IMG/VR virus record: IMGVR_UViG_3300043676_000014
Coordinates: 1-64,000 of that record
Length of the DNA stretch: 64,000 bases
Reading direction: 5' to 3' (one strand)
From: a virus
Lineage: Duplodnaviria > Caudoviricetes
Numbering within the stretch: the stretch's first letter is position 1; the number at the start of each line of letters is the position of its first letter. The translations under genes were made by a program, and so were the position numbers. The notes beneath the pieces were generated by a model that ran no database searches, was not told the origin of the DNA, and saw only the letters and a list, made by a program, of their open reading frames with translations. Positions 1 to 64,000 of this stretch are shown here, in pieces.

Positions 1-134
1 GGCTATACGACCGACCGCATCACCGCCGGAAAGTATACCCGTGCGGAAGCCGAGGCGGAATGCCGGCGCGTCCCCCATGAGCTTGAGATGGTTTGTCCCG
101 ATGGCAGCCACGTCGCCTTTGATCGGAGGGTCGC

Positions 135-386
135 GTGACCGACCAAACCGAAATCCACAACCGCCTCGCTGGTGAGATCGTCCGTCAGATCGTGAAGCCA
201 CCGCTTGATGCTGGAGGCGAGTTCACTGACGTTCTCATTCTGTTGGAGTCGGTAATTCTAGGCGTGATGTTGATCGCAGTGAAGTTGGGCGGCGATGAAA
301 TCGTACTGGATTTGATCGTCGATCGAGTCAGGGAGCGATTGGCGGAGCAGAGGTTGGCTGGTCTCGATATGAAGGGAAATGCCTGA
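135..386 (+). CDS. Hypothetical phage protein
   Basis: GGAGG upstream of GTG; translationally coupled to the next ORF. Confidence 0.7.
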   Translation: MTDQTEIHNRLAGEIVRQIVKPPLDAGGEFTDVLILLESVILGVMLIAVKLGGDEIVLDLIVDRVRERLAEQRLAGLDMKGNA

Positions 387-862
387 TGGGCGACGCATTT
401 CAGGGTTGGGCGGCATGGCACCCCGAGAAGGGCTTTGGGCAGACGCCCCATGCGTGCGGAAGCATCGATGACGCAATTGAAGACGCTGAATGTCAAACGA
501 TCTTGGACGATGACCCGGCATGGAAAGCCGTTCGCGTTGATGTCAGAAGAGTAATCCCGCCCGCATGGGACGCTTATCACAATCGTTCCTATGAGCCGGT
601 GGAGCTACGGGCCGCCGAAATCTACGAGGGTTTCGAATACGACGGGCCTGGACAAAAGCCGGCTTGGACGCCTCACGGCAACGGCAACAAGCAGGATGAA
701 GCCCGGAGCTTGGCGCGCAAACTCCTGCGCGACGCAGGTCACGTTCCGACTGTCTCGACGGAAGGCGGAGGAGTGTCTAAATGCCCACCGATTACCCAAA
801 GCCCATTCGCGTCACGATCTCCGATCCGGAGACCGGAGCCGAGCTCGAATCGCGAGTGCTGA
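386..862 (+). CDS. Hypothetical phage protein
   Basis: Start overlaps previous stop (TGATG); 3' end overlaps next ORF. Confidence 0.55.
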   Translation: MGDAFQGWAAWHPEKGFGQTPHACGSIDDAIEDAECQTILDDDPAWKAVRVDVRRVIPPAWDAYHNRSYEPVELRAAEIYEGFEYDGPGQKPAWTPHGNGNKQDEARSLARKLLRDAGHVPTVSTEGGGVSKCPPITQSPFASRSPIRRPEPSSNREC

Positions 863-1074
863 CGAACGACTACGTCATCATCACCGCAGGCAACAGGTAT
901 GTGAAAAACATCCGGCTGTTCGGAAAGACCAACGTCATTTCCGTAGCGGTGGAAAAGCCGTTGCCGGAGCACACAGTTGATTATGCGGCGACAACGAAGT
1001 CTCGAATCGTTCCGCCGCCGCCTGCACCAACCACGATTGAAAAGGGCGGTATGCCCCGATTTGGGAAAGATTGA
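781..1074 (+). CDS. Hypothetical phage protein
   Basis: GGAGGAG RBS upstream; abuts next ORF. Confidence 0.6.
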   Translation: MPTDYPKPIRVTISDPETGAELESRVLTNDYVIITAGNRYVKNIRLFGKTNVISVAVEKPLPEHTVDYAATTKSRIVPPPPAPTTIEKGGMPRFGKD

Positions 1075-1770
1075 ATGCCCCAACGCGCGCCCGACATCGA
1101 TGAACTGACGCCAGAAATGGCCGAGCTTTTGCGCGCGGGCGCCAATCATAACCACGGCCTCATCTGCATCCCAGGACAGGTGCAGAAGCATTGGAAAATC
1201 CTGCGTCAAGCGGAGCGTCTCGGATATTTGAGATTTTTAGATATAGAACGTCCGTGGATTACGGAAGCCGGCCGCGCTGCGATCGGCGAACCGACCGAGA
1301 TGGAATCGGACTATCGCCGTCGCGTTGAGCTTTTTAGTTCCCTCAACAAGCGCAAGCCACTGATACCGACTCCGGCCAAGGATCCGCGGACTGACTTCGA
1401 TTACCGCTCCTACAAATCCTGCGGCTACGTCTGTGTGCTTGCGGTAAAACTGCCGGACGATCGTCCCAATGCACGAACCATCAAGGTTGGACGTCCCGGA
1501 TCGAGCGAGCATCACTTCTTCGGCTCCGGAAATTCAATCATCCAACCCGAGAGCGAAGGACGCTTCGTCCTAGCCGTGATGCCGGACTGGCTGCAGCGCC
1601 GTTTGAAATTCCTCACCTACCCGCTTGCGCTACCGGATGACGGGGACTGGACCGATGACGAACGCGCAATATGGGAGCGGCTGACGCGCGTCTGCATCAG
1701 CATCAATTCTCGGATTCAAAATGCGGGCCGGAAGGTTCATGAGAGCAGGCGTTATGGAGAGACGGCATGA
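1075..1770 (+). CDS. Hypothetical phage protein
   Basis: 231-aa ORF in a tightly packed + strand operon. Confidence 0.7.
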   Translation: MPQRAPDIDELTPEMAELLRAGANHNHGLICIPGQVQKHWKILRQAERLGYLRFLDIERPWITEAGRAAIGEPTEMESDYRRRVELFSSLNKRKPLIPTPAKDPRTDFDYRSYKSCGYVCVLAVKLPDDRPNARTIKVGRPGSSEHHFFGSGNSIIQPESEGRFVLAVMPDWLQRRLKFLTYPLALPDDGDWTDDERAIWERLTRVCISINSRIQNAGRKVHESRRYGETA

Positions 1771-1982
1771 CGAACGTCATCCAATTCCCCCGCGTCAATG
1801 GCGCAGAAGCGTCAGGGCGCTCGATGCCAGGACTTACGACACCTGAGTTACGCGCTCGTGCAATTCTGAATTTTTATTCGGACGAACGCCGAAGGAATGT
1901 CGACTCGTTAACCGCATGGGAACGGTCACAGGAATTCGGACGCGATCTGGATCGCATCTGGAAAATAATGAGCGAGGGCTGA
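1767..1982 (+). CDS. Hypothetical phage protein
   Basis: ATGA overlap; starts MTNVIQFP, a common phage small-ORF N-terminus. Confidence 0.6.
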   Translation: MTNVIQFPRVNGAEASGRSMPGLTTPELRARAILNFYSDERRRNVDSLTAWERSQEFGRDLDRIWKIMSEG

Positions 1983-1983
1983 A

Positions 1984-2214
1984 ATGGAATTCGTGCTGGT
2001 CTTCGCTCTCATTCTCATCGCCGCTATTGGCGGTGGCGTCATCGTATGGGCGTGGACACGAGACCGGGAGGATCCAGTTGAGAGGCTGTTGAGGCGGACT
2101 TTCGTTAACGACGGCGTTCTTCATATCAAGGGAGGCCCGTTAACATCGGAGCAGGCGCGGGAAATCAAGGACGCATGGGAGCGGCAATATCCGTTTCGAA
2201 GGAGGGCGTTCTGA
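1984..2214 (+). CDS. Small membrane-anchored protein
   Basis: N-terminal hydrophobic helix; GAGG RBS. Confidence 0.6.
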   Translation: MEFVLVFALILIAAIGGGVIVWAWTRDREDPVERLLRRTFVNDGVLHIKGGPLTSEQAREIKDAWERQYPFRRRAF

Positions 2215-2528
2215 TGGCGGAGTTAACCGTATTGCTGCTCGCGCTCGTTGTTTGGCCGTTTGTTGCGATGTGGCGAGCCTACGCAATTATCGTCCTGTGG
2301 GGATGGTTTGTATCTCCGGTCACCAACATTCCCGCGCCGTCAATCTATTTCACCGTGGGGATGATGATGGTGCTGGCTTTGATATTGCCGCACCGAAAGC
2401 ATCCGAAAGAAGAAGGCGATCCGATCGCAAATTACATCGGCAACGTTGCGGCCTACGGCTTCATTTTGCCAGCGCTCGCCATTGGTTTCGGCTGGGTGTG
2501 GAAGTGGCTGCAATGGGGGGTGGCGTAA
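2214..2528 (+). CDS. Membrane protein (about 3 TM)
   Basis: Start taken at MAELTV (TGATG overlap, GGAGG RBS); hydrophobic segments. Confidence 0.65.
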   Translation: MAELTVLLLALVVWPFVAMWRAYAIIVLWGWFVSPVTNIPAPSIYFTVGMMMVLALILPHRKHPKEEGDPIANYIGNVAAYGFILPALAIGFGWVWKWLQWGVA

Positions 2529-2743
2529 TGGTGTGGCTAGGTCGACCTAACTGCCAGCATCTCGATAACTATCGAGCCTGTCGAATTTTGCACGATCAGA
2601 ATCGTATCCAGCGATTCTTCGGCGTCCGACCGAATTGCATTCTCGATCAGCAGATGCCGCCGCAAGACGGCGAATGGACCTGTGATGAACAGAAACCGTA
2701 TCCGCGCCCGGCGCCGCCAGCACCTATGTCGAGGAAACAATGA
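2528..2743 (+). CDS. Small Cys-containing hypothetical protein
   Basis: TAATG overlap, start MVWLGRPNC; coupled to the HNH gene. Confidence 0.45.
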   Translation: MVWLGRPNCQHLDNYRACRILHDQNRIQRFFGVRPNCILDQQMPPQDGEWTCDEQKPYPRPAPPAPMSRKQ

Positions 2744-3105
2744 GTCGCACGGTCCAGGAATGGGTGGCGAAACATGACGACGCGCGCATCCCGCCGCACG
2801 TCAAGGATAGAATATTTAAGCGTTGTGACGAGCGCTGCCAGCAGTGTCGCCGCAAACTGGATGGAATCAATAAGCCGGAGTTCGACCATATCGTTGCTTT
2901 GATCAACGACGGGCGTCACGCTGAATTCAACCTACAAACACTCTGCGACCTTTGTCATGGAGTCAAAACAAAATCGGACGTTGGCCTGAAGTCTCGCGTC
3001 TACCAAAAGCGTGCAAGGCATCTTGGCCTAAAGGGGCCGCGGCGCACGATACCAGGGAGACGCTTTGACGGAACACCTATCCCTTCACGTTGGGTGAATT
3101 CATGA
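2740..3105 (+). CDS. HNH endonuclease
   Basis: CQQC...EFDHIVAL...NLQTLCDLCH..KT, the classic HNH/zinc pattern. Confidence 0.9.
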   Translation: MSRTVQEWVAKHDDARIPPHVKDRIFKRCDERCQQCRRKLDGINKPEFDHIVALINDGRHAEFNLQTLCDLCHGVKTKSDVGLKSRVYQKRARHLGLKGPRRTIPGRRFDGTPIPSRWVNS

Positions 3106-3181
3106 TGGGCCGAGAACAGGAAGTGCTGAACGATCTTCGCCTGAAATATGGTGTTGCCGGCCGGCCGATAGAGAGGCGAAC

Positions 3182-3412
3182 GTGATGAAATTCAGCTTTT
3201 ATAACATGTGCGACTATTTCGAATATCTGGACGATCTTCGATCGTCTGGAGCAACAAATATGTTCGGTGCCGCGCCATATCTGGCGGCCGAATATCCAGA
3301 CCTCGGAATTGTTCAAGCGCGGCACGTCTTAAAGCTATGGGCCGACACATTCTCTGGCGAGCCGCTAGAGGACCGTGTTCACGCTGCGCAATCCTTGAAG
3401 GCCCCCGCATAG
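3182..3412 (+). CDS. Conserved-type phage hypothetical protein
   Basis: LDDLRSSGATNMFGAAPYL motif, recognised from small phage proteins of unknown function. Confidence 0.65.
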   Translation: MMKFSFYNMCDYFEYLDDLRSSGATNMFGAAPYLAAEYPDLGIVQARHVLKLWADTFSGEPLEDRVHAAQSLKAPA

Positions 3413-3416
3413 GAGA

Positions 3417-3614
3417 ATGAGAATGCCGTTTCCTATTGGAGACTGTCCTTATTGCCGGTGCGAGTATCGCATCAAGCCGGATTATGCTGGCGGATTTATG
3501 CTCGCTTGCGAGTGTCCTCCGGCTGCAACTTTTACGACAGACAACACGGCGGGTAGTCATAGCGTTCAATATCAAGCCCTCGTCCGCGCTCGTAAAGCAG
3601 CACAAGCATCATGA
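3417..3614 (+). CDS. Small zinc-finger-like protein
   Basis: CPYC...CEC; AGGAG RBS. Confidence 0.5.
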   Translation: MRMPFPIGDCPYCRCEYRIKPDYAGGFMLACECPPAATFTTDNTAGSHSVQYQALVRARKAAQAS

Positions 3615-4261
3615 CTCCATCCAACAAAGATGCCGGAAGCGCGCTGGGGGATGAGCTGAAGCGCATTCGCCGCGAGCTTGGCGGTTTCGACTACTCGGAT
3701 GTTGAAACCCACATTGCGAGCAGGCTGCTGTCTGCTGGGTACACCCGCTCCCCAGCACCCTCCGGGGAAATGGGGAGGGAGACGGCCTATTGCGGCGATC
3801 AGCGCAAAATCGAAGTCAGCATGGCCGCATGGGATGGCATCACGCATTACCTCAAAGCCCTACACAAGGAGGGCGCGGTTGACGATACAAAGATGAAATT
3901 CGCGGCTTATTTTCCCCTAGAGCACTGCATGACGCTTTGGGGAATTGATCCGTACAAGGTTCAACATGATCCAGCCGCCCTTCAGCCCGGAGCACAGGAC
4001 GCGGCGGGGGAGTGGTGCCCGATCGACGACGCGGCGCGCGACGGCCGCGAAGTGCTGCTGCGTCGAATGCCCGATGGCCCAATCTATGCCGGTTATTACG
4101 GTCTTGCCAGCATGGCATTTGGTGCCGGGGCCAGTACGAATTACCCATGGACGGTTTTGGATAACACCAACGGCGTGAACCATCTGCGCGATGGTGGCGA
4201 GCGTGGCGTCACACATTATGCCGCACTCCAGTCATCGGCCCGTGGGTCGGAGGTGAAGTAG
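3611..4261 (+). CDS. Hypothetical protein with C-terminal DUF551-like segment
   Basis: WCPIDDAARDGREVLL...THY pattern. Confidence 0.6.
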   Translation: MTPSNKDAGSALGDELKRIRRELGGFDYSDVETHIASRLLSAGYTRSPAPSGEMGRETAYCGDQRKIEVSMAAWDGITHYLKALHKEGAVDDTKMKFAAYFPLEHCMTLWGIDPYKVQHDPAALQPGAQDAAGEWCPIDDAARDGREVLLRRMPDGPIYAGYYGLASMAFGAGASTNYPWTVLDNTNGVNHLRDGGERGVTHYAALQSSARGSEVK

Positions 4262-4471
4262 ATGGCTGACGACCGAGAGCGTTGCATATTGCAGAACCAA
4301 ATCGAGATCATGGGTGCCCTTACACTACTGCTGAGGTACGCCAAGCCTGACCTAATCGGAAAAGCAGGCGAACTGGATAGACAGCGTGACGATTTATTCC
4401 AGCGTCACAAAGCTACTATGAGCGCTCTTGCATCCCCGCAACCGTCATCCATTCCAGCGAAGGGGAGTTAA
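4262..4471 (+). CDS. Hypothetical protein
   Basis: GGAGG RBS, in operon. Confidence 0.6.
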   Translation: MADDRERCILQNQIEIMGALTLLLRYAKPDLIGKAGELDRQRDDLFQRHKATMSALASPQPSSIPAKGS

Positions 4472-4474
4472 CGG

Positions 4475-4660
4475 ATGCTCCGCTGGCTCAAACAATTATG
4501 GTGCGCGCACCATAGCCATCCATATCGGACGATCACCGTTCCGATTGTTGGCCAGCGACCGGGAAATCCCGATCTTGACGAAACGTACTGCACGAATTGC
4601 GGCGCGCTTCTCCTGAGTGAATGGACGGATAACACCGGAACAGAAAGACGAACGCCATGA
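4475..4660 (+). CDS. Small zinc-finger-like protein
   Basis: CAHH...CTNC; GGAG RBS. Confidence 0.55.
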   Translation: MLRWLKQLWCAHHSHPYRTITVPIVGQRPGNPDLDETYCTNCGALLLSEWTDNTGTERRTP

Positions 4661-5019
4661 CCACTCCAGATTCGATCCGTGAAGCGGCCGCAAATGCCAT
4701 TCGGACATTTTGTCAGAGTTTAGGCGCGGGCACGGTTGCGGTGTCGTCAGATGGCGTGGAGCGCATTTACTACGCCGGCCTGTCACTTGACGCTCTCTCA
4801 GTTGCGGTCGCGCTCGCCCTCTCCGCCGCAAAGACTGATCGGGATGGGGTGATCGAGGCGCGCGAGCAAGCCTTTTACGAATGCCTTGGAATTATTGACG
4901 AGCATTTGAACGGACACACTGGGCCACAGTATAGAGCAGCCTGTGAAAACATCGGCAGGCAAATCGTTGCCCTCAAATATGCCCTCAGATCCCCGGCACA
5001 GGAAGGCCCCAAGCCATGA
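4657..5019 (+). CDS. Hypothetical protein
   Basis: ATGA overlaps at both ends; ends QEGPKP. Confidence 0.6.
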   Translation: MTTPDSIREAAANAIRTFCQSLGAGTVAVSSDGVERIYYAGLSLDALSVAVALALSAAKTDRDGVIEAREQAFYECLGIIDEHLNGHTGPQYRAACENIGRQIVALKYALRSPAQEGPKP

Positions 5020-5162
5020 TACCAACTGAGGTTGCAGCCATCGCCGATCTGATCTTTCCGCAGTGGACGGAAACGGACGACATTGCCTTGAATGAGGTTC
5101 TTGAGGCCGCGTGGCGTATTTACCGCGCGGGCTATCGCAGACAGGAAGGCCCCAAGCCATGA
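4998..5162 (+). repeat. 22-bp direct repeat ACAGGAAGGCCCCAAGCCATGA (4998-5019 and 5141-5162)
   Basis: Exact duplicate read from the sequence. Confidence 0.9.
5016..5162 (+). CDS. 48-aa hypothetical protein (not in ORF track)
   Basis: MIPTEVAAIADLIF...QEGPKP; ATGA-coupled at both ends. Confidence 0.6.
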   Translation: MIPTEVAAIADLIFPQWTETDDIALNEVLEAAWRIYRAGYRRQEGPKP

Positions 5163-5368
5163 CGACGCATGCGACGCGAATTGAACTTCTGAAAATTCAT
5201 TTGGCGTTGGACGACGCACTGGGCGATACCGACGTTACGCACATCGAAAGCGACGAAGAGATGCGTGAAGGACATCCCGTTCAATGGGCCGCACAAGAAC
5301 TCATGAAGATCATAGATCGGTTGCCCGTGAAGATAACCATGTCGCCACCGCGAAAGCGCAAGCCATGA
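5159..5368 (+). CDS. Hypothetical protein
   Basis: Start MTTHATRIEL, ATGA overlap. Confidence 0.6.
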   Translation: MTTHATRIELLKIHLALDDALGDTDVTHIESDEEMREGHPVQWAAQELMKIIDRLPVKITMSPPRKRKP

Positions 5369-5598
5369 CGCAATACGAATATGTCCGGCGAACCTACGAT
5401 GTTGATCCGGTTGTTGGGCAGCGCGTGACGCACACCGTTACCGGCAAGAGCGGCGTCATAGCCCGTGAGGACAGGAGCCAGGGCCACTACGTCAAGGTGC
5501 GCTTTGACGGGCAGAAGCACACCCTGCCATGCCACCCCACCGAACTCGACTATGCCGCCGGTCGCGACGCCCTCAGCCGTGCTGGGGATGGGACATGA
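5365..5598 (+). CDS. Conserved-type phage hypothetical protein (SH3-like)
   Basis: Start MTQYEYVRRTY...VRFDG...CHP; ATGA overlap. Confidence 0.65.
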   Translation: MTQYEYVRRTYDVDPVVGQRVTHTVTGKSGVIAREDRSQGHYVKVRFDGQKHTLPCHPTELDYAAGRDALSRAGDGT

Positions 5599-5801
5599 GC
5601 CTGAGAGAAAAAATACGGCAGGCAATGTGCCTCCATTGGTTTGACCCGCCGACGACGCGCGAGTTCTCCGAGTATGTCGGCGCAATCATATGCTGCCAAC
5701 AGAAGTCATATCGCGTCACGGCGGAAACCCGCGTTTGCAGCAAATGCGGCCTGACCGACAGCCGGAAGATCGGCGATCCTGTTTTCGAAGGATGGGACTG
5801 A
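5595..5801 (+). CDS. Small zinc-finger-like protein
   Basis: MSLREK...CLH...CSKC; ATGA overlap. Confidence 0.5.
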   Translation: MSLREKIRQAMCLHWFDPPTTREFSEYVGAIICCQQKSYRVTAETRVCSKCGLTDSRKIGDPVFEGWD

Positions 5802-5867
5802 CATGAGTGAAACTCCCACCCCGAGCCAAGCCATGACCCGGCCGCTGAGCATGGAACGGTTGCCGCG

Positions 5868-6059
5868 ATGAGCCGGGCTGTCACGTTCACGCAAGCCCAG
5901 GTCCGCCGTGCCGTCAAGGCAGCGGAGAACGCCGGCCTGAGGGTTAAGAGCGTGACGGTCAAGCCAGACGGAAGCATTACGGTAGATAGCGGGGAAAACG
6001 AGGTCCGGTCTATGGACAGCCCGAAATTGTCGGTCGCAGCGTCATGGGATGACGCATGA
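5868..6059 (+). CDS. Excisionase/recombination directionality factor-like protein
   Basis: Small basic ORF (TFTQAQVRRAVKAA) coupled directly to the integrase, an arrangement typical of alphaproteobacterial phages. Confidence 0.55.
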   Translation: MSRAVTFTQAQVRRAVKAAENAGLRVKSVTVKPDGSITVDSGENEVRSMDSPKLSVAASWDDA

Positions 6060-7084
6060 TGGGGCGGACAATGGCAGTTCTCAAGCTAAGGTATGTGAAC
6101 GAATACCGCGACCGCACGGGCAAGCTACGGCGCTATTTCAGGCGCGGTGAGGTGCGAGGCCCCCTGCCGGGCGAACCGGGATCGGCCGAGTTCATGGCGG
6201 CATATCAGGCATTGCTTGGCGAAAAACCTGCCCCGACCCTGAAAATCAGCGGGAGTTTAGGTCTGCTGATAACCGAGTTCTACGCCTCGCGCGCTTTTCG
6301 TAATCTAAAGGCATCTAGCAAACAGACCTACCGCGCCGCGCTTGAGCCTATCGCCAAGACCCACGGGCACCGAACCGCCCAGATCACCCATCGGCAAGCC
6401 GCCAAGTTAATCGCTGATATTGGCGAGACTAAGCCTGCAATGGCAAACCTTACCAAGCGTGTTTTGCAGGCGGTCTATAAATACGCGGTTAAGGCGGGAT
6501 GGGTGGATGCAAATCCGATTATCGGAATCGACCCGTTCAAAACCGGGACGCACCACACATGGACCGAGGGTGAGCTTCAAACCTTTGAGGCTAAATGGCC
6601 CTTAGGAACGCGCCAACGCCTCGCCTATGCGCTGTTGCTTTACTCTACCCAGAGAGTCGGGGATGTCGCCAAAATGCACAGGTCCGATCTTGTGGCCGGG
6701 GAACTGCACGTCATTCAGCAAAAGACTGGGAAGGAATTGTATCTGCCGTTCGTGGAGGAAATGCAGCGGGCATTAGCGGCTATCCCGGCGCGGGGATTGA
6801 CACTGTTCGCCCGCACGGACGGCAAGCCGATGACGCGCGCCGGGTTGACCCGGTTCATGGCCGACGCAATCGAGAAAGCTGAGTTGCCGGCCAAGTGTGT
6901 CAGCCACGGGCTACGGAAAGCCGGGATGCGCCGAATGGCCGAGGCCGGAAAGAGCGTCAATCAGATCGCGTCCGTATCCGGCCATAAGTCTTTACGCGAG
7001 GTGCAGCGATATACCGAGGCGGCGGACCAAAGGCGGATGGCGCGGGATGCGATGGGGAACAAAAAGCGTTTAACGACTGACTAA
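6056..7084 (+). CDS. int: Tyrosine recombinase / phage integrase
   Basis: Catalytic residues QRVGD (R), QKT (K), HGLRK (HxxR), SGH and RY; N-terminal arm-binding region. Confidence 0.95.
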   Translation: MMGRTMAVLKLRYVNEYRDRTGKLRRYFRRGEVRGPLPGEPGSAEFMAAYQALLGEKPAPTLKISGSLGLLITEFYASRAFRNLKASSKQTYRAALEPIAKTHGHRTAQITHRQAAKLIADIGETKPAMANLTKRVLQAVYKYAVKAGWVDANPIIGIDPFKTGTHHTWTEGELQTFEAKWPLGTRQRLAYALLLYSTQRVGDVAKMHRSDLVAGELHVIQQKTGKELYLPFVEEMQRALAAIPARGLTLFARTDGKPMTRAGLTRFMADAIEKAELPAKCVSHGLRKAGMRRMAEAGKSVNQIASVSGHKSLREVQRYTEAADQRRMARDAMGNKKRLTTD

Positions 7085-7266
7085 TTCGTATTTGGAAGTG
7101 ACTAACCGGGAGCCCAACACATTGAAATGTAATGGTTTTATTTTCATCAATCTTAACGAGCTGTTAGGACGTAACCCAAGCAAATCAGGAACTTGTACTG
7201 CCTAACTGTCCCGAAAAACCCAAACCTAACCCATTGAGATAATTCAGGATGCAAAAAAATGACTAA
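7078..7266. other. Putative attP site
   Basis: AT-rich gap after int; arm-like repeats TGACTAA at 7078, 7099 and 7260 and TGCCTAA at 7199; IHF-like YAA-N4-TTGA sites; candidate core CTTAA-CGAGCTG-TTAGG at 7152-7168. Confidence 0.6.
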
Positions 7267-7289
7267 TTCATCCACCTGAGAACAGGAGA

Positions 7290-7541
7290 GTGAACGTGAA
7301 CGAACAAAGAAAATACATCGGCAAAATGCGCCAGCGCCTCGGGCTTGAACCTGAGGATACAAGTCGCGATGACTACATTGATAAGATGACGCCGCACGAA
7401 CGGCTGCGTCTAATTTGCGGCTGGGAACTTGGCTATGGCGAATGGGCAGACAGCTTTATAGGCTGGGCAAAAGACGCCGGTTTTAAGATTTCAGAGCCCC
7501 GGCCGGCCCCTCCTGTTCCACAGACAGTCACAAGCCGTTGA
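7290..7541 (+). CDS. Hypothetical protein
   Basis: AGGAG RBS. Confidence 0.65.
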   Translation: MNVNEQRKYIGKMRQRLGLEPEDTSRDDYIDKMTPHERLRLICGWELGYGEWADSFIGWAKDAGFKISEPRPAPPVPQTVTSR

Positions 7542-7581
7542 TTTTACTGCGACGTGTTCGATATCACAGGGAGGGGAGCAC

Positions 7582-7767
7582 ATGAGAAGGCGATTCGATT
7601 ATGAGATCAGGCGCAATCCAAAAACGGGGGAACGAGAACAATGGCTAATCGAGGTCGTGGATAAGGATCGACTGGAACACGGCCCTTTCAAATCGTTCGA
7701 GGGCTGCCGAAAAACCATGAACCGGATTAAGAGAATGCATCCAGAGCCGCAACAGCCGGGAGCGTGA
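7582..7767 (+). CDS. Hypothetical protein
   Basis: GGAG RBS. Confidence 0.55.
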   Translation: MRRRFDYEIRRNPKTGEREQWLIEVVDKDRLEHGPFKSFEGCRKTMNRIKRMHPEPQQPGA

Positions 7768-7768
7768 C

Positions 7769-7978
7769 GTGACGACGATAACTATCCCACTTTCCGACTA
7801 TCAGCGCCTCGTCCAACTTGTCGAGTTTGATGACATGCTGGTGATCTGCGAAACTTGCGGGGCTTGGTTGGATCGAGACGATCCGGCAACCGCAACCACA
7901 GATGACTACAATGGGTGCTGGAAAGTCGCCGCTGGTGAGGATAGCGACCGATGCAAATCGTACCGGGTCGTCGAATGA
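7769..7978 (+). CDS. Small Cys-rich protein
   Basis: CETC...C...C. Confidence 0.55.
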   Translation: MTTITIPLSDYQRLVQLVEFDDMLVICETCGAWLDRDDPATATTDDYNGCWKVAAGEDSDRCKSYRVVE

Positions 7979-8022
7979 CCGTTGAATTTGTTCTGACGTG
8001 TTCGATATCGAGGAGATAGGGG

Positions 8023-8232
8023 ATGACGAAGGTGACTGATGCGCAGTTAAGAACACTTGTCGCTCTCGACGAGCATCGCGGCGAGTTCAGGCGGGGCTAT
8101 GGAAAGTCGGCTGCGGCCCTTGCTCGGCGTGGCCTTGCTCGGCGTAAGTTTGTTTCTGATGATGGCGAAACGTTCGTCGCCAAGTTTGCGATTAGCGGAC
8201 CAGGTATTGCCATTCTAGCTGAGCACTTCTGA
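8023..8232 (+). CDS. Small winged-helix-like protein
   Basis: TDAQLRTL...ALARRGLA...ISGPG pattern. Confidence 0.55.
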   Translation: MTKVTDAQLRTLVALDEHRGEFRRGYGKSAAALARRGLARRKFVSDDGETFVAKFAISGPGIAILAEHF

Positions 8233-8246
8233 CCGTTGATTCCGTT

Positions 8247-8474
8247 TTGGAGGATAAGATGAACGCCGAGAATGATTTTCTAACGAGTTGGGAATGTTGG
8301 TGGCTGGCTATGGGCGATCTTTTCGGATGTGTCCGAATTGAAATCGATGGCCCCTTGAGCCGCACAGCTTATCCGCGCGGCCCCTTCGGAGAGTTTTTCA
8401 TGCGCAAGGCCGGGCTTCGAAAGTATGAAGCGCTATACCCCTGTCCCATCGCCCATGCTTCCACTGCACTCTAA
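8247..8474 (+). CDS. Hypothetical protein
   Basis: GGAGG upstream of the internal ATG (~8259). Confidence 0.5.
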   Translation: MEDKMNAENDFLTSWECWWLAMGDLFGCVRIEIDGPLSRTAYPRGPFGEFFMRKAGLRKYEALYPCPIAHASTAL

Positions 8475-8522
8475 GATGTGCTATTTTGTTGATTATTTTG
8501 GTCTCTAACCAAGGAGCTAGAA

Positions 8523-8714
8523 ATGCCCGGAGTTGAGGATTTAGCAGCGCAAGCCTTCGAGAAGCGTGAGCGCGTGCGAATGCTGGAAATGATGAACACG
8601 CCAGTCGATTATGATGAGCGAAAGAAAGCGTTCATCCAACTAGAGCTGGCGAGAAATGAAGCCAATCAGGCAGAGAACGCACTTCGATCCCTAAACCCGT
8701 ATCAGATCACTTGA
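8523..8714 (+). CDS. Hypothetical protein
   Basis: AAGGAG RBS. Confidence 0.6.
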   Translation: MPGVEDLAAQAFEKRERVRMLEMMNTPVDYDERKKAFIQLELARNEANQAENALRSLNPYQIT

Positions 8715-8895
8715 GGCATTTGCGGGCTTCTTTAATCGTCTCCTCCGAATAGCCCTGCTCCCGCGCCCATTTCTCAGCAGCCTTGATGCCCTGCTTTGCA
8801 AACGGCGCGTAGCTCGCCTTCACAATCCAGCAGGGAATGGCTTGCGCGGGGAAGGAGATGAGGAGAGCGACGGTTAGGACAAGGGCGCGGATCAT
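8707..8895 (-). CDS. Small secreted protein
   Basis: Signal peptide ending AQA; two Cys. Confidence 0.6.
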   Translation of the reverse strand: MIRALVLTVALLISFPAQAIPCWIVKASYAPFAKQGIKAAEKWAREQGYSEETIKEARKCLK

Positions 8896-9134
8896 CTTCC
8901 CGCCATCATCTCCGCTTCACGTCTGGCAAAATGCTGATGCGCAATCCGCAGCCAGTTGAGATAAGTGACGTTACGACGGAGCCCGAGCTGTTTCGCCGTG
9001 GACAGAATCGAATACAGCGAATGTCTCGGAAACGCCGCGTCCAGTTCAGCCAGCGTCGGCCTGCCGTCGCGGTGCAACTGGATCAGCTTTCGGCGTTCGG
9101 AGGTGATCCAGTGCGAGTATTTCACTGGGGTCAT
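8892..9134 (-). CDS. Small DNA-binding-like protein
   Basis: Start MTPVKYSHW; W-x-x-ERRKL...AKQLGL HTH-like. Confidence 0.45.
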   Translation of the reverse strand: MTPVKYSHWITSERRKLIQLHRDGRPTLAELDAAFPRHSLYSILSTAKQLGLRRNVTYLNWLRIAHQHFARREAEMMAGR

Positions 9135-9152
9135 CTTCTGGCACCGAATACG

Positions 9153-9192
9153 AAAAAAGGCCGCGACGCTCCCCGAAGGAAATGACGCGGCC
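9153..9192 (-). terminator. Rho-independent terminator
   Basis: GGCCGCG...CGCGGCC stem followed by T6 on the minus strand. Confidence 0.6.
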
Positions 9193-9238
9193 CCAAGTCT
9201 AGGGAGAAAACGTCGCACGATACCCGGTGCGAACGGGG

Positions 9239-9430
9239 TTACTGGCAGCGCTTTTTGTAACCGTGCTTGATTCTCATCATAAGCGTGTGGCGCGCTGGAG
9301 ATTCCTTCGTCATGTGGATGACGATGCTGCGGGCACCTGAGAACGGATTGTTACGGTCATCCGCTCTCGCCTTGATACACGTACCCATCAGGACAAGGGC
9401 CAATAGCGCGGGGATTAGCCAGTGACGCAT
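9239..9430 (-). CDS. Small secreted/membrane protein
   Basis: MRHWLIPALLALVL signal-like N-terminus. Confidence 0.45.
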   Translation of the reverse strand: MRHWLIPALLALVLMGTCIKARADDRNNPFSGARSIVIHMTKESPARHTLMMRIKHGYKKRCQ

Positions 9431-9659
9431 TGGGTCTCGATTCGTGATATGATGCAGATGATTTGGAGGATGCGAGATGCGCAAATATTTTTTGCTGGTT
9501 GTTAGGACACAAACTCGACGTTCTGGATTGGAACGCAAATGATGGTCGCGTCAAGTGCGCGGAATGCGGAGAAGTAAAACCAATGGTCGGTGATGTATTG
9601 GCCGAGTGGATTCGATATCGATCCAGACGAATCCGGGCGGGTGATGCGCCCGGTGGCGC

Positions 9660-10037
9660 TTAGGCTGCGGGAGTTCCTGCCGTAACGGCATCCGACACGA
9701 TCTGGGTGTTGGACGTGTTCAGAGTCAGAATGTGATCGAGAGTATCGCTCAACGCTTGAAGCTTGACGGGATCTGTGCCCGCTGCTGCTAACTGCGCCTT
9801 GAGATCAATGATGGTCTGGCGCTGATCCGTAACCACCTTGGCTACTGCGTTGTCGATGTCGGTCTCCGCGGTGACGGACGCGAGGGTCGCGTCGGCCTTG
9901 GCTTGCAGTTCCTCAAGTGTTGGCATGATAGTCTCCGTCTTTCTAAGTATGCGGTCCGTTTTCCGTTCGATAACATCAAGCCGGGTCAGGACCACGTTGT
10001 CCGGCAGGAAATGATGGTAGACATCTATCTTGATCAT
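9660..10037 (-). CDS. Coiled-coil hypothetical protein
   Basis: Ala/Thr-rich helical sequence. Confidence 0.65.
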   Translation of the reverse strand: MIKIDVYHHFLPDNVVLTRLDVIERKTDRILRKTETIMPTLEELQAKADATLASVTAETDIDNAVAKVVTDQRQTIIDLKAQLAAAGTDPVKLQALSDTLDHILTLNTSNTQIVSDAVTAGTPAA

Positions 10038-10104
10038 GGCTCAGCAGTCCTTGCACACACCAGGCTTGAACGGCTCTATATGCTGGTAGTTTGGATCGAC
10101 GATC

Positions 10105-10353
10105 CTACCACCGCCAAAGAAAATGATTGGTGCCGACGCCGACACCACCTCCGATCAACGAGAGCAGCCATGCCACGATCGGGATCAGGCAGAGCAACAC
10201 CACGACGATCTTGCCCCATTTCAGAACGTTGCCATCCAATGTGATGCCGAACAAACTCGTTAGAACCCACAGGATCACGAACGCGACCAGGATTATGATC
10301 GCGATCGTAAGGCATAGATTTAGAAAGCTGAGTAAAAGCGCGCCTGCACTCAT
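10105..10353 (-). CDS. Two-TM membrane protein (holin-like candidate)
   Basis: Start MSAGALLL; two long hydrophobic helices. Confidence 0.6.
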   Translation of the reverse strand: MSAGALLLSFLNLCLTIAIIILVAFVILWVLTSLFGITLDGNVLKWGKIVVVLLCLIPIVAWLLSLIGGGVGVGTNHFLWRW

Positions 10354-10385
10354 GATGGGTGTCCCTCCGTTTTTGTGATGTTTCG

Positions 10386-10565
10386 TTAGTCCATCCGCAT
10401 TCGCTCGCCGGGGATCATTCCCATCAGCGTGAACGGCCACAGCAGGCCGCGCATGAGTGCGAGTCCGGGTGTCACCGGACCGATGTTCAGATTGAAGATG
10501 AACACGATGACGGCGACTGCAAAATAGATTGCGACAGCAATCCAGATGATTGTTCCGAGTGACAT
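10386..10565 (-). CDS. 59-aa membrane protein (not in ORF track)
   Basis: MSLGTIIWIAVAIYFAVAVIVF...LLWPF. Confidence 0.55.
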   Translation of the reverse strand: MSLGTIIWIAVAIYFAVAVIVFIFNLNIGPVTPGLALMRGLLWPFTLMGMIPGERMRMD

Positions 10566-10593
10566 TTTCTATGCCTTTTGAACTGCACGGACG

Positions 10594-11061
10594 TCAGTGT
10601 CCGCGAGAAATAATCGCCGTCACGACGCCGAACGCCAGGCCAGCCAACGCTATCAATACGGAAATCAAAACTAATGTCTGGCCCTTGTCGGTCGTGCGCT
10701 CTTGCTTGCTATCGACGACGGCGCTGTCGCGGCCGGTCCAGATGTTGATGCGGTCTATGACGCGATCAATCTTCTCGTTGGTAGCCGCGCTGTCACTCTT
10801 GAAGCTGTCCGTAAGCTTGGTGTTGGCGTCGTTGGTGGTCTTGAGTGCCGCACTTAGCGCGTCCGCCTGAGACTTGGCCAACTCGGCGGTGGCCGTCTTC
10901 ACTTCTTCTCTGGCCAGTGCGATGGCTCGATCATTGAGATCGAAGCGTTGGGTCAGCTTGTCGTCTAGGTTCTTTATCGCAAGCGTCAGCGCTTCTTTTA
11001 CCGCCTCAGTCGGATCCGGATCGGTCTTGATGATATGGCCGGTGTGCTTTGGATCAATCAA
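10594..11061 (-). CDS. Coiled-coil protein with C-terminal TM
   Basis: Heptad-rich body, hydrophobic C-terminal helix. Confidence 0.65.
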   Translation of the reverse strand: MIDPKHTGHIIKTDPDPTEAVKEALTLAIKNLDDKLTQRFDLNDRAIALAREEVKTATAELAKSQADALSAALKTTNDANTKLTDSFKSDSAATNEKIDRVIDRINIWTGRDSAVVDSKQERTTDKGQTLVLISVLIALAGLAFGVVTAIISRGH

Positions 11062-11093
11062 TTTCCCTACTCATGTCGCCGAGCCCTCCCTAT

Positions 11094-11564
11094 TTATTCA
11101 AGCCTAAAAAACAATTCAGGCGTCGTGACGCACAGTGGAAATAGCCGCTGCAGCGGATTGCAGACGTAGCAGACGTTGGCCCTGTACCCGATCGCGCCTT
11201 CCGGTAATGCGCCGCGCGGCAGCAAAAATGTCCGGTTCAGATAACCGTCTATGATGCTCTCGGAGACGGCCGCGGGAGTCGGATCGTAGCTCGCTAGGAT
11301 GACGCGTGTTTTTGGATCGAACAGAACGCGATGGTTGGAGCCAGGGCAGATGCGGTTGATTTTCTTCAGCTTCCACATGACGGTGATTTGTTCGCCATCA
11401 TGTGCCGTTGAAGGCACGATATAACTCTGTTCGGCGTCGTACTCATAAGGCGGTGTGTTGTCCGCGAACATGAAAGCGCCGCCGCCGAAGATAGTGGCGA
11501 GCCACAATCCGATGACGATCTGCCATCTCAGTTCAAGCCATATTTTTGTCATGGGCCAGTCCAC
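11094..11564 (-). CDS. Membrane-anchored periplasmic beta-domain protein
   Basis: N-terminal TM; RICPG...YVCNPL, seen near lysis genes in alphaproteobacterial phages. Confidence 0.65.
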   Translation of the reverse strand: MDWPMTKIWLELRWQIVIGLWLATIFGGGAFMFADNTPPYEYDAEQSYIVPSTAHDGEQITVMWKLKKINRICPGSNHRVLFDPKTRVILASYDPTPAAVSESIIDGYLNRTFLLPRGALPEGAIGYRANVCYVCNPLQRLFPLCVTTPELFFRLE

Positions 11565-11848
11565 GGCTTGAAGATTGCCTTGCCGTATGCCGCCAGAAAC
11601 CCGCCGATCGCACCAAGGAATGACAGACCAATAAGAATGCCCGCGCCGCGCTGGTATGAGTTCTCCATCTTGGAAACGCGCTTCTCGAGTTTGGCGCGCT
11701 CGACACGCTCCTCAGCCAAGGCTTTTTCAATGGCCTCTTTTTCTTTACCAAGGTTGGTAACCCGCATCCCCAACAGCGCGATTGCCGTGTAGGGATTGTT
11801 CGGATCGAAACTCTCTAAGTCCGGTCCTTGCATTCCAGTAGTCTTCAA
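11549..11848 (-). CDS. Coiled-coil protein with C-terminal TM (holin/XhlA-like candidate)
   Basis: LEKRVSKME coiled coil followed by a hydrophobic helix. Confidence 0.6.
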   Translation of the reverse strand: MKTTGMQGPDLESFDPNNPYTAIALLGMRVTNLGKEKEAIEKALAEERVERAKLEKRVSKMENSYQRGAGILIGLSFLGAIGGFLAAYGKAIFKPWTGP

Positions 11849-11907
11849 TTAACCATAGAGCAAAAATGAACGCGCCCCATCCGGGGACTTATGATTTTGT
11901 TTGGTTC

Positions 11908-11976
11908 AGCCATGGTCATCCTCCTGGGGTGATCGTGGTTAGGTCCGGCTTGACGTCGCAAGCGCCAAGCTGGGCC
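11908..11976 (-). promoter_or_regulatory. Structured leader: hairpin + CTAACCA + SD + ATGGCT
   Basis: Same architecture as 39821-39892. Confidence 0.5.
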
Positions 11977-11984
11977 GATTTCAA

Positions 11985-12584
11985 TTACTGCCCACTACGC
12001 AGCCTAGTCATCTTCTGCTGCGCGTCTTGCATGTAGGTATCGTTCTGCTTGATGAAGTCCTCAAGCTGCATCTTGCGTGTGAGCGCGAGTTGGTCGTTCG
12101 GGTCCTTGACCAGCGCCTGATTGACCACGGACAACTGCCCCTGCAACGTCTGCTTCTGCGTGAACGCGAGCCGCATCTGCATGTCCACCTGATCCATGGT
12201 TGCCATGGTCTGGCTCTTGGCCACGCTGTTGAGAGTCTTGTTCAGCTCGCCGAGGCTACCTGTGATCTCTCCCTTGATGACGTTCTGGTTCCTGACCACT
12301 TCGTCTTTGGTGTCGACGATCTTGGCGTTCACCTCTGTCTTGACGTTGGTGATGGCGTGATCGAGCGTGTAGTCACTCACCATCCACCGTCCGCCTGCCC
12401 ACGAGTAAACCTGAATGAACACATAGGCCGCGCCAGCCAATGCGGTGATGGTAATTGCCAACTTGTAGAACGGCGCGAGCCTGCTGGTCACGGCCTCTGC
12501 GATAGACGGGTTGTTCTCTTGCAACTCCTGCTTCGTGACCGGATGCCGTCGACGACGCGCAGGTGCTTTCTTTCGTGCCGTCAT
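11985..12584 (-). CDS. Membrane-anchored coiled-coil protein (spanin-like candidate)
   Basis: Basic N-terminus, one TM, long helical Gln-rich C-terminus. Confidence 0.6.
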   Translation of the reverse strand: MTARKKAPARRRRHPVTKQELQENNPSIAEAVTSRLAPFYKLAITITALAGAAYVFIQVYSWAGGRWMVSDYTLDHAITNVKTEVNAKIVDTKDEVVRNQNVIKGEITGSLGELNKTLNSVAKSQTMATMDQVDMQMRLAFTQKQTLQGQLSVVNQALVKDPNDQLALTRKMQLEDFIKQNDTYMQDAQQKMTRLRSGQ

Positions 12585-13066
12585 CGGCGAAACGCCTTAG
12601 CTGCTATCACTAGCGCGGCCGACGGAGGCCCTACATAGAACAGCGCCTGCAGGATCGCGTGTTCCGTCTCTTCGAACTTGCCCGGCAGCAACGCCACCTT
12701 CCACGTCCCAACTGTATGCGCCTGCCACTCCAGCCACGGCAGCACGTACCATTTCATTGTCGGGACCAGATGCCAGGGGGTTGAGTCCATCACCACCATG
12801 CTAACGTGGAAAGCAAACATCATCGCGATGATGAATCCGGCGAGTCCGAACGGACCCCACGCGCCTTGGCTCTTTTGTACGTCTGCGCGCTGGGCTCCAG
12901 ATTCCGTTGAGCCACGTACCGTGGTATCTGCAAGCCTGTTGCCAGCGTCGCCCTCATTTTTGAATCGCGTGGTGTTGTCGGCGTGAATGTCGGTGATTGT
13001 CTTGCCGAACACACCGAACAGAGCGCCTAGACCGCCCGTGAAAAGACTAGCGAGGAAACTCCACAT
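12581..13066 (-). CDS. Membrane protein (3TM holin-like)
   Basis: Start MWSFLASL; hydrophobic segments; in the lysis region. Confidence 0.6.
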   Translation of the reverse strand: MWSFLASLFTGGLGALFGVFGKTITDIHADNTTRFKNEGDAGNRLADTTVRGSTESGAQRADVQKSQGAWGPFGLAGFIIAMMFAFHVSMVVMDSTPWHLVPTMKWYVLPWLEWQAHTVGTWKVALLPGKFEETEHAILQALFYVGPPSAALVIAAKAFRR

Positions 13067-13067
13067 G

Positions 13068-13355
13068 CTACGGCCCCGGCGGTGGTGAGGCGAGGAAGGA
13101 TTTTGGAACAGATTCCACCGAACCATCCTTGGCCGTTTCAGGGACCATTACGGTCTCCTGTACGGCCCTGTGTCTCCGCAGGAACTCGGTCACGATGCCG
13201 TTGAAGATCAGCCAAATCGTTAGCCACTTGCCGGATAGAAGGGGCGAAAGGTCAGCTACCGAAACGACGCCCCAGACGACACCAAATAATATTTGAAGCC
13301 GAGCCCAAGCAATCGTCTCACTTCGCCAAAACCAGTTTTTGACACTATTGATCAT
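13068..13355 (-). CDS. Putative holin (2 TM)
   Basis: Start MINSVKNWF coupled (TAATG) to the endolysin; SETIAWARLQ plus two TMs. Confidence 0.6.
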   Translation of the reverse strand: MINSVKNWFWRSETIAWARLQILFGVVWGVVSVADLSPLLSGKWLTIWLIFNGIVTEFLRRHRAVQETVMVPETAKDGSVESVPKSFLASPPPGP

Positions 13356-14227
13356 TACGATTTCCTCTGGAATATGGACGCCCAAAAACTGGGCTTGGCC
13401 ACGGGATGTACCGGGGTTGGGTTTGGAGGAGGTAGAGCGACCTTAAGCGCCGCAATGGTGGCCGGTCCCACCAGACCATCGACGATCAGCCCCTTGCTCG
13501 CCTGAAACGCGCGGACCGCGCCACGGGTGCCTGCACCGTAGATCCCATCGACAGCCAGGATAGGCGTTGCGCCAAGTTTATTGAGTGACGCCTGTAGCCA
13601 TGCCGCGTCGAGCGCAGGAGGTGCTGGCGGAAGATCAGGTTTGTTCAGCGGCGCAACGTCGAACTTCACCGTCGGGTCCAGCGCCATGATCGCAAGGATC
13701 AGTCCAGCGCACCCTAGCTGCTTGTCTACTACGGGTTCGATCGGGCCATGATCGAATGTCACCTTGCCGATCGTGTATTGATCGGTGCCGCTCCAGACGT
13801 AAGGTGAGGGTCTGCCAGCATTGGCATACGCCAAACCGTTATATTTCTCGAGGAGCGTCAGCATCCCCGCGATCGTCCAGTCCTTGTTACGTGCGGCATA
13901 GGGAGCGCAATTCACCAGCGCATCAACAGCGCAATCCTCAAATCCCTTGGCGCCGAGGAATGGTCCGCGCCCTGCCGGGACATGGGTTGAGACGCTATCC
14001 AAAGGATCTCCCTGACCTAGCTGCCTAGCGAAGTCCATCGTCGATTCGCGATAATGGGAGACAGCGACAAAGCACCAATGAACTCCGCATCTTCGCTCGA
14101 CGTCCTGATAGCGCGCCTTGTTTGCAACTGCCTTGGCTGCGTATTTCGCGAACTCAGGTCCGCGCGTCAGCTTGGCGTTAGCCCAGCGTTTTGCATTCGC
14201 TGCCTTGAGCGCGACCAGATCAGCCAT
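13355..14227 (-). CDS. Endolysin: lysozyme-like domain plus C-terminal peptidoglycan-binding domain
   Basis: HYRES...GQGDP...LEKYNG..Y...PSPYVWSGT; PG-binding motif LQ..L...VDGIYG..T..AV.AFQ...GL.VDG.VGP.T. Confidence 0.9.
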   Translation of the reverse strand: MADLVALKAANAKRWANAKLTRGPEFAKYAAKAVANKARYQDVERRCGVHWCFVAVSHYRESTMDFARQLGQGDPLDSVSTHVPAGRGPFLGAKGFEDCAVDALVNCAPYAARNKDWTIAGMLTLLEKYNGLAYANAGRPSPYVWSGTDQYTIGKVTFDHGPIEPVVDKQLGCAGLILAIMALDPTVKFDVAPLNKPDLPPAPPALDAAWLQASLNKLGATPILAVDGIYGAGTRGAVRAFQASKGLIVDGLVGPATIAALKVALPPPNPTPVHPVAKPSFWASIFQRKS

Positions 14228-14245
14228 GATATTTTTCCTGATGAG

Positions 14246-14542
14246 TCAGCGTTCTGAAGGAACGCGCCGCTGCACGATGTAGACCTTGCCGTCCGGACGA
14301 TGCAGATCGCAACGATCGGTGTCCTTTATCTGATCCTCGTTGCCCGTGTATTCACGGTCTTTCTGCTTGGGGTCGATGCTGCGGATGGCCTATTGATCGG
14401 CGACTTTCGCGGGCAATTTTATCCTGCAGAAGCCGCACATCCGATAGGACTCGATGTCGTTCTTGCGCTCGAAGAACTTGCACGACCCGCAAGTGTCAGG
14501 TTCTGCGCTGGCGCCGACGGATAGCGTGATCTCGTTAGCCAT
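14246..14542 (-). pseudogene. Cys-rich small ORF interrupted by one in-frame TAG (14390-14392)
   Basis: MANEITLSV...TCGSCKFF...CGFCRIKLP...Q*AIRS...DRCDLH...SER* reads in one frame across the stop. Confidence 0.55.
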
Positions 14543-15089
14543 GCCGGCTTCCGATCATCTCATCCATGACAAACTCGCGCCCGAACCGCACAACCTTGTC
14601 ATCGTGCATCGCAGCCATCGGAAGCCAGTTCATATAATCTTCGATCTTGATGATTTTATCGAACTTGTTGTCGAGTGCTCGCCATTCTCCATCGAGAAAC
14701 GCTGCACACCACGCATGGGGCTGGTTGGCGAGGATGTTCTTAATCTCGCCGATGACGACGCGAGCTGGAATCCCAGCTTTCGTCAGCAGCGCGTATTTCA
14801 GAATGGCGCAGTCTTCGCAGTCGCCCCGATTGAGCGACAGGGTTTGCGCTGGCGTCTGCCAGACATCAACGCTGTCCGGCTCTGGCGTGTAAACGATTGT
14901 GTGGTTGAGCGCGGAATTGCACCTGGCGATTTCCGCAAGCGTTGTCCCCGGCAATTCGCAGTAGGCATGCGTAGCTGTCTCGGCCGTTGGAAGATCCAGC
15001 AACCCCCGCACCGCATCCCATTTCTTCCGATACGGATCACCTATCGATGCATTCAATGATCGATAGCCGGCGAAGTTGAGATCGGTCAC
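14535..15089 (-). CDS. Bacterial transglutaminase-like cysteine protease (BTLCP/LapG-like)
   Basis: DVWQTP...GDCEDCAILKY...HAW...LDN Cys-His-Asp pattern. Confidence 0.85.
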   Translation of the reverse strand: MTDLNFAGYRSLNASIGDPYRKKWDAVRGLLDLPTAETATHAYCELPGTTLAEIARCNSALNHTIVYTPEPDSVDVWQTPAQTLSLNRGDCEDCAILKYALLTKAGIPARVVIGEIKNILANQPHAWCAAFLDGEWRALDNKFDKIIKIEDYMNWLPMAAMHDDKVVRFGREFVMDEMIGSRHG

Positions 15090-15433
15090 GGCATCACCAG
15101 CCGGTAGCCGCGCGCATCAACCAGATCGATTCGCACGCCTAGCTGTTTAACGATGCGCCTGGCCCATGAGACATAAGTCCGGATACAGGCAAGCCAGCCT
15201 TCCGGTTCGCAGTAACCCCACACGCCGTAACGCAGCTCGGCGTATCGGGCCATCCTTGGCGAGCACGAATTCAGGACGTAAAGAAGTTCAGTCACGGCTG
15301 CAGGACGGCAGGAAACGACCGATCCGCCATAGGCGACCGTATTTGAATTCAGGTCGACCAGCAGGCGATCGGGCATGACATGAGAACCGCAGCACGGGCA
15401 TATCATTAACCCTGCCGAGTCGAGGCCAGTCAT
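15086..15433 (-). CDS. Zinc-knuckle plus OmpR-type winged-helix protein
   Basis: CPCC; ELLYVL...VWG...IRTYVSWARR...RGYRL. Confidence 0.65.
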   Translation of the reverse strand: MTGLDSAGLMICPCCGSHVMPDRLLVDLNSNTVAYGGSVVSCRPAAVTELLYVLNSCSPRMARYAELRYGVWGYCEPEGWLACIRTYVSWARRIVKQLGVRIDLVDARGYRLVMP

Positions 15434-15500
15434 GTTTCGTTCTCTTTTCGTGGTGGGGTTGTGGTGGTAGGCTCACTCCCTTTCGAGGGGAGTCTTTCAA

Positions 15501-15971
15501 ATGAAACGATTGGTTTTCGTATTGTTATTGCTTGCCGGTCCCGCATGGGCGCAGCCCCAGGAGATCGAATCAGAGGGACTAATCCAACTCAGCGTCGGTC
15601 AGGCCAAGGCATTTGAGTTCAAAGACCCGATCGGACAGATTTATTTCGCGCCAGGGGATGTCGTACAAAGCGTCCCGCAGAGTGACAGGCAATTCACAAT
15701 CTCGCCTATCACATCCGGCACAACGCGGATGTTCGTTCGCGACCCAACAGGCAAGCTAGTTTATAACGTGGATATCGTCGTTGCCCCGGAGCCGGGACAC
15801 ATCGTCAAGTTCTACGGCGGCAGCAAGAACGATGATCTAAACGCTGGTTACGTGGCGGTCTATTGTACTGAGTTCGGCTGCGAGCGCCCCGACAAAGACC
15901 TTCCGAAGCCGACTACGTATTCTGTTGAGCGCGTTTCGGGATTCAGCAAGGGGGCCGAAGGGCCAAGGTAG
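15501..15971 (+). CDS. Secreted protein with pilus-formation/secretin N-terminal domain (CpaC/RcpA-like)
   Basis: Signal peptide AWA; IQLSVGQAK.F...I......V.......F.I.....GTT.MFV.D..G pattern. Confidence 0.7.
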   Translation: MKRLVFVLLLLAGPAWAQPQEIESEGLIQLSVGQAKAFEFKDPIGQIYFAPGDVVQSVPQSDRQFTISPITSGTTRMFVRDPTGKLVYNVDIVVAPEPGHIVKFYGGSKNDDLNAGYVAVYCTEFGCERPDKDLPKPTTYSVERVSGFSKGAEGPR

Positions 15972-15980
15972 GTCCGCCAC

Positions 15981-17075
15981 TTAAGGAGTAATGTCTAGGG
16001 CTGTTCCGTATGTGTTGATGGTGCCCGTCTTGGTGAAGTTAACTCCTAGACTGCCGGTGTTGTTGCCCACCTTCCAATTGCTACTCCCGTGCAGCAAGAT
16101 ATCCGGGGCCTGCCCTAGTTCTGCTTGCGCTACTGCTGGATCGACGGGGCGACCTTCCGCATCGATGAAGAGGCGGCGAATATCCTCGCTGCTGGCGTTG
16201 GCAGAAATCCCGGTAAAGATTTGCAGCTCGCCCTCCACGACGTTGTAAACCTTTAAGACAAACTGGCTGCTGGTCGGGATTCCAATTGGATTGCCGTTAG
16301 AGGCAATGACAGAGCCGCTGACAGTCACCACGAAGTCGGTGGAATCCTCGATGGGAAACGAGGTCGTATCGCCAGCAGCCACTATTCCGAAGAGCCCCTG
16401 AGGGATGATATAATTGTCGGCGATAGGATCTGCAGATGGAGCCGCCACGCCACCGCCGGCGGGATTCATCGAAGGCCCTACCATCCCAACGTCGTCAAAG
16501 GCCCATGAAAAAGTCGGACCTGGAGAAATAACGTTATCCGTAGGTCGATTGGCATTTGACCATGTTATGCTGCACGTTGGAGAGATATCAAACGAGATCA
16601 GCGCATGATGCAATACCTCGGGTGTGACTGTCAGAAATTGGCCCGGTCCTGCCCCTCCCATATAGTAGCATTCGGCCCTTTGTTCCAGATCGGGATCTTG
16701 TGGAGTTTTGTTGAATGAACAATAAATTGGAGTCTGCAAATTAACGGCTAAGGTTGGAGATATCTTTCCGTTGATAAAAACAGGTCTGCCATCATCTAAA
16801 AGCGCGCAGTCGATGCCGATAAAACTCGGTTGCACCTGAACGCCGACGGCATCACCAATACCGGTCTCCAAAGAGCCAAATGTAATTAACGGAATAATCT
16901 TATAGAGAGGTGGACTGAAGCACGCACCTTCATAGCCGTCAGAAGATTCTCCGCCCGGATCGTCAGTCAGAGCCGACACGGCATCCAGCGTCGCAGCCGG
17001 AATCCGAAACCATATAGAAATTATAGCCTTCGTGAAATTCGGAAGAGACGATTCCGCTATCTGTAAATAGCCCAT
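15981..17075 (-). CDS. Putative tail-associated protein (LamG/lectin-like)
   Basis: ISIWFR, HHALISFD, IRRLFIDAEG.PVDP, NNTGSLG.NF; lies at the end of the tail operon. Confidence 0.55.
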   Translation of the reverse strand: MGYLQIAESSLPNFTKAIISIWFRIPAATLDAVSALTDDPGGESSDGYEGACFSPPLYKIIPLITFGSLETGIGDAVGVQVQPSFIGIDCALLDDGRPVFINGKISPTLAVNLQTPIYCSFNKTPQDPDLEQRAECYYMGGAGPGQFLTVTPEVLHHALISFDISPTCSITWSNANRPTDNVISPGPTFSWAFDDVGMVGPSMNPAGGGVAAPSADPIADNYIIPQGLFGIVAAGDTTSFPIEDSTDFVVTVSGSVIASNGNPIGIPTSSQFVLKVYNVVEGELQIFTGISANASSEDIRRLFIDAEGRPVDPAVAQAELGQAPDILLHGSSNWKVGNNTGSLGVNFTKTGTINTYGTALDITP

Positions 17076-17096
17076 CTATTCAAATCTCGCCTTCGC

Positions 17097-17966
17097 GTGT
17101 TTCAGCGCATTCAGATCGGTCATGGCTTGCTCGCTGTGGGGTTGTGGTGGTACGCTCACGCCCTTTCGGGAGGCGGCACGGTGGCTGAATGGTTTTCACA
17201 ATGGGCGGTGGTACTGGCGCTATTTATTGCCGTTGCGCTTATATGCGCCCCTTTCGAGGGCAGGCATTCTCTGTCAGGACGAATTCGCGGCATCCTGTTC
17301 TGGGCAATATTTCTTGCCGCATGGTCCGGTGCTGTGATGCTTGCCAAATACTGGATGGGCCGTCTTGGAATCCGGCCGCTGTTCGAATTGGATATGACAG
17401 CGTGGGGTGAATCGTTCGGTGCAGCGATTCACGCGATCTTGGTAATCGTGTTGGCCCTGATCCCGTCGTTTATTTATGATGGCTGCTATTATTGGTTTCA
17501 TAGACTGCAGCATCGCGCGCCACTGCTTTGGCGCTTCCATGCTGTTCATCATTCGATCGAGGAACTAAACGCAGCCAATTGTCATCATCATTGGGCAGAG
17601 GGAATTATCCGGCTGCCGCTGATAATTTTGCCGCTAGCGATGCTTATCAATGTCAGGGTGCCGGAGGCGGCATTCATCGGCGTAATGGTTCAAATGTGGG
17701 GTCAATTCATCCACGCCGATGTGGCGGTACCAGCCTTCGGAATTATAGGAAAAATTTTCGCTAGCCCACAATACCATCGCGTGCATCACTCGCTTGACGA
17801 GCGTCACATGCACCGGAACTTCGCAGGCTTATATCCTGTTTTCGATTGGCTGTTCGGCACGGCATATTTACCAAACGCCAATGAAATGATCAGGACCGGA
17901 TTGTCCGATCAGCATGAGCCACGAACTCTGCGCGAGTATATGGTCGCGTTGCGCGCCAAAGACTAA
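17097..17966 (+). CDS. Sterol desaturase / fatty acid hydroxylase family membrane enzyme
   Basis: His boxes YYWFHRLQH, WRFHAVHHS, HADV and HRVHH; NFAG..P.FD.LFGT. Confidence 0.9.
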   Translation: MFQRIQIGHGLLAVGLWWYAHALSGGGTVAEWFSQWAVVLALFIAVALICAPFEGRHSLSGRIRGILFWAIFLAAWSGAVMLAKYWMGRLGIRPLFELDMTAWGESFGAAIHAILVIVLALIPSFIYDGCYYWFHRLQHRAPLLWRFHAVHHSIEELNAANCHHHWAEGIIRLPLIILPLAMLINVRVPEAAFIGVMVQMWGQFIHADVAVPAFGIIGKIFASPQYHRVHHSLDERHMHRNFAGLYPVFDWLFGTAYLPNANEMIRTGLSDQHEPRTLREYMVALRAKD

Positions 17967-17971
17967 AGCGC

Positions 17972-18733
17972 TCACAGTCCCCATTTGGTTTGAAGATATG
18001 AGTCCAAGCTGGCAACATCCGTCGAATTGGTGAATACCGTAGCTATGCCAACGTCTGATATGGCGCCATCCCATGCTGACGTTATTCCAAATGCTGCCAA
18101 ACCAATGGCCAGAGTTCCTGATGCACCAAAAGCCGCGTTCAAAGTTGCCCCGGTTGTGGCCACGCCGTCAACGTAGATTGTCTCAACGCCGCTTGAACTT
18201 ATTGTAGCGATAACGCGATGCGGAGTGCCAGTAGTCATGGCTCGTATCGCCTGATTTCCGTTTCGGTACAGCGTGACACCGTTATTTGTATTGTCGCGGC
18301 TTAACAAGAACGAAGCGTTGTTATCAGCGTCGTTAGCCCCACCCGCGAAATACGAGATGGCACGGCCAAAAGCTGTGGTGCCGCTGTTCATTGTGCCGAC
18401 AAAGAACACCGTAAGTGTATTTCCAGTACCAAACGCAAAACTGGATTTTTTAAGCCCTGTGGATGACGCAAAGATCATCGCGGGATACGAGGTATTGAAT
18501 CCTGTCGCATTATATGTTGGTGCCGTCGAATACGGCCCCATATCATTCCCGGTACCGCTTTGGTCTGCAACGGCTGTGATGTTTGAACCAGAAAGCGTGA
18601 GGCCTGCCAACACGCTCGCGTCCCATAATCCGATCCAGCCGGTACCTGGCGGCGGCGTATAGCCACCACCGCCGGCGGCCACCCGGCGCGCGCCAAAGCC
18701 CGTTAACTGATTGACCATCAGCATTTGGATCAA
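17972..18733 (-). CDS. Putative receptor-binding/fibre protein (LamG-like)
   Basis: WDAS...DQSG.GN...YVDG...G.I......YLQTKWGL pattern. Confidence 0.65.
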   Translation of the reverse strand: MIQMLMVNQLTGFGARRVAAGGGGYTPPPGTGWIGLWDASVLAGLTLSGSNITAVADQSGTGNDMGPYSTAPTYNATGFNTSYPAMIFASSTGLKKSSFAFGTGNTLTVFFVGTMNSGTTAFGRAISYFAGGANDADNNASFLLSRDNTNNGVTLYRNGNQAIRAMTTGTPHRVIATISSSGVETIYVDGVATTGATLNAAFGASGTLAIGLAAFGITSAWDGAISDVGIATVFTNSTDVASLDSYLQTKWGL

Positions 18734-20178
18734 TCGTCCTTCAGCGCATCGATGACATAGAGGATCTTGACGCCGTGCAGCCGCGCATCGATGGCCATGG
18801 TGTCTGAGCCGTCAGCCGGGTTGCGATGAATCCGGAACTGAACCAGGTCGCCGGCCGCGGGTGAGCCCGCGACGGTGACCGCCGAACTTTCGGGGGCGAC
18901 ATAAAGATCATTGGTGGTGCCGCCGGTATCGGTCGAGGTCTGCGCGGTGCCGAAGGCCACATCCATGGTGTCGTCATCGGATATTGCAATTGCATCTACG
19001 CCCCACACCACTCCGAAATTAGTGGTCGTCGCCGCATGCGACCAATATGGGATGAAGGTAATGGTGCCCTCGTTCCAGCTCTTTGGCATAGCGATATCGA
19101 ACTGGGAAAACTCCTGCGTTGAGCTATCGAAGTCCAGCGTCGCAACCATGTTCTTGTTGGTTGTCATCTCGGCGGTGCCGGACGCAGCGCCACTGGTGGT
19201 GCGCGGGGTCATTGCGCTGGCTGGAATCCAGATGGTCTGCTTGTTGATGTCGGCCGAAACGGTCGGGTTTCCCGAGACTCCATCGCCATTGGCAATAGAG
19301 ATTCCATTCCCTGCTGTGAGGGTGCGGGCTGATCCCGTTCCCGATCCGGTATGTGCCCATAGGCCGTTCGTTGAATTTGCAGCTAAAGCTGCCAAATCAG
19401 CGTCAACCGAGAATGTCGTTCCGGTTAGGATAAGACCGGTACCGGCCGAATACGTTGAACCAGCGGCAAGAGTCGCGATCCATTTCGATGTCGCATTATT
19501 CCACGTCAGAGAGTAGCCATCGATTCCCGCTCCCTCAGTTATGTTTACGTCGTTTAGAACTGATAGGGTGGCAGTAGCCGCCAGCAACGCGCCAGAGGTG
19601 GATGACGCGCTGAATACGATAGGTGTGGTGTTGAGCGTGCCGCCCACGTTCGATGTGCAGAGCCAGATGCTCTCGGCATTGGCAGTACCCTCCTGGACGG
19701 CGACCAGCGCGCCTGGATGTTCGTCGAAGGTATCGAATTCAACCGAGCGGGTCGGAGAAACATCGACCACATAGATGCCGTTCTGGGCTGGTGTCGATTG
19801 GTTCTTGACCAGCACCAGATCGCTGGTCGCCAGCGTCACGCCGTCGATCACGTCACCGCTATTGAGCGCGCTGGCGATGACGATATTGGCCGTGGTGGCG
19901 GCTCGAACCGTCTGGCGCTTGCCCAAGTTCGTGGCGATGCCATCCACATATTGCTTAGTGGCTGCTTGCAATGAACTCGCAGGGTCACCCGATAACGTAA
20001 TCGCGCCCGTCATGGTGCCGCCTGCGAGCGGCAGGTAGGACGAGAGCCCCATCGCTATCTTTTTTTCAGTAGTTGTTATTTTCTTGGTTTCGTTCGCGCT
20101 CACATCAACAACCGGCCACAAATCACCCGCGGCAACGCCAGCTCCGGTTATCGTGGTAAGATCGGAAATCTTCGGCAT
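18730..20178 (-). CDS. Tail fibre protein
   Basis: YLPLAGGTMTG, AATKQYVD and DLVLVKNQ....NGIY fibre motifs. Confidence 0.75.
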   Translation of the reverse strand: MPKISDLTTITGAGVAAGDLWPVVDVSANETKKITTTEKKIAMGLSSYLPLAGGTMTGAITLSGDPASSLQAATKQYVDGIATNLGKRQTVRAATTANIVIASALNSGDVIDGVTLATSDLVLVKNQSTPAQNGIYVVDVSPTRSVEFDTFDEHPGALVAVQEGTANAESIWLCTSNVGGTLNTTPIVFSASSTSGALLAATATLSVLNDVNITEGAGIDGYSLTWNNATSKWIATLAAGSTYSAGTGLILTGTTFSVDADLAALAANSTNGLWAHTGSGTGSARTLTAGNGISIANGDGVSGNPTVSADINKQTIWIPASAMTPRTTSGAASGTAEMTTNKNMVATLDFDSSTQEFSQFDIAMPKSWNEGTITFIPYWSHAATTTNFGVVWGVDAIAISDDDTMDVAFGTAQTSTDTGGTTNDLYVAPESSAVTVAGSPAAGDLVQFRIHRNPADGSDTMAIDARLHGVKILYVIDALKDD

Positions 20179-20185
20179 CTACTTT

Positions 20186-21829
20186 TTAGCCTTCCGTTAG
20201 AAGTGTGTCATCGTCCTCAGCCAAGAGGTCTTCTCCACCCTCTGTCGTTATCGGCGCAGAACCACTTTCAATAACGACGTTCGCAACCGTTACCGTGATG
20301 GTTTGCGTATCAACCAGCGCGCCGTCCGATGCCTGCACGATCACGATGTAATCGTTGTCGCTGTCTGCATCGATCGGCGTTTCGTAGTCTGGCGGATCGA
20401 TAAACGAGAGCGCGCCGGTAGACGGATTGATCGTGAAGAACGCCCCATCTGCGCCGTCGTCGATCGACCATGTAATGGTATCGCCATCGGCATCCGTCGC
20501 CGTCAGTGTGGCAACTGACGTTGTATTCTCATCTATCGTATAGGATGCAGTCGCACCGCTGCCGGAAGTGATTACCGGACGGATATTGAACGTGAAGTAA
20601 TCGATCTTCTCGCACGCGATATCGACGGTGAAATCAGCGGTATTTCTCGCCGCCGAAACCACCCGGCCAAGAAACGAAATGTTCGGGTCGTCATCGAATG
20701 ATGCAATGTCTCCGGGCTGAACGCCGTAGAGCGACGAATTAACCGTGCAGGCCATCCGGCTTCGCGCGATATCGTCGATCAGAAGCGACCTATTCACGTC
20801 AGCTTTCGCCAACGTCGCCGTTGTCCCGATGGGAAGCTCGATGGTCTCCGTGTTTTGGGATGACGTCAGAGGAACCGGGAAGCGCTCCCGCGTCGCCGTC
20901 ACAGCATTGAAATCGTTGTCGCGCTCGATATCGATAAAACTGTAAGAGCGCTGGCGAGGTATCGCGAGCGGGTCGCCGCGCGTGAATTTGAAGTTAAACG
21001 CGTTGCTTCGCGTAAGCACCGCATTGACCCCGGCAGATGAGTCATTTTCAAATACACGCAGTTTGTCGGTGGTGGTGATATTCCAGTTGCGGAGTATCTT
21101 TCGAAGCTGTTGCAGATATCCGATAAAGTCGCTTTGCTGCGCGACAATCCAGAATTGATCTCTACCGCTTACGGAGAACTCGAATTCGCTATCATCATAG
21201 CGGGAGTATCTAGCTAGCGCCGCCAAGGCGTTGTTGCGGGTGATGTACTCGGATTCGAATACGGGAAGCGAGACAAACGGATATTGATTGTTGAAGACCG
21301 AGAGCGGAATTTTCTTGATCTCGGCGCAAATATGCGAACGATACGGCACGGCCTTGGAGCCATATCGTGAGATACTTGACGCGAACGGTAACTGATCCTC
21401 AGTCCCGGTCCTGACGCTGATTTCAAGTCCGGCAAACGCTGGTCCTATTCCGGCCCACGTCGTCCCGCCATCCGGTGAGGTGGCGGATTTCGTGCCGTTG
21501 AGACTCAGATAATCTATGGTCCGCGTCGCGCTTGGCGTCGCCGTCACGGCACAGCCAACGATCATATCGACGAGATTAACGTCGTCTTCCGTGTAATAGA
21601 ACGGACCTTCGTAAATCCGATTCCCCATCAACGCCTGACCGCCGACGAATATCGGAATGTCATGCCCGATGATCTGCTGCGTAAATTTGTCGTCGGTTTC
21701 AGTTCCGGTTACGACGGTCTTTGCTGTGTCGGTTAAGACAGCGGGTGCGGATAGAGGGTAATTCCAGGGGCTATGAGCGTGGGCTTCAAGATATGACCCC
21801 TGCTGATCCAGAAAGCCTTGCCAGCTCAT
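20186..21829 (-). CDS. Tail tip/baseplate protein (GTA g15-like, short) with C-terminal cadherin domain
   Basis: GTEDQLP...VPYR N-terminus; cadherin motifs IDEN, ATDADGD, PDYE and VQASDG. Confidence 0.7.
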   Translation of the reverse strand: MSWQGFLDQQGSYLEAHAHSPWNYPLSAPAVLTDTAKTVVTGTETDDKFTQQIIGHDIPIFVGGQALMGNRIYEGPFYYTEDDVNLVDMIVGCAVTATPSATRTIDYLSLNGTKSATSPDGGTTWAGIGPAFAGLEISVRTGTEDQLPFASSISRYGSKAVPYRSHICAEIKKIPLSVFNNQYPFVSLPVFESEYITRNNALAALARYSRYDDSEFEFSVSGRDQFWIVAQQSDFIGYLQQLRKILRNWNITTTDKLRVFENDSSAGVNAVLTRSNAFNFKFTRGDPLAIPRQRSYSFIDIERDNDFNAVTATRERFPVPLTSSQNTETIELPIGTTATLAKADVNRSLLIDDIARSRMACTVNSSLYGVQPGDIASFDDDPNISFLGRVVSAARNTADFTVDIACEKIDYFTFNIRPVITSGSGATASYTIDENTTSVATLTATDADGDTITWSIDDGADGAFFTINPSTGALSFIDPPDYETPIDADSDNDYIVIVQASDGALVDTQTITVTVANVVIESGSAPITTEGGEDLLAEDDDTLLTEG

Positions 21830-23037
21830 CAGGCGTCCCCAGCCTCAAACTCAACCGCTAACCCGCCGCCGCCGCTTCCACTTCCTCCACCTTCATCGGA
21901 CGGCGGGTCGTCAGTTGGCCCAGGAACAACAGTGGTCCCCGGAATAAAGGTCGATGTCGCAATCTTGGCGCCGGTCAAATGCGGGAAGCCGCGATAATTG
22001 TTGGAGTTGTTGTATTTGCTGTCCTCCATCTCCAGCGTCTGATCATAGTCCGGCGCGATCTCGCCCCAATCGCCAACCGTGAGAAGATTGCCGAACGGTT
22101 CAACCAAATCGATCTGGCTGATGCCGTCCCACGCATCGATGACCGACACTCTATTTTTGCAGAAGCCGGTTCGCATAATCAGCCGCCCCGGCGCATACCA
22201 CGTCTCGTCAGTCGCGCGTGGTTCGGTAACGGTGATTGTGATGTGCCGCGTGTCGATAAGAGATGCGACCTGGAACGCCCTTGCATAAGCATTCCGCACC
22301 GTGAACGTCACGCCTCCATCTACGATGACGTCACCCACGCCATCGGTGAATGCCGGAGCAGAGCCAGCCGTGATACCCGTCGTGATACCGGTTACTTCCA
22401 GATAAACATTGTGGTAGTCAGAGGGATTTCCCGCGCCTGCGTATCTGAACCGTCGCCGGTCGCCGACAGCCAGCGTTTCAGTCCTCTCAACGTCGTGCAA
22501 ATCATCGCTGGTTGGATCAATGCTCGGAAACGTCGGGACTTTGGAGCGGCGCGGATCTCCGAAGTCTACATTATCCTCGATGGTGTATTTGCGAACAAAG
22601 ATATCCCGAGGCGTACCGTAGAGATTCAAGACCTCGAACGAAGCGTTGCCTTCCAGATCATAGGTGGCATCGCCGTTTAGCTTTCCCTCAAACTCAAAAT
22701 CCTTGGAAACTGGATTCGCGGCATCGGTGATTTCAATCAGTACATGCGCGTCCTCGTATAGACCGAGGTCGATTTCATATGGATCGAAGGTGCCGTCGGA
22801 TTCGGTGCCAACCTTTAATGTCAAATTGGATACTGTGCCGTCGTTGGTATCGGTCAGATCCCCGAGTTCAATCCCGGCTAATGCAATCCATGTCGTGATC
22901 ACATCCGGCGAATTGCTATCGGTAATCGATACGGAATGCGTATCCGACGTGACGCGAATTACAACTTCATCGCTGCGAGTAATCGTTATTAGATACGCCA
23001 GTCTGGCGTTGATCAAACTGAACGAAAATGTTCTCAT
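21829..23037 (-). CDS. Baseplate hub protein (DUF2163/BR0599-like)
   Basis: ITRSD..V.R.T.D, GLYEDA, KYNN..NYRGFPHL; follows the distal-tail gene. Confidence 0.75.
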   Translation of the reverse strand: MRTFSFSLINARLAYLITITRSDEVVIRVTSDTHSVSITDSNSPDVITTWIALAGIELGDLTDTNDGTVSNLTLKVGTESDGTFDPYEIDLGLYEDAHVLIEITDAANPVSKDFEFEGKLNGDATYDLEGNASFEVLNLYGTPRDIFVRKYTIEDNVDFGDPRRSKVPTFPSIDPTSDDLHDVERTETLAVGDRRRFRYAGAGNPSDYHNVYLEVTGITTGITAGSAPAFTDGVGDVIVDGGVTFTVRNAYARAFQVASLIDTRHITITVTEPRATDETWYAPGRLIMRTGFCKNRVSVIDAWDGISQIDLVEPFGNLLTVGDWGEIAPDYDQTLEMEDSKYNNSNNYRGFPHLTGAKIATSTFIPGTTVVPGPTDDPPSDEGGGSGSGGGGLAVEFEAGDA

Positions 23038-23039
23038 AT

Positions 23040-23678
23040 TTATGCTTCGAACACTTCTTCGATCGTAATCGAGCGAATCTCCTTATGATTTGCACCAAGG
23101 GTTACATCGAGGGTTTCAGATACGAATCTGACTGGGTAAGCAAAGTGAAAGTCCGCTGTGACTTCAACGCCATTTGCGGGAGGTGATGTCATTGTCACAA
23201 TCCCGGTTGATGTGTTGACGGTAAATGCTACGGTAGGAGTGCCGTTCAGATAAACGACAACGGTGCCTGCGATTGGATATTTGTGATCTCGGGTTACGGA
23301 TCTGGCTATGGAGGGCGGGGAGTTAGACGTGTTGTACGTTGCCGACGTCACCGATAGCTGGAACTGAGTTTCTACGCCGTCTCCATCGCCAATAAACTGA
23401 TCTTCTGCGACGTAGTCGGATTGAGAGGCGTCATTCGGACTCACTGCGATGAACAGGAACCCGGCCTCGGTTCCATTTACATCGAAGAGGTTTTCCACCT
23501 CGTCTGTATCTTCCAGAGCATAACTTATGACCCAGCTTCTGCGGCGGCGCGGCCACCTCGGGGTCGCATCAACTCGACCATTGTCAGACTCGGTGATCGA
23601 AGCCTTCGCCTCGTAGCGTCTGACAGCCCCAACGAGAACGTTCCCGTTGAGGTAGACGTGGTCGATGGGGAATGTCAT
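23040..23678 (-). CDS. Distal tail protein (DUF2460-like)
   Basis: IGDGDG.ETQFQL...P..GTV.VY...TG.VT....P..G.EVTADF.F..PVRF. Confidence 0.8.
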   Translation of the reverse strand: MTFPIDHVYLNGNVLVGAVRRYEAKASITESDNGRVDATPRWPRRRRSWVISYALEDTDEVENLFDVNGTEAGFLFIAVSPNDASQSDYVAEDQFIGDGDGVETQFQLSVTSATYNTSNSPPSIARSVTRDHKYPIAGTVVVYLNGTPTVAFTVNTSTGIVTMTSPPANGVEVTADFHFAYPVRFVSETLDVTLGANHKEIRSITIEEVFEA

Positions 23679-23681
23679 TTA

Positions 23682-26600
23682 TTATCCGAGGGCCGCGATG
23701 GGCTGAGCAAAACCTTGTCCCGCCTGCCTTGCACTGCGACGCCGGTTATTATTCGAAATTCCGTAGAAATTCTGGACGACCGATATCTGACGAGAGTTGT
23801 CGTTACTGCTCTGCCCCGCGGGTTCTATCCGAACTCGCTCCCCGCCGTTGATCATGGCATGAAATGGGACTTGATCGCCGGATGTAGGCCCTTGAGCAAT
23901 CATGTCGAGTCCAGCAGCCGCCTTGTAGTAACCGATCGCCAACGCGCCGTGGCCCTGCGAATAGAGCGGGTTGAGCGTCGCCTGCGTCGCCGCCGTATTG
24001 GCGTCGGTCGCCTTGCTAAGCGTTTGAATCTCTGACGTGAGAGATGCGATCGCCTGAAGATTAGCAATTGTCTGCGGCTGGGCTTGAAGCCAGCCAAGAA
24101 ATTGCTGGTCGTTCGCAATTTTCGAAGCGTTATCCGTGGTCTGAGAATTCTTGAGGCCAAAGAGGGTTGACAGGGTGCCGCTCGGGTCGAGTTGGGATGG
24201 TAATTTCTGAACAGCGCCGATGGCACTATCTAACCCCCCAGACGCGAGCAATAGATTTGCAATCTGATCCGAGGTAAGTGCGGGAGGCGATTGCCCTGAA
24301 CCAACGCCATCGGCACCGCTTTTTTGCCCAACGTCCAATCTCATTCCGCCGCCACCACCCCGGTAGGACACATTGAGTCTTGAATCGGCGACAAAGCTAT
24401 GCGTTCCTGACGGCATTATTTCAGGTTTGAAAGTTCCTCCACCTCCCGCGATATACGCTGCCGTTGCAGCATTGGCTGCGGCAGCATCGACCTTCTGAGC
24501 TGCCTGCGCGGCACTGATTAAGCTGGCCTCTAGCGTATTTGCCGAAATAGCGGCAGCTTGCGTCGCAGTTGCGCCCGCCTGCATGGCATCACGATATGCA
24601 ATAGATGCATTGACCACCGACTCCATTGCGGTGCCTTGGACCAATGCCTTGTCGACGCTGTCCTGTGAGGACTGAACCAGCTTCTCGGCTGATGCGACTG
24701 CTTTTGCTTTTGAATCCGCATACTGAGCCGCAGCGGCGGCGCCTGCTACTTCCGCAGAGACGCCATCGTGAAGCAATTGATTATAGGTGGCTTCCGCCTG
24801 GGCCTTCATTTGGGTCGCAGCAGTCCATGCCTGCGATACACCGAGATTGTTCTGCAGGCTCCATGTCTGCGCTTGCACGGAGGAATTAGCCGCGGCTTGA
24901 GAATTCGCCAGATTATCGATCGCCAATGAGAGCGCGTCTGCGGGCGCCTTGCCCTTGTCCAAGGCATTCCAATAATCTGCCGCATACTGCGCTGCCATCC
25001 TCGCAGCGCCGCCAACAGCTTGAATGACGGGCAGGTTGTTGCTCGATGCCTGTAATGCCAGTGCGGTTGATTGACCGACGCCAGCCCATGACTGACTGAT
25101 TTCCTTGACGCGCTGGCCGTAGCGAGCCGCATCCCCTTCTGCCTCTTTGGTAGATGCCTGCTGATTTCGATTAGACGTCAGAGCAGCATCTGCCCTTGGA
25201 TCATTAAGGTTGCGGCCAAGCACCAAGGCCATTTCAGCCTTTTGCAAGTCTTCCAGTTGCTTGATCTGGGGAATGGTCGCTTTGGTTACGTCGTCAGCGG
25301 CTAGAGACCACGCCTGAAACTGTTTCGCGATATTATCGGCCTTTATGCCTGCAATCTTTTCCTTCAGGACATCGAGCGCCTTGTTGATACTATCCAAACT
25401 TGGCGAAACAACGCTTCCACTGAATAGCCCCGTAATAAGTCGAGAAGGATCCGTGAAGCGCTGCTGGGATGGCTGCTCAAGTGCGGCCTTCTGTTTTTCT
25501 AGCGCCGCTAGCTGATCCTCATTTGACTGAGGCGCAGTTCCAGCACCGATTGCATTCTTTGCCTTCGATGCAGCGTTCGCCAACAAGTCATACGCCTTGG
25601 TCAGAAGGCTGACGCTGTCCTCAGCACGCTTATTGTCCTTAGCAATAGCGTCGAGGACGACCTGAATTGCTTTGGATCTGTCGCCTTGAAGTTCGAGCGT
25701 TCTAATGTAGTCTCTCGTCGATGCATTGAGGAATCCGTAGGTTTTATTCAGTTCCTCTGCGCCTGTAGCCACATCTCCACTGAATGCCTTGGCGAATGTC
25801 TTTGACGCTTCGTCAACACTTTGACCCGTTAGAACGGAGAAACCGTGGATGGCATTGCCAACACCCGTAAGTCCGGCAACCGCGATATTGCCAGTCTTTG
25901 TAAACTCAACCGCAACCGTGCGGGCCTGATCAACTGACAACCCGGTCGCGCTGGCATTCTGCTTGGCGAAGTCGTTGATCTGCGCAGCAGTCGTTTGCGT
26001 CCTCGCACCAATTCCAATGAGAGATTGATTCACCTCTCGCTGTGATGAAATATAACTTGCGTTAGCGTAAATAACGCCGCCGATTGCTGTGGCAATTCCT
26101 CCGAACGCAACGCGACCGACCGTGAACAGACTACCTAGCCAGTCGATAGACGATCTGGCGAAATCAGCTATGCTGGATTTCGATTGCTGGAAGATCTGGA
26201 AAAATTGGCCGCCCTGCTGGGCTATAATACGAAACGGCGACTGTCCCATTACCAGGCCAGAGATCACGTCATTGATCTGGAACGATAGGTTAGTCATCTC
26301 GTTTGCTGCGACACGACCTCCGGCTCCGACCTGATGCAGGTTCTGATTGAAGTCGAATAGGCGCTTGCCTGCCATCTCCTGTGCTTGGGCATACTCAGTT
26401 GTTGTGATTTTCCCTTGCTGAAGTAGTGTCTTGTAGTTCGCCATCTCGACGCCGAGTTTGCCTTGCTCGACCTGAAGCGGATTGATGGCAGTGCGCAGGC
26501 GCGTTACCGCATCTTCCTGCGCGATAATTGTTTCCTTGAACACATCAGCCGACTGTGATGCAGACTTGGACGATCCACCAATATTGAAACTCTTGTTGAG

Positions 26601-27380
26601 GTCGTCCTGGAAATTCTTTCCTATCTGCGTTGCCTTTTGCTGCGCGATAGTGTCAAGACGATCCAATTCAGCGGTAAACACCGTCGCCGAGTCCCGCGCC
26701 GACTTGGAGACGCCAGCGATCAGGCTTGCATCCAGACCTTCCTGGAAATTCTTGCCGACCTGCATGGCCTTTTGCTGAGAGATGGTATCCAGTCGATCCA
26801 TCTCAGCAGCAAAGATACTTGAAGAATCTCTGGCCGACTTGGCAACGCCAGCTATGAGACTTTCATCAAGCGAGACACCAAATTGTTGGCCGATCTGGCG
26901 CGCCTTGGCATCTGCTGCATCCGCCATGCCCGCAAACTGAGCGGCATAAGTGCTGGTGTTTGCTGCTGACGGATTAAAGCCAGCGCCCTGATTGACGGAA
27001 GCGTTCAATTGCTGGCGACGCAGGTTCTCCGCCGCCACCGCAGCAGCGTTCAACCTATCTCGATATACCGAAAGCGGTTGTCCGGCCCGATCTAGGGCTT
27101 CCGAATTTTGAGCGAGAATCCGATTATAGTCCGCGGTGTTTCTTTGCAATTCTAAAAACGCACGGGAGGCCGGATCCAGTCTCCTTGACAGGGCGTCGTA
27201 TGCAGCGGCGGCGGAGACCTGGCGGCGCGCCGCCGCCTCTGTTGAGGTTGCCATCGCCTGCGCGGATGCGGAAACCCGATCCTGGGCCGCCGCAACCGTA
27301 TTGGCGCCTGCCGCGACTGCACCCTCGCCATCCGAGGCGTAGTGAACCGTCATCGTGGCGACGAGATCGGATTCTCTCAT
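23682..27380 (-). CDS. Tail tape measure protein
   Basis: 1232 aa, Ala/Gln-rich; lambdoid motif NLSFQINDVISGL..GQSPF.I..QQGGQ. Confidence 0.92.
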   Translation of the reverse strand: MRESDLVATMTVHYASDGEGAVAAGANTVAAAQDRVSASAQAMATSTEAAARRQVSAAAAYDALSRRLDPASRAFLELQRNTADYNRILAQNSEALDRAGQPLSVYRDRLNAAAVAAENLRRQQLNASVNQGAGFNPSAANTSTYAAQFAGMADAADAKARQIGQQFGVSLDESLIAGVAKSARDSSSIFAAEMDRLDTISQQKAMQVGKNFQEGLDASLIAGVSKSARDSATVFTAELDRLDTIAQQKATQIGKNFQDDLNKSFNIGGSSKSASQSADVFKETIIAQEDAVTRLRTAINPLQVEQGKLGVEMANYKTLLQQGKITTTEYAQAQEMAGKRLFDFNQNLHQVGAGGRVAANEMTNLSFQINDVISGLVMGQSPFRIIAQQGGQFFQIFQQSKSSIADFARSSIDWLGSLFTVGRVAFGGIATAIGGVIYANASYISSQREVNQSLIGIGARTQTTAAQINDFAKQNASATGLSVDQARTVAVEFTKTGNIAVAGLTGVGNAIHGFSVLTGQSVDEASKTFAKAFSGDVATGAEELNKTYGFLNASTRDYIRTLELQGDRSKAIQVVLDAIAKDNKRAEDSVSLLTKAYDLLANAASKAKNAIGAGTAPQSNEDQLAALEKQKAALEQPSQQRFTDPSRLITGLFSGSVVSPSLDSINKALDVLKEKIAGIKADNIAKQFQAWSLAADDVTKATIPQIKQLEDLQKAEMALVLGRNLNDPRADAALTSNRNQQASTKEAEGDAARYGQRVKEISQSWAGVGQSTALALQASSNNLPVIQAVGGAARMAAQYAADYWNALDKGKAPADALSLAIDNLANSQAAANSSVQAQTWSLQNNLGVSQAWTAATQMKAQAEATYNQLLHDGVSAEVAGAAAAAQYADSKAKAVASAEKLVQSSQDSVDKALVQGTAMESVVNASIAYRDAMQAGATATQAAAISANTLEASLISAAQAAQKVDAAAANAATAAYIAGGGGTFKPEIMPSGTHSFVADSRLNVSYRGGGGGMRLDVGQKSGADGVGSGQSPPALTSDQIANLLLASGGLDSAIGAVQKLPSQLDPSGTLSTLFGLKNSQTTDNASKIANDQQFLGWLQAQPQTIANLQAIASLTSEIQTLSKATDANTAATQATLNPLYSQGHGALAIGYYKAAAGLDMIAQGPTSGDQVPFHAMINGGERVRIEPAGQSSNDNSRQISVVQNFYGISNNNRRRSARQAGQGFAQPIAALG

Positions 27381-27841
27381 CGGGGATGCCTCACTCTGGG
27401 CTTGTTGATTGCGCGTGGCGGTCGTTTTTTAGCGAGACCAGAAACAATTCTTTTCACGCCAGCAGTATCGCCGGCAGAAACCTGATCTGCCATTTCCGGA
27501 TCGGGAGTGGCTGCAACTCTCGATTTGCTTTCGACCCGACGCATGATGGCGATGAACAAATCGACTTCTTCGCCGATCAACCCAAGATCATCTTCGGCGT
27601 AAGACTTTATTTTCGAGCGCGGAATCACGCCGTAACTCACGCTTGCCATGGTTGCTATGACCGGGCGCTCGGTCACGAGTTCATTCCATGCGAGCAAATA
27701 AAACCGAGTGTCATCATCGATCTCGGGGCGCTCGTAGTAGGCCGCCGGGATATCCGTGTCGCCCCTGATGAAGCGGCGATCCCAAGCCTCTAGATGAATT
27801 CCGTACCTGCCGTACCACCCCTGCGCCGCGGTCAGTTTCCC
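27377..27841 (-). CDS. Frameshifted C-terminal extension of tail assembly chaperone (gpGT-like)
   Basis: -1 frame open from the slippery GGGAAAC (27835-27841) through 27377. Confidence 0.75.
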   Translation of the reverse strand, partial: GKLTAAQGWYGRYGIHLEAWDRRFIRGDTDIPAAYYERPEIDDDTRFYLLAWNELVTERPVIATMASVSYGVIPRSKIKSYAEDDLGLIGEEVDLFIAIMRRVESKSRVAATPDPEMADQVSAGDTAGVKRIVSGLAKKRPPRAINKPRVRHPR

Positions 27842-28245
27842 GCGATCTCCTCCACCTTATCTTCAATACCTTGCGCAACACGCTCGCAGGCAATCTGCAC
27901 GCCTGCCCGGAAGCGCTCTCCGGCCAGATACAGCGCGGCTTTCTTCTTGTCGTATGGAATCGGCTGTCCGTCATCGCCTTCAATTCCGTCCCAATCCAGC
28001 AATCCGGTATTGAGCAGGATGGTGGCCGATACGCGGTCGGCTTCATCCGGATCGAGAACGTTATTTACTTTTTTATTGCGAGGTACGGCGTTGACCAAGC
28101 GCTGGGCCATACGCCGCCAATCTTTGTTGTTGGCACCACGAACCTTCAGGCGGACGCCACCAAGGTCAGGGATTTCGTCTACCCAGGCGCCAACCTCGAC
28201 CAGTTTTTTCTGCTCTTCCGTAAGTTCTAGCGATTCGATCTTCAT
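27832..28245 (-). CDS. Tail assembly chaperone (gpG-like)
   Basis: Between tail tube and TMP; LKVRG..N, LLDWDGI. Confidence 0.8.
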   Translation of the reverse strand: MKIESLELTEEQKKLVEVGAWVDEIPDLGGVRLKVRGANNKDWRRMAQRLVNAVPRNKKVNNVLDPDEADRVSATILLNTGLLDWDGIEGDDGQPIPYDKKKAALYLAGERFRAGVQIACERVAQGIEDKVEEIAGN

Positions 28246-28258
28246 AACGGCTCCATAG

Positions 28259-28295
28259 AAAATAAAAATCCGGACGGCACGAATGCGCCGTCCGG
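28259..28295 (-). terminator. Rho-independent terminator after major tail gene
   Basis: CCGGACGGC...GCCGTCCGG stem then a T-rich tract on the minus strand. Confidence 0.75.
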
Positions 28296-28307
28296 TATAA
28301 ATTGCAC

Positions 28308-28787
28308 TTACGTTGACGCCGGGTCTTCGAAGACCTCGGAGTTGATTTCGACGCTGAAGTTTCGGCGCACGATATTTTCGTTATTGCCGACGTTCAGACG
28401 CTTACCCATCACTAGCCCGCGGAAATACTGGATGGTGTCGCTGTAGCCAACTGGTCCGTCAGGAAGGATGAGCTTGAACGCATAATTTACGTTCGTAGCT
28501 TCCGCCGCGATCAGCGCAGCCTGACCAACGTCAGTCGGATCATGTCCGCAAACAATCGCCAACGTGCCCGCGTCTCGTGCACCCTTTGACTTGCGAACGC
28601 GACCGTCGCCCAGTGCCTCGAACGTGACCTTGTTGGCCTGGTCGCCGAACTCTCCAACCGACTCCACAAGACCAATCTCGGTCCATACCGACACTGCCTC
28701 AAACTCGGCGACAGTGTCCATTGTGGAAGTGGCCGCTGGACCGATAAACGCCCGTGTACCTGACGCCGTGATGACATCACCCGCCAT
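28308..28787 (-). CDS. Major tail tube protein
   Basis: WTEIG.VES.GEFGD...RVRKSKG.RDAG...D.GQ.AL..A...YF.GLV. Confidence 0.85.
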   Translation of the reverse strand: MAGDVITASGTRAFIGPAATSTMDTVAEFEAVSVWTEIGLVESVGEFGDQANKVTFEALGDGRVRKSKGARDAGTLAIVCGHDPTDVGQAALIAAEATNVNYAFKLILPDGPVGYSDTIQYFRGLVMGKRLNVGNNENIVRRNFSVEINSEVFEDPAST

Positions 28788-28921
28788 GACCCATCTCCTT
28801 AATTTAGGGGGCGCTCATGCAGAGACGCCAGAGAAGCTGCAGCCCGCGCAGCAATAGTGAGCGACCCGACGAGTGGGCTTCGCCCGTCAGGATTCGTTAA
28901 TTTGAGATTTCGGATTGCCGG

Positions 28922-29359
28922 TTAAGGACTGTCGCCCGAAGCGACGTCGAACTGGAATCTATACGGGACTATCACAGCCAGTTCGAAGTAGTTGCCGTCT
29001 TCGTTGTTGTCGTTGGTGATCGGAGATGACGGCTCGAAGACTTCGACATTTTGCGATGAACCGATCTTCAGCCTGTCGCCGCGAAATGCCGCTGTGATGG
29101 TGTCGGCTTTAGCCAGCGGACCTTCGAGACCAGAGCCGGACTGTGCGTTGTAGATGATACGAGCCGCGCCTTCCTCGAAGCGCCTCTTTGTCAACATCGG
29201 TCTCTTGTTTTGGACAACCGGATACTGGATCAGAAGAAACGGAGAGCCGTCTGCTGGTGGCTCCGTGACGTCGTTGGAGCCAATGATCACGCCATTAGCG
29301 GTATCCCAGTTAGCTTCCAACCGCGCCCTGAATGCAGATTCGACAACGGCTGACGGCAT
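28922..29359 (-). CDS. Tail terminator-like protein
   Basis: Position before the tail tube; FEEG..I...GSG...AFR pattern. Confidence 0.65.
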   Translation of the reverse strand: MPSAVVESAFRARLEANWDTANGVIIGSNDVTEPPADGSPFLLIQYPVVQNKRPMLTKRRFEEGAARIIYNAQSGSGLEGPLAKADTITAAFRGDRLKIGSSQNVEVFEPSSPITNDNNEDGNYFELAVIVPYRFQFDVASGDSP

Positions 29360-29366
29360 TGGATAC

Positions 29367-30044
29367 CTATAGCGTTATGATAACCGCTGGCTGGCGACGA
29401 AGCCACTCTGCTTGGCCCTTGGCGCCCTTGCGTTTCTTTTTGCCCCAAGCAACGCCGGCAGGACTGCTGGCCCAGGCGTCGATCGCGCCGAACAGTGGTG
29501 TCTCGTATCCGAAGGTGATCTTGGCGACGTTGCCGAACTTTTGCTTAACCTCTGGAAGGGTGGCGACCGTTTGGTAGACGCCATCAGGAGCCTGCGACGA
29601 CCATCCTCGCTCGATACGCCTCGCGTAGGGCTGTATATTGAAATACTTGTAAACCCTGGCGACTGGCGGCGGCGCGCCATCTTCAACCACCACACCGTCC
29701 GCGATCAGAACGTGTGACTTCTGATAGCGTCCAGACTTTACCGGAGAGAATCTTTCCAGCATCTCTCCGACAAACACGACCGCCTCAAACACCAACTCGA
29801 ACTCGACGTAAACGCCGATGCCGTTTGGCTTGGCGGATAACAGCGGAGCTCCTAGTCTGCCGTCAACCGAGACCGTGTACGGCGGAACACTACCGAGAAC
29901 TCTTGCGTTCTGCGCCTTGGCGTCGTCGATTCTTTCCTGAGCGAACTCAGCGAATAATTGCGTCTGCGCTTCTTTCGTAAAGATCTTCGGTGCCACGTAT
30001 TTGAAATTCAGGTTGAACGGCGTGACCTTGACTCGAACCGCCAT
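29367..30044 (-). CDS. Neck protein (HK97 gp10-like)
   Basis: SPVKSGRY, N.QPYARRIE.G.S.QAPDGVY. Confidence 0.7.
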   Translation of the reverse strand: MAVRVKVTPFNLNFKYVAPKIFTKEAQTQLFAEFAQERIDDAKAQNARVLGSVPPYTVSVDGRLGAPLLSAKPNGIGVYVEFELVFEAVVFVGEMLERFSPVKSGRYQKSHVLIADGVVVEDGAPPPVARVYKYFNIQPYARRIERGWSSQAPDGVYQTVATLPEVKQKFGNVAKITFGYETPLFGAIDAWASSPAGVAWGKKKRKGAKGQAEWLRRQPAVIITL

Positions 30045-30654
30045 GCCTTACTCCAAGCGCTTCAGCCAAGGACATTTTCGGATAAGCCGTCAGCGCCGAG
30101 TGCTCACCGGTATTGATGACCTCGACACCGAGAGACTTGAACTGCGGCGCGCAGGCATCCAGCGCAACGCGCCATGACGCCGTCCTCGCGGCATCTGGCT
30201 TGCCGACGCCGCGTTGATCCGGACTCCAGTGACCACCGTTCATATCGAAGCCAACCAGAACGATCTTCTTCGCTCCAAATTGAATGGCTAGGTTGATCGC
30301 CTGAAACCCGGAGAAGCCGCCGCCGGTCCGCAGACCGCAACCCAGCACTCCAATCTCTCCCGTCAATATCTCAGCGCGTGGCTTGAGACTGACTTTCCTC
30401 AACTTGTAAACCCTGCACGCCGTAGGAGACGGAGAGACCTTCATTCCCTTGAACTTCGGAGCGCCCTGGTTGGCGAGCCACCAGCCGACGTCGAGCGCGT
30501 ATAGAACATCCGCGGTCGGCAACAGCCTCCATGAACTCTTGATAACTATCGAGCGAAACGATCCCGGTTCAATCTTTGCTGCGCTTGGGCCAGTGCCGAC
30601 GATGACTGCCGTTTCACCAGACCAGTCAGGCCACTCAGCCGATCCGTTCGTCAA
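29947..30654 (-). CDS. Maf/DUF115-like (sialyltransferase-like) nucleotide-sugar transferase, paralog 2
   Basis: IVGTGPS...ADVLYALD..WW...SGFQAINLA..FGAKKIVLVGFDM. Confidence 0.7.
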   Translation of the reverse strand: MTNGSAEWPDWSGETAVIVGTGPSAAKIEPGSFRSIVIKSSWRLLPTADVLYALDVGWWLANQGAPKFKGMKVSPSPTACRVYKLRKVSLKPRAEILTGEIGVLGCGLRTGGGFSGFQAINLAIQFGAKKIVLVGFDMNGGHWSPDQRGVGKPDAARTASWRVALDACAPQFKSLGVEVINTGEHSALTAYPKMSLAEALGVRHGGSSQGHAVQPEFQIRGTEDLYERSADAIIR

Positions 30655-30865
30655 TTTCAGTCTTTGTCAGAATCGAGAGATCGACGCCTCTATCGATAAT
30701 CATTGTCTTCACACCCTGCGGCAGAATGCCTGTGAGATGCTTCCTGGTTCTCTCGGTTGCGTCCTGCGACATTGGCCGATCTGTTTTGACAACTAGAACA
30801 TCGCCGGGCGTCAACTGTAGTTTTGCTATCTCGAATGCACCGATAATCTTGATGGCGACTTCCAC
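30635..30865 (-). CDS. Hypothetical protein
   Basis: In operon. Confidence 0.6.
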   Translation of the reverse strand: MEVAIKIIGAFEIAKLQLTPGDVLVVKTDRPMSQDATERTRKHLTGILPQGVKTMIIDRGVDLSILTKTEIDERIG

Positions 30866-30869
30866 GATT

Positions 30870-31232
30870 CTATCCTAGCGCTTTCATTTCTATGCGTACC
30901 AGCACAGCCCCAATAAAGATCGGCAGCACCCCCTGGACGGTACGCTTACGTCCCGCCACCAATAGAGCGTCACCCTTGATAGGAATTCTGGGGTCGACTG
31001 CAGGAGGCGGACTATTTGGAGCCGACGGCCACACTGCCGCATCTATCTGAGTAGGAGATATGATGATCTTGAACTCTTGCTGGGAAATGGTGTCGACCAG
31101 CGGGTTAGGATTGAGATCGCGCACGAAGGCGGCACAATCCACGGAAGCTGCGCCTCGAGTCAGCGTGATGGTCTGACCGTCATTGGCTAGCGAGAAATCG
31201 AGATCGGCAATCTCCCTTTCTGCTTGCGTCAT
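30870..31232 (-). CDS. Head-tail joining/closure protein
   Basis: Size, position and IIISPTQ...P.KGD pattern. Confidence 0.6.
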   Translation of the reverse strand: MTQAEREIADLDFSLANDGQTITLTRGAASVDCAAFVRDLNPNPLVDTISQQEFKIIISPTQIDAAVWPSAPNSPPPAVDPRIPIKGDALLVAGRKRTVQGVLPIFIGAVLVRIEMKALG

Positions 31233-31894
31233 GCGAACGAAAGGCCATTCACATAACCGCCGCGAGTGAGGATATCCATCACTTCGCCGGGCACAGCCGA
31301 CGTATTAAGCTGTTTGTCAGAAACCCACCATTCTCGCCGACTCACACCGGTTATCTCGAGCATCTTCAAATTCGGATCACGCGATCCTTGAGCGATCTCC
31401 GCCTGAACGAATTTGATAGCTGCATATTTCAGGTCAGCCGGAACATCTTCATATCCTGCGCTGTATTCGATCACAGTATTGCCGCAAGGCCACCAGCCCC
31501 ACGGTCCGTTTGGCATCGTGTAATGATATCCAGCGATGTTCGCACGATAGAGAATTCCTGCAGCCGCATCGAGAGAGTATTCGGTCTCCGACAAAAGACT
31601 GCTCGTCTGCGTCACCGATACCAACTCGACTACAGGACGACGTGCCAGCACCAAAGACTTCTGCAAGCTCTTGAACAGAAATGTCTCGGTCACCGTCTCG
31701 AGCCGCATCGTTGGCTCTAGCGCACCCGCAGAAGGCACCTTGCACGCCTTGGTGATGACGGCGCTGACGTAGGCGCCGAGCGGTACGAGGGTTGCGTCCT
31801 GGCTGGAGTCGCCCGAACTTAAACCAGCTGCGGCTCGCAGTTCTGCCGTTGTGAGAAGTGACCTGTCATCATTTGGATCGGCGATGCTGAGCAC
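31229..31894 (-). CDS. Head-tail connector/adaptor protein
   Basis: ETVTETF...LVLARRPV..L.SV...YSAGY..VPADLK.A. Confidence 0.75.
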   Translation of the reverse strand: MLSIADPNDDRSLLTTAELRAAAGLSSGDSSQDATLVPLGAYVSAVITKACKVPSAGALEPTMRLETVTETFLFKSLQKSLVLARRPVVELVSVTQTSSLLSETEYSLDAAAGILYRANIAGYHYTMPNGPWGWWPCGNTVIEYSAGYEDVPADLKYAAIKFVQAEIAQGSRDPNLKMLEITGVSRREWWVSDKQLNTSAVPGEVMDILTRGGYVNGLSFA

Positions 31895-31895
31895 G

Positions 31896-32171
31896 TCAGA
31901 GATTCTTCATCTTGAGTTTACAGGTTCTGTCATAGGTTCGACCGCCGGCCGTCACGACGCGGTTTTGCAGCAAATAGGAATCTCCGGCCGTTCCGCCCGA
32001 TACCCATACCGTTGTCGTTGTGTCCGTGTTGCTGTCGCTGTTCTTGGTGATTCCAGCAGGCACCGTCCATGTCGACGTGCTGATGGTGTCCGTATCCAAC
32101 AGTAAAGCCCAATCGACACCGTAGTCCTTGACCTCGTCAGGGTCTTTCGGCGGCGTCCAACTCAGGGCCAT
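31896..32171 (-). CDS. Putative fibre adaptor (small virion protein)
   Basis: KDPDE.KDY.VDW...I.TSTW...TVW.SGG..G..Y...N.V.T..GR. Confidence 0.65.
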   Translation of the reverse strand: MALSWTPPKDPDEVKDYGVDWALLLDTDTISTSTWTVPAGITKNSDSNTDTTTTVWVSGGTAGDSYLLQNRVVTAGGRTYDRTCKLKMKNL

Positions 32172-32183
32172 GCGATGGACTTT

Positions 32184-34259
32184 CTATGCCGGAATTTGTC
32201 GGCTCTCGGAAGCAAGCGAGATAAGCCTGTATTCAGCGCCTACTGAGATCATTCGATCTTCGGAGACGATCGCTATGGACCTGTCTTCCGCAGCAATCGA
32301 AATCACACAATCCGGATTGATCGGAGTATAGAGTCCGATCGTAAAGCCAGCGTCAGCGCCTGTGAGTGCGTAACTCCCCGCCGATGCGGGAAGCCATGAT
32401 CTACTGATAAGAGCCGCGTTGTTGCCGGTCAGGCTGTAGCTGCCAGTGATCGCATTCAACTTGCGGCTGATCGCAAGATTGACTGCGATGCCGGTCAGAG
32501 AATAGGCGCCAGCAACCGCCGCGAGTTTGCGCCGGACCGTGACATTGGCTGCCGCGCCAGTGAGAGCATAATTACCAGCGCCAGCAACCAGCGTGTAGGC
32601 CGATAAGCCGCCGCTCTTGGTCAGCGCGGCGTCGCTGCCGGTTAACGCATAACTTCCGGCAACGGCCGCAACACGACGACCGATCTTAAGTGCCGCCGCT
32701 GCTCCGGCTACAGCATAGGATCCGGCAACTGCCGACAGAACGTGCGCGGCCTTGAGCGCTGCCACGGCGCCGTTGACAGAGTACGAGCCGGAGACGGCGG
32801 ATAGTTTTGATGCCTTGTCAAGAGTGGCGGCAGTTCCGGTGACGGCATACGAACCAGCCGCCGCGGCCAGAGCGCGCGTTGCCCGCAATGTCGCTGCAGT
32901 CCCGGAGACAGCATATGACCCGACACCAGCAACGACGACGCGTCCGTATTTTACAGTGGCAGCAGTTCCGTTGAGCGCGTAACTTCCGGCACCAGCAGAG
33001 ACATTGAGTCCGCGCTTGATAGATGCTGCCGTGCCGGTGACCGAATAGGATCCCGCAGCAGCGGCAAGAATATAGGTTCGGCGGAGTGTTACTGCCTGAC
33101 CAGAGACCGCGTATGAACCGGCGCCAGCGCCTAGAGAGTACCCCTTCCTGAGAGTGGCCGCCGTGCCCGTGACCGCATAAGAACCCGAACCGGCGGCTAA
33201 AACCCAACCATGTTTGATAGACGCCGCGGTGCCCGTAAGCGAATAAGAACCAGCGCCTGCGGACGATCGCCATGCATGGAGCAAGGTAGCCGCAGTGCCG
33301 GACGCTGCATACGAACCAGCAGCAGCCGTGGTGCGCCTTCCGGCCTTGATCGTCGCCGCCGTACCGGTTAGGGCGTAAGAACCTCCTGCCGCACTAAGGA
33401 TGGTATTGGCAGTATAGGTGATAACGATGAGGCCCTGCTGCCCCGTGCCACCGGTTCCCAAACCAGCACCACCGCCGCCTCCACCGTAATTTGTGCCGTT
33501 GCCGCCGTTGCCTGCGGCAGATCCGCCGCCGCCTCCACCACCGCCAGTCGCCGCGCCGACCACCGAAGGCGTAGTCGTGTCGGGTAAGTGGGTCGACGTC
33601 CACATGCCGGTCGCGGCAGTTGGGGTAACTCCCGCACCAGACCCGCCCGCGCCGCCCGGTCCGCCACCGTTGGCGTTGGTGCCAGCCGTGCCAGCACTGG
33701 TCGTACCAGCACCGCCATTACCACCCGCGCCGCTTGTTCCTCCGCCAGAACCGCCGCCGCCGCCGAAGTCCGCACCGGCCGTCGTGTTGTCGCCCGCACC
33801 ACCAGTGCCACCGACACCACCGGTGCCAGCCGCGCCGCCGCCGCCGCCGCCCGTGAGCGCCGTCGCACCGCCGAGGCCGCCAGGGCCGCCGTTGAATGTT
33901 GTGGCACCGCCGATGCCACCGGTGCCTCCAAGGCCACCGGTCGCAGATGTAGCGCCCTTGCCGCCTCCTGCCGAGACCGTAGCCGCGGCGAGCGACGATC
34001 CATTGAACCAGGTGTCGCCGCCGTTAACGCCCGCTGCACCTGTCGCGCCGACCGAGAGATTGAGCGCTCCGGAAAGACCGGCGACATTTGTTATCTTCCT
34101 GTATTGACCGCCGCCGCCGCCACCGGCTCCAGCACCCGCCGCAGTCCTACCGCCGCCGCCGCCGCCGATGACCTCGATGCTGTTTGTTGCCGTCCAGTCG
34201 GCAGGGATTGTGAAAGTGCCGGCACCAACCGCCGTGATGAATATGACTTTGACGGTCAT
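32184..34259 (-). CDS. Gly-rich, 22-aa-repeat virion fibre-like protein
   Basis: N-terminal poly-Gly domain, then 16 repeats of AxxGSY(A/S)(L/V)(T/S)GxxAxL. Confidence 0.75.
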   Translation of the reverse strand: MTVKVIFITAVGAGTFTIPADWTATNSIEVIGGGGGGRTAAGAGAGGGGGGQYRKITNVAGLSGALNLSVGATGAAGVNGGDTWFNGSSLAAATVSAGGGKGATSATGGLGGTGGIGGATTFNGGPGGLGGATALTGGGGGGAAGTGGVGGTGGAGDNTTAGADFGGGGGSGGGTSGAGGNGGAGTTSAGTAGTNANGGGPGGAGGSGAGVTPTAATGMWTSTHLPDTTTPSVVGAATGGGGGGGGSAAGNGGNGTNYGGGGGGAGLGTGGTGQQGLIVITYTANTILSAAGGSYALTGTAATIKAGRRTTAAAGSYAASGTAATLLHAWRSSAGAGSYSLTGTAASIKHGWVLAAGSGSYAVTGTAATLRKGYSLGAGAGSYAVSGQAVTLRRTYILAAAAGSYSVTGTAASIKRGLNVSAGAGSYALNGTAATVKYGRVVVAGVGSYAVSGTAATLRATRALAAAAGSYAVTGTAATLDKASKLSAVSGSYSVNGAVAALKAAHVLSAVAGSYAVAGAAAALKIGRRVAAVAGSYALTGSDAALTKSGGLSAYTLVAGAGNYALTGAAANVTVRRKLAAVAGAYSLTGIAVNLAISRKLNAITGSYSLTGNNAALISRSWLPASAGSYALTGADAGFTIGLYTPINPDCVISIAAEDRSIAIVSEDRMISVGAEYRLISLASESRQIPA

Positions 34260-34302
34260 CGGCTATCCGCCGTTGAATTGCATCATCACCTGCGGGATCG
34301 CA

Positions 34303-34677
34303 TTATGAAGCATCCCAAACGGGGCGTTCATCAAACTGGCCGACGCAAAAGAACCTGTGCTTTTTCCCGCAATGGCAATGGAAAATGTAAATGTCCGGTG
34401 CCTGTTCGTCGGGGTGACTTTTCCGCGCCTCAACTTCGTGGTTTTCAGGGTGTCGACAACAGGAAGCGATCTGCTGATTTTGTTCCAGATGATCGATATG
34501 CTTCTGCTTTAAGTGACCTTCCGGAAGATCGGCCACCTTCACGCGCGGACATGCTGGGACTTGCGTCTCAGGCAATACTTCGCCCTTAAATGTCGCGTGG
34601 CGACGCGCCATCGCCTTCTGTGCCGGGGTGATAAACGGTGGACCAAGCGTAATAGTGCTAAGGGAATGCGGTTTCAT
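34303..34677 (-). CDS. Hypothetical Cys/His-rich protein
   Basis: CCRHP...HCHCGKKH. Confidence 0.6.
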   Translation of the reverse strand: MKPHSLSTITLGPPFITPAQKAMARRHATFKGEVLPETQVPACPRVKVADLPEGHLKQKHIDHLEQNQQIASCCRHPENHEVEARKSHPDEQAPDIYIFHCHCGKKHRFFCVGQFDERPVWDAS

Positions 34678-34710
34678 GCTAAGATAATCCGGCTTTTAGA
34701 GGAACTGCAT

Positions 34711-34905
34711 ATGGCCGAAATTGAAATCATCCAGATTGGCAAGTGGTCGGTGGCGCTTGAGCGCCGAAGCGGCGGCACCATGCTCCGTTTTGACTTTGCA
34801 GACGCACAGCCGCTCGTGCTTTTGGTTCCTAAAACCGAGGCATCGCAAATCGCTGAAGCGATACTCAACCAGTACAAAACCCCACCACCTTCGCGATTGA
34901 GCTAG
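34711..34905 (+). CDS. Small opposite-strand hypothetical protein
   Basis: GAGG RBS before MAEIEIIQ; fills the gap between minus-strand genes. Confidence 0.45.
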   Translation: MAEIEIIQIGKWSVALERRSGGTMLRFDFADAQPLVLLVPKTEASQIAEAILNQYKTPPPSRLS

Positions 34906-35330
34906 GCAATAGTGAAAAGGCTTGCCCCGAAGTCCAGGGTAAGCGTTTCTCCTGTAGCGATCGTGAACGTCGCACCGTAATCCCACGACGCCCACACATC
35001 GTTCGCAGCAGACGTATCATCATAGATCGTGATGTAGCGCCCGGTCGTGCTGCCACCGAGATTGCCACCCGATGCCGTCCACACAACGTCAGTTCCGGTT
35101 GCCGTCACCGTGCCGCCCGAGCGCGTCGAGTTGAACGTGATATCGGCGCCGTCCGTCGTGTAGCCGTTCGTGCCGCTGATCTGGGTCAGATCTGCAATAG
35201 TGCTATCGGTGGCTACCGTAGGCGCATCTGTGTGAATGATCGCCTTCCAGACGTCGGTTGTGCCGAAGGCATCGATAAGCTTGTTGCAAAGCTTCTCGAT
35301 AGCGGTTTCGTATTTTACATATGTCGCCAC
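34902..35330 (-). CDS. Putative virion structural protein (Thr-rich beta-sandwich)
   Basis: GYTTDG...DVVWTASGG...IYDDT...DYG...GET.T.DF; AGGAGG RBS. Confidence 0.7.
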   Translation of the reverse strand: MATYVKYETAIEKLCNKLIDAFGTTDVWKAIIHTDAPTVATDSTIADLTQISGTNGYTTDGADITFNSTRSGGTVTATGTDVVWTASGGNLGGSTTGRYITIYDDTSAANDVWASWDYGATFTIATGETLTLDFGASLFTIA

Positions 35331-35373
35331 GGCGCTCTCCTCCTAAGATCGCCATTTGCGGCGTTGGTGACTG

Positions 35374-35952
35374 CTAATTCTCTATAATCTCGCTTCGATG
35401 CCATAGTCCAAGAATGCGACCGTGGTCAGTAATCGATTGTTGCGGCGCTGGTAGATTGAACGGCGCGACAGTCAAATTGAGCGGACGAAACATGCCGCAC
35501 TTCGGAATATCTGCGTTCTCTTCGTTACCGTGAGACGTCGCCAGCAGCCATGAGATGCCGCTGGTACGGAAGTTCTTGAGCGCTACCGACACCATCTCGT
35601 TAGGCAGATGTTGCAGAAAATCCCTGCACAGCATCAGGTCTGCGGGCGGCAGCAAGTCCCGGCAGATATCCAGTGTCATTACCTTTTTGGAACGCGGCCT
35701 GAACTGAAACGGTTGCGACTCCCGCGACCTTGCCGAGATGCAATGCTCCTCGTCGTAGTCGCATCCGATGTAGTCGACACTGGATAAATCGGTTCGCGCC
35801 ATCCAGTTGAAGTCACCGCACGGCGCATCCAGCAGAGTCCTGATTTCAAATTCTGCCAACAGTTGCGGCAACCACGCTCTGATGCCAGACGTACTCGCCA
35901 CCATCGATCCGGCACCGCATCCGGTCTCCGGCAGACCGGCGGTGAATGGCAT
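35374..35952 (-). CDS. Class I SAM-dependent methyltransferase
   Basis: GAGS...LLDAPCGDFNWM...YIGCD...DLMLCRDFLQHL; start placed at MPFTAG. Confidence 0.85.
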   Translation of the reverse strand: MPFTAGLPETGCGAGSMVASTSGIRAWLPQLLAEFEIRTLLDAPCGDFNWMARTDLSSVDYIGCDYDEEHCISARSRESQPFQFRPRSKKVMTLDICRDLLPPADLMLCRDFLQHLPNEMVSVALKNFRTSGISWLLATSHGNEENADIPKCGMFRPLNLTVAPFNLPAPQQSITDHGRILGLWHRSEIIEN

Positions 35953-35971
35953 CCTCAATGCTAACGCTCCA

Positions 35972-36148
35972 TTACTGGCGCGTTCCGAAAGGCGCGACAT
36001 TAGCGAGCGATAGCTGCTGCTGTGGCGCCATGTCGGCAGGCGTCAGATATTCGACACGCTTCAACTTGCCGTCTGGGTAATACTCGATGGCTTTGACCAG
36101 GACACACTTAAACTTGTGCTCGAGACCGCAGATTTGACATTTCGCCAT
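35972..36148 (-). CDS. 58-aa zinc-binding-like protein (not in ORF track)
   Basis: MAKCQICGLEH...C..VKAIEYYPDGKLKRVEY. Confidence 0.55.
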   Translation of the reverse strand: MAKCQICGLEHKFKCVLVKAIEYYPDGKLKRVEYLTPADMAPQQQLSLANVAPFGTRQ

Positions 36149-36152
36149 TGCG

Positions 36153-36770
36153 TCACGACCAGTTGTTGCGAACCCAATCCAGATGCATCAGATCTGGCTG
36201 CTTCGGTTTTCCGTGCATGTAAACGACGCGCGCTTCACCGATGCCGATATCTCGCACGCGATGCGCCTTTAACGAAAGCACCTGTCCCGGCCACAGATCA
36301 TCTATCGCCTGCCACGGAAACGTCCGCAGCCATTCCATGTCGTTCTCGCCGCGCCAGTCGTCGAACACCTTGCGATGTCCAGCCGGCACCAGCGCTACGC
36401 CGTTGATCGATTGCTCAGGCTTGTACGGATTGCGCGGCAGAGCGATCTTGTCGCCCGTCAAACAATATTCCGCCATGTGATCGATGTTGCGAACGATGAT
36501 CGTATCCAGCCCCACCAGGATCATCGGCTCGTTAAGTTTGTATGGCTCCGTGAAGCATCCGTAGTCCAGTTTCTTGCTGACCAATGGTTGCTGAAAGATC
36601 GGTTCCGAGAACTTCCTTGGCCTGTCGGAGAACAGCACGAACCGGAACGGGACCGTCAGGTTTCGTGCGAAGCCGCGATAGAGTTTGTCGACCCAGCCTT
36701 CGTTGTAGCATCGAGAGAAGTCTTTGGAGTGTTTGTTAGCACTCCAAAGACATGACGCCACCGTGAGCAT
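36153..36770 (-). CDS. Glycosyltransferase-like protein (GT-A)
   Basis: Start MLTVASCLW; V.KL.RG..RNL.VPF.F..F.D, GLDTII, VVYMHGKPK; paralog of 39918-40574. Confidence 0.7.
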   Translation of the reverse strand: MLTVASCLWSANKHSKDFSRCYNEGWVDKLYRGFARNLTVPFRFVLFSDRPRKFSEPIFQQPLVSKKLDYGCFTEPYKLNEPMILVGLDTIIVRNIDHMAEYCLTGDKIALPRNPYKPEQSINGVALVPAGHRKVFDDWRGENDMEWLRTFPWQAIDDLWPGQVLSLKAHRVRDIGIGEARVVYMHGKPKQPDLMHLDWVRNNWS

Positions 36771-36796
36771 CTTATTTTTGTGCAGCGCAGACCTTT

Positions 36797-37132
36797 TTAG
36801 TTTGCGAGTCCCGATGCCTCGGCGCGACCAAGGTCGCCCATCGCCTGTGCTGAGTTGAAGGTGACCGGAATTGCCGGTGTCGCGTTGCTCACCATGCTTT
36901 GACCAGCGGTGAGTCCGCCGACGCCTAAACCGCTCAAGTAGTGACGGTACGGGTAGTACGGATAGACCGGAAGGCCGGGCAAGTACCGATCGACATAAAC
37001 GCGCTCGGTCACAGGCTTGCCGTCGATTTCTGCCACGCGCGCCTTGATGCGCGACCATTGGGCCTTCGTCGGGCAACCCGTGAAGGCTTCTGTGAAGCCA
37101 TCGAACCAAGCCTTGAATTCAGAAGGTGTCAT
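36797..37132 (-). CDS. Hypothetical protein
   Basis: MTPSEFKAWFDGF, a phage-type N-terminus; AAGGAG RBS. Confidence 0.65.
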   Translation of the reverse strand: MTPSEFKAWFDGFTEAFTGCPTKAQWSRIKARVAEIDGKPVTERVYVDRYLPGLPVYPYYPYRHYLSGLGVGGLTAGQSMVSNATPAIPVTFNSAQAMGDLGRAEASGLAN

Positions 37133-37153
37133 GTGATTCTCCTTTGGTTATAT

Positions 37154-37666
37154 TTACGTGAAGCATCCAGCCAACGGCATCCGCTCCGGCGCCCGCGGAC
37201 TTAGCGGCACACATTCCCCTGACCTCTTGTGCAGGTAGTGCGCCTTGACATTCTTGCAGACGGTCGACCCTGCCGCGATCACCGCATGAGTACCGATACT
37301 GACGCCTGGAAGGATCTGACACCCGGCGCCGATGCTTGCTCCATCCTCGATATCCACCGTCGCCACGCTCTTGAGGAGCAGCGCCGAGACGTCAAACCCG
37401 TCCTTGCTCACCCGAGGCCACCGATCGTTACAGATCGTCGACAGTGGCCCTATGAAGACCTGATCGCCTATTCTCGTTCCGGGATTGATCGAACATCCGT
37501 GCCCGACAAGACATCCGTCACCCAGCCTCGCGCCGTCTATGATCGCATTGCTTGCAATGTTGCAGTCATCACCTACTTCCGCGCCCCGGATCACACTGGC
37601 GAACTGCCAAACCTTCGTCCCAATGCCGACCCTCGAGTTCTCTACGAGGGCGAGGCGGTGGATCAT
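37154..37666 (-). CDS. Hexapeptide-repeat sugar acetyltransferase (LbH, WbpD-like)
   Basis: Repeats VGIGT/VGDDC/LGDGC/IGDQVFIGP; IEDGASIGA...ILPGV.IG..A.IAAGS.V. Confidence 0.88.
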   Translation of the reverse strand: MIHRLALVENSRVGIGTKVWQFASVIRGAEVGDDCNIASNAIIDGARLGDGCLVGHGCSINPGTRIGDQVFIGPLSTICNDRWPRVSKDGFDVSALLLKSVATVDIEDGASIGAGCQILPGVSIGTHAVIAAGSTVCKNVKAHYLHKRSGECVPLSPRAPERMPLAGCFT

Positions 37667-37953
37667 TATGAAGCGCCCTTCAGAACGATCTCGACTGCAC
37701 CTCGAACTATTTCGGTAACTATCTCGTCGCCATCGACGCAGATATTACCGTCCGCATCCACCTTGCAGCGCCTGAAGCAGCCTTCAAGGCTGTCGACCAT
37801 GTCGACCATCTCCTGTTCCACTCCATCAAGGTAGGTGTGAACGGTCAAACCACGAATTTGCGCCTCTTGCCAATTGGCAAAGCCAGGATCCTTTTCATCG
37901 GAAGAGCAGAATCTGGTAGGCAACCATTCTTGTAGTGGAGTGTCTTTCTTCAT
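37666..37953 (-). CDS. Hypothetical protein
   Basis: Start MKKDTPLQEW (ATGA overlap). Confidence 0.5.
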   Translation of the reverse strand: MKKDTPLQEWLPTRFCSSDEKDPGFANWQEAQIRGLTVHTYLDGVEQEMVDMVDSLEGCFRRCKVDADGNICVDGDEIVTEIVRGAVEIVLKGAS

Positions 37954-38783
37954 GATCCCAGCATTCGCCATAAGGTGCCATCCGTGAGCTCGGCCTCGCA
38001 CCACTGATTCGCGGCGAGGTTGTTCAACCACATCTGCCGATCCGGATAGACCGGTGTTTCTATTTTCGAGAGATCGGTTTGTCCGACCAGAGACGCCGCG
38101 GAGTCCGCGCAAACAAAAACCGGAGCACCACAAATAACACTCTCAACCGCAGCAATTGAACCGTGAGCCACCAGCGCATGGGCGCCCTTCAAGTCTTCCT
38201 GGAGGGGACGCTTGTCTTCCTTATCGCGCGTGATGATCTTGCGGTCGGTATACTTCTTGAGTTCGGCGATCGTCGTCTCGGTCCAGTTATCCAAACCGTG
38301 AAACCTAGAATAGGTTGGCGTCGGCATCGCCACAACGATGTGCGCGCCGCTCGTCTGCCAAGGCATCCCATCTGGTTTCATTTCGGACCAGCGCCACTCC
38401 CGAGACTTCCTGATCTGGTTGTAGGCGGCCTTCCAGCGATCTCCTGGGACGTCTCTGAGCGACTGAAGTTGATACGAATTCATATGCCAGCGGAACATCC
38501 CGCCATTTTCACCGCGCGGCGTATGCGTTGCGTACACGCGCAAAAAATATCCGCGATCCCAATAGCAATGCCGACGATTTGTTGATCGCCATTTTGCTAT
38601 TAGTGGCGTCAGTTCCGGAGAACAACCAACAATCGGCGTCACGTCATCCGGTAGCGACGCCAGTTCAGCGACGTTGCCGCGGACTACCTTGCCGAGCTTT
38701 GATCCTATCCTGTCGAACAAATTGGCCTTCGGCCGCGAAAGCCCATGCGGGACGTATAAGCAAGCCATTTTTGGCTCAATCAC
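37950..38783 (-). CDS. GT-B-like protein resembling capsule biosynthesis (KpsC/KpsS-like) proteins
   Basis: WDRGYF; C-terminal ALVAHGSIAAVESVICGAPVF. Confidence 0.6.
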   Translation of the reverse strand: MIEPKMACLYVPHGLSRPKANLFDRIGSKLGKVVRGNVAELASLPDDVTPIVGCSPELTPLIAKWRSTNRRHCYWDRGYFLRVYATHTPRGENGGMFRWHMNSYQLQSLRDVPGDRWKAAYNQIRKSREWRWSEMKPDGMPWQTSGAHIVVAMPTPTYSRFHGLDNWTETTIAELKKYTDRKIITRDKEDKRPLQEDLKGAHALVAHGSIAAVESVICGAPVFVCADSAASLVGQTDLSKIETPVYPDRQMWLNNLAANQWCEAELTDGTLWRMLGS

Positions 38784-39826
38784 TTTGCTGCCGACTTACT
38801 GCGTCTTATGGCAGCCACGGTCCTCTCTCGAAACTCTGGATCTGCCCACCTTGCCTTAGCAAGAGCGCTTCTCTTTTCGCTGAATTTCGTCTCTACCCGC
38901 TTTTTGCCATTGGCCCGTGCAATTTTTTGCTTTTCTCTGTAAGCCGGGTCGGCCCATTTGGCCCTAACCATAGCGCTTTGTTTTTCCCTAGAACCATCCT
39001 CAGAAAATCTAGCCTTACGTCGGTCTGGGTTTGATGACCATAAAGATTTTGCCATCTCACTTTGCCGTGCCCGCCTTTCTTGATCGGACCACGCCGTCAG
39101 TAACTTGTCCCTGAAGTCAGTCAATTCCCATATCTTTGACTGATGCTTACTGGCCTTAGCGCGCCTTTCCGGAGTGTCTTTAGCCTTGAGTGCCGCCAGC
39201 ATTTTACTGCGGATACTATCGTCTTGCCAATTTTCTTTTGATCTTTTGCTTATTCTGCTTCGATATTCTGGAGTATCGCGATCCTTCAAATACTTCTTTC
39301 GGTAAATTGGATCAGCCCACCTAACCAGCATAGTCTCTCTTTGACGCTTAATCTGCTCAGGATCAGACCAAAACATCTTCATAATTTTACGATGCTCATC
39401 GCTCGCCCACATATCCCTAGACATTTTTGTTCGGCGGGCTCGATACTCTGGGTCTTTCCACATAATTCTGAGCGTCTCAGAATCCATACCTACACCACCG
39501 GGCCTCACGTTCCACAATTGTCCAGACGGAATGGAGGAAATTGATTCTATCTCCAGCGAGTACGCCTGATCCGATGTAGGGCCATCAGCGACAATCTTAT
39601 GATCTACTGAGCGACCAGTCCTTAGTGCCTTGGCGAGTCGATTATACAATATTGTTGACTTAACTTTTTCACCAGCGGCGCGCCGTCTATTTAAGGTGGC
39701 GGCAATTGAGAAATGATTATGAACCCTGCGACCGGTTCCCTTGCCGATATAGCGAACGACATCATCAACAATGAGTTGATAGACGTATGAACCGGACGGG
39801 ATTTGTTGTATTCGAGTCTTAGCCAT
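38780..39826 (-). CDS. GIY-YIG endonuclease with repeated C-terminal DNA-binding modules (free-standing homing endonuclease-like)
   Basis: YVY...RYIGKG..RR...H...E...N; repeated W.DP.YR units. Confidence 0.8.
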   Translation of the reverse strand: MAKTRIQQIPSGSYVYQLIVDDVVRYIGKGTGRRVHNHFSIAATLNRRRAAGEKVKSTILYNRLAKALRTGRSVDHKIVADGPTSDQAYSLEIESISSIPSGQLWNVRPGGVGMDSETLRIMWKDPEYRARRTKMSRDMWASDEHRKIMKMFWSDPEQIKRQRETMLVRWADPIYRKKYLKDRDTPEYRSRISKRSKENWQDDSIRSKMLAALKAKDTPERRAKASKHQSKIWELTDFRDKLLTAWSDQERRARQSEMAKSLWSSNPDRRKARFSEDGSREKQSAMVRAKWADPAYREKQKIARANGKKRVETKFSEKRSALAKARWADPEFRERTVAAIRRSKSAAK

Positions 39827-39892
39827 CTGCTGAACCTCGCACGTTCCGCTCTTGGTTAGAGCCGTCAGGGCGTTTCAGCACCTTGGCGGCTC
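39821..39892 (-). promoter_or_regulatory. Structured leader: hairpin + CTAACCA + SD + ATGGCT
   Basis: GAGCCG...CGGCTC stem; same layout as 11908-11976. Confidence 0.5.
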
Positions 39893-39917
39893 GCTTATTT
39901 ATGACTGCTTCGGCGAC

Positions 39918-40574
39918 CTATCGCCAGTGTTGTTTGACCCAGTCCAGACTTGTAAACCGCGAAGGATCGCGCCAACCTGGAAAGGCGACTATGCGCGCGT
40001 CGTTTGGTAGATCGTTGCCCTTGGGCCACGTTGTTTTTTGAAACGAATAGACGCCACTCTCTGGCCCCGCCTTCCACTCAGCATAATTCGGGATTCGATC
40101 CCAAATAAACGCTTGGTCGTCTGGAAACGAATCGTACCTTACCATCGACGCGTTCTTGAGACTAAAATCCTTCCACACATTCTGATGCTCGCCAGCACGG
40201 AGCATCTGTAAAGATCCATTCACCGGACATGGGTTGCTGGAATTTGCTCCTGTTAAGATAACAAAGGACTCATCCCTATCGAACAACACATCTAGAGAAC
40301 CGGTTACTACCACATCAAGATCGATGCAGACGATACGATCACCGGGCTTGATGCCTTGTCTCTCCTGCCATTCCGTTGAGAAATATCTAAGACGACAGAA
40401 GCACCCTGGAATCTTGGTGAGATACTCGTCCTCTTCATCTGGAGCAAATACCGCAAAACGATGCTCTTGTTCCAAGTTACGAGAGACAGAAGACTTCAGC
40501 CTTTCAACATAGTGTCCGGGATACTTGTCTGACCATCTCCACGTCGTAATCCAGAGTGCGCCTAGACCTTCCAC
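39918..40574 (-). CDS. Glycosyltransferase-like protein (GT-A, DxD)
   Basis: KY...YVERL...V.RNL; CIDLDVVV; NGS; DQ; IVAFPG..DP. Confidence 0.75.
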   Translation of the reverse strand: MEGLGALWITTWRWSDKYPGHYVERLKSSVSRNLEQEHRFAVFAPDEEDEYLTKIPGCFCRLRYFSTEWQERQGIKPGDRIVCIDLDVVVTGSLDVLFDRDESFVILTGANSSNPCPVNGSLQMLRAGEHQNVWKDFSLKNASMVRYDSFPDDQAFIWDRIPNYAEWKAGPESGVYSFQKTTWPKGNDLPNDARIVAFPGWRDPSRFTSLDWVKQHWR

Positions 40575-41140
40575 AGCACACCGATGCCATTGTCTTTCTC
40601 TTCCATCTTTATCTCTTCGTGCCGGTAACCGGACTTCAACTCATTCCAGAATTCCGGAACGTCGATGCGGTAGCTTGCGAAATCCGCCGGCCGCTTCCAT
40701 GAGATATCGTGGAGCGCAACGATCTTGTTGCTCATCGCGCCGTAGTTATTCCAATCCTTTGCGATATACGGAGCCGTGTGATTTCCGTCTATGAAAACGC
40801 AGTCGTATGGCCCCAGCGCGCGTACCTGTTCAACGACATCCCGCGCCGTGCTGTCGCCCCAGATCACGCGAGCGTCGTGGCCCATATCCTTCAGGTCTGC
40901 GATGCAGGCGAGCAGCGATACCCGCGTCTGCGCCCAGTCTTTTGTCCCGCCCGGAAGATCGACCGCTACCATCCGCGATCCCTTCGGCAGAGCATCGCCG
41001 ACGCGACGGAACGATCCGCCGAACTTGGACCCGATCTCGAGATAACTTGTGACGCCTTCCGTCTTCAGTATTTCAGCAAACCGCGCGTGTTCGGCTTCAT
41101 TCTGCAGGGCCTTGTACGACGCCATCAGTCCCTCGCCCAT
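40562..41140 (-). CDS. Class I SAM-dependent methyltransferase (Methyltransf_24-like)
   Basis: YLEIGS.FGGS...GDS...DCVFIDGNH...ALHDI. Confidence 0.85.
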   Translation of the reverse strand: MGEGLMASYKALQNEAEHARFAEILKTEGVTSYLEIGSKFGGSFRRVGDALPKGSRMVAVDLPGGTKDWAQTRVSLLACIADLKDMGHDARVIWGDSTARDVVEQVRALGPYDCVFIDGNHTAPYIAKDWNNYGAMSNKIVALHDISWKRPADFASYRIDVPEFWNELKSGYRHEEIKMEEKDNGIGVLWKV

Positions 41141-41188
41141 ATCGCGTCGCTAAGGTATCTCATGATTGCCGACCGAAATTCTGCATTC

Positions 41189-41848
41189 CTATCTCCAACT
41201 CAAACAATAATCACCGTTCATTTCAAATTTCTGTTTTGCACCCCAAGATTTCAGTAGATCAAGCGATGCATACTGGTCTTTTTCATAAGTAAGCTTTCCG
41301 TTCTTTCCGTTACCCTTTTGCTCAAGGATAATAACGGGCTGATGAGCGCGAATGGTTTTCTCGCCGCCCTCAAGGACGAAAAACTCATAATTTTCTACGT
41401 CAATCTTCATGAAATCGATTGCGTCGCTAAATGTGAATTCGTCCAAACGGCGCATCGTTGTGCCGCCAGCCTCCTCCAAGATCTGCGTGCTACCGGTACT
41501 GCCGTCGAAATACTTCAGTCCTACCGTTCCGCTCTTGTTGCCAAGAGCGCAGTTGTGAACTTCCCAGTTCTTAGAGCCATGCATATTCAATAACAGGCAT
41601 TCAATGTGTTCTGCAACCGGTTCAAACCCGACAACGGTCCTAAACTGCTTCGCCAAATGCATCGACCAAAGCCCAACATGCATTCCGACGTCTAAAGCAA
41701 AACCCTTTCGCTTAACGTATTGTAGAGCAGACGCGAGTTTTTGGTACTGATAAGTACCCTTCCCACCCACCTTCGGAGACGACAACACCATCTTGCAAAG
41801 GTGCCGCTCATTTTCCGGAAACCAAATCCCCTCTACTTGCTTCATCAT
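41189..41848 (-). CDS. FkbM-family methyltransferase
   Basis: ALDVGMHVGLWS, FEP, ALG, DFMKIDVE.YE..VL.G, PVIILE. Confidence 0.9.
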   Translation of the reverse strand: MMKQVEGIWFPENERHLCKMVLSSPKVGGKGTYQYQKLASALQYVKRKGFALDVGMHVGLWSMHLAKQFRTVVGFEPVAEHIECLLLNMHGSKNWEVHNCALGNKSGTVGLKYFDGSTGSTQILEEAGGTTMRRLDEFTFSDAIDFMKIDVENYEFFVLEGGEKTIRAHQPVIILEQKGNGKNGKLTYEKDQYASLDLLKSWGAKQKFEMNGDYCLSWR

Positions 41849-42432
41849 TAGCGACCCCAGATCGCAGCGACGCCGAGATCATTTGAAATGTAAGACGTAT
41901 GAATCCGCTTCAACCCAGCCTGCTTGAGATCGCGATCGAGCCGCCTGATCTCCTGCTCGTTTTCGTCAGGCGACAACGCCGTGCCACGCCACCCGAAATA
42001 TTTCTTCGTCCAATGCCCGAAGAAGATCATTAATTCGGTCAACTTGTCTTCCGGCATGACGCGCTTCAGCTTGTGATACACCGCCAAGCACAGCACGATA
42101 TCGTACCCGCTCATTTCGAATATCTTAAGCGCCTTTGGACCCTTGGTCAGATCGACGACCTCGAACCGGCCTTCCGTCGATCTAAGGTCAGCGAAGACCT
42201 CGCGCGCCACCATGATTCCATCTTCATAGATGTCGCAGCCATGAACGATGGACGCATATTGTTCTGCGAACTGATAGCCAACCATGCCGCGGTTGCAGCC
42301 GATGTCGAAAACCGTTTTTCCCTTCGCCCTCAAAACCAGATCGGTGATTCCATCGAGGCGGACATTGTTCAATCCGCCAACACGCCTTTGAACCTTGTAG
42401 GAGGTGCCGACAGGTTGCATCCAATCAACCAC
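41848..42432 (-). CDS. Class I SAM-dependent methyltransferase
   Basis: KTVFDIGCNRG...GCD...YDIVLCLAVYHKL. Confidence 0.85.
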   Translation of the reverse strand: MVDWMQPVGTSYKVQRRVGGLNNVRLDGITDLVLRAKGKTVFDIGCNRGMVGYQFAEQYASIVHGCDIYEDGIMVAREVFADLRSTEGRFEVVDLTKGPKALKIFEMSGYDIVLCLAVYHKLKRVMPEDKLTELMIFFGHWTKKYFGWRGTALSPDENEQEIRRLDRDLKQAGLKRIHTSYISNDLGVAAIWGR

Positions 42433-42443
42433 GAAACCGCTCC

Positions 42444-42710
42444 CTAGTTTCGTGACCAGCCGCCATGCATACTAGTCCCGAGTTCATCAGCAGGAGGCGG
42501 CGGCTCCTTTGGCTTTTTGGGAGTGACGTTCGTCAGTTCTTTTATCTCAACTTCCCCATCGACCTCTGCCATGATCTTCAGGGTAATTTCGGCGATGCCC
42601 GCACCGCCGCCAGCATGATAAATGATCTCGGTAGCGGCAATGTCGCGCCCGTCCAATTGGACTTTCCCGTGACCAGTCTCGTCAAGAGCAAACGTCAGCT
42701 TGTGCGTCAT
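42444..42710 (-). CDS. Hypothetical protein
   Basis: In operon. Confidence 0.55.
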   Translation of the reverse strand: MTHKLTFALDETGHGKVQLDGRDIAATEIIYHAGGGAGIAEITLKIMAEVDGEVEIKELTNVTPKKPKEPPPPADELGTSMHGGWSRN

Positions 42711-43482
42711 GTTTCAGGTATCCATTTGCAGATTCTAGAACCTCATCTACAGATATCGCATCCATCGCTGCCTTGCAGTGCTTGCACAATGACAACGATC
42801 CACAAGCTTCAGCGCCACCGGTTAAATTGGTGTGGCTAGAATAGCCAGTAACAGCGGGAGGAATAAAACCACCAAACATAACCACCCCAGGAGCCCCCAC
42901 AGCAGCCGCGGCATGGTGCAGACCTCCCTCGGGTCCGATGTAGAGCGCAGCGCGAGCGAGAATTGCGACCGCATGCCGGAACGTCGGCGAGATGATCTGA
43001 CGTGCTGCGGATATCCTGAACCCCTTGCCGTAGCTGAATTGAACAACGTCGTAGCCGTCACACTTCAGTTTTTCTGCAACCTCCGAGTAACGCGCGACCG
43101 GCCACTGCTTGTTTGGAGCGACAGACTTTTGTTCCGGTACGTTAGGCTCGATAACGACAAATCCTCTGCCGGCCGTCTCGGCGTAGGCACGCTCCTGTTT
43201 TGTCAGGAAGACCTCGCCAGGAATTGCTTTGAATTCATAATTCCAACACCACCGATTGCCTTCACGCCGATTGTAAAGTCTGTTGCCCTTATAGAATCCG
43301 AACCATTCTATATTGCCAGACTTCTCCGTACCGGGCGGGGCGACGTTAGGGTTGCCGCGAAAGATTTGCTCTGAATGCAGATCCCAGATTATTCGCGTCC
43401 CGTCTCCGAACGCTATTCGCTTGCCTCTTACTGACGCGCCCTTGGCAAAGCCCGAGGCCAAAATTTGATCACCTATCCCGAC
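42682..43482 (-). CDS. GT9 (heptosyltransferase-like) glycosyltransferase
   Basis: GIGDQI N-terminal motif; NKQWP; YIGPEGGLHHAAAA.G.PGVV.FG; start uncertain. Confidence 0.8.
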   Translation of the reverse strand, partial: VGIGDQILASGFAKGASVRGKRIAFGDGTRIIWDLHSEQIFRGNPNVAPPGTEKSGNIEWFGFYKGNRLYNRREGNRWCWNYEFKAIPGEVFLTKQERAYAETAGRGFVVIEPNVPEQKSVAPNKQWPVARYSEVAEKLKCDGYDVVQFSYGKGFRISAARQIISPTFRHAVAILARAALYIGPEGGLHHAAAAVGAPGVVMFGGFIPPAVTGYSSHTNLTGGAEACGSLSLCKHCKAAMDAISVDEVLESANGYLKHDAQADVCS

Positions 43483-43508
43483 GTTAGCCTCCCACCATCA
43501 CTAGCGCT

Positions 43509-44261
43509 TTAGGCACCGAGACTCAGTGGACCACGCGCCCAGTCGCTCAAACTATCTCGCCACTCGTCAGCCAACTCGCAATCGCCATAGCCTGGCATGT
43601 CAGGAAGCCCGAGCGTGAAGTGACCGATGTTTATGTTGTCGATCGGCTCAGTTTCTCCGATCAAATAATTCCACGACTGATCCAGCTCTCCGATATCGCA
43701 TTCAGCAAGCCAGAAGAATTTATGCAGAAATCGCCCAGGCGTATTATTTAGAACGTCGAGCGTGAGGGCCTTGTTCGCAGGATGATCGCAATTGAAAAGC
43801 ATGATCGAGGATGCGTTTTTCCTCGGATATGATTGTTGTATCTGACCATCCATTTTGATGCCGGATTCCTGTATGCGCTTATGATTCACGCAGTACAGAG
43901 CTTTGGAATGATCCAGTCCCTCGAACAACCTTGCAACATTCGATCGAAAGATAACGTCGCCGTCACAGAATAGCGCCCAACCGGTCTTTGCGATGTAGGG
44001 AATAAAAAACCTGCTGTTGGCATGCTCTGTACTTTGCGGAGCATCGCTCACGACGTCCCACATAATCGGCTTGTCGACCACGCACTTACGATACTCGATT
44101 GGCCTCTTATAGATGCCGGCCTTTTGCAGATCGGCCAAGATAAGTCCGTATATCGGTATCGGTCGCGTCAGATGACGACGACAGGATGACCTTGCAACAG
44201 CAAACCCTGACGCCTCACGAGGATCCCATCCCAACCAGATACTGTCGTTGAGCGCCATCAT
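43509..44261 (-). CDS. Nucleotide-diphospho-sugar transferase (GT-A; CDI-like)
   Basis: GWDPRE, STE..NSRF.IP, ALFCDGD, YPRKN.SS.MLFNC, WNYL, HFT.G.P. Confidence 0.85.
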   Translation of the reverse strand: MMALNDSIWLGWDPREASGFAVARSSCRRHLTRPIPIYGLILADLQKAGIYKRPIEYRKCVVDKPIMWDVVSDAPQSTEHANSRFFIPYIAKTGWALFCDGDVIFRSNVARLFEGLDHSKALYCVNHKRIQESGIKMDGQIQQSYPRKNASSIMLFNCDHPANKALTLDVLNNTPGRFLHKFFWLAECDIGELDQSWNYLIGETEPIDNINIGHFTLGLPDMPGYGDCELADEWRDSLSDWARGPLSLGA

Positions 44262-44921
44262 TTAAGCATTCACAGAATCCAAATCAGCCACAAAATCTTC
44301 AGCCTTGCGCCGCTCAAAGCACCTCAGAACACTGATATCCGAAGCATTGAACACCTCGACACCACGCTCTTTCAGTTTCGGCGCCGCCAGTTCAAAGGCG
44401 CGGCGCCACCGACGAAAGTTGTCTTCCGTTGGATTATTCCCCTGCGGCCAGTTATTGCGTCCATACCAGTGAGCGCCGCTGCGATCGTGCATGTCGAAGC
44501 CGATCAGCAGGACTCGTTTAGCGCCGAACTGCACCGCGAGATTGAGCGCCTGGAAACCCGAATTTCCGCCTGAACCAAGTTTACCTGACGGCTCGAATAT
44601 CAGATCGTCCGACTTGATCGTAATTTCGACGTGGCGGATATCCAGATATGGCGCCGGCCGGTGGTCATTGCTACCGGCCCATGTAACCTTCAGTCCCTTG
44701 AACTCCTGAAGACCAAGCCTCTTCTTCCACCACGCCGCGTCACACCCGTAGACCACGTCAGCCCATGGTGCGAGTTCGACGTTCTCCTTGATCGCAATGA
44801 CAGGCATCTTGCCGCGAAGCGCCGGGATATTGGCCTTCTTTGCCGACGGTCCGGAGGCTATTATCGCGACCGGTCCAGACCAGTCCAAATACCAATCCGG
44901 TCTCAATCTGCCAGTCCTCAA
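44262..44921 (-). CDS. Maf/DUF115-like (sialyltransferase-like) nucleotide-sugar transferase, paralog 1
   Basis: IIASGPS...ADVVYGCDAAWW...GGNSGFQALNLAVQFGAKRVLLIGFDM. Confidence 0.72.
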   Translation of the reverse strand: MRTGRLRPDWYLDWSGPVAIIASGPSAKKANIPALRGKMPVIAIKENVELAPWADVVYGCDAAWWKKRLGLQEFKGLKVTWAGSNDHRPAPYLDIRHVEITIKSDDLIFEPSGKLGSGGNSGFQALNLAVQFGAKRVLLIGFDMHDRSGAHWYGRNNWPQGNNPTEDNFRRWRRAFELAAPKLKERGVEVFNASDISVLRCFERRKAEDFVADLDSVNA

Positions 44922-44987
44922 TCACTCGGGCTTGTGGTGGCGGTGGTGTCTCGGTAGACGTAAGGTTGCACCAGCGAAGGACGCCAC

Positions 44988-45758
44988 ATGAAAACGCCGA
45001 ACATCCTGATCGCCACGCCAGCCCATGGCGGCTGGGTAAAAATTCAGACAATGGACAGTATATTCATGATACAAAACGCGCTCGCCGCCCGCGCCAGTTT
45101 TAAGTTTCGGCATATCTCGCTATCGGACATTGCGTTAGCGCGGAACTTGCTGGCATCGGCGTTCTTGGGCGATACCACTTACACGCATCTGCTTTTTGTC
45201 GACGCCGACATGACGTTCACACCAGATGTTGTCGCCGCACTATTGGATGCCGACAAGCCGGTGATCGGCGCCATTTACCCCATGCGCAGGTTGAATCTCG
45301 CCAAATTTTTCGAGTCCGCCAAAACCATGACGATGGAGAGAGCCATTGCCGCCGCGTCTGAGTTCGCTGCTACGCTCAATCCGGGAGCCACAACCATCAA
45401 CCACGGGCTACTCCCGGTCAGGGGTATTGGCATGGGACTGTGCCTCATTCGACGCGATGCCCTTGAGATTATGTCGGTGTCCGGCATCCCCCAGAGCAAG
45501 CCGGGCCACACCGCCGGAAATTCGGATCGACTTGACCACATCCTTTTCGGGTTTTTCGATCACCTAACTGCGCCGGGCGGTGGGCAGCTATCTGAGGATT
45601 ATTCTTTCTGTGAGCGATGGCGACTTTGCGGCGGCGAGATTTGGGGCCTCGCCACAGATCATGTCGGGCACATCGGAGAGATGGAATTTCGCGCCAACTT
45701 CATCGATCGGCTACATGCTACAGGACAAACGACAGCCGGATATAGTGGTCTTAGGTGA
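44988..45758 (+). CDS. Glycosyltransferase-like protein (GT-A), opposite strand
   Basis: IATP..GG, ARN.L, THLLFVDAD, G.G..LI.R, SEDYSFC.RW...GG.IW, HIG. Confidence 0.8.
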   Translation: MKTPNILIATPAHGGWVKIQTMDSIFMIQNALAARASFKFRHISLSDIALARNLLASAFLGDTTYTHLLFVDADMTFTPDVVAALLDADKPVIGAIYPMRRLNLAKFFESAKTMTMERAIAAASEFAATLNPGATTINHGLLPVRGIGMGLCLIRRDALEIMSVSGIPQSKPGHTAGNSDRLDHILFGFFDHLTAPGGGQLSEDYSFCERWRLCGGEIWGLATDHVGHIGEMEFRANFIDRLHATGQTTAGYSGLR

Positions 45759-46380
45759 CGCGAACCTTTACGACGCTTGCCGTCCGATAGAGACCGTCAA
45801 CAGGAACGCCGCCAGTCGCTGCCGCCGCATCGTCGGCAAAGTTTTCGAGACCAGATGCAAGAATGTGCCCGACAACACCCGCGCCATGTTTAGCGCCGGG
45901 GGTAAGAACGACGTTTCCGCCGTCACTATCGCCAGCAGAGGCGGACCCGCCATTGAGACTGAGTGCGCCGCCGGCCCCGGATTGTGCCCCCCCGGATCCA
46001 CCATTAAGACTGACAGGACCGCCGCTTCCAAACCCGACTTCGCTTCCAGCGCCGGCATAAGCATAAACGCCGCCACCTGCGAAAGTGTTGCCGCCACCGG
46101 CTGCAGCGATCAGCGCTACACCACCTCCGTTGCCATCAGCAGTAGTGCCACCGTTAAGAGCTACGCCGCCGCCATCCCCTGCAAGAGTGTCGCCCCCGCT
46201 CAAGGACGCTGCGCCGCCGATACCGTTATTGGCATTGCCAGCAGTCAAAACGATGGCGCCTCCTGCCCCCTGATTGGTGCCGCCTTCTCCTGCGGAGATG
46301 TTCAAACCCCCGCCAGGATCATCAGGGCCTACCGCATCAGGAAGAACGAGAGCAGCCAGGATATCAGTTAGTTCGGCCAT
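45751..46380 (-). CDS. Gly-rich repeat fibre-like protein
   Basis: Repeated GG.(V/L).L.(G/A)G units; C-terminal AAA..GGVPVDGLY. Confidence 0.65.
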   Translation of the reverse strand: MAELTDILAALVLPDAVGPDDPGGGLNISAGEGGTNQGAGGAIVLTAGNANNGIGGAASLSGGDTLAGDGGGVALNGGTTADGNGGGVALIAAAGGGNTFAGGGVYAYAGAGSEVGFGSGGPVSLNGGSGGAQSGAGGALSLNGGSASAGDSDGGNVVLTPGAKHGAGVVGHILASGLENFADDAAAATGGVPVDGLYRTASVVKVRVT

Positions 46381-46394
46381 TTTTTAATTTCCTC

Positions 46395-46811
46395 TTAGTC
46401 GTGGGTGACGACATCACCGCTATTCGTGACGGTGGCTCCATTATGGGTGACGACATCCCCGCCTCCATTTGTATCGGCAGCATTAACCGCTGCGGCGACC
46501 AGTTCCGCAGTTGAACTGGAATAAGGAAGCAGAGCCGATCCGCCAAGAGCCACAACTAACGCCACAAGAAGTTCATGCTGGCCATGCCGCGGAGAGGCGC
46601 TACCACCCGCGGCAGTGACGATTCTTGCGAGGATATTTTCTCGACCTCCGATTGTGCGCTTGGAATACGACTCTCCAAACGTATTGAGGATTTCGATAAG
46701 AACCTGTCGCTCCGAAAGGTCTCGCGTAAGAAACGCTTCCGAACCGCCCAACGCCACTAACAAGTCAGACCACAATTGCCTCAATGACCGGTTAGAGGCC
46801 GATACGGTCAT
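46395..46811 (-). CDS. Hypothetical protein
   Basis: ATGA coupled; internal LV.ALGGS repeats. Confidence 0.6.
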   Translation of the reverse strand: MTVSASNRSLRQLWSDLLVALGGSEAFLTRDLSERQVLIEILNTFGESYSKRTIGGRENILARIVTAAGGSASPRHGQHELLVALVVALGGSALLPYSSSTAELVAAAVNAADTNGGGDVVTHNGATVTNSGDVVTHD

Positions 46812-48727
46812 TTTGGATCAGACTTGACCGGGCCTTGCGGAGGAATGGTCTTTACAACGCCATCCGACCCATTACGACCCCGCTTCACGCTGAGCCTCCA
46901 GGAATTGCTTCCGTCCTGCGGCTTGCCCTCCGGACTATCCTTCTGTGCTATCCAGAAACTTCCGCCGAAGGTGACTCCATCACCTTTCTCGTAAGGTACC
47001 TCACGGCCATCCTTATAGACGCCGCGGTCGATCACCACCGGCATCTTGAACGAGAATTCCTTGACCTGATCTGCACGAGTGAATTTCAGGCTAATGGTGC
47101 GCTCGCCATCGAATGTGGCGTCCAGATCCTCGAACCCAAACCCGTCACGACCGTCCTTCGGACGTGGAATCTCCGCCATCTTCTCATTGATGAATTGAAG
47201 AATCTCTGCCTGATCTGCGTCCTTACCGACAACAACTCCAAGAGCCTTCGTCGAGCCATCAGAAAGCGTCAGCACGAGCTCGCCGGAGCGGTCGATCACA
47301 GCGCCAGCGGTGCCGACACCGTCCTTCGGACGCGGAATGGCAGCGACTCGTTTCTCGACCATCTCCTCCAGGAGCGGAAGCATCTCTTCAACCGTAATGC
47401 TCACGCCGTCAGCCGGTGGCGGAATCAACTTCGCAACATCCTCGACGATCAGCGCCGCCACAACAGAAGGATCGACCGGATCAGCATCCTTGCCATCGAC
47501 CGCCTTCGGAATCGACGCAACCAATTCCTCGACTACCGGACGAATATCTTCGATCGAAACACTCTTCCCGTCTGCCGGCTTTGGCATCAAGTCGACAAGA
47601 AGATTTGCGACTTCGACCGGATCAACCACGGCATCCTTGCCATCCCGTGGAACCGGAATTGTAGCAACGCGCTTCTCGACCATCTCCTCGAGCATCGGAA
47701 GAACGTCATCAACCGTAACACTCTTACCGTCCTCGCCCTTTGGCGGAATGATACCAGCAACGGCATTTCCGACTTCAGCCTCGATGACCAGGATCAGATC
47801 CTCGATCTCGACGCTCTTGCCGTCTTGACCATCCTTTGGACGCTCGATCTTCGCCACTTCCTCGACAACAAGCGACCTGATCACTTCCGGATCGGCGTCC
47901 TTGCCGTTTTCAGGCTTCGGAAGTTCGGCAACCATCCCCTGGAGCAACGGCAGCACATCTTCCACGGTGACGCTCTTGCCGTCAGCGGGACGCTCAATCG
48001 CATCAACCGCTTTGGACACTTCCGCAGAAACCAACGCAGCCACTTCTGCAGGATCAACGTCTTTGCCATCCCTACCCGGCTCGGCCGGAGCAATCTTAGC
48101 TACGTGGACCGCAACGACTTCCTCAACAATTGGCCGAACGGTTTCATCATAAACCGCTTCTCTTAATGCAAACTTCTGATCGGTAATTCCCAGGACCAAA
48201 CGCTCGAGTTCTTCCCGGTCAACGTCCTTGCCGTCCTTCGGCTTCTCGATCTTATCGACCGCACTCGACACCTCTCCCGGCAATACTTGAGCAACGACAT
48301 CAAGGACCGCGGCCTTGATCGCTTCTGGAGATGCGTCCTTGCCATTTTCGGGGACCGGTAAAAGCTTTGCGGCGCGGGACGCCACTTCATCAAGATCGAC
48401 CGGGTCTGCGTCCTTGCCATTCTCCGGAACAGGCAACGCCGAAACTGCTTTCTCGACCTTCTCCGTAACGACGCGCTCGATTTCTACAAGATCAATCTCC
48501 TTGACCGGCAACTCGACCTTGGCGATTTCCTCCTTCACCAGAGTCAAAAAGAAAACGCGATCATTCTCGCGCTCTGTAGAGAAATCAGCAAAGCGCTGCT
48601 CGACCGCAGCTAGACTCGTCGACAGTCGCACATTTTCAGCGCGCAATGGTGCCATCGCCTTGCTGACAAAATCTCCGATCGTCGGTGCAACGCTTTCCAT
48701 GAGGCGCGCAATTTCGTCATGCTTCAT
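46808..48727 (-). CDS. Portal-adjacent repeat protein with GKD/GKS units and C-terminal carbohydrate-binding-like domain
   Basis: About 14 P.(D/N)GK(D/S) helical repeats; C-terminal GVY...Y.KGD.VT.GGS.W.A...W.L.VKRG. Confidence 0.75.
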   Translation of the reverse strand: MKHDEIARLMESVAPTIGDFVSKAMAPLRAENVRLSTSLAAVEQRFADFSTERENDRVFFLTLVKEEIAKVELPVKEIDLVEIERVVTEKVEKAVSALPVPENGKDADPVDLDEVASRAAKLLPVPENGKDASPEAIKAAVLDVVAQVLPGEVSSAVDKIEKPKDGKDVDREELERLVLGITDQKFALREAVYDETVRPIVEEVVAVHVAKIAPAEPGRDGKDVDPAEVAALVSAEVSKAVDAIERPADGKSVTVEDVLPLLQGMVAELPKPENGKDADPEVIRSLVVEEVAKIERPKDGQDGKSVEIEDLILVIEAEVGNAVAGIIPPKGEDGKSVTVDDVLPMLEEMVEKRVATIPVPRDGKDAVVDPVEVANLLVDLMPKPADGKSVSIEDIRPVVEELVASIPKAVDGKDADPVDPSVVAALIVEDVAKLIPPPADGVSITVEEMLPLLEEMVEKRVAAIPRPKDGVGTAGAVIDRSGELVLTLSDGSTKALGVVVGKDADQAEILQFINEKMAEIPRPKDGRDGFGFEDLDATFDGERTISLKFTRADQVKEFSFKMPVVIDRGVYKDGREVPYEKGDGVTFGGSFWIAQKDSPEGKPQDGSNSWRLSVKRGRNGSDGVVKTIPPQGPVKSDPK

Positions 48728-48745
48728 GGAATACCTGCAAGCCGA

Positions 48746-50221
48746 TCAGGCGGCCATCTTGCGCAACTGCAATTCAAGCGCGTCTTTCAAGGCCCAGTTC
48801 GCAATCTGGTGTTGCGCAGCGGTGCCGATCTCATCGTCGAACGATTTTGCAGGAGGCGGTGACGCTGTGGCATCGACGGCTGCGGCCGCAGCATCCTGCT
48901 GTGCAGATGTCGGCGTGTTCTGATCACGTTTCGGCGCCAGAGCGAACGGATCATCGGACTGATCGCGTCGATCAAGCGCAGCCAGGCTGAAATTCTGCTG
49001 CTGAAGATATGGAGTATCACCGCCCTTGACGGGCTTCTGGCCGATCTTCTTGCGGCCCTCGTTCGGAGCCAGCAGGCCGGCACCGATGCCATCTCCGATG
49101 GTCTTGTACTGCGTGGCCGTATCCATCCGAAGAAGATCGTCGAGATCGAACTCGGTCCCGTAAGTATGCGCTTGATGCGCCGTTAGACCCAGCCCCTCAT
49201 CAAGACAGAGTTCGATGGATTCGATATGCGTCTGCAAACACTGGGTATAATACTGCTGGTTCAGCGCCTCAATGTTGTTGTAGGCAGGCGCCGGACCAAC
49301 ACCGATCATGTACGGCGGGACATGAAATGCCGTGCAGACGTTCGTCTCGTCCCACTTCAACAGATCGATCATCTGCGCTTCGGTCGCAGTCATCGACATC
49401 TTCTCGTACTTCATGCCGTCGCCCATGACGGCAACACGGGCGCGGTTCTCGCCCGTCATGTTGGATTCCCAATGCTCCTTGATGCGCTCCGCCGTATCCT
49501 TGTCGATCGCGCCGGGCGCAGTAAGGATGCCGCCGGGCGTTGAATCGTTGCGGAAGAAGCGCTGAGAATTTTCCTGGATGGTCAGGCCGTGAGTTGCCGC
49601 TAATCCGCAAGCCGAGAGCGGAGAGACACCGCACAGCGGATGATACAGCGCCACCATCGTATCGTGGATGATCTCGGAGGCAGGGATCGTGATCGTGTCG
49701 GACTCTACGCCAGACAGATTGTCCTTGCGGATTTCGTAGTAGACGTCGCCGTTCGGCGCCACCAGTGCCTTGACCTTGCTCGGATCCAGCACATAAAGCC
49801 CGACCACAACGCCGCGCTGATCGCGCTCCTTGAGTATGTAGGCGTTGCCGGCCAGAAGCTTCGAGATCACCCACTGCTCGAAGAACTTGATGCGGTTCTG
49901 CCAGTTATTCGGTTTCGCAAGCACAGGCGAAAATGCGGGAACGTCGACCTCAGACCAGATTCCGTTCTTGTCCTGCTCGACCAGCCTAATCCTGATCTTC
50001 GCGATGTCGGAGGCTATCAACGTGACGCAGGCATAAACCGCGCCGAATGCGAGGACGCTTTCGCGGGTCTGCGTAATATTCCGCTGCCATGCGCCTGCGA
50101 ACGGCTCACGCACGAGACTCTGCCACCACCGACCGCGATCGAGCGGACGCTGGAGTCCATCCGGAACTGCGCGCGTAACGAGTGCATTCTGAATCGCTGC
50201 GAAGACCGTGATGTTAGCCAT
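48746..50221 (-). CDS. Phage portal protein, HK97 family
   Basis: AVYACV.LIA..IA, PN..Q, L..GNAY, GVSPL, F.N...PGG.L, F.VPP..IG, NE.R. Confidence 0.95.
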   Translation of the reverse strand: MANITVFAAIQNALVTRAVPDGLQRPLDRGRWWQSLVREPFAGAWQRNITQTRESVLAFGAVYACVTLIASDIAKIRIRLVEQDKNGIWSEVDVPAFSPVLAKPNNWQNRIKFFEQWVISKLLAGNAYILKERDQRGVVVGLYVLDPSKVKALVAPNGDVYYEIRKDNLSGVESDTITIPASEIIHDTMVALYHPLCGVSPLSACGLAATHGLTIQENSQRFFRNDSTPGGILTAPGAIDKDTAERIKEHWESNMTGENRARVAVMGDGMKYEKMSMTATEAQMIDLLKWDETNVCTAFHVPPYMIGVGPAPAYNNIEALNQQYYTQCLQTHIESIELCLDEGLGLTAHQAHTYGTEFDLDDLLRMDTATQYKTIGDGIGAGLLAPNEGRKKIGQKPVKGGDTPYLQQQNFSLAALDRRDQSDDPFALAPKRDQNTPTSAQQDAAAAAVDATASPPPAKSFDDEIGTAAQHQIANWALKDALELQLRKMAA

Positions 50222-50378
50222 TAGGCATCAATCCCGATCTCATAATTACTGCGGCGAAAATAAACAGCGCGCCGCCGACGAGCATCGCAATACCGTGACC
50301 AGCCAGGACATAAGCGCCGGCGATTAGCAGCGCGCTACCGGCCGACGCAAGCAGCACGATGGCTGCAACTGCGGACAA
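50214..50378 (-). CDS. 54-aa two-TM membrane protein before portal (not in ORF track)
   Basis: TTG start after GAGG; hydrophobic. Confidence 0.55.
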   Translation of the reverse strand: MSAVAAIVLLASAGSALLIAGAYVLAGHGIAMLVGGALFIFAAVIMRSGLMPNG

Positions 50379-50380
50379 GT

Positions 50381-50713
50381 TTAGTCCTCAGAGCGAAGGT
50401 CTGAGCGACGATAACGGTTGCTTCTGCTGGGAGCCTCGCCCAGGAAGTCTTGGCCCTGCGACGGCTCCGCTGTAGGGGCCGCCGTCTCTGTGGCTGGCGC
50501 CGCTTGCGTCTCCGCCGCCATGACCCGCGTCTTAAGCGCAGGCTTCACTGTCTTCTCAGGAGCGGCTTTGGTTTCATCCAAACTTGCGCGCTTATAGCGC
50601 AAGAGACGATCCCTTTCCTTTTCGGTCTGGACCGTAAATGACTCGCCCTTCGTGTATTCTTTTCGCTCTTCTGGACGATAAACGTGGCGATTGGCGATCA
50701 TCTTGAACGGCAT
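50381..50713 (-). CDS. Small head-associated protein
   Basis: GAGG before MPFKMIA; ends YRR.D.R.ED, typical of ORFs following capsid genes. Confidence 0.6.
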   Translation of the reverse strand: MPFKMIANRHVYRPEERKEYTKGESFTVQTEKERDRLLRYKRASLDETKAAPEKTVKPALKTRVMAAETQAAPATETAAPTAEPSQGQDFLGEAPSRSNRYRRSDLRSED

Positions 50714-50869
50714 GTTATTTTCCTCTCCACAACCTGTCGGCAATCGCTACATGCCGTAGAAAAGCATTCAGATCCGCTTCAACGTTTGAGCGCAGGTATT
50801 GCATGTAGGATTTGGCGGCTTGCTCACCGTGCCAGTCTGCGACTCTCTTCAACATGAAAATTACCTAAC

Positions 50870-50898
50870 AAAAAAACCCAGGGCCGTCGCCCTGGGTT
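50870..50898 (-). terminator. Rho-independent terminator after capsid gene
   Basis: AACCCAGGG...CCCTGGGTT stem plus T-run on the minus strand. Confidence 0.8.
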
Positions 50899-50912
50899 GA
50901 TGTTCACAAAAC

Positions 50913-52904
50913 TTACGAAGCAACGCTGTAGTTGCCGCCGGTGATATAGACCACCGAGTCGGAACGTGCCTTCGTCCAATTTACGAAGCGAGAGCACTTG
51001 ATGCCGACGAGTCCGTTTTGCCAAAGTGAAACAAGAACGGTCGAAGCAGTCGCCGGAGAGTCCGGCGCGCTGTCAGTCTGGATCGACGCCTCGGTCGAGA
51101 TGTCGACTTCGACACCACCATCATCTGCCAACAGAATGTCGCTGGCATTGATGAAGGCGATCAGAGCACCATCGGCCGGCGAACCACCGTTCGCTACGAT
51201 GTTTTCCGATGTCACGACCGGGACGCCCTCGATGCTGCCACCGTCCTTGGTGACATCAGGGAAGATCCGTGCGTTGAAGTCGGTACGCATCAGGCTAAGG
51301 CGCATTGCCTGAGTCTGCGTCATGGCGATTACAAGCGAGTCGAGCGTGTAGTTCGCTTGCGTGTACAGGGACAACAGGCTGCCGAAGTCGGCGCGGAACG
51401 CATCCGACGTATTGCCGCTTGCCGTAATGTTACTCGAACCATTCGTGATAGACGCCGGAGAGACGCCGGTCACAAGAGCCTTCGCCGGATCGAGGAAGTC
51501 ACGATCCATAAGGTACTGAATGGCCTTGGTCAACGAATTGACCATGATGGTTTCAGAGTTCGGACGCGAGAAGCGCAACAGTTCCTGCGTCTGGTACGTG
51601 ATACCCGCGATCTTCGCGAAGTCGAGGGTAACAGTGTCCAGCGCGCCCTTGCTGAGCGGCGCGGGCGAACCCTGGCCGACCCAGTAACCCGTCGTCGCCG
51701 ACGTTTCGCGCGGCACTTTGATATTGAAGGGCACGCGACGCAGGCCAGGAATACGAGAGATCAGCGCGTTCGGGCGCAGGAGTTCGATGAACTCTTCCTG
51801 GAGGTTCTGGTAGACAACAAGAGGACCGGCCCAAGTCGAGTCAGTCGTGCTGCCCGCTGCAATCGCAGACTTCAGAACGTGATTCGGCATCTTCAGGACG
51901 CTGACGAGATCGTCGCCCCACCCCTTCGATTCCGCGATCTGATAGGCAGGGATGTTCTCTTCCTTCGCCATAAAGCGGGCGCCGAGCAGGCGGACGAATC
52001 CGTAGCCTTTGGGAAGAGCCTTCTGAGTGCTGACGGTCATGACGCGACCTTCACGCGACTCGCTGGCGGCCTTGGTGGTGGTGCCGGCGACGGCAACAGC
52101 CACCTTCTTGTTACGCTGTTCGGCGTCGTTCAGGAGTTCGAGATGGTCGTCGATTTCCTTGAGTTCAGCCTTGAGCGTTGCGACCGTTTCCTTCTGTTCA
52201 GCGTCGAGGGTTTCGCCCTTCTCCGACGCAGCGTCCAGAATGCTTTCGATCGCCGCGTTCTTAGTGTCGCGGGTAGTCGTGAATGCGGAGATCTGCTCCG
52301 CGTAGCTCTTCTTCATAGCTCTGCCCTCCTGGGCTTTGACTGGGGTTGATTTCTTTTTCCCAGGCGCGGGAGGGGTGGTGACGTCGTCACTCTCTTGCGT
52401 ATGGCCTGTCGCGGCCCGCTGAGCTGTGTCGAGAGACTTGATCATCGAAATTGTGCAGTCCGCATTTGCGGGCACAGTCACAAGCGACAATTCCATTACT
52501 TCGGATTCAACGTAGCGAATGCCGCCATCGTCCATCCGATTTGTTTCGATGGGGCGAAATCCAATACTTACCGCGGTTACTAAACCTGCGCGGACCTCAG
52601 CCCACGCGAGGTCGACTCGATCCTTGAGCAATCCAGGCTCATCGATCTTCGGGATGCGAGCCTCGAACGTAATTCCGGTCTTCGTTGGCTTATCGAACTT
52701 GACCGTTCCGACTGGAGCACTTGTGTCATGTTGGTGCAAAAGTGGCAGTGGATTTTTGAACTTCACTCCGAGAGGTTCGACCACGTCAAAAACGCGATCG
52801 GGGGTTGGAGTCGTGGCCGTGCCACGGATAATGCGCTGATCTTCCTGAACCGCTTTCACGGTCAAGATTGAATAGGCACGGTTCATGATATGGATTCCGG
52901 TCAA
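50913..52904 (-). CDS. Fused prohead protease / major capsid protein (HK97 fold)
   Basis: N-terminal protease motifs PLLHQH, SIGF and ELSLVTVPAN; coiled-coil scaffold; capsid domain; likely start MNRAYS at 52886. Confidence 0.93.
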   Translation of the reverse strand: MTGIHIMNRAYSILTVKAVQEDQRIIRGTATTPTPDRVFDVVEPLGVKFKNPLPLLHQHDTSAPVGTVKFDKPTKTGITFEARIPKIDEPGLLKDRVDLAWAEVRAGLVTAVSIGFRPIETNRMDDGGIRYVESEVMELSLVTVPANADCTISMIKSLDTAQRAATGHTQESDDVTTPPAPGKKKSTPVKAQEGRAMKKSYAEQISAFTTTRDTKNAAIESILDAASEKGETLDAEQKETVATLKAELKEIDDHLELLNDAEQRNKKVAVAVAGTTTKAASESREGRVMTVSTQKALPKGYGFVRLLGARFMAKEENIPAYQIAESKGWGDDLVSVLKMPNHVLKSAIAAGSTTDSTWAGPLVVYQNLQEEFIELLRPNALISRIPGLRRVPFNIKVPRETSATTGYWVGQGSPAPLSKGALDTVTLDFAKIAGITYQTQELLRFSRPNSETIMVNSLTKAIQYLMDRDFLDPAKALVTGVSPASITNGSSNITASGNTSDAFRADFGSLLSLYTQANYTLDSLVIAMTQTQAMRLSLMRTDFNARIFPDVTKDGGSIEGVPVVTSENIVANGGSPADGALIAFINASDILLADDGGVEVDISTEASIQTDSAPDSPATASTVLVSLWQNGLVGIKCSRFVNWTKARSDSVVYITGGNYSVAS

Positions 52905-52930
52905 TAAAAAACCCGCCGGTTAGGGCGGGT
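52903..52930 (-). terminator. Terminator-like hairpin between terL and capsid
   Basis: ACCCGCC/GGCGGGT stem followed by TTTTTATT. Confidence 0.6.
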
Positions 52931-53065
52931 CGATCAAACGAGAAAAGGTTGCGGACGCGATCAGCCTTGGACGGCACATTGAAGCCGCAAACCGAGACAG
53001 GACCGCAGGCTGACTTTCTGGAAAACCGACCCGTCCGCTGGCCGATCGGATTTTGCCTGCCTCAG

Positions 53066-54742
53066 TTAAGCGAAAAGAATTTCATATGTTGGCTTGCGCT
53101 TTGGCTCAGGATTCAACGCCATGATGGACGCGGCGTCGAAGAGGGCCATGACTGGATCGATCTTGCCGTAGCCGGATTCGTCTCGAGCAATGCGCTGGCC
53201 CGTGCCGGTCTGTTTGGTGATGCAGTTGGCGGCGCACCATGCCATCATGGGACGACCGCCGTGCTTGAACGTGCCGTCAGATAATTTTCTCTCGATGGTC
53301 TTGAATGCACCCATCAGGGAAACGCCTTGATAGACGCCGCCCAACAAATTATTTTCCTGCGTCACGCCGATCTCGGCAAGAGCGTCAACGATCGCTCCTA
53401 TGCCGGCAGGGTCCGCACCAACTTGGGCCAACTTCCCAGAATCCAAACACTGCTTGATTATATCCACTACTGCGCTGACGTCGTCAGGAAGCTGCTCAAC
53501 CAAGGTAAGGTCTCCGTCCCTGATAAAGTCCTGATAGGCGGGCCAATTCGCCTTACGGCGCTCCCAACCCATTGGAGAGATGAAGGCATGAGCCCAACCA
53601 AGCCAGCGCTGCGTTCCCTTCTCTCGACCTATGACCGCGACGCCAAGGAGATCCTCGGCCCCTCCCCCGTCGGTCCCGGCGGTAAGAACTTCGGATCGGT
53701 TGATGATCTCTTTGAGCGTTAGCCCCTTCTCAATTCCTTTCGGCCAAAGACGGGCGCCGGCCCAACCGTCGCCGCGCTCGCCCTGGCCTATCTCGACGTT
53801 GAAATGCTGACTCGCAAGTAGTGCGAGTGCGACCGGTCCGCTGGCTTCAGCCTTGATGAGTTGGTCAACTAGGAAGGAACGATCGACCGATTTATCCAAG
53901 TTTGGATTAACCAAAGGCCAGGTCGCCTGATCTTTCCAGCCGCCGTCCTTTACTAGTTCTCGTGGCAACTCGTAGATTATTGGCAGCAACGGAAGCTTCA
54001 TCTCTCCGTCGCGCACTGCCCTAGCGTTTTTCAGTTCTTCCTTGAACAGTCCGAGAGGCGGTTCCTTTGACTGGGTCGATATCTGTAGCATGAAGCCGTC
54101 AATACGAGCGGCTAGCGAGCCCCTGATTTCAACGAACACCTGTTCAGCGCGCGACATCTGGGCAAAGACGTGCGTTTCATCAACGAGGATGAAGGTCGCC
54201 TTGGATCCGGTGATGACGTCCTTGTCGGCCGCCTTGATGATGATCACCGCGAGAGTCTGGCGGTGGGTGATCGTCCTCTGGTGCGACTGAGGATGGAACA
54301 GAGCGGTCAATTTCGGGTCGAGTCGAATGATGCCCTCGGCCTGGGTGAACGCGATGTCGGCGATCTTCTTGGTCGGCGCGATCAGCAGGCACTCCGCCGC
54401 AGGACGCCGGTTCATGATAATCGCCGTGACCATGATGGCCGCGGCGATCGAGCTCTTGCCATTCTTCTTCGGGATGAGGACAAAGAACTCCCGGATCATC
54501 CGGCGCTTGATCGAGACGTCGTAGGATCCGAAGATCACCTTGACGATGTCGAAGACCCAGTCGTCGCAAATTTCCCCGTAAGTCGGGAAGCCCTCCATGT
54601 CGGGGCACTTGAGCCGCTTAAAGATGCGGAGCGCCCGATTGGCCTCGTCCTCGAAGACCTCGATATTGTCCGGGATCAGCGACAACCGGTTGACAATACG
54701 ATTCTCCCAGTCGGGGCACGCCGTCGACCAGTCTCGAGCCAT
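53066..54742 (-). CDS. terL: Terminase large subunit
   Basis: Walker A PKKNGKS, Walker B ILVDETH, nuclease GTDGG..DL and KIDP. Confidence 0.95.
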   Translation of the reverse strand: MARDWSTACPDWENRIVNRLSLIPDNIEVFEDEANRALRIFKRLKCPDMEGFPTYGEICDDWVFDIVKVIFGSYDVSIKRRMIREFFVLIPKKNGKSSIAAAIMVTAIIMNRRPAAECLLIAPTKKIADIAFTQAEGIIRLDPKLTALFHPQSHQRTITHRQTLAVIIIKAADKDVITGSKATFILVDETHVFAQMSRAEQVFVEIRGSLAARIDGFMLQISTQSKEPPLGLFKEELKNARAVRDGEMKLPLLPIIYELPRELVKDGGWKDQATWPLVNPNLDKSVDRSFLVDQLIKAEASGPVALALLASQHFNVEIGQGERGDGWAGARLWPKGIEKGLTLKEIINRSEVLTAGTDGGGAEDLLGVAVIGREKGTQRWLGWAHAFISPMGWERRKANWPAYQDFIRDGDLTLVEQLPDDVSAVVDIIKQCLDSGKLAQVGADPAGIGAIVDALAEIGVTQENNLLGGVYQGVSLMGAFKTIERKLSDGTFKHGGRPMMAWCAANCITKQTGTGQRIARDESGYGKIDPVMALFDAASIMALNPEPKRKPTYEILFA

Positions 54743-55374
54743 CAGTTAAACTTGCCTGCCGGCGCCGCTAGGTCGTCTCCCCAGTCATCGTCTCCGCCCG
54801 CGGCGATGCGCTGGGCCTCAGTTTTCTGTTCTTCCTTTTTCCCAGGCGAGGCATCCTGGAGTTTCTGGAGCGCCGACGCCAATTGCGTGGAACTCTTGGT
54901 GCGGGTTTCGTGATCAAGGGCCTTCTGCAGCTTGAACCGGATCCGGTCGTCTTTCTCGCCGTTGAAATGTTCCTCGACCAGCGCCGACAGATCCTCGGCA
55001 TGCCGGTTCAGGAATTCCAACTCCTCCATCAGTGCCAAAATGATATTTCGACCGCGGGCGGTTAGTTCGGAGACAGACGCCGATACAAGGGCCTTCGTGG
55101 CACCTTCGATACGGGTTGAGCGAGGGTTGCGTTCTGGTTTGCACTCAGGTTCGATAGTGGGGGAACAGTCCACCAACTTAACCCATCCACCCTTCTTGGC
55201 GCGCTTTCGGAGGGCGGTGTCAGACACACCAACATTCTTGGCTAAAGTCCTGTCCGATATAGATTTTGTCTCGTAATCCTGTCGAACCAAATCCCAGTCG
55301 ATAGAATTTCTTTCTCTAGTTTGCACCGGTTTGCACCTAACTAAAATCCTGTGGGCTGGAAAAAACCTCCGCAT
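54742..55374 (-). CDS. terS: Terminase small subunit
   Basis: N-terminal HTH (IDW..V..DY...S.R.LA...GVS...RKRAK..GW); GKKE near the C-terminus; coupled to terL; start uncertain. Confidence 0.8.
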   Translation of the reverse strand: MRRFFPAHRILVRCKPVQTRERNSIDWDLVRQDYETKSISDRTLAKNVGVSDTALRKRAKKGGWVKLVDCSPTIEPECKPERNPRSTRIEGATKALVSASVSELTARGRNIILALMEELEFLNRHAEDLSALVEEHFNGEKDDRIRFKLQKALDHETRTKSSTQLASALQKLQDASPGKKEEQKTEAQRIAAGGDDDWGDDLAAPAGKFN

Positions 55375-55379
55375 GAACC

Positions 55380-55450
55380 CCCATGCGGTAGAAGTCCCCC
55401 AATCGCTTCAAAGACTTACACCACCCCCCGGTCTACGAGGCGCGGCAATC
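55380..55450. other. Probable cos/packaging initiation region
   Basis: Non-coding region upstream of terS; minus strand reads GGGGGGTGGTGTAAGTCT...ACCGCATGGGGG...TTTTTT, resembling left ends of HK97-like cos phages. Confidence 0.4.
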
Positions 55451-55827
55451 GCGCCAGCAAACCAGCAGGTGCGGAATTCCCAAGGCTTTGAGGGTTGATA
55501 GCTTCTCTAATCGCAACGCTATTCAGCGGGCACGCCAGCCCGATTGTGCGCTTCTCGCTTTGCAACATCACATTGCGCTGATTTGTTACCCGTTGCTCGA
55601 AGCTTGAGCCTGGTAGGCGACCATGTGGCGCAATGCGCCCGATAGGCGAGTTCCGCCCAATGAAAAGCCCGACTGCAGCATGAGAGGCTGGCCGGGCTTC
55701 GGTCGCAATTATGAGGCTGCACTATCCATCGCCTTAACCGTTGGGGTTAGCAAGAGGCATGGGTACTAGGGCTAGGGGTTATTCACAGGGACGCGCAAAC
55801 CGGGCGCGCAAACCACAGCCTTGGCGC

Positions 55828-56064
55828 CTAGCCCTTGCGCTGCAGCTTAGGTGCCAGAACGCCTATGCTCTTACCATCGTCTGTGAAGGCAATGCCACGC
55901 TTGCGCAAAGCCTCTTCCACGCCAGCAATGGACGAGCGCCTAGGGTCTCCCGTGTCATTCTCAAGGTCTATCAGCGTTGCGCGGGATATGCCGGCGAACT
56001 CGCATAGCTCTGCCTGGGACAGTCCAAGGATAGCCCTTGCGGCCTTGATTTGCCTACCTTCCAT
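55828..56064 (-). CDS. XRE-family HTH transcriptional regulator
   Basis: QIKAARAILGLSQAELC..AGISR.TL..LE; start placed at MEGRQ. Confidence 0.88.
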   Translation of the reverse strand: MEGRQIKAARAILGLSQAELCEFAGISRATLIDLENDTGDPRRSSIAGVEEALRKRGIAFTDDGKSIGVLAPKLQRKG

Positions 56065-56114
56065 AAAGAGGCTGTACCCTGTATTAGACATTATGTAAAC
56101 TCTTTGTGACTTTA

Positions 56115-56178
56115 TGCATCTTTCTTGTTGACACGCCGTTTATCTCCTATAAGATGCAAATTGTCAACTAAGAGATAC
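56115..56178. promoter_or_regulatory. Divergent sigma70-type promoters with inverted repeats
   Basis: + strand TTGACA(56128)-N16-TAAGAT(56150); - strand TTGACA (56167-56162); inverted pair TGCATCTT/AAGATGCA. Confidence 0.65.
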
Positions 56179-56192
56179 AAAGGAAAACGACC

Positions 56193-56345
56193 ATGATTGA
56201 ATTAGCCCTTACCACTGGAATCATCGGAACTGGCATAGGCTTTTGGATTGCCGATATGTTGGCGACTCGCAAATGGCGGAATGAGACTATGCTGCGTCGT
56301 TGCAACGAAACGGTTTCGCGCCGTTTCAACGCTTCGCGTCATTAA
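56193..56345 (+). CDS. 50-aa protein with N-terminal TM (not in ORF track)
   Basis: AAGGA RBS; MIELALTTGIIGTGIGFWIA. Confidence 0.5.
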   Translation: MIELALTTGIIGTGIGFWIADMLATRKWRNETMLRRCNETVSRRFNASRH

Positions 56346-56357
56346 GGGAATCGAGCA

Positions 56358-56519
56358 ATGGAAAAGAATCCAATCCCTAAAACCGTTGCCGAATTGCGCG
56401 CGATACTTGACGCTCGCAAGCCATATACGCAAGCCATATACGACGCTATTCAGCGCGGTAACATGGATGCATTCGACGCAGCGCAAAAGAGAATGCGCAA
56501 AGCTTTCCCTAACGGTTGA
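56358..56519 (+). CDS. 53-aa hypothetical protein (not in ORF track)
   Basis: GGGAATC RBS; MEKNPIPKTVAELRAIL. Confidence 0.55.
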   Translation: MEKNPIPKTVAELRAILDARKPYTQAIYDAIQRGNMDAFDAAQKRMRKAFPNG

Positions 56520-56531
56520 AAGGCGCGGACC

Positions 56532-56753
56532 ATGACACGCAAAGTTAAAGCATCTGATTACACTCATTCGGTTTGGACTGGCAAAAAGTATAATCGCCAG
56601 CAAACGGATTCCGATTTGGCCAACGAAAGCCGAAAGGTTCTTAATAGACACCCTACAATTGGCCGTTTGTTAGCTCGCCCTAATGACGGCCAACGAATTG
56701 CGAGCCATTGTTTTGAACGCTTCACGTTAACCAGCGCGATTGTGCGCAATTGA
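56532..56753 (+). CDS. Hypothetical protein
   Basis: AAGG RBS. Confidence 0.5.
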   Translation: MTRKVKASDYTHSVWTGKKYNRQQTDSDLANESRKVLNRHPTIGRLLARPNDGQRIASHCFERFTLTSAIVRN

Positions 56754-56770
56754 AAACAGGAATCGCCACT

Positions 56771-57217
56771 ATGGCAAAAAGCTATCCCGAAACTATCCCC
56801 TCGCAATTCGCCGCAGAACATTTGACAGACGCTTATAAACGCGGCTGGAATCAAGGTCACGGCATTGCCTGCCATAACGTGCCGACACTAGGCGAAAAGG
56901 TTTGGAGCGATTCGCTTGGCAAGGTCACGATTGACGCTGAAAACATCCGCGAGGTTCACGCCGATAACTGCTACCGCGCCGAAGAGAATTCCCGCTCTTA
57001 TTCGCCTTTCGAGTTTACCGCCAGCGAATTTAACAAGGCCGATACGACCGATGGGGAATTCGATCCTGACAAGGAAGGATCGGCCGAAGAGTTATGGGAA
57101 GCCTTTGACGCTGGCATTCATGATGCAATCAGCGCCGATTTGTCGGAATATACCGATGAGGATTATGGGATCGAGGAAGAGGTAGACGAGTCCGATCCAG
57201 ACGAGTCCACGGTTTAG
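56771..57217 (+). CDS. Highly acidic hypothetical protein
   Basis: AGGAATC RBS; about 37 D/E vs 10 K/R by hand count. Confidence 0.75.
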   Translation: MAKSYPETIPSQFAAEHLTDAYKRGWNQGHGIACHNVPTLGEKVWSDSLGKVTIDAENIREVHADNCYRAEENSRSYSPFEFTASEFNKADTTDGEFDPDKEGSAEELWEAFDAGIHDAISADLSEYTDEDYGIEEEVDESDPDESTV

Positions 57218-57309
57218 ACGTTTCCGCCTTGCGCCGTTCATTCGGCGCAATGGGAAGCCTCTAGTTTCAATCGGCAATCGTGCCAAACATAACCAAGGGA
57301 ACTAACGCC

Positions 57310-57402
57310 ATGAAATATCGCAAACATAAATTTGAACGTAAGACCATACGTCGCGCGCAATCGCGCTATGGCAAGTATGCTTTCCTGAATTCTGCGCAGT
57401 AA
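57310..57402 (+). CDS. 30-aa basic peptide (not in ORF track)
   Basis: AAGGGA RBS; MKYRKHKFERKTIRR. Confidence 0.4.
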   Translation: MKYRKHKFERKTIRRAQSRYGKYAFLNSAQ

Positions 57403-57414
57403 GGAATCGCCACA

Positions 57415-57648
57415 GTGACCGAACGCTGTTTCGCTTGCGACCGAGTCATTAAGGATACCGGCGATTCCGCGAGGTCGCACCTTGTCGAATGTATCGACGA
57501 GCAAACCGCCTTTATCGGTCCCGAATGTTTCCGCAAGGTTAAGCGCGCGGGAGTCGATGGCTGGCAACCGCCAAAAGGCGGGCCACGTCTTTTCTGCTTA
57601 GGTCTTAAACCCGCGCAATTGTGCGCAAATCAGGAGTCAAGGCAATGA
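57415..57648 (+). CDS. Small zinc-finger-like protein
   Basis: CFAC...GPEC; AGGAATC RBS. Confidence 0.6.
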   Translation: MTERCFACDRVIKDTGDSARSHLVECIDEQTAFIGPECFRKVKRAGVDGWQPPKGGPRLFCLGLKPAQLCANQESRQ

Positions 57649-57739
57649 ACGGTTATTCCGCAAGGCTTAGAGTCTCTCGGATTAAGACGCGCCGCGTTCT
57701 GCGAAGATTGAACCGAGTCGCGATTATGGAGTCGCTCCG

Positions 57740-57964
57740 ATGAAACGAGTCTGCGATTGCCTGCCAAATGAGGCTTTGCAGGATTGGGATTGTGTAAGAT
57801 CCTATTGGGAAAACGAGGTTACTGTAGAGCACAAAGACAAATGGCCGGGACCGCAAAAATACGTTTCATACTGGATTGAGATAGGGAATGGACTCGCTAT
57901 TGGATGGAATGAGAATCCGTCAAGAGGCTGGTCTTTCCCGGTTATCAGAATGAAGGCAAGTTAA
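57740..57964 (+). CDS. Hypothetical protein
   Basis: GGAGTC RBS; GWNENPSRGWSFP. Confidence 0.65.
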   Translation: MKRVCDCLPNEALQDWDCVRSYWENEVTVEHKDKWPGPQKYVSYWIEIGNGLAIGWNENPSRGWSFPVIRMKAS

Positions 57965-58001
57965 CCCGCGCCATAGTGCGCAACGCAATGGAGTCGAGAC
58001 A

Positions 58002-58316
58002 ATGACGATATCCGAATCAACCGAAATGGAGCGCGCGGAATTATTGCGCGCTGGCGCGGTGGAAATATCCCGCGCCGAATGGCTGGCGCGCGTTGAGTCC
58101 TATGGATACCGCGTTAACCAGTCCGATTGCTTTTCCTATCTGAATTCGCACAACGCGCGGCCATACCATGCCCGCTGCGTCTCGAATTATGAAGATAGGG
58201 AAAGCGGACTCTCGTTTGCTCATTACCAGGGACGGCGCGATTCCCGTTTCAAGGAACTGCAGAAAATGCGTTTTGATTGTTTCGTGTTTTCGCGCGGCCG
58301 TATATTTGAGCTCTGA
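58002..58316 (+). CDS. Hypothetical protein
   Basis: GGAGTC RBS after motif B. Confidence 0.65.
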   Translation: MTISESTEMERAELLRAGAVEISRAEWLARVESYGYRVNQSDCFSYLNSHNARPYHARCVSNYEDRESGLSFAHYQGRRDSRFKELQKMRFDCFVFSRGRIFEL

Positions 58317-58329
58317 AAGGGATCAAGCC

Positions 58330-58530
58330 ATGACCACAATAGCCAAAATAACTAAGGCGTATGTCCGCACCTATTCCGACAATCAAACGACTCGCTCTTA
58401 TGTCGAATGGATCGATACCAAGGGAGTCGAGGGACGAACGGAAGGCGCGGTCCCCTTGGGAACGCATATGCTTGCCCTGTTTGAACGGGCAAAGCGTGAA
58501 GGCGTCACTCCTATTTATGAACAATGGTAG
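58330..58530 (+). CDS. Hypothetical protein
   Basis: AAGGGA RBS; start MTTIAKITK. Confidence 0.6.
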   Translation: MTTIAKITKAYVRTYSDNQTTRSYVEWIDTKGVEGRTEGAVPLGTHMLALFERAKREGVTPIYEQW

Positions 58531-58541
58531 GAGTCCGCGTC

Positions 58542-58754
58542 ATGAAAATGCAAGCTGATATCTCAAAGGTGGAACGCGGCGATATCGTCCGGTTCAAATC
58601 GTATGCCTTGCGAGTCGAGCAGGAACCAAAACGCGGCAACGGTTCCATTACCCTGACCGGGCGAATCAGCGTCGACGGTTCCCCGATTGTCACGAAGCAT
58701 TTTATGAATGGTCGCATGGTCCTAATCGAGAGGGAATCCGCGCCAAAAGCCTAA
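58542..58754 (+). CDS. Hypothetical protein
   Basis: AGGAGTC RBS; stop lies in TAACCCC. Confidence 0.65.
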   Translation: MKMQADISKVERGDIVRFKSYALRVEQEPKRGNGSITLTGRISVDGSPIVTKHFMNGRMVLIERESAPKA

Positions 58755-58856
58755 CCCCTGGGATACGGCTGATTCCAAGAGTCCCCGATACGGCTGATTC
58801 CAAAATGCTAAACCCTATTCCGCGCCATTGTGCGCAATTGAGAAGGAGTCGAAACG

Positions 58857-59309
58857 ATGCCTGAATTCATTCTTGACCACGGAACGGTCGAAACCGCGAA
58901 ACAATTCCGCGCCTTGGATTCCTTTACGCAAGGTTACATTGAGGCGATGTTTTTCACGTCTGAGGGCGTCGACAATGATTACGAACCTGGCCACGAAAAC
59001 GACCTAGCTAATATCAGCGTTGCGGACCTTGCGCCTAGCGCGCTGCAGATCATCATTGAAAACTGCGAAGCATTCCAGCGCGACAATGCGGCATTGCTAG
59101 AGCAAGCCTACGGCGTGACCGGGAAATATGAAAAGTTCCCCTATGACGAGTCGCGCGCTGGCAATGACTACTGGTACACGCGAAACGGGCATGGGACGGG
59201 CTTTTGGGATCGTGGCTTAGGCGATATCGGAGAAGCCTTGGCAAAGGCCGCGCGCTATTCGGAGCGTTCCCTATACCGCGGCGATGATGGAAAGCTGTAC
59301 CTAGCTTAA
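58857..59309 (+). CDS. Conserved-type phage early protein
   Basis: GYIEAMFF...AGNDYWYTRNGHGTGFWDR motif. Confidence 0.8.
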   Translation: MPEFILDHGTVETAKQFRALDSFTQGYIEAMFFTSEGVDNDYEPGHENDLANISVADLAPSALQIIIENCEAFQRDNAALLEQAYGVTGKYEKFPYDESRAGNDYWYTRNGHGTGFWDRGLGDIGEALAKAARYSERSLYRGDDGKLYLA

Positions 59310-59350
59310 CCCCTTCCCTACGGCTGATTCCAGAATGAAAGGAAAACAAA

Positions 59351-59506
59351 ATGCAAACGCAAGACCTAGTGAATCTTTTGAACAGCGCGGCCGCCGTCTT
59401 GGAATGCGGCAACGGAACCGTTAGCGCGGACGAATTGAGCCAACTTATCGAAGATCTGCTAATGGCGGCCGTCGAACTAGAGGGACCGCCGCCGAAAATG
59501 AACTAA
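59351..59506 (+). CDS. 51-aa acidic protein (not in ORF track)
   Basis: AAAGGA RBS; exactly spans two motif-A spacers. Confidence 0.65.
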   Translation: MQTQDLVNLLNSAAAVLECGNGTVSADELSQLIEDLLMAAVELEGPPPKMN

Positions 59507-59597
59507 CCCCTAGTCCCGGCTGATTCCAAAGGGAGTCCCGGTTACGGCTGATTTTGAGTTAGTGGCAATTGTGCCGAACAAGTTGAAAGGAATGAAC

Positions 59598-60035
59598 ATG
59601 CTGAAGAAACACGATTCAATCGAGACGCTGCAGCAAATTGGAATCTCTTACGCCGACGCGACCGAGTTGCGGCGCATATCAATGACCTTGCATCGCTGGC
59701 ATGAGCTCGAATGCGGCGGTGGGAACGACCACGCCTCTTGGACCATTGCGCGCGGTCGCAAGGTGAACGGCGTTTTTGAGTACGACGATAACGGAACGCC
59801 TTTCGAAGAACGCCACGTTCACTCCGAAAACAAGGCGCGCTATACCGCTATTCCCGATCGGGAGCGCGGCGCGTTGAAACGCCTTGCGGATATCATGGTG
59901 CGGTATCCGACTCTCTCTTCCTATGTTCAAGGAGATCCGCGCGGCGCGTCCCTGTATATCTTGCGACCTGGGGACGTGCCGGAAGGTTCAAGCGTCGACT
60001 CCTGCTATTCGCGCGGGATTGCCGTTTATAAGTAA
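59598..60035 (+). CDS. Conserved-type phage early protein
   Basis: LHRWHELECG...QGDPRGASLY; start placed after AAAGGA. Confidence 0.75.
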   Translation: MLKKHDSIETLQQIGISYADATELRRISMTLHRWHELECGGGNDHASWTIARGRKVNGVFEYDDNGTPFEERHVHSENKARYTAIPDRERGALKRLADIMVRYPTLSSYVQGDPRGASLYILRPGDVPEGSSVDSCYSRGIAVYK

Positions 60036-60107
60036 CCCCTCTTTACGGCTGATTTTGCTACCCCTGATTACGGCTGATTTTGGCCAAACGAAAAAGGAGT
60101 CTAGACC

Positions 60108-60329
60108 ATGAAAACAGCGCGCGAAATTCAAATGAAATTTGGCGAAGGCCGCCCGGCAATGGGCGGTTCAGTTCATGACATTACTATCCCAGCCGGAACG
60201 CGAGTCGTTCCTACCGACGACGCGCAATTCTTTGTTGATGATCTGAGATTTTTGGATCGGAACAGCATGGCTTACCATGACGCCTATCATTACGGCATTC
60301 GCCTGAATTGGGAGGACGTAACCGACTAA
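60108..60329 (+). CDS. Hypothetical protein
   Basis: AAGGAGTC RBS; HDAYHYGI. Confidence 0.7.
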   Translation: MKTAREIQMKFGEGRPAMGGSVHDITIPAGTRVVPTDDAQFFVDDLRFLDRNSMAYHDAYHYGIRLNWEDVTD

Positions 60330-60389
60330 CCCCTGGTTACGCCTTACCCTGACTTACGGCTGATTTTGAAATACGAAAGGAGTCGCAAA

Positions 60390-60719
60390 ATGATAAGTGA
60401 TAAATCAATGCGCAATGTGCTTCACGCCGCTGGTGTGGTGCGTACCGCCAAGGCGCGCGGGAAGAAGCCGAAGAACGCCGACCGCAGATTGCCGCCCGAT
60501 CCCGAGGAAATGAACGACGACCGCGCGGCATGGGCGGGCGAGTGCATCAGCCTCATGTCAGAGATTACCGGCTGTGAAGATGGGCAAGAGGCGGCGGGCG
60601 ATTTGCTGGCAAACTATTTCCATTGGTGCGACCGCAACGGCTTGGACATGGAAATGATGATAGAGCGCGCCCGCGCGTGTTACCGCGACGAAACTATGGC
60701 GTTTCCAGACGCGGGCTAA
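60390..60719 (+). CDS. Hypothetical protein
   Basis: AAGGAGTC RBS; NDDRAAWA...GDLLAN..HWCDR. Confidence 0.7.
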   Translation: MISDKSMRNVLHAAGVVRTAKARGKKPKNADRRLPPDPEEMNDDRAAWAGECISLMSEITGCEDGQEAAGDLLANYFHWCDRNGLDMEMMIERARACYRDETMAFPDAG

Positions 60720-60762
60720 CCCCAGGATACGACTGATTCTAAAACAACGAAAGGAGTCTGAA

Positions 60763-61047
60763 ATGTCGAATAAATACTATTACTTTCAACTCTGCACAAA
60801 CGATATAGCGGCAATTGAAGCCGCAGGCTTGGGTGAGCTCGCCGCGAAGATGCGCGCCGACGCCGCCGAAATTGATAGCGAGGAAGCGAGCGACTGCCGC
60901 GAGAACGCGAGCGACAATGAGGGATTCACGCCGGAATGGTCCGGCCCGGTCGCGTTCTGCGATGACGGCAAAGCCTGGGTTATGACTTGGGAATTAGTCG
61001 ATGATCCAAATGCGGAAGTCGAGGAAGAGGAGGAGGCTACAGCCTAA
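60763..61047 (+). CDS. Highly acidic hypothetical protein
   Basis: AAGGAGTC RBS; about 24 D/E vs 5 K/R. Confidence 0.7.
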   Translation: MSNKYYYFQLCTNDIAAIEAAGLGELAAKMRADAAEIDSEEASDCRENASDNEGFTPEWSGPVAFCDDGKAWVMTWELVDDPNAEVEEEEEATA

Positions 61048-61091
61048 CCCCTGCTTACGTCTGATTTGAAACAAGGAAAGGAGTCGAGATC

Positions 61092-61304
61092 ATGGAAACG
61101 ATCTTTAAGTATTGGGGAATGTGCGAGTCGCGCGGCGAAAAGCCTAAGCCGGTTTTTGCCGTCATTGAACGCTGGTTTGATACGGCCAACACAAAGGACA
61201 AGATTAAGCATTGGTCCCTTTCGCGGCGTGAGATGGCGAAGTGGGTTGGCTCGCTTGTCTCTCCGAATCTGTACGTCATCGTTAAAATCGAGCGCGTTAC
61301 CTAA
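61092..61304 (+). CDS. Hypothetical protein
   Basis: AAGGAGTC RBS; stop in TAACCCC. Confidence 0.65.
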   Translation: METIFKYWGMCESRGEKPKPVFAVIERWFDTANTKDKIKHWSLSRREMAKWVGSLVSPNLYVIVKIERVT

Positions 61305-61364
61305 CCCCTGCCACCGTCTAATTTTCATCCCTCGCAATTGTGCGGAAATAGAAGGAGTCCGAAT

Positions 61365-61643
61365 ATGGCTAAGTTGATTTTGACGGCATACCCTGCCCAG
61401 GTTTCCGAAAACGGAGGCTTTGGAGTCGTGTTCGATCTAACCGGAGCTCCGCCGCCGCTTCCGGCTAAGGTTGTCGAAATCAAGCGCGCGGCCGAGGCTA
61501 CCGTGGCGCTTGAAGCCTACAAGGCGGAGGCCGCGCAAACCGGCAAGCCTATCGCTATTTCAATGCGGATTGCCGATGGCGACCGTTCGCCAAATGGCTT
61601 CAAGGCGCTGCAACGTCCCTATTATCATAAGGTGAACGCCTAG
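61365..61643 (+). CDS. Hypothetical protein
   Basis: AAGGAGTC RBS; start MAKLILTAY. Confidence 0.65.
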   Translation: MAKLILTAYPAQVSENGGFGVVFDLTGAPPPLPAKVVEIKRAAEATVALEAYKAEAAQTGKPIAISMRIADGDRSPNGFKALQRPYYHKVNA

Positions 61644-61738
61644 CACCTACTCCCCGGTTGCGCCTTCATGTGCGCTACCCTGACCTACGACTGATTCCAA
61701 AAGGCGCAATGGTGCGCAAACTATAGAGGAGTCCAATT

Positions 61739-62071
61739 ATGACCTTTACACCTGATACCGAAGAAACGCCGGTTGTGTTTCGCGCCGAACGCTCTGGCAA
61801 GTTCAAGGGCGATGTTACCGCCGTGTTTCCCTGCGATCCTGCAGACAGCAACGGCTATGAAATGACTTGTTACGCGCATATAGGCCAGCATTCCGGCTGC
61901 AGCCTAGGCTGGTATCACACCACGCGCGCCGCCAAGCCGGAAGAGTATGCGGACCTGAAAAAGGAACTGGAATCCGCGCCTTACGGCTACCGGCTCAAAG
62001 TCTATTCGCGGATCCAACCCTGGATGCGAGAGGCGCGGAGCAAGACCGCGAGGAAACTGGAAAAGGCTTAA
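61739..62071 (+). CDS. Conserved-type phage early protein
   Basis: VVFR...VTAVFP...CYAHIGQHS...A.PEEY.DLK.ELE..GY.L. Confidence 0.78.
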   Translation: MTFTPDTEETPVVFRAERSGKFKGDVTAVFPCDPADSNGYEMTCYAHIGQHSGCSLGWYHTTRAAKPEEYADLKKELESAPYGYRLKVYSRIQPWMREARSKTARKLEKA

Positions 62072-62178
62072 TCCCCCGGTTGCGCCTTCACGCCTAATTC
62101 TGGCGATGGCGTTACCCCTGGGTTACGACTGATTTTGTTTTAACGGCGCAATGGTGCGCAAACACAAGGAGTCTGAAC

Positions 62179-62349
62179 ATGAAAACATCAAAGGAACGGT
62201 GGCCGGAACTGTACGATGTCGCACTTCGTATTGCCAACGAGACCTGTTATCAAATTAACATGCAGGGCGCACAAGTCAAAAGCGAGATGCCGTACAAATC
62301 TCAATGCATCTTGGAGAGTGTCATAAAGATTCTGGAGCAGCGCGTTTAA
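62179..62349 (+). CDS. 56-aa hypothetical protein (not in ORF track)
   Basis: AAGGAGTC RBS; MKTSKERWPELYD...MPYKSQCILE. Confidence 0.65.
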   Translation: MKTSKERWPELYDVALRIANETCYQINMQGAQVKSEMPYKSQCILESVIKILEQRV

Positions 62350-62398
62350 CATTCAACTGGCGCAATGGTGCGCAACTTAACTAGAGGAGATTCAACTT

Positions 62399-62815
62399 AT
62401 GGGCTGTGACATTCACATGGTTTTGGAAAAGCGCATCAACGGGAAATGGGTAACGACTCAGACCTTTGACGCAATCGAAAGCTGGAACGGATTTGCCTCG
62501 CCTATCGCGCGCAACCGTAACTATGAGCGCTTCGCTAGGCTCGCTGGCGTTCGAGGTGACGGCCCCGAGCCGCGCGGCATACCGGATGATCTTAGCGAAA
62601 CCGGACGCTATCATGTGGACGTATGGAGCGGTGACGGCCATAGCCACTCATGGTTGCCGCTAAAGGATGCCGTCAAGGTCTTTGCCGAAACCGAGCATAA
62701 GAAGCATGAGCCGAACAGCACGGCCACAGAGTATCCGACAGACTACTATTTTGGCGTTTCTGACGACGACTCGGAAATGGACGATTATCGAGTCGTCTTT
62801 TGGTTCGATAACTGA
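62399..62815 (+). CDS. Conserved-type phage protein (MGCDIH family)
   Basis: MGCDIH...RNY..FA.LAGVR...HSHSWL...RVVFWFDN. Confidence 0.8.
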   Translation: MGCDIHMVLEKRINGKWVTTQTFDAIESWNGFASPIARNRNYERFARLAGVRGDGPEPRGIPDDLSETGRYHVDVWSGDGHSHSWLPLKDAVKVFAETEHKKHEPNSTATEYPTDYYFGVSDDDSEMDDYRVVFWFDN

Positions 62816-62885
62816 TCCTCACCCGAGGGGCGGCGCGTTGTCGCCCCTCTCTTACGGCTGATTTTAAATTAGAAGGAGTCCGGCA

Positions 62886-63083
62886 ATGTCATATGAAAGC
62901 ACTTTGACGCGAGACGCTAACGGCTACTGCAAGCTATTCGGCCTTGAGTATCGGATATGGCCCGGCCGCAAATGGCGGCGCTGTTCCCTTACCATGCACG
63001 ATCGATACGCGATCGAACAGCAAGCGGAGCTTCTAGCCGCACAGGACAAGTGGAGCGGTTGGCGCGTTATCGAAGTAGCCTAA
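62886..63083 (+). CDS. Hypothetical protein
   Basis: AAGGAGTC RBS. Confidence 0.6.
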   Translation: MSYESTLTRDANGYCKLFGLEYRIWPGRKWRRCSLTMHDRYAIEQQAELLAAQDKWSGWRVIEVA

Positions 63084-63133
63084 CCCTCACCTACGGCTGA
63101 TTCCAAATTCACACGAACATAGGAGATTCACAA

Positions 63134-63424
63134 ATGGCTAACTACAAAACAGGCGCGGAACGGCGCAACGATAGAATGCACAAAATCTTCGAGACGGCAT
63201 ACGAGCTCGCCGCGCACAACGCGGGATGGTCGCCAACCGGAACGCACGGGAAGTGGGTTTGCGCTGGCGATAAGCATTTCGCCAAAGGCAGCTACATGCC
63301 TACGGATCGCGCCTGCCGGTACATCTGCGAAGATCACAATTTGCTCGGTTTGCGTTCGCATGACAGTTCCGATGCCGCTCCAAGCGACCCGGCCCCTCAT
63401 ATGCCGATTGGATTGATCGACTAA
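63134..63424 (+). CDS. Hypothetical protein
   Basis: AGGAG RBS; bounded by motif A. Confidence 0.65.
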   Translation: MANYKTGAERRNDRMHKIFETAYELAAHNAGWSPTGTHGKWVCAGDKHFAKGSYMPTDRACRYICEDHNLLGLRSHDSSDAAPSDPAPHMPIGLID

Positions 63425-63470
63425 CCCTCACTCCCGGCTGATTTCAAACACTCATAGAGGAGATAGAAAA

Positions 63471-63812
63471 ATGACGAATCTACTTGCGACGGCGCGGATG
63501 ATCTTCAACACGAAAGCAACGGAATGGGCTCACGGTTGGGAAACAGCCCGCGTGCGGGCTACCCGATACCAAAATCCACATCTAGGATTTAACGTCGGAT
63601 TCTCCTTTCCGAAGAATCCGCATGATTGCGACCGGGCCGACATGATGGACTGGCTCCGGGAGAATGGCGTTCACGTCTATAGTTGCGGTGGCTACCCTGG
63701 TGCGGAAGTTATGGCTTTGGTTGACGGCGTTAAAAGCAAAGAAGCCGCGAACGAGTGGTTGCCAACCTTCCTCCCAAGGCTCGATGCTTGGGTAAAGGAT
63801 AATTTGCACTGA
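63471..63812 (+). CDS. Hypothetical protein
   Basis: GAGGAG RBS; bounded by motif A. Confidence 0.65.
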   Translation: MTNLLATARMIFNTKATEWAHGWETARVRATRYQNPHLGFNVGFSFPKNPHDCDRADMMDWLRENGVHVYSCGGYPGAEVMALVDGVKSKEAANEWLPTFLPRLDAWVKDNLH

Positions 63813-63880
63813 GGCAAACCCCCGCTTACGACTGATTTCAACCGCGCCAATGTGCGCAACGAAACAAAGGAGATAGAATT

Positions 63881-64000
63881 ATGATCGCATGGACAAATGA
63901 ACAGCAGAATCTCGCCTTGGCCGATGGCTGGGGAGTTTTCGACAACTCGGACCACGGCTTGCGCATCGAACGCCACGACGCGGCGCAACGCTTTGACTGC
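63881..64000 (+). CDS. Hypothetical protein (truncated by window end)
   Basis: AAGGAG RBS after motifs A and B; MIAWTNEQQNLALADGWGVF. Confidence 0.6.
   Translation, partial: MIAWTNEQQNLALADGWGVFDNSDHGLRIERHDAAQRFDC

Follow-up and report, generated by a model that had tools for sequence, protein, structure and literature searches.

A mobile, modular cassette of genes for soluble enzymes is present, in enlarged form, in the late operon of a temperate soil phage. Its gene content, folds and synteny, together with the lack of genes for export and for sugar synthesis, make it modestly probable that a late cytoplasmic pathway draws on host sugar pools and attaches a methylated glycan to a virion protein, perhaps beginning with transfer of an ulosonic acid to a Ser/Thr oxygen. 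If true, the cassette adds to the virion glycosylation known from mycobacteriophages; as recounted in PMC12363180 and PMC12619734, Che8, Corndog and Myrna glycosylate the capsid and the tail tube by means of glycosyltransferases of their own (Freeman, 2023). A literature search found no paper on this cassette. The window (the whole stretch of DNA analysed, 64,000 nt) belongs to a 94-kb genome with a tyrosine integrase gene at 6056-7084, and the structural genes of its late operon are as follows.

54742-55374, minus strand: terminase small subunit, at the start of the late operon (phrog_1206, 6e-18)
53066-54742, minus strand: terminase large subunit (phrog_9, 4e-102)
50913-52904, minus strand: prohead protease-scaffold-major capsid fusion protein (phrog_617, 3.5e-132), 43% identical to PAJU2 gp03 and 40% to the major capsid protein (MCP) of Rhizobium phage RHph_X2_26
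48746-50221, minus strand: portal protein (phrog_2271, 3.7e-123; phrog_12, 5.6e-103)
46808-48727, minus strand: PORT2, an acidic portal-associated repeat protein (phrog_1289, 2e-88 in 7 stretches; net charge -45)
31229-31894, minus strand: head-tail adaptor, the downstream limit of the insertion (phrog_442, 8.6e-18)
29367-30044, 28922-29359 and 28308-28787, minus strand: neck protein, tail terminator and tail tube, respectively (phrog_16336, phrog_169; PF13554, PF08813)

This minus-strand operon is unbroken in gene order (TerS-TerL-MCP-portal, the cluster, then adaptor-neck-tube-TMP-endolysin), and RHph_X2_26 has the same head-gene order without the cluster, which marks the cluster as an insertion. 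From the portal genes (46808-50221) to the adaptor (31229-31894), it comprises 13 enzyme genes, eight glycosyltransferase-like, four for SAM methyltransferases and one for an LbH acetyltransferase. Nearly all the genes named in a preliminary description of this DNA are present in the ORF list with the coordinates and strand given there.

44988-45758, plus strand: GT-A-like glycosyltransferase (phrog_1574, 4e-21)
44262-44921, minus strand: Maf/DUF115-like transferase of GT42-like fold, cassette copy, 219 aa (phrog_4603, 4.9e-38)
43509-44261, minus strand: GT8/RfaJ-like GT-A glycosyltransferase (phrog_28018, 3e-39)
42682-43461, minus strand: glycosyltransferase of the GT9 (heptosyltransferase) family, at 259 aa a short form (PF01075, 1.5e-10, above cut-off)
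41848-42432, minus strand: class I SAM methyltransferase MT1, core gene (Methyltransf_31/25/12), in 39 of 54 related loci
41189-41848, minus strand: FkbM-family SAM methyltransferase (PF05050, 7.8e-17; phrog_8156)
40562-41140, minus strand: Methyltransf_24 (O-methyltransferase-like) SAM methyltransferase MT24, core gene (PF13578, 3.9e-9), in 37 of 54 loci
39918-40574, minus strand: glycosyltransferase GTAa, core gene, with a D-L-D motif (phrog_1962, 1.7e-8)
37950-38783, minus strand: KpsC/S-like GT-B glycosyltransferase, from the fold match of its AF2 model (pLDDT 77)
37154-37666, minus strand: LbH acetyltransferase of the kind that N-acetylates nucleotide-linked amino sugars (Hexapep, 2.5e-23)
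36153-37109, minus strand: glycosyltransferase GTAb, partner of the LbH gene (phrog_1962, 8e-32)
35374-36000, minus strand: SAM methyltransferase MT4 (phrog_3382, 6e-37; Methyltransf_12, 2.9e-4, below cut-off)
29947-30654, minus strand: the other Maf/DUF115-like gene, part of the neck module (phrog_4603, 1.3e-29)

Junctions between these genes are tight or overlapping (0, -1, -4, -13, 11 nt and the like), in agreement with the co-orientation and frequent translational coupling described before, and promoter- and terminator-like sites within the cluster show no excess over chance level. The cluster is probably transcribed together with the late (virion) operon; the plus-strand glycosyltransferase gene interrupts the operon, so that read-through from the head promoter is uncertain.

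The two Maf/DUF115-like proteins are 38% identical (E 2e-34), and their assignment holds: both match the same PHROG family, and the AF2 model of the cassette copy (pLDDT 92) superimposes on residues 262-517 of Maf (5mu5) with Z 14.6 and on CstI/II with Z 11-13, while Pfam MptE-like scores of both proteins are below the cut-off. The cassette copy, for which 1817 homologues were found, corresponds to the catalytic central domain only; both proteins are without the domains that flank it in real Maf proteins. Its family-invariant D61, S121 and D143 are spaced like D272/S334/D357 of C. botulinum Maf, which are required for catalysis (bioRxiv 10.1101/2020.06.03.131540). Bacterial Maf enzymes, the relatives of this protein, O-glycosylate flagellin, and are able to transfer Kdo onto Ser/Thr (bioRxiv 10.1101/2020.06.03.131540). 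PAJU2 ORF010, a homologue at the position of the neck copy, is annotated as 'structural protein' in AP009624; the neck protein may act on neck or tail proteins, or be carried in the particle.

Among the other glycosyltransferases, the GT9 assignment is upheld by its above-threshold Pfam match; its best PDB match is WaaF (1psw, 1.4e-4), and every score against the NCBIfam heptosyltransferase I/II/III models is far under the cut-off. The protein at 37950-38783 has no Pfam match, but its KpsC/S-like fold is borne out by the model, which gives a Foldseek E of 1e-5 to KpsC and VIA Z scores of 11.0 to KpsC (6mgd) and 10.5 to WbbB, compared with some 8.7 where a GT1 match covers a half-domain; among full-length matches, the retaining beta-Kdo transferases KpsC, WbbB and KrkA are structurally nearest, and the protein has 655 homologues. 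The product of 43509-44261, once called CDI-like, is indeed a glycosyltransferase with invariant D100 and D102 in a D-G-D motif, but is better placed as GT8/RfaJ-like: JGI lists it as 'LPS biosynthesis glycosyltransferase', in the ESM-Atlas it falls into viral glycosyltransferase clusters, one with PF01501 on 12% of its members, and likeness to CDI is not obvious. GTAa and GTAb had been described as paralogs; they share a PHROG family, but are only 23% identical (E 0.01). GTAa is 30% identical to a 'glycosyltransferase' of Tetraselmis viridis virus S20, and relatives of GTAb align only from residue 85-115 on, leaving about 90 N-terminal residues unshared, so that its true start may be later. 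The opposite-strand protein is GT-A-like as proposed (Atlas structure with TM 0.85 to a Glycos_transf_2 cluster; Anp1, 2.6e-5, below cut-off), and its gene, without a counterpart in any related locus surveyed, is specific to this window.

All four SAM methyltransferases are supported by Pfam or PHROG family matches; 11 of the 54 loci have the FkbM gene, which there mostly replaces MT1-MT24-GT. The acetyltransferase does have the LbH fold, but the glycan-decorating role first given to it fits less well, since it looks like a nucleotide-sugar N-acetyltransferase rather than a glycan O-acetylase: its best PDB matches are enzymes of the former type (7s3u, 7e-29; WxcM-like, 1e-25; WlbB; QdtC), its NeuD/PglB/VioB match (7.8e-20) is below cut-off, and its gene is paired with GTAb in 16 of 16 loci.

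From these assignments, a pathway can be proposed in which soluble enzymes in the cytoplasm would build a methylated hetero-oligosaccharide on at least one virion protein from host nucleotide-sugar pools. First, the cut-down Maf-type enzyme would add an ulosonic acid, either Kdo drawn from the CMP-Kdo of the host or a nonulosonic acid, to Ser/Thr of the acceptor. Second, the KpsC-like, GT9, GT8-like and other GT-A-like transferases would extend the chain. Third, the LbH enzyme would N-acetylate an amino sugar linked to a nucleotide, for its partner transferase to add. Finally, the four methyltransferases would cap sugar hydroxyls. The benefit may lie in shielding, adhesion or mimicry.

The cluster enzymes have no convincing transmembrane segment (maximum KD-19 hydropathy 1.75 or less, within Rossmann cores), and the whole genome contains no GtrA, Wzx flippase or initiating phosphoglycosyl transferase, as the preliminary description had noted for membrane segments, flippase and GtrA, nor any nucleotide-sugar synthesis gene.

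Related loci with at least three cassette genes number 54, from IMG/VR viral contigs and assemblies of Bradyrhizobium, Mesorhizobium, Pseudorhodoplanes and Phenylobacterium, and a seven-gene core, Maf-GT8-GT9-MT-MT-GT-KpsC-like, recurs across them. In the synteny survey suggested earlier, neighbours were sought with structural genes as the only queries, unrecognised ones being scored 'unknown' and not non-structural; the cassette lies beside head or neck genes in 41 of the 54 loci, the recognised left neighbour being a head gene (most commonly PORT2, 22; another portal family, 6; MCP, 5; and others), and the adaptor is its right neighbour in seven. Several insertion points within two unrelated head modules are seen: one follows PORT2, one separates MCP from portal, one separates an unrelated portal (phrog_145) from scaffold/MCP (phrog_247), and in a further one the cassette lies a few kb past a MuF-like head protein. 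A few cultured phages have the cassette too, among them Caulobacter phage CcrColossus, where it stands at the end of the tail genes (gp126-131). PAJU2 and virus S20 carry smaller versions in the head-tail junction. The source cluster had been called far more elaborate than known tailed-phage systems, which holds true only in comparison with the searchable literature; uncultured relatives often have cassettes with 7 to 12 genes.

This head/neck position, the lack of membrane and export parts and the Maf-type enzyme favour a role that is late, cytoplasmic and linked to the virion, and to that extent support the virion-glycan pathway proposed earlier. Against it, no acceptor emerged, the Maf-like proteins have sub-threshold Pfam scores and no Maf flanking domains, and in the T4-like Pelagibacter phage Mosig the neighbours of related genes are RNR, primase and RuvC genes instead of structural ones. 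Moreover, the nearest GT8, GT9 and KpsC relatives use lipid-linked LPS or capsule acceptors, not proteins. These three families (GT9 heptosyltransferases, GT8/RfaJ-like enzymes and KpsC/WbbB beta-Kdo transferases) instead suit the main rival, remodelling of the host envelope, in which enzymes at the cytoplasmic face of the inner membrane would act on lipid A-core or the Kdo-lipid linker and alter LPS core or capsule in the infected or lysogenic cell, excluding other phages, keeping progeny off debris or converting serotype. Host MsbA could flip a modified core, making a phage flippase unnecessary, and the phage is temperate, with cassettes adjoining phage head genes in bacterial assemblies, consistent with prophages. 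However, the usual place of conversion genes is at the ends of prophages or near tail-fibre genes, whereas this cassette is embedded within the late operon, at several head-gene junctions, without a promoter or terminator signal of its own. Late expression would leave little time for a surface change, the known substrates of Maf-type enzymes are proteins, and Gtr-type or membrane acyltransferase parts are absent; we consider this rival fairly unlikely.

It is distinctly unlikely that the head operon is only a tolerated insertion site and that the target lies elsewhere, in a host protein such as flagellin or pilin, in a phage protein outside the virion, or in a small molecule, soluble or lipid. 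The failed acceptor search, the setting in Mosig and the flagellin substrate of Maf relatives would agree with such a target, but neither the several distinct head/neck junctions in two unrelated head modules nor the conserved second Maf copy in the neck module is expected of a neutral site. Assembly of the glycan on a modified base of phage DNA is very improbable. The Mosig cassette adjoins nucleotide-metabolism genes, and phage multi-glycosyltransferase operons that glycosylate 5hmC exist (bioRxiv 10.1101/2023.12.21.572611); yet the genome has no thymidylate-synthase/dCMP-hydroxymethylase family gene or C5 DNA methyltransferase, and the enzymes are of Maf, KpsC, GT9 and FkbM types, not DNA glycosyltransferase types, and lie in the head operon. 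The Tet/JBP search of the genome gave 0 matches, its control being likewise silent.

If the virion is glycosylated, the acceptors in this phage could be the adjoining glycine-rich and Ser/Thr-rich fibre proteins, or else the capsid protein. Across the compared loci no conserved acceptor was found: minimal cassettes lack the fibre module, phages with unrelated head modules have no structural protein in common, and the capsid alignment shows no Ser/Thr-rich extension specific to cassette carriers. The flanking and inserted genes are as follows.

45751-46811, minus strand: two small proteins, one of 138 aa and one of 209 aa, the latter glycine-rich and fibrous in look
42444-42710, minus strand: 88-aa ORF, possibly no gene, with no family match and a homologue in one related locus (L049) only
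38780-39826, minus strand: GIY-YIG/HNH homing-endonuclease-like gene inside the cassette (LEM-3 GIY-YIG, 6e-5; phrog_10820 HNH; phrog_314 homing endonuclease)
31896-35330, minus strand: four-gene fibre module (from translations; PF23148, 4e-25), comprising the next four entries
34902-35330, minus strand: Ser/Thr-rich 142-aa protein
34303-34677, minus strand: 124-aa protein
32184-34259, minus strand: 691-aa fibre-like protein, its N-terminal part 37% Gly, with a 22-aa repeat in 16 copies after it
31896-32171, minus strand: gp77-like fibre adaptor

The homing endonuclease, the fibre module and the glycine-rich proteins were omitted from the preliminary description. The 138-aa and 209-aa proteins match nothing in Pfam or PHROG, and the former is conserved in related locus L019. 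Here the fibre module borders the cassette; in locus L037 the same four genes are found within it. The homing-endonuclease-like gene has a counterpart at the same position in locus L004, with 34% identity.

The window covers the initial 64 kb of a virus record of 94,146 bp, which is rated complete and bears direct terminal repeats. Nearly all genes between about 55.4 kb and about 13 kb lie on the minus strand and constitute one late operon, in which the sugar-transferring, methylating and acetylating enzymes of the cluster are inserted between the portal genes and the head-tail adaptor.

Features of the window, from the start of the late operon
Start of the late operon, minus: terminase small and large subunits
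50913-52904, minus: protease-scaffold-capsid fusion
48746-50221, minus: portal
46808-48727, minus: PORT2, portal-associated repeat protein
44262-44921, minus: Maf-like protein
43509-44261, minus: GT8-like glycosyltransferase
42682-43461, minus: GT9 glycosyltransferase
41848-42432, minus: methyltransferase (MT)
41189-41848, minus: FkbM methyltransferase
40562-41140, minus: Methyltransf_24 methyltransferase (MT24)
39918-40574, minus: phrog_1962 glycosyltransferase (GTAa)
37950-38783, minus: KpsC-like glycosyltransferase
37154-37666, minus: LbH acetyltransferase
36153-37109, minus: second phrog_1962 glycosyltransferase (GTAb)
Just downstream of the cluster: fibre module of four genes, for a 142-aa protein (27% Ser+Thr), a 124-aa protein, a 691-aa protein and a PF23148 fibre adaptor
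31229-31894, minus: head-tail adaptor, followed by neck proteins, tail terminator and tube
29947-30654: second Maf-like protein, in the neck module
Farther down the late operon, minus: tape measure, distal tail proteins, endolysin
6056-7084: tyrosine integrase

The tyrosine integrase shows that the phage is temperate. Judged by its capsid protein, the nearest relatives in culture are Pseudomonas phage PAJU2, Rhizobium phage RHph_X2_26 and the Stx phages (38-43% identity). Since RHph_X2_26 has the same gene order (TerL-MCP-portal-second portal protein-head-tail joining) with no intervening genes, the 15 kb between 46.8 and 31.9 kb of the window are an insertion. Junctions between the cassette genes are tight or overlapping, and a scan for promoters and terminators gave matches at chance level only. 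Two small proteins, one of them glycine-rich, are encoded upstream of the cluster. The G+C content is 51-53% in the cassette core (38001-44000), 55-57% in the flanking structural genes and 63% in the region of the fibre gene, differences consistent with separate horizontal origins. PORT2 is strongly acidic (net charge -45), is matched by phrog_1289 in seven separate stretches, and has no fixed length: the window protein has 639 aa, that of RHph_X2_26 474 and that of PAJU2 335.

The gene content given in the preliminary description is real, as judged from Pfam, PHROG and NCBIfam families and from folds. The two proteins suspected there of being Maf/DUF115-like both belong to phrog_4603, and at the level of fold the name is justified: the model of 44262-44921 (pLDDT 92) aligns with Magnetospirillum Maf (5mu5) at Z 14.6 over 186 residues (rmsd 3.5), with the Campylobacter sialyltransferases CstI/II at Z 11-13 and with the archaeal MptE (HPPK) at Z 11.6. 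By this comparison, the protein contains the central Rossmann-like catalytic fold of Maf and CstII, which it has in common with the bacterial Maf O-glycosyltransferases of M. magneticum (5mu5), G. kaustophilus and C. botulinum. Both window proteins score under the gathering threshold of PF01973 (24.2 and 22.6 bits against 34.6), and a PF01973 match is precomputed on some of their close homologues; homologues of the DUF115 proteins include those of the PmgO/PmgP region of P1. Bacterial Maf enzymes transfer nonulosonic acids, and also Kdo, to Ser/Thr, and their activity requires two acidic residues and one serine (bioRxiv 10.1101/2020.06.03.131540). Like them, the phage proteins are soluble and cytoplasmic. 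The phage family has invariant D61, S121 and D143, candidate catalytic residues whose spacing equals that of the catalytic D272/S334/D357 of CbMaf, which is a match of spacing and not a residue-level superposition. The aligned range of 5mu5, 262-517, includes the catalytic residues E324 and D415 of MmMaf. In contrast to the bacterial enzymes of about 630 aa, the phage family (about 210-235 aa) has no N- and C-terminal domains; the three-domain Maf architecture (about 600 aa) is absent from the window proteins of 219 and 235 aa, in which the central domain alone aligns. The second, neck-module Maf-like gene occupies a position equivalent to that of PAJU2 ORF010, and its product may modify proteins of the neck or tail, or may itself end up in the particle.

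Among the other glycosyltransferases, 37950-38783 was guessed to be KpsC/S-like, and this too holds at the level of fold, the protein having no sequence match in Pfam, NCBIfam or PDB. Its model (pLDDT 77) aligns over the full length with KpsC (6mgd, Z 11.0) and WbbB (8csd, Z 10.5), with 215-230 residues aligned, whereas other GT-B enzymes reach Z 8.8 at most (about 8.7 for generic ones), mostly over a single domain. KpsC (GT107) and WbbB (GT99), retaining β-Kdo transferases which act on lipid-linked acceptors, are thus its best full-length structural matches (Z 9.2-11.0) and share its two-Rossmann GT-B architecture, although the rmsd is about 5 Å, sequence similarity is undetectable and the margin above generic GT-B enzymes is only moderate. 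The GT9 assignment is supported by PF01075 (41.2 bits against a cut-off of 22, E 1.5e-10); this protein of only 259 aa is not an equivalog of LPS heptosyltransferase I, II or III (NCBIfam, 22-29 bits against cut-offs of 134-185). The gene at 43509, once called CDI-like, is better described as GT8/RfaJ-like: its D-G-D motif is invariant, JGI names its homologues "LPS biosynthesis glycosyltransferase", and its look-alikes in the Atlas are viral glycosyltransferase clusters, in one of which PF01501 occurs in 12%; the window protein itself has no Pfam match. The putative GT-A paralogs at 36153 and 39918 are both phrog_1962 glycosyltransferases, and the enzyme on the opposite strand is GT-A-like by its Atlas structure (TM 0.85 to a Glycos_transf_2 cluster). 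PDB sequence searches with this plus-strand enzyme and with 36153-37109 found no match, and profiles of the Maf-like, GT8-like and KpsC-like alignments brought up nothing meaningful among PDB sequences; fold comparison alone worked. Four SAM methyltransferases are supported, one of the FkbM and one of the Methyltransf_24 type. The LbH acetyltransferase gene is also genuine, but the O-acetylation of a glycan that it was taken to imply is not upheld; the enzyme resembles N-acetyltransferases of nucleotide-linked amino sugars (PDB matches 7s3u at 7e-29, WxcM-like, WlbB and QdtC). As stated earlier from the sequence alone, no convincing hydrophobic segment is found in any of the cluster enzymes. 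A GIY-YIG and HNH homing-endonuclease-like gene (38780-39826, minus) lies inside the cassette between the phrog_1962 and KpsC-like glycosyltransferases; among all loci, only the closest relative, L004/L025, has a gene (34% identical) at this position.

The cluster belongs to a widespread family of mobile cassettes, of which it is a large example. No match turned up when its nucleotide sequence was compared with 50,697 phage records. Locus searches seeded with two cassette proteins yielded 9 and 49 IMG/VR loci and 5 loci in bacterial assemblies, which were mapped with all late proteins of the window and the head proteins of one Bradyrhizobium prophage; 54 loci have at least three cassette genes, and about 46 remain without evident duplicates. 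The commonest form consists of seven genes in about 4.7 kb: Maf-like, GT8-like, GT9, MT, Methyltransf_24, phrog_1962 and KpsC-like. LbH and a second phrog_1962 glycosyltransferase co-occur in 16 of 16 loci, an invariable pairing which suggests a sub-module for making and transferring an N-acetylated amino sugar. The FkbM methyltransferase mostly substitutes for the MT-MT24-glycosyltransferase trio (about 11 loci). The largest versions, with 12-13 enzymes, are those of the window, of L004/L025 (a 104.6-kb contig) and of the related loci L057/L058.

The cassette occupies several positions. In the window and about 22 loci it follows the second portal protein and precedes the adaptor; in L008, L015 (Mesorhizobium sp. 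CA8), L054, L067 and others, it lies between capsid and portal; in Bradyrhizobium sp. URHD0069 and about 10 viral contigs, between a portal (phrog_145) and a scaffold/capsid (phrog_247) of other families; and in L036 and L045, a few kb after a MuF-like head protein. Neighbours were recognised by structural-protein queries only, and 13 left-side neighbours, unrecognised in this way, are not necessarily structural. In the loci with other head modules, the gene ending the cassette encodes a divergent DUF115-like protein, and with this gene almost all of the longer cassettes have a recognisable Maf-type member; none was detected in the L012 cassette. One such terminal gene (L014 15281-15913, 210 aa) is a very divergent DUF115/Maf-like member with the same three motifs as the window gene, to which it is 21% identical (E 0.64), and it has homologues in L016, L020, L049, L050 and L056-L058. 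Two loci are irregular. In the prophage locus L015 (6963-9074), the capsid aligns full length to that of the window and its open frame ends after 210 codons, which recoding, a sequencing error or, in a prophage undergoing decay, a pseudogene could explain. L017, from a Phenylobacterium MAG, holds a cassette in two rearranged halves separated by pieces of the capsid and portal genes, and a further capsid piece lies inverted at the edge; the locus resembles a prophage that has decayed or recombined.

Related cassettes are also present in cultured phages. Caulobacter phage CcrColossus encodes Maf-like, KpsC-like, GT8-like, MT and GT9 proteins (gp126-131) between the last tail gene and the lysis genes, and eight related Caulobacter jumbo phages (CcrPW, CcrBL9, CcrSC, C1, C2, RB23, J4 and BL47) carry the cassette as well. 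PAJU2 has a DUF115, an unknown and an MT gene (ORF010-012) between head-closure and tail-terminator genes; the DUF115 gene, ORF010, is one of three there labelled "structural protein" by the depositors, a label taken from the GenBank record alone. Tetraselmis viridis virus S20 has two DUF115, two glycosyltransferase and one MT gene between the likely capsid gene and the head-closure genes. In all of these the same families (Maf-like, KpsC-like, GT8-like, MT, GT9) cluster next to structural genes, but the homologues are only about 29-35% identical to those of the window, the genes are fewer, and their annotation is mostly hypothetical, no functional study having been found. Pelagibacter phage Mosig (L070), a T4-like myophage, has a related cassette including a putative sulfotransferase at 124.8-130.7 kb of its record. 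This cassette adjoins RNR, RuvC and primase genes and not structural genes, which would suit a pathway acting on a non-virion protein or a small molecule; we consider such a target unlikely.

Three sets of functions were looked for in the whole genome, with positive controls, and were absent. First, there is no cytidylyltransferase of the KdsB/NeuA type, NeuB, NAD-dependent epimerase/dehydratase or sugar nucleotidyltransferase, so that the pathway must draw on nucleotide sugars of the host. Second, GtrA (PF04138), Wzx (PF01943) and initiating phosphoglycosyl transferase (PF02397) are missing, which extends the earlier remark that no flippase or GtrA is visible and leaves the pathway without its own export machinery. 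Third, neither thymidylate synthase/dCMP hydroxymethylase (PF00303) nor C5 DNA methyltransferase (PF00145) is encoded, and therefore no known route leads to a glycosylatable DNA base; hypermodification of phage DNA as the purpose of the cluster is highly improbable on this account. The genome search for PF12851 (Tet/JBP) also found no match, but its own positive control was likewise silent.

The second set bears on the serious alternative, namely that the cassette remodels the LPS core of the host or a Kdo-lipid linker. This would agree with the GT8, GT9 and KpsC-like ancestry of the enzymes and with a temperate lifestyle. Serotype-converting Gtr/Oac modules are likewise sugar-modifying genes of temperate phages; their products are membrane proteins whose substrates are undecaprenyl-linked or periplasmic, and lysogens express them, whereas the window genome has neither GtrA nor transmembrane enzymes nor independent expression signals. 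Similarly, polysaccharide loci of the Wzx/Wzy type contain a flippase and an initiating phosphoglycosyl transferase, both absent here. Remodelling of the host LPS also fits poorly with a position deep in the late operon and with Maf enzymes, and we regard it as rather improbable.

On balance, the cassette probably specifies a late pathway in the cytoplasm by which a methylated oligosaccharide is assembled on one or more virion proteins, in line with the proposal made in the preliminary description. A late, virion-linked role is indicated by the solubility of the cassette enzymes and their co-orientation with virion genes, by the repeated occurrence of the cassette at head/neck junctions of unrelated head modules, and by its anchoring in an enzyme type, Maf, that in bacteria attaches glycans to flagellin, a protein, within the cytoplasm. 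An O-linked ulosonic acid may be the first sugar of the chain, with extension resembling that of the LPS core; CMP-Kdo is always supplied by Gram-negative hosts, and the other core enzymes resemble Kdo transferases and the GT9 and GT8 enzymes of the LPS core. Much more tentatively, it is conceivable that in phages of Gram-negative soil and water bacteria the cut-down Maf puts Kdo or another ulosonic acid on virion Ser/Thr residues and that a methylated glycan like the LPS inner core follows. The KpsC-like, GT9 and GT8-like enzymes would then extend the chain with host LPS precursor pools as the sole source, the particle would wear a copy of the host surface sugars, and unrelated head modules would swap the cassette as a mobile "coat-changing" unit.

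As for the acceptor, the fibre module is a candidate in the window and in the related locus L037, where the four fibre-module genes sit inside the cassette. A fibre protein as the universal acceptor was rejected, as the common seven-gene cassettes lie directly between PORT2 and the adaptor without fibre genes. A Ser/Thr-rich, cassette-specific extension or insertion of the capsid was also considered; alignment of cassette-bearing with cassette-free capsids shows only an unconvincing difference of eight residues.

Virion glycosylation by phage-encoded glycosyltransferases is established in the mycobacteriophages Che8, Corndog and Myrna (Freeman, 2023, Cell Host Microbe, as reported in PMC12363180 and PMC12619734). 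As far as these reports describe them, the enzymes (Che8 gp110, Corndog gp38 and those of Myrna) are soluble like those of the window and modify, in the cytoplasm, capsid and tail proteins of the phage that encodes them; in some actinophages, methyltransferases lie nearby (PMC12363180; PMC12619734). The cassette has the same linkage of soluble, phage-encoded glycosyltransferases to virion genes, and resembles this system in the function that we infer for it. By the same reports, however, the mycobacteriophage system is experimentally proven, operates in Gram-positive actinobacterial hosts with few glycosyltransferases and places glycans on the C-termini of capsid and tail-tube subunits, whereas no C-terminal acceptor tail is seen for the cassette (PMC12363180; PMC12619734). 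Cassettes of the window type belong to proteobacterial phages and consist of 7-13 enzymes of other families (Maf-like, GT8, GT9, KpsC-like). No mycobacteriophage is among the phage-database matches of the Maf-like, GT8-like, KpsC-like and GTAb proteins. To our knowledge, mycobacteriophages, and only a handful of them, are the sole tailed phages with demonstrated virion glycosylation, which shields their particles from antibodies.

The cassette family is real and conserved, the window is among its largest members, and we infer its function from its genes. It is apparently undescribed: literature searches found no description of a Maf/GT8/GT9/KpsC-like cassette, of Maf-like enzymes in phage particles, or of glycosylated particles of proteobacterial phages. 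If the virion is indeed the target, self-glycosylation would be widespread among phages that infect rhizobia, caulobacters and other Proteobacteria, as judged from thousands of metagenome homologues besides the cassettes in 54 loci, and would use a different enzyme toolkit, resembling that of LPS-core and flagellin glycosylation. It would bear on phage adsorption, host range in soil, particle persistence and the annotation of prophage cargo, and the short Maf-like proteins would be protein O-ulosonyl transferases usable for glyco-engineering. Because cultured Caulobacter phages carry the cassette, virion self-glycosylation is directly testable.

Two further genes of the late operon deserve mention. 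The 691-aa fibre-like protein (32184-34259, minus), directly followed by the PF23148 fibre-adaptor gene, consists of 290 N-terminal residues with 37% glycine and then 16 repeats of 22 residues with the core G-S-Y-x-L-T-G. The repeats are conserved in the protein, whereas Tandem Repeats Finder detects no DNA repeat in this gene, so the array is old and under selection. Directly after the tape-measure gene, 23040-23678 (minus) encodes a glycoside-hydrolase-like protein (phrog_2913, 8e-30), and the corresponding place in Tetraselmis viridis virus S20 is taken by a gene with 40% identity to it.

What the first reader, a model, noticed from the sequence alone, without database searches (positions are those of the whole stretch)
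58752..64000. Gene-cassette array: unrelated small ORFs separated by one conserved modular spacer
Seen: from 58.7 kb to the window end, nearly every gene junction follows the same grammar. It runs: stop codon (usually the TAA of TAACCCC/TAACCCT), then TACG(G/A)CTGATT(C/T)(C/T) (17 copies counted, including degenerate ones), then an optional GCGCA-N4-TGCGC palindrome, then AAGGAGTC/GGAGA RBS and ATG. The ~15 intervening ORFs (51-150 aa) share no visible similarity. Established: repeated regulatory cassettes (PeSL elements) in T4-type phage early regions have been reported to mediate modular gene shuffling. Inference: this is an integron-like or PeSL-like platform in a temperate alphaproteobacterial phage. 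Each gene would be a swappable unit carrying its own expression signal, probably an anti-defence or host-takeover repertoire. I do not recognise this motif from any described system.
Basis: partly seen in the sequence, partly recalled or inferred. Interest (0 to 1): 0.88.

Follow-up and report, generated by a model that had tools for sequence, protein, structure and literature searches.

The report
Oriented junction motif punctuating phage genes
A temperate soil phage related to Bradyrhizobium prophages places the same one-directional ~24-base signal after most genes of a long run of small unknown genes; related phages gain, lose and swap single genes at that signal, but what the signal does for gene expression is still unknown.

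Summary
The genome (94,146 bp; window = bases 1-64,000) has 29-30 copies of a unit made of a stop codon, a C-rich box and TACGRCTGATT(YY). All lie on the + strand between 58.75 and 68.3 kb. A weight matrix finds no comparable site elsewhere on either strand (best 7.9 bits against 20-35).

The same oriented motif (CCC..GGC-TACGRCYGATT) occurs in at least eight related phage or prophage records. Three are Bradyrhizobium prophages. Their arrays share almost no genes with this one, so the motif is under selection.

Close relatives show cassette changes at the repeats: two ORFs missing with the crossover inside a motif pair, two cassettes inserted at a motif, and different modules joined just after a motif pair. 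Other breaks fall at the second repeat (a covarying RNA hairpin 8 nt before the RBS) or at plain gene overlaps.

I found no array-linked recombinase and no attC-like fold, sigma-70 promoter, terminator or phage RNA polymerase. My reading is a lineage-specific expression signal whose copies recombine by short homology, as PeSLs do. An integron-like platform is unlikely. Processing site, promoter and roadblock cannot be separated without RNA data. This scan has noted similar arrays in other phages.

The parts
55828..56091 (-). HTH_3 (Xre-type) gene, divergent from the array operon and upstream of the terminase genes
   Evidence: Pfam HTH_3, E 3.5e-8
56128..56155 (+). Best sigma-70-like promoter of the region (TTGACA-16-TAAGAT), at the head of the rightward operon
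   Evidence: 10 of 12 matches; first gene starts at 56193
56193..58754 (+). First 10 small genes of the operon. They have no junction motif but carry the hairpin+RBS module at 56734, 57613 and 57968.
58764..58776 (+). Motif core, copy 1 (first of a tandem pair); the stop TAA at 58752-58754 opens the C box
58789..58801 (+). Motif core, copy 2 (second of the pair)
59319..59331 (+). Motif core, copy 3
59515..59527 (+). Motif core, copy 4 (CCCGGCTGATTCC, one mismatch), first of a pair
59543..59555 (+). Motif core, copy 5. Relative L170 joins copy 1 to this copy and lacks 58788-59537 (two ORFs).
60044..60056 (+). Motif core, copy 6 (pair)
60069..60081 (+). Motif core, copy 7 (pair)
60331..60349 (+). 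Variant box B (CCCCTGGTTACGCCTTACC). It shares the first half of the motif and precedes copy 8.
   Evidence: box B also at 61653, 62073, 65598 and in relatives
60355..60367 (+). Motif core, copy 8
60728..60740 (+). Motif core, copy 9
61056..61068 (+). Motif core, copy 10 (TACGTCTGATTTG)
61686..61698 (+). Motif core, copy 11, 7 nt before a hairpin
62124..62136 (+). Motif core, copy 12
62142..62358 (+). Cassette (hairpin, RBS, 56-aa ORF 62179-62349) that is absent from a contig of another metagenome; the deletion runs from one hairpin to the next
   Evidence: run X4 joint L160 7141>7359, 'TAAC' between
62399..62815 (+). 138-aa ORF. A contig from X4 skips it from just before its start codon to just after its stop (letters between not known), and an X3 contig piece starts at the same downstream place, 62819.
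   Evidence: joint L160 7395>7819, and piece starting at 7819
62827..62851 (+). G+C-rich hairpin with a weak T tail (terminator-like), directly before copy 13
   Evidence: MFE helix
62853..62865 (+). Motif core, copy 13
63092..63104 (+). Motif core, copy 14
63433..63445 (+). Motif core, copy 15 (CCCGGCTGATTTC)
63827..63839 (+). Motif core, copy 16. Thirteen more copies follow at 64,181-68,297 beyond the window.
61704..61717 (+). Example of the second repeat, the RNA hairpin GCGCA-AUGG-UGCGC. Others are at 56734, 57613, 57968, 58822, 59564, 61332, 62146, 62360 and 63844.
   Evidence: 97% of cells paired, CG<>GC in 6 rows, AU>GU in 15 rows; fixed 8 nt before the SD
58857..64000 (+). 15 unrelated small ORFs (51-150 aa), each with a GGAGTC/GGAGAT-type RBS
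   Evidence: PHROGs of unknown function for 4, no Pfam. ORF 59598-60035 has about 4,000 homologues.

Best explanation
The motif is a lineage-specific, strand-specific cis-acting punctuation signal of one long rightward accessory-gene operon in a temperate alphaproteobacterial siphovirus.

Shown: about 30 co-oriented copies sit directly after stop codons. They are confined to 58.75-68.3 kb. They are conserved in sequence and orientation across relatives whose genes are otherwise unrelated. Copies of the motif, and of a second repeat (a hairpin), are places where single ORFs have been added, deleted or replaced.

Inferred mechanism: the operon is transcribed from the sigma-70-like promoter at 56.13 kb as a polycistronic RNA. 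The motif is read on that RNA as an intercistronic end-defining site, most likely a cleavage site around the invariant GAUU for an endoribonuclease or a phage-specified adaptor. Cleavage would release units that begin a few bases before the conserved 5-bp RNA hairpin, which sits a fixed 8 nt from the Shine-Dalgarno sequence.

Gene shuffling would then be a by-product. Thirty direct repeats of 24-50 bp give homology for phage or host recombination, as with T4-type PeSLs. No dedicated recombinase is needed.
For: - Specificity and orientation.
- Position directly after the stop codon in 16 of 25 junctions.
- Conservation in G001-G004, L131, L132, L134 and Bradyrhizobium genomes, on one strand only with zero reversed-pattern controls. 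Only 4 array ORFs have homologues in those relatives.
- The motif does not travel with the genes: none of 80 viral loci that encode homologues of ORF 59598-60035 carries it.
- One strong promoter at the operon head, and no excess of promoter-like (7 found, 11.4 in shuffles) or terminator-like (19 found, 18.8 in shuffles) sites.
- No sigma70_r2 hit and no RNA_pol hit. The large ORFs are structural.
- In relatives, recognisable sigma-70-type promoters (TTGACG-N17-TATGAA) lie between a motif and the hairpin. There the motif marks the end of a unit, not its promoter.
- The hairpin behaves as RNA, with G-U replacing A-U in 15 rows and CG<>GC swaps in 6 rows. It lies 2-11 nt after the motif and 8 nt before the SD.
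- The motif keeps its + orientation even where it flanks a minus-strand ORF at the operon's end. That is harmless for a signal read on the + transcript.
- Recombination at repeats: L170, G003 against G004, L174 and L207, hairpin-to-hairpin loss in X4.
Against: - There are no RNA data at all, so no transcript end has been seen.
- About 24 conserved bases is far more than a host RNase E site needs, and no sequence-specific RNase was identified in the genome.
- The GAUU resemblance to RNase E sites rests on my memory of the RAUUW / RN-WUU consensus, not on a test.
- Intergenic folds are no more stable than shuffles.
- The first 10 genes of the same operon manage without the motif.
- Lineage-specific drift of the motif (CTGATT here, CCGATT in Bradyrhizobium prophages, a different 24-mer in L224) fits a co-evolving DNA- or RNA-binding factor equally well. 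A promoter-specificity factor is one such candidate.
- Tandem pairs are not explained by this model.
Confidence: 0.33

Rival explanations
1. The motif is a factor-dependent promoter, giving one promoter per cassette. GATTYY would act as a weak -10-like hexamer (A at -11 always, T at -7 in about half of the copies). The conserved C box and GGYTACGRC would replace the -35 box as the docking site of a phage-specific activator or sigma-remodelling factor, as in T4 MotA/AsiA middle promoters or a GcrA-type sigma-70 cofactor. Each small gene would then also be transcribed on its own.
For: - A lineage-specific, oriented motif of about 24 nt in front of RBSs is what phage-specific promoters look like. 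The unrelated phage L224 has its own 24-mer in the same position.
- Tandem copies are common for promoters.
- Copy 13 follows a terminator-like hairpin directly.
- The phage and all five relatives examined encode a GcrA-like protein. The published GcrA site TGATTCG / YGAKTCK (PMC4647560) resembles CTGATTC.
- For spacers of 6-11 nt, the distance from the motif to the hairpin would put a start site at the foot of the hairpin.
Against: - The motif has no -35 box, and a 9-nt gap between the C box and the hexamer is too short for a sigma-70-family two-box promoter.
- No sigma or RNA polymerase gene was found.
- In relatives, ordinary sigma-70-type promoters lie just downstream of motif copies, which would be redundant.
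- Motif pairs point into a minus-strand ORF and into the 3' end of Ro60 at the operon's end.
- With spacers of 2-4 nt the start site would fall inside the hairpin.
- Most copies in the Bradyrhizobium prophages (CCGATTT) hold no GANTC site.
Confidence: 0.25
2. The motif is a stoperator-like roadblock. It would be the asymmetric DNA site of a phage repressor-type protein that blocks elongating RNA polymerase in one orientation. This would keep the accessory operon silent in the lysogen and stop read-through into the convergent genes at 68.3 kb.
For: - About 30 asymmetric sites in short intergenic gaps, all oriented with transcription, in a temperate phage. This matches the published description of L5-type stoperators (PMC6550527).
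- Extra pairs pile up at the operon's end in front of convergent genes.
- An Xre-fold HTH protein is conserved at the array's end in every motif-bearing relative.
- The motif and that protein both differ between the two sub-lineages.
Against: - Sites are confined to 10 kb of one operon and are not genome-wide.
- No copy lies at any promoter; the best site outside the array scores 7.9 bits.
- Xre-type HTH proteins usually bind palindromes as dimers, and the 14-bp hairpin/palindrome would suit them better than the asymmetric motif.
- In this genome the conserved HTH gene is truncated to 53 aa. Only a 43%-identical paralogue survives, fused in gene 67409-68035.
- The co-occurrence is synteny, not independent evidence.
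Confidence: 0.12
3. The motif is a translational coupling switch. The C/U-rich box just after the stop codon, or the GAUUCC end of the motif, would pair with the next gene's Shine-Dalgarno sequence. The downstream gene would then be translated only when a ribosome terminating upstream melts the pairing.
For: - The box overlaps the stop codon in 16 of 25 junctions, within a terminating ribosome's footprint.
- Predicted folds sequester the SD with mean paired fraction 0.62.
- In 7 of 17 junctions at least 3 motif-SD pairs are predicted.
- The odd RBS GGAGUC is complementary to GAUUCC with one G-U pair.
Against: - Folds are no more stable than shuffles (mean z 0.02).
- Pairing is absent in 10 of 17 junctions.
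- This model does not explain the invariant TACGRC core, the tandem pairs, or copies with no gene downstream.
- The GGAGTC RBS also occurs in 56.2-58.7 kb, where there is no motif.
Confidence: 0.08
4. The motif is a dedicated recombination site, making this an integron-like or otherwise enzyme-driven cassette platform. A phage or host recombinase would recognise it and insert or excise single cassettes.
For: - The layout resembles an integron: one promoter at the head, co-oriented repeats, mostly promoterless small ORFs, and a few reverse-oriented ORFs between repeats.
- Indels have ends inside the motif.
- Modules differ just after motif pairs.
Against: - No recombinase lies next to the array. 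The only integrase is at 6056-7084, and a weak transposase-like ORF is at 72.9 kb.
- The motif has no dyad symmetry or attC-like fold.
- Indels also end at the hairpin repeat, at start and stop codons, and at motif-free gene overlaps.
- Back-to-back tandem copies are not what excision leaves behind.
- The motif does not accompany the same ORF family in 80 other phages.
Confidence: 0.07

Closest known systems
PeSL (promoter-early stem-loop) cassettes of T4-type phages (Arbiol et al. 2010, PMC2839356; Comeau et al. 2014, PMC4122927)
   Same: Short conserved regulatory repeats lie between small, non-essential, mostly unknown genes. Insertions, deletions and replacements between close relatives break at the repeats, and recombination between repeats is the proposed driver.
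   Different: PeSLs are strong sigma-70-like promoters plus terminator stem-loops in lytic myoviruses. This motif has no -35/-10 geometry. The hairpin here is a 5-bp RNA stem with no U tract, fixed 8 nt before the RBS. The host phage is a temperate siphovirus or prophage of Alphaproteobacteria. Mini-circles were not testable.
Stoperators of cluster A mycobacteriophages (L5, Bxb1; PMC6550527, PMC9283540)
   Same: There are 20-30 asymmetric sites of about 13 bp in short intergenic gaps, oriented with transcription, in temperate phages, and the motif drifts between lineages.
   Different: Stoperators are spread over both genome arms, and the same site serves as operator in the early lytic promoter. 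Here all sites lie in 10 kb of one operon and none lies at a promoter. No cognate monomeric repressor is known.
Integron attC sites and gene cassettes
   Same: An array of co-oriented repeats separates promoterless small ORFs behind one promoter, with occasional reverse-oriented ORFs and cassette-level gain and loss.
   Different: There is no IntI next to the array, no imperfect-palindrome attC structure and no R''/R' cores. Exchanges also occur at other repeats and at gene overlaps.
T7 early-region RNase III sites and RNase E processing of T4 mRNAs (textbook knowledge, not tested here)
   Same: These are intercistronic signals that cut a polycistronic phage early transcript into stable single-gene units with protective end structures.
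   Different: T7 sites are long hairpins. This motif is unstructured and about 24 nt long, and no cleavage has been observed.
Start-associated sequences (SAS/ESAS) of cluster K mycobacteriophages (from memory, Pope et al. 2011; not read here)
   Same: A conserved asymmetric 13-bp sequence is repeated just upstream of many start codons in one orientation, with unknown function.
   Different: SAS includes the RBS and lies 3-8 bp from the start codon. This motif is tied to the upstream stop codon and lies 20-100 nt from the next start.

Membership tests
PeSL (T4-type promoter-early stem-loop) | Strong sigma-70-like early promoter (-35/-10) inside the repeat | tested here: not met
   No -35 box; the gap between the C box and the hexamer is about 9 nt. 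Promoter-like sites number 7 against 11.4 in shuffles, and none coincides with a motif.
PeSL (T4-type promoter-early stem-loop) | Stem-loop that acts as a transcription terminator | tested here: not met
   The repeated hairpin has 5 bp, no U tract, and sits 8 nt before the SD. Terminator-like sites number 19 against 18.8 in shuffles.
PeSL (T4-type promoter-early stem-loop) | Indels and replacements between close relatives break at the repeats | tested here: met
   L170 against the window; G003 against G004; L174 and L207; X4 contig. Some breaks lie elsewhere.
PeSL (T4-type promoter-early stem-loop) | Mini-circles formed between neighbouring repeats | not testable with these tools
   Only assembled contigs were available, and no cassette-circle joint was listed.
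Integron (attC / IntI) | Tyrosine recombinase IntI next to the array, divergent from the cassette promoter | tested here: not met
   The divergent gene is an 87-aa HTH_3 protein. The only integrase is at 6056-7084.
Integron (attC / IntI) | attC: 55-140 nt imperfect palindrome that folds as a single strand, with RYYYAAC/GTTRRRY cores | tested here: not met
   The unit is about 24 nt with no dyad. Junction folds have mean z 0.02 against shuffles. Rfam found nothing.
L5-type stoperators | 20-30 asymmetric sites of 13-14 bp, in intergenic gaps, oriented with transcription | tested here: met
   29-30 sites, all on the + strand, all at + strand gene junctions apart from two pairs beside a minus-strand ORF.
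L5-type stoperators | Sites spread over the genome, with the same site acting as operator in the early lytic promoter | tested here: not met
   No site of at least 12 bits outside 58.7-68.4 kb on either strand. The promoter region at 56.1 kb carries a different inverted repeat.
L5-type stoperators | Cognate repressor binds the site as a monomer and blocks elongation | not testable with these tools
   A candidate Xre-fold protein is conserved at the array's end, but binding could not be tested.
Lambda-type nut site (boxA + boxB) | Linear box followed by a short hairpin, near the start of an operon, bound by an N-type antiterminator | tested here: inconclusive
   Motif plus a 5-bp hairpin 2-11 nt downstream occurs in 5 junctions of this genome. 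However, there are about 30 copies, the hairpin is optional and also occurs alone, and no N-like protein was identified.

The most novel reading that the evidence does not exclude
The motif and the covarying hairpin together form a new phage-encoded system for per-gene control of a long accessory operon in Alphaproteobacteria. A dedicated, co-evolving factor would read about 30 oriented sites, either as an orientation-dependent roadblock or as a sequence-specific RNA cutter or loader. The Xre-fold protein kept at the end of every such array is one candidate. Lineages would carry different 24-mers (this one, and the unrelated 24-mer of L224), which would make it a widespread, unrecognised class of phage regulatory punctuation outside mycobacteriophages and T4.
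Probability: 0.2. Interest if true: 0.75.

Novelty: new variant of a known kind. Interest (0 to 1): 0.5.

Why it matters
Phage 'ORFan' regions are where new anti-defence and host-takeover genes arise, and how they are expressed and shuffled is poorly understood outside T4 and the mycobacteriophages. This case gives a sharply defined, strongly conserved signal in temperate alphaproteobacterial phages. It is also present in cultivable Bradyrhizobium lysogens (B. embrapense SEMIA 6208, strains Ai1a-2 and Leo170). Natural variants show single-gene gain and loss at the signal. The question 'promoter, RNA cut site or roadblock?' can therefore be tested directly with standard transcript-end mapping. 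The motif also offers a practical marker for finding accessory-gene arrays and their boundaries in prophages of nitrogen-fixing symbionts.

Tried and rejected
- RNA evidence: no RNA holder was listed for the stretch. Read laying returned assembled contigs only, so no transcript ends, strands or levels could be read.
- Rfam: no family at gathering or E<=1 thresholds.
- Literature search for the 10-mer: only unrelated primer hits.
- Near and distant DNA searches of cultured phages: only a 117-nt match of one ORF to Caulobacter phages and nothing for the structural region. No cultured phage encodes the array-end HTH.
- UACG-tetraloop hairpin in the Bradyrhizobium version of the motif (CGGC-UACG-GCCG): rejected. 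The A variant at R keeps C opposite it, and the window's copies do not pair (read by eye).
- Complementarity of UUACGRCU to 16S rRNA 1493-1500: judged chance. It is 7-8 nt long and lies in helix 44. This was from memory of the 1492R primer site and was not tested.
- Sigma-54, ECF, RpoH, IHF, DnaA-box, LexA and FixK consensus comparisons from memory: no convincing match.
- GANTC/CcrM as the core of the motif: only about half of the window's copies (GATTC) hold a site, and almost none in the Bradyrhizobium prophages do.
- Enrichment of homology-block ends at motifs: 25% lie within 15 nt against 7.4% at random. I set this aside as biased, because a conserved motif extends BLAST hits up to itself.
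- Tandem 12-15-nt repeats in L227, L232 and L240 are ordinary tandem arrays, not analogues.
- Pfam and PHROGs gave no function for the window's array ORFs.

Full report
**Setting.** The window is the first 64 kb of a 94,146-bp virus record with direct terminal repeats, assembled from a soil metagenome.
- It is a siphovirus-type temperate phage. It encodes a tape-measure protein, portal, capsid/protease and TerL, an integrase at 6056-7084 and a CII-like regulator, and a replication initiator and sliding clamp. It also has a GcrA-like protein, a DnaA-domain-IV-only protein and an N6/N4 methyltransferase.
- Its TerL is closest to those of Labrenzia and Agrobacterium phages, at 59% and 54% amino-acid identity.
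- The finding lies in a rightward operon. This operon starts at the best sigma-70-like promoter of the region (56128-56155, TTGACA-16-TAAGAT). It is divergent from an 87-aa HTH_3 gene, and it runs to about 68.3 kb, where it meets a convergent Ro60/TROVE module.

**The observation.**
- TACGRCTGATTYY occurs 13 times exactly, all on the + strand at 58764-63839, against 0.53 expected.
- On the whole record, the 10-mer core with at most one mismatch occurs 29 times between 58,765 and 68,297, always on the + strand.
- A weight matrix built from these sites finds 30 sites of at least 12 bits in that interval. It finds none in the other 84 kb on either strand; the best outside score is 7.9 bits against 20-35 for array sites.
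- The full unit is about 24 nt: a TA(A) that is usually the stop codon of the upstream gene, a C-rich box, 3-5 variable bases, then TACGRCTGATT and two pyrimidines. In 16 of 25 junctions the stop codon runs directly into the C box.
- Eight junctions and the two operon-end positions carry tandem pairs 25-33 nt apart.
- A related 'box B' (CCCCGGTTGCGCCTTC) sometimes takes the first place of a pair.
- The 24 ORFs between the first motif and 66.5 kb are 38-150 aa long and unrelated to one another.
- The first ten genes of the operon (56.2-58.75 kb) have no motif.

**A second repeat.** The 'optional palindrome' is a separate module.
- It occurs 12 times in this operon, including three places without the motif, and many times in relatives.
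- In 42 copies, 97% of cells pair. One pair switches CG to GC in six copies, and the closing A-U is G-U in fifteen. This pattern points to an RNA stem, not a DNA operator.
- It lies a fixed 8 nt before the Shine-Dalgarno sequence. Its distance from the motif varies from 2 to 22 nt.

**Relatives.**
- A pattern scan of viral contigs, followed by counting, picked out four records with oriented arrays of CCC..GGC-TACGRCYGATT. A strict 12-mer gave 4-10 hits on one strand, none on the other and none for the reversed control.
- A tandem-pair pattern added L127/L134, L131 and L132. In genomes it found prophages of Bradyrhizobium embrapense SEMIA 6208, Bradyrhizobium sp. Ai1a-2 and sp. Leo170.
- Only four ORFs of this array have homologues in those arrays, yet the motif is nearly identical. 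The motif is therefore under purifying selection of its own.
- The motif is not attached to the genes. ORF 59598-60035 belongs to a family of about 4,000 proteins, and none of 80 viral loci that encode it carries the motif.
- One of those loci, L224, has a different oriented 24-mer (CGTGCAGCAAGGTTCCACCGAATC, 13 copies) in the same stop-to-RBS position. Lineage-specific punctuation therefore seems to be a recurrent design.
- The scan's notebook lists similar arrays in other phages. I did not check those cases.

**Cassette turnover.**
- Soil contig L170 (83-95% identical) joins motif copy 1 to copy 5 and lacks 58788-59537, which holds two ORFs. The crossover lies inside the sequence shared by the two motif pairs.
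- Provirus G004 has two extra cassettes relative to G003, and the homology breaks at a motif.
- L174 (98% identical) diverges completely 8 nt after the last motif pair.
- In L207 the pair homologous to 68028/68053 is followed, 29 nt later, by sequence homologous to 71,971 onward, so the Ro60 module is absent.
- A contig from another metagenome lacks 62142-62358, a hairpin-to-hairpin deletion of one cassette. It also skips ORF 62399-62815 from just before its start codon to just after its stop, with what lies between not known. A piece of a contig from a third sample starts at the same downstream place, 62819.
- Not all breaks are at repeats. A 1.7-kb difference between G003 and G004 breaks at an overlapping stop/start with no motif, and L174 differs inside a gene.
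- Overall the picture is recombination at whatever short homology the junctions offer, and the motif is the most abundant such homology.

**What the motif is not.**
- It has no dyad symmetry, and the junction RNAs fold no better than shuffles (mean z 0.02).
- There is no Rfam match.
- There is no sigma-70 two-box geometry, and no excess of promoter-like or terminator-like sites.
- No sigma or single-subunit RNA polymerase gene was detected. The RNA_pol search rang in no control genome, so that negative is weak.
- No recombinase lies beside the array.
- It is absent from every promoter region of the genome.

**Mechanism.** Four facts guide my choice.
1. The motif is tied to the upstream stop codon, while its distance to the next start varies.
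2. In relatives, ordinary sigma-70-type promoters sit between a motif and the hairpin, so in those places the motif closes a unit and does not open it.
3. The motif keeps its + orientation where it flanks a minus-strand 62-aa ORF at the operon's end.
4. The element just downstream is an RNA hairpin in register with the RBS.

I therefore favour a signal read on the polycistronic + transcript that defines RNA ends between cistrons, with probability 0.33. The invariant GAUU would be the likely cut region and the hairpin a 5' protective structure. A factor-dependent promoter comes close behind at 0.25. A stoperator-like roadblock (0.12), a translational coupling switch (0.08) and a dedicated recombination site (0.07) follow. 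All of these are inferences, because no RNA data exist for this phage.

**A candidate trans factor.** Every motif-bearing relative ends its array with a conserved protein of about 110-136 aa.
- Its model (pLDDT 68; 86-92 over residues 11-60) most resembles Xre-type HTH proteins such as HigA2, Aca1/Aca2 and C proteins. The Foldseek E-values are weak (0.07-1), with probability near 1.
- In this genome the gene is cut to 53 aa, and a 43%-identical copy is fused into gene 67409-68035.
- Its link to the motif is synteny only.

**Gene content.** The window's ORFs have no Pfam family and only PHROGs of unknown function. The array of relative G001 holds an ArdC-N protein, DUF3560, a SAM methyltransferase, an IS1595 transposase and a PCRF-domain protein. 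An accessory or anti-defence role for these arrays is therefore plausible but unproven here.

**Verdict.**
- The cassette-like evolution is supported.
- The integron reading is not supported.
- The PeSL analogy holds for evolution but not for composition.
- The motif is an undescribed member of a recurring kind of phage junction signal, and its function is open and testable in cultivable Bradyrhizobium lysogens.

Noticed in passing
window 56000-64000 (and to about 66 kb): GANTC (CcrM-type) sites are about 3-fold enriched: 22, 24, 14 and 13 per 2 kb against about 6.5 elsewhere. Many lie in the unusual RBS GGAGTC/GGAGATTC and in the GATTC end of the motif. The phage encodes a GcrA-like protein (87721-88305, minus strand) and an N6/N4 methyltransferase (84049-85320, minus strand).
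   Followed up: partly
genome 68080-68268, minus strand (beyond the window): A 62-aa ORF with an N-terminal hydrophobic segment and a good RBS lies on the minus strand between two motif pairs (68028/68053 and 68270/68297). The best minus-strand sigma-70-like site (TTGATC-17-TATAAT, 68104-68076) lies inside it.
   Followed up: partly
genome 68490-72510, minus strand (L001): Ro60/TROVE, HNH, nucleotidyltransferase and HD phosphohydrolase form one module. The module is absent from relative L207, and different sequence takes its place in L174. Contigs from three samples carry different short inserts at 70309-70370, which is probably a variable loop of the Y-RNA-like genes noted by another reader.
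   Followed up: no
genome 67032-68035 (L160:12032-13035): The Xre-fold HTH gene conserved at the array's end in all relatives is truncated here to 53 aa. A diverged copy forms the C-terminal 130 aa of the 208-aa gene 67409-68035. Relative L174 has a single intact 136-aa gene.
   Followed up: yes
L224:3330-9521 (IMGVR_UViG_3300043640_000137): An unrelated 88.5-kb phage contig that encodes a homologue of ORF 59598-60035 has its own oriented 24-mer, CGTGCAGCAAGGTTCCACCGAATC. It has 13 copies, some tandem, between stop codons and RBSs, and the ending resembles this motif's CYGATTC.
   Followed up: partly
window 59598-60035: This 145-aa ORF belongs to a very large family (3,981 proteins at E<=1e-5, 44 invariant columns among 20 members) with no Pfam or PHROG annotation.
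   Followed up: partly
genome 88306-88881, minus strand (L002:9306-9881): A 191-aa protein consists only of a DnaA domain IV (Bac_DnaA_C, E 1e-25). It sits next to the GcrA-like and CII-like genes, and homologues occur in 3 of 5 relatives.
   Followed up: partly
L122:15505-16299 and L122:11375-12370 (relative G001): The relative's array holds a PCRF-domain (release-factor-like) protein and an IS1595-family transposase among the motif-bounded genes.
   Followed up: no
window 55375-56192: The divergent control region carries an inverted repeat (GTTGACA ... TGTCAAC) that brackets the operon promoter. It is probably the operator of the 87-aa HTH_3 protein, and it is unrelated to the junction motif.
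   Followed up: no
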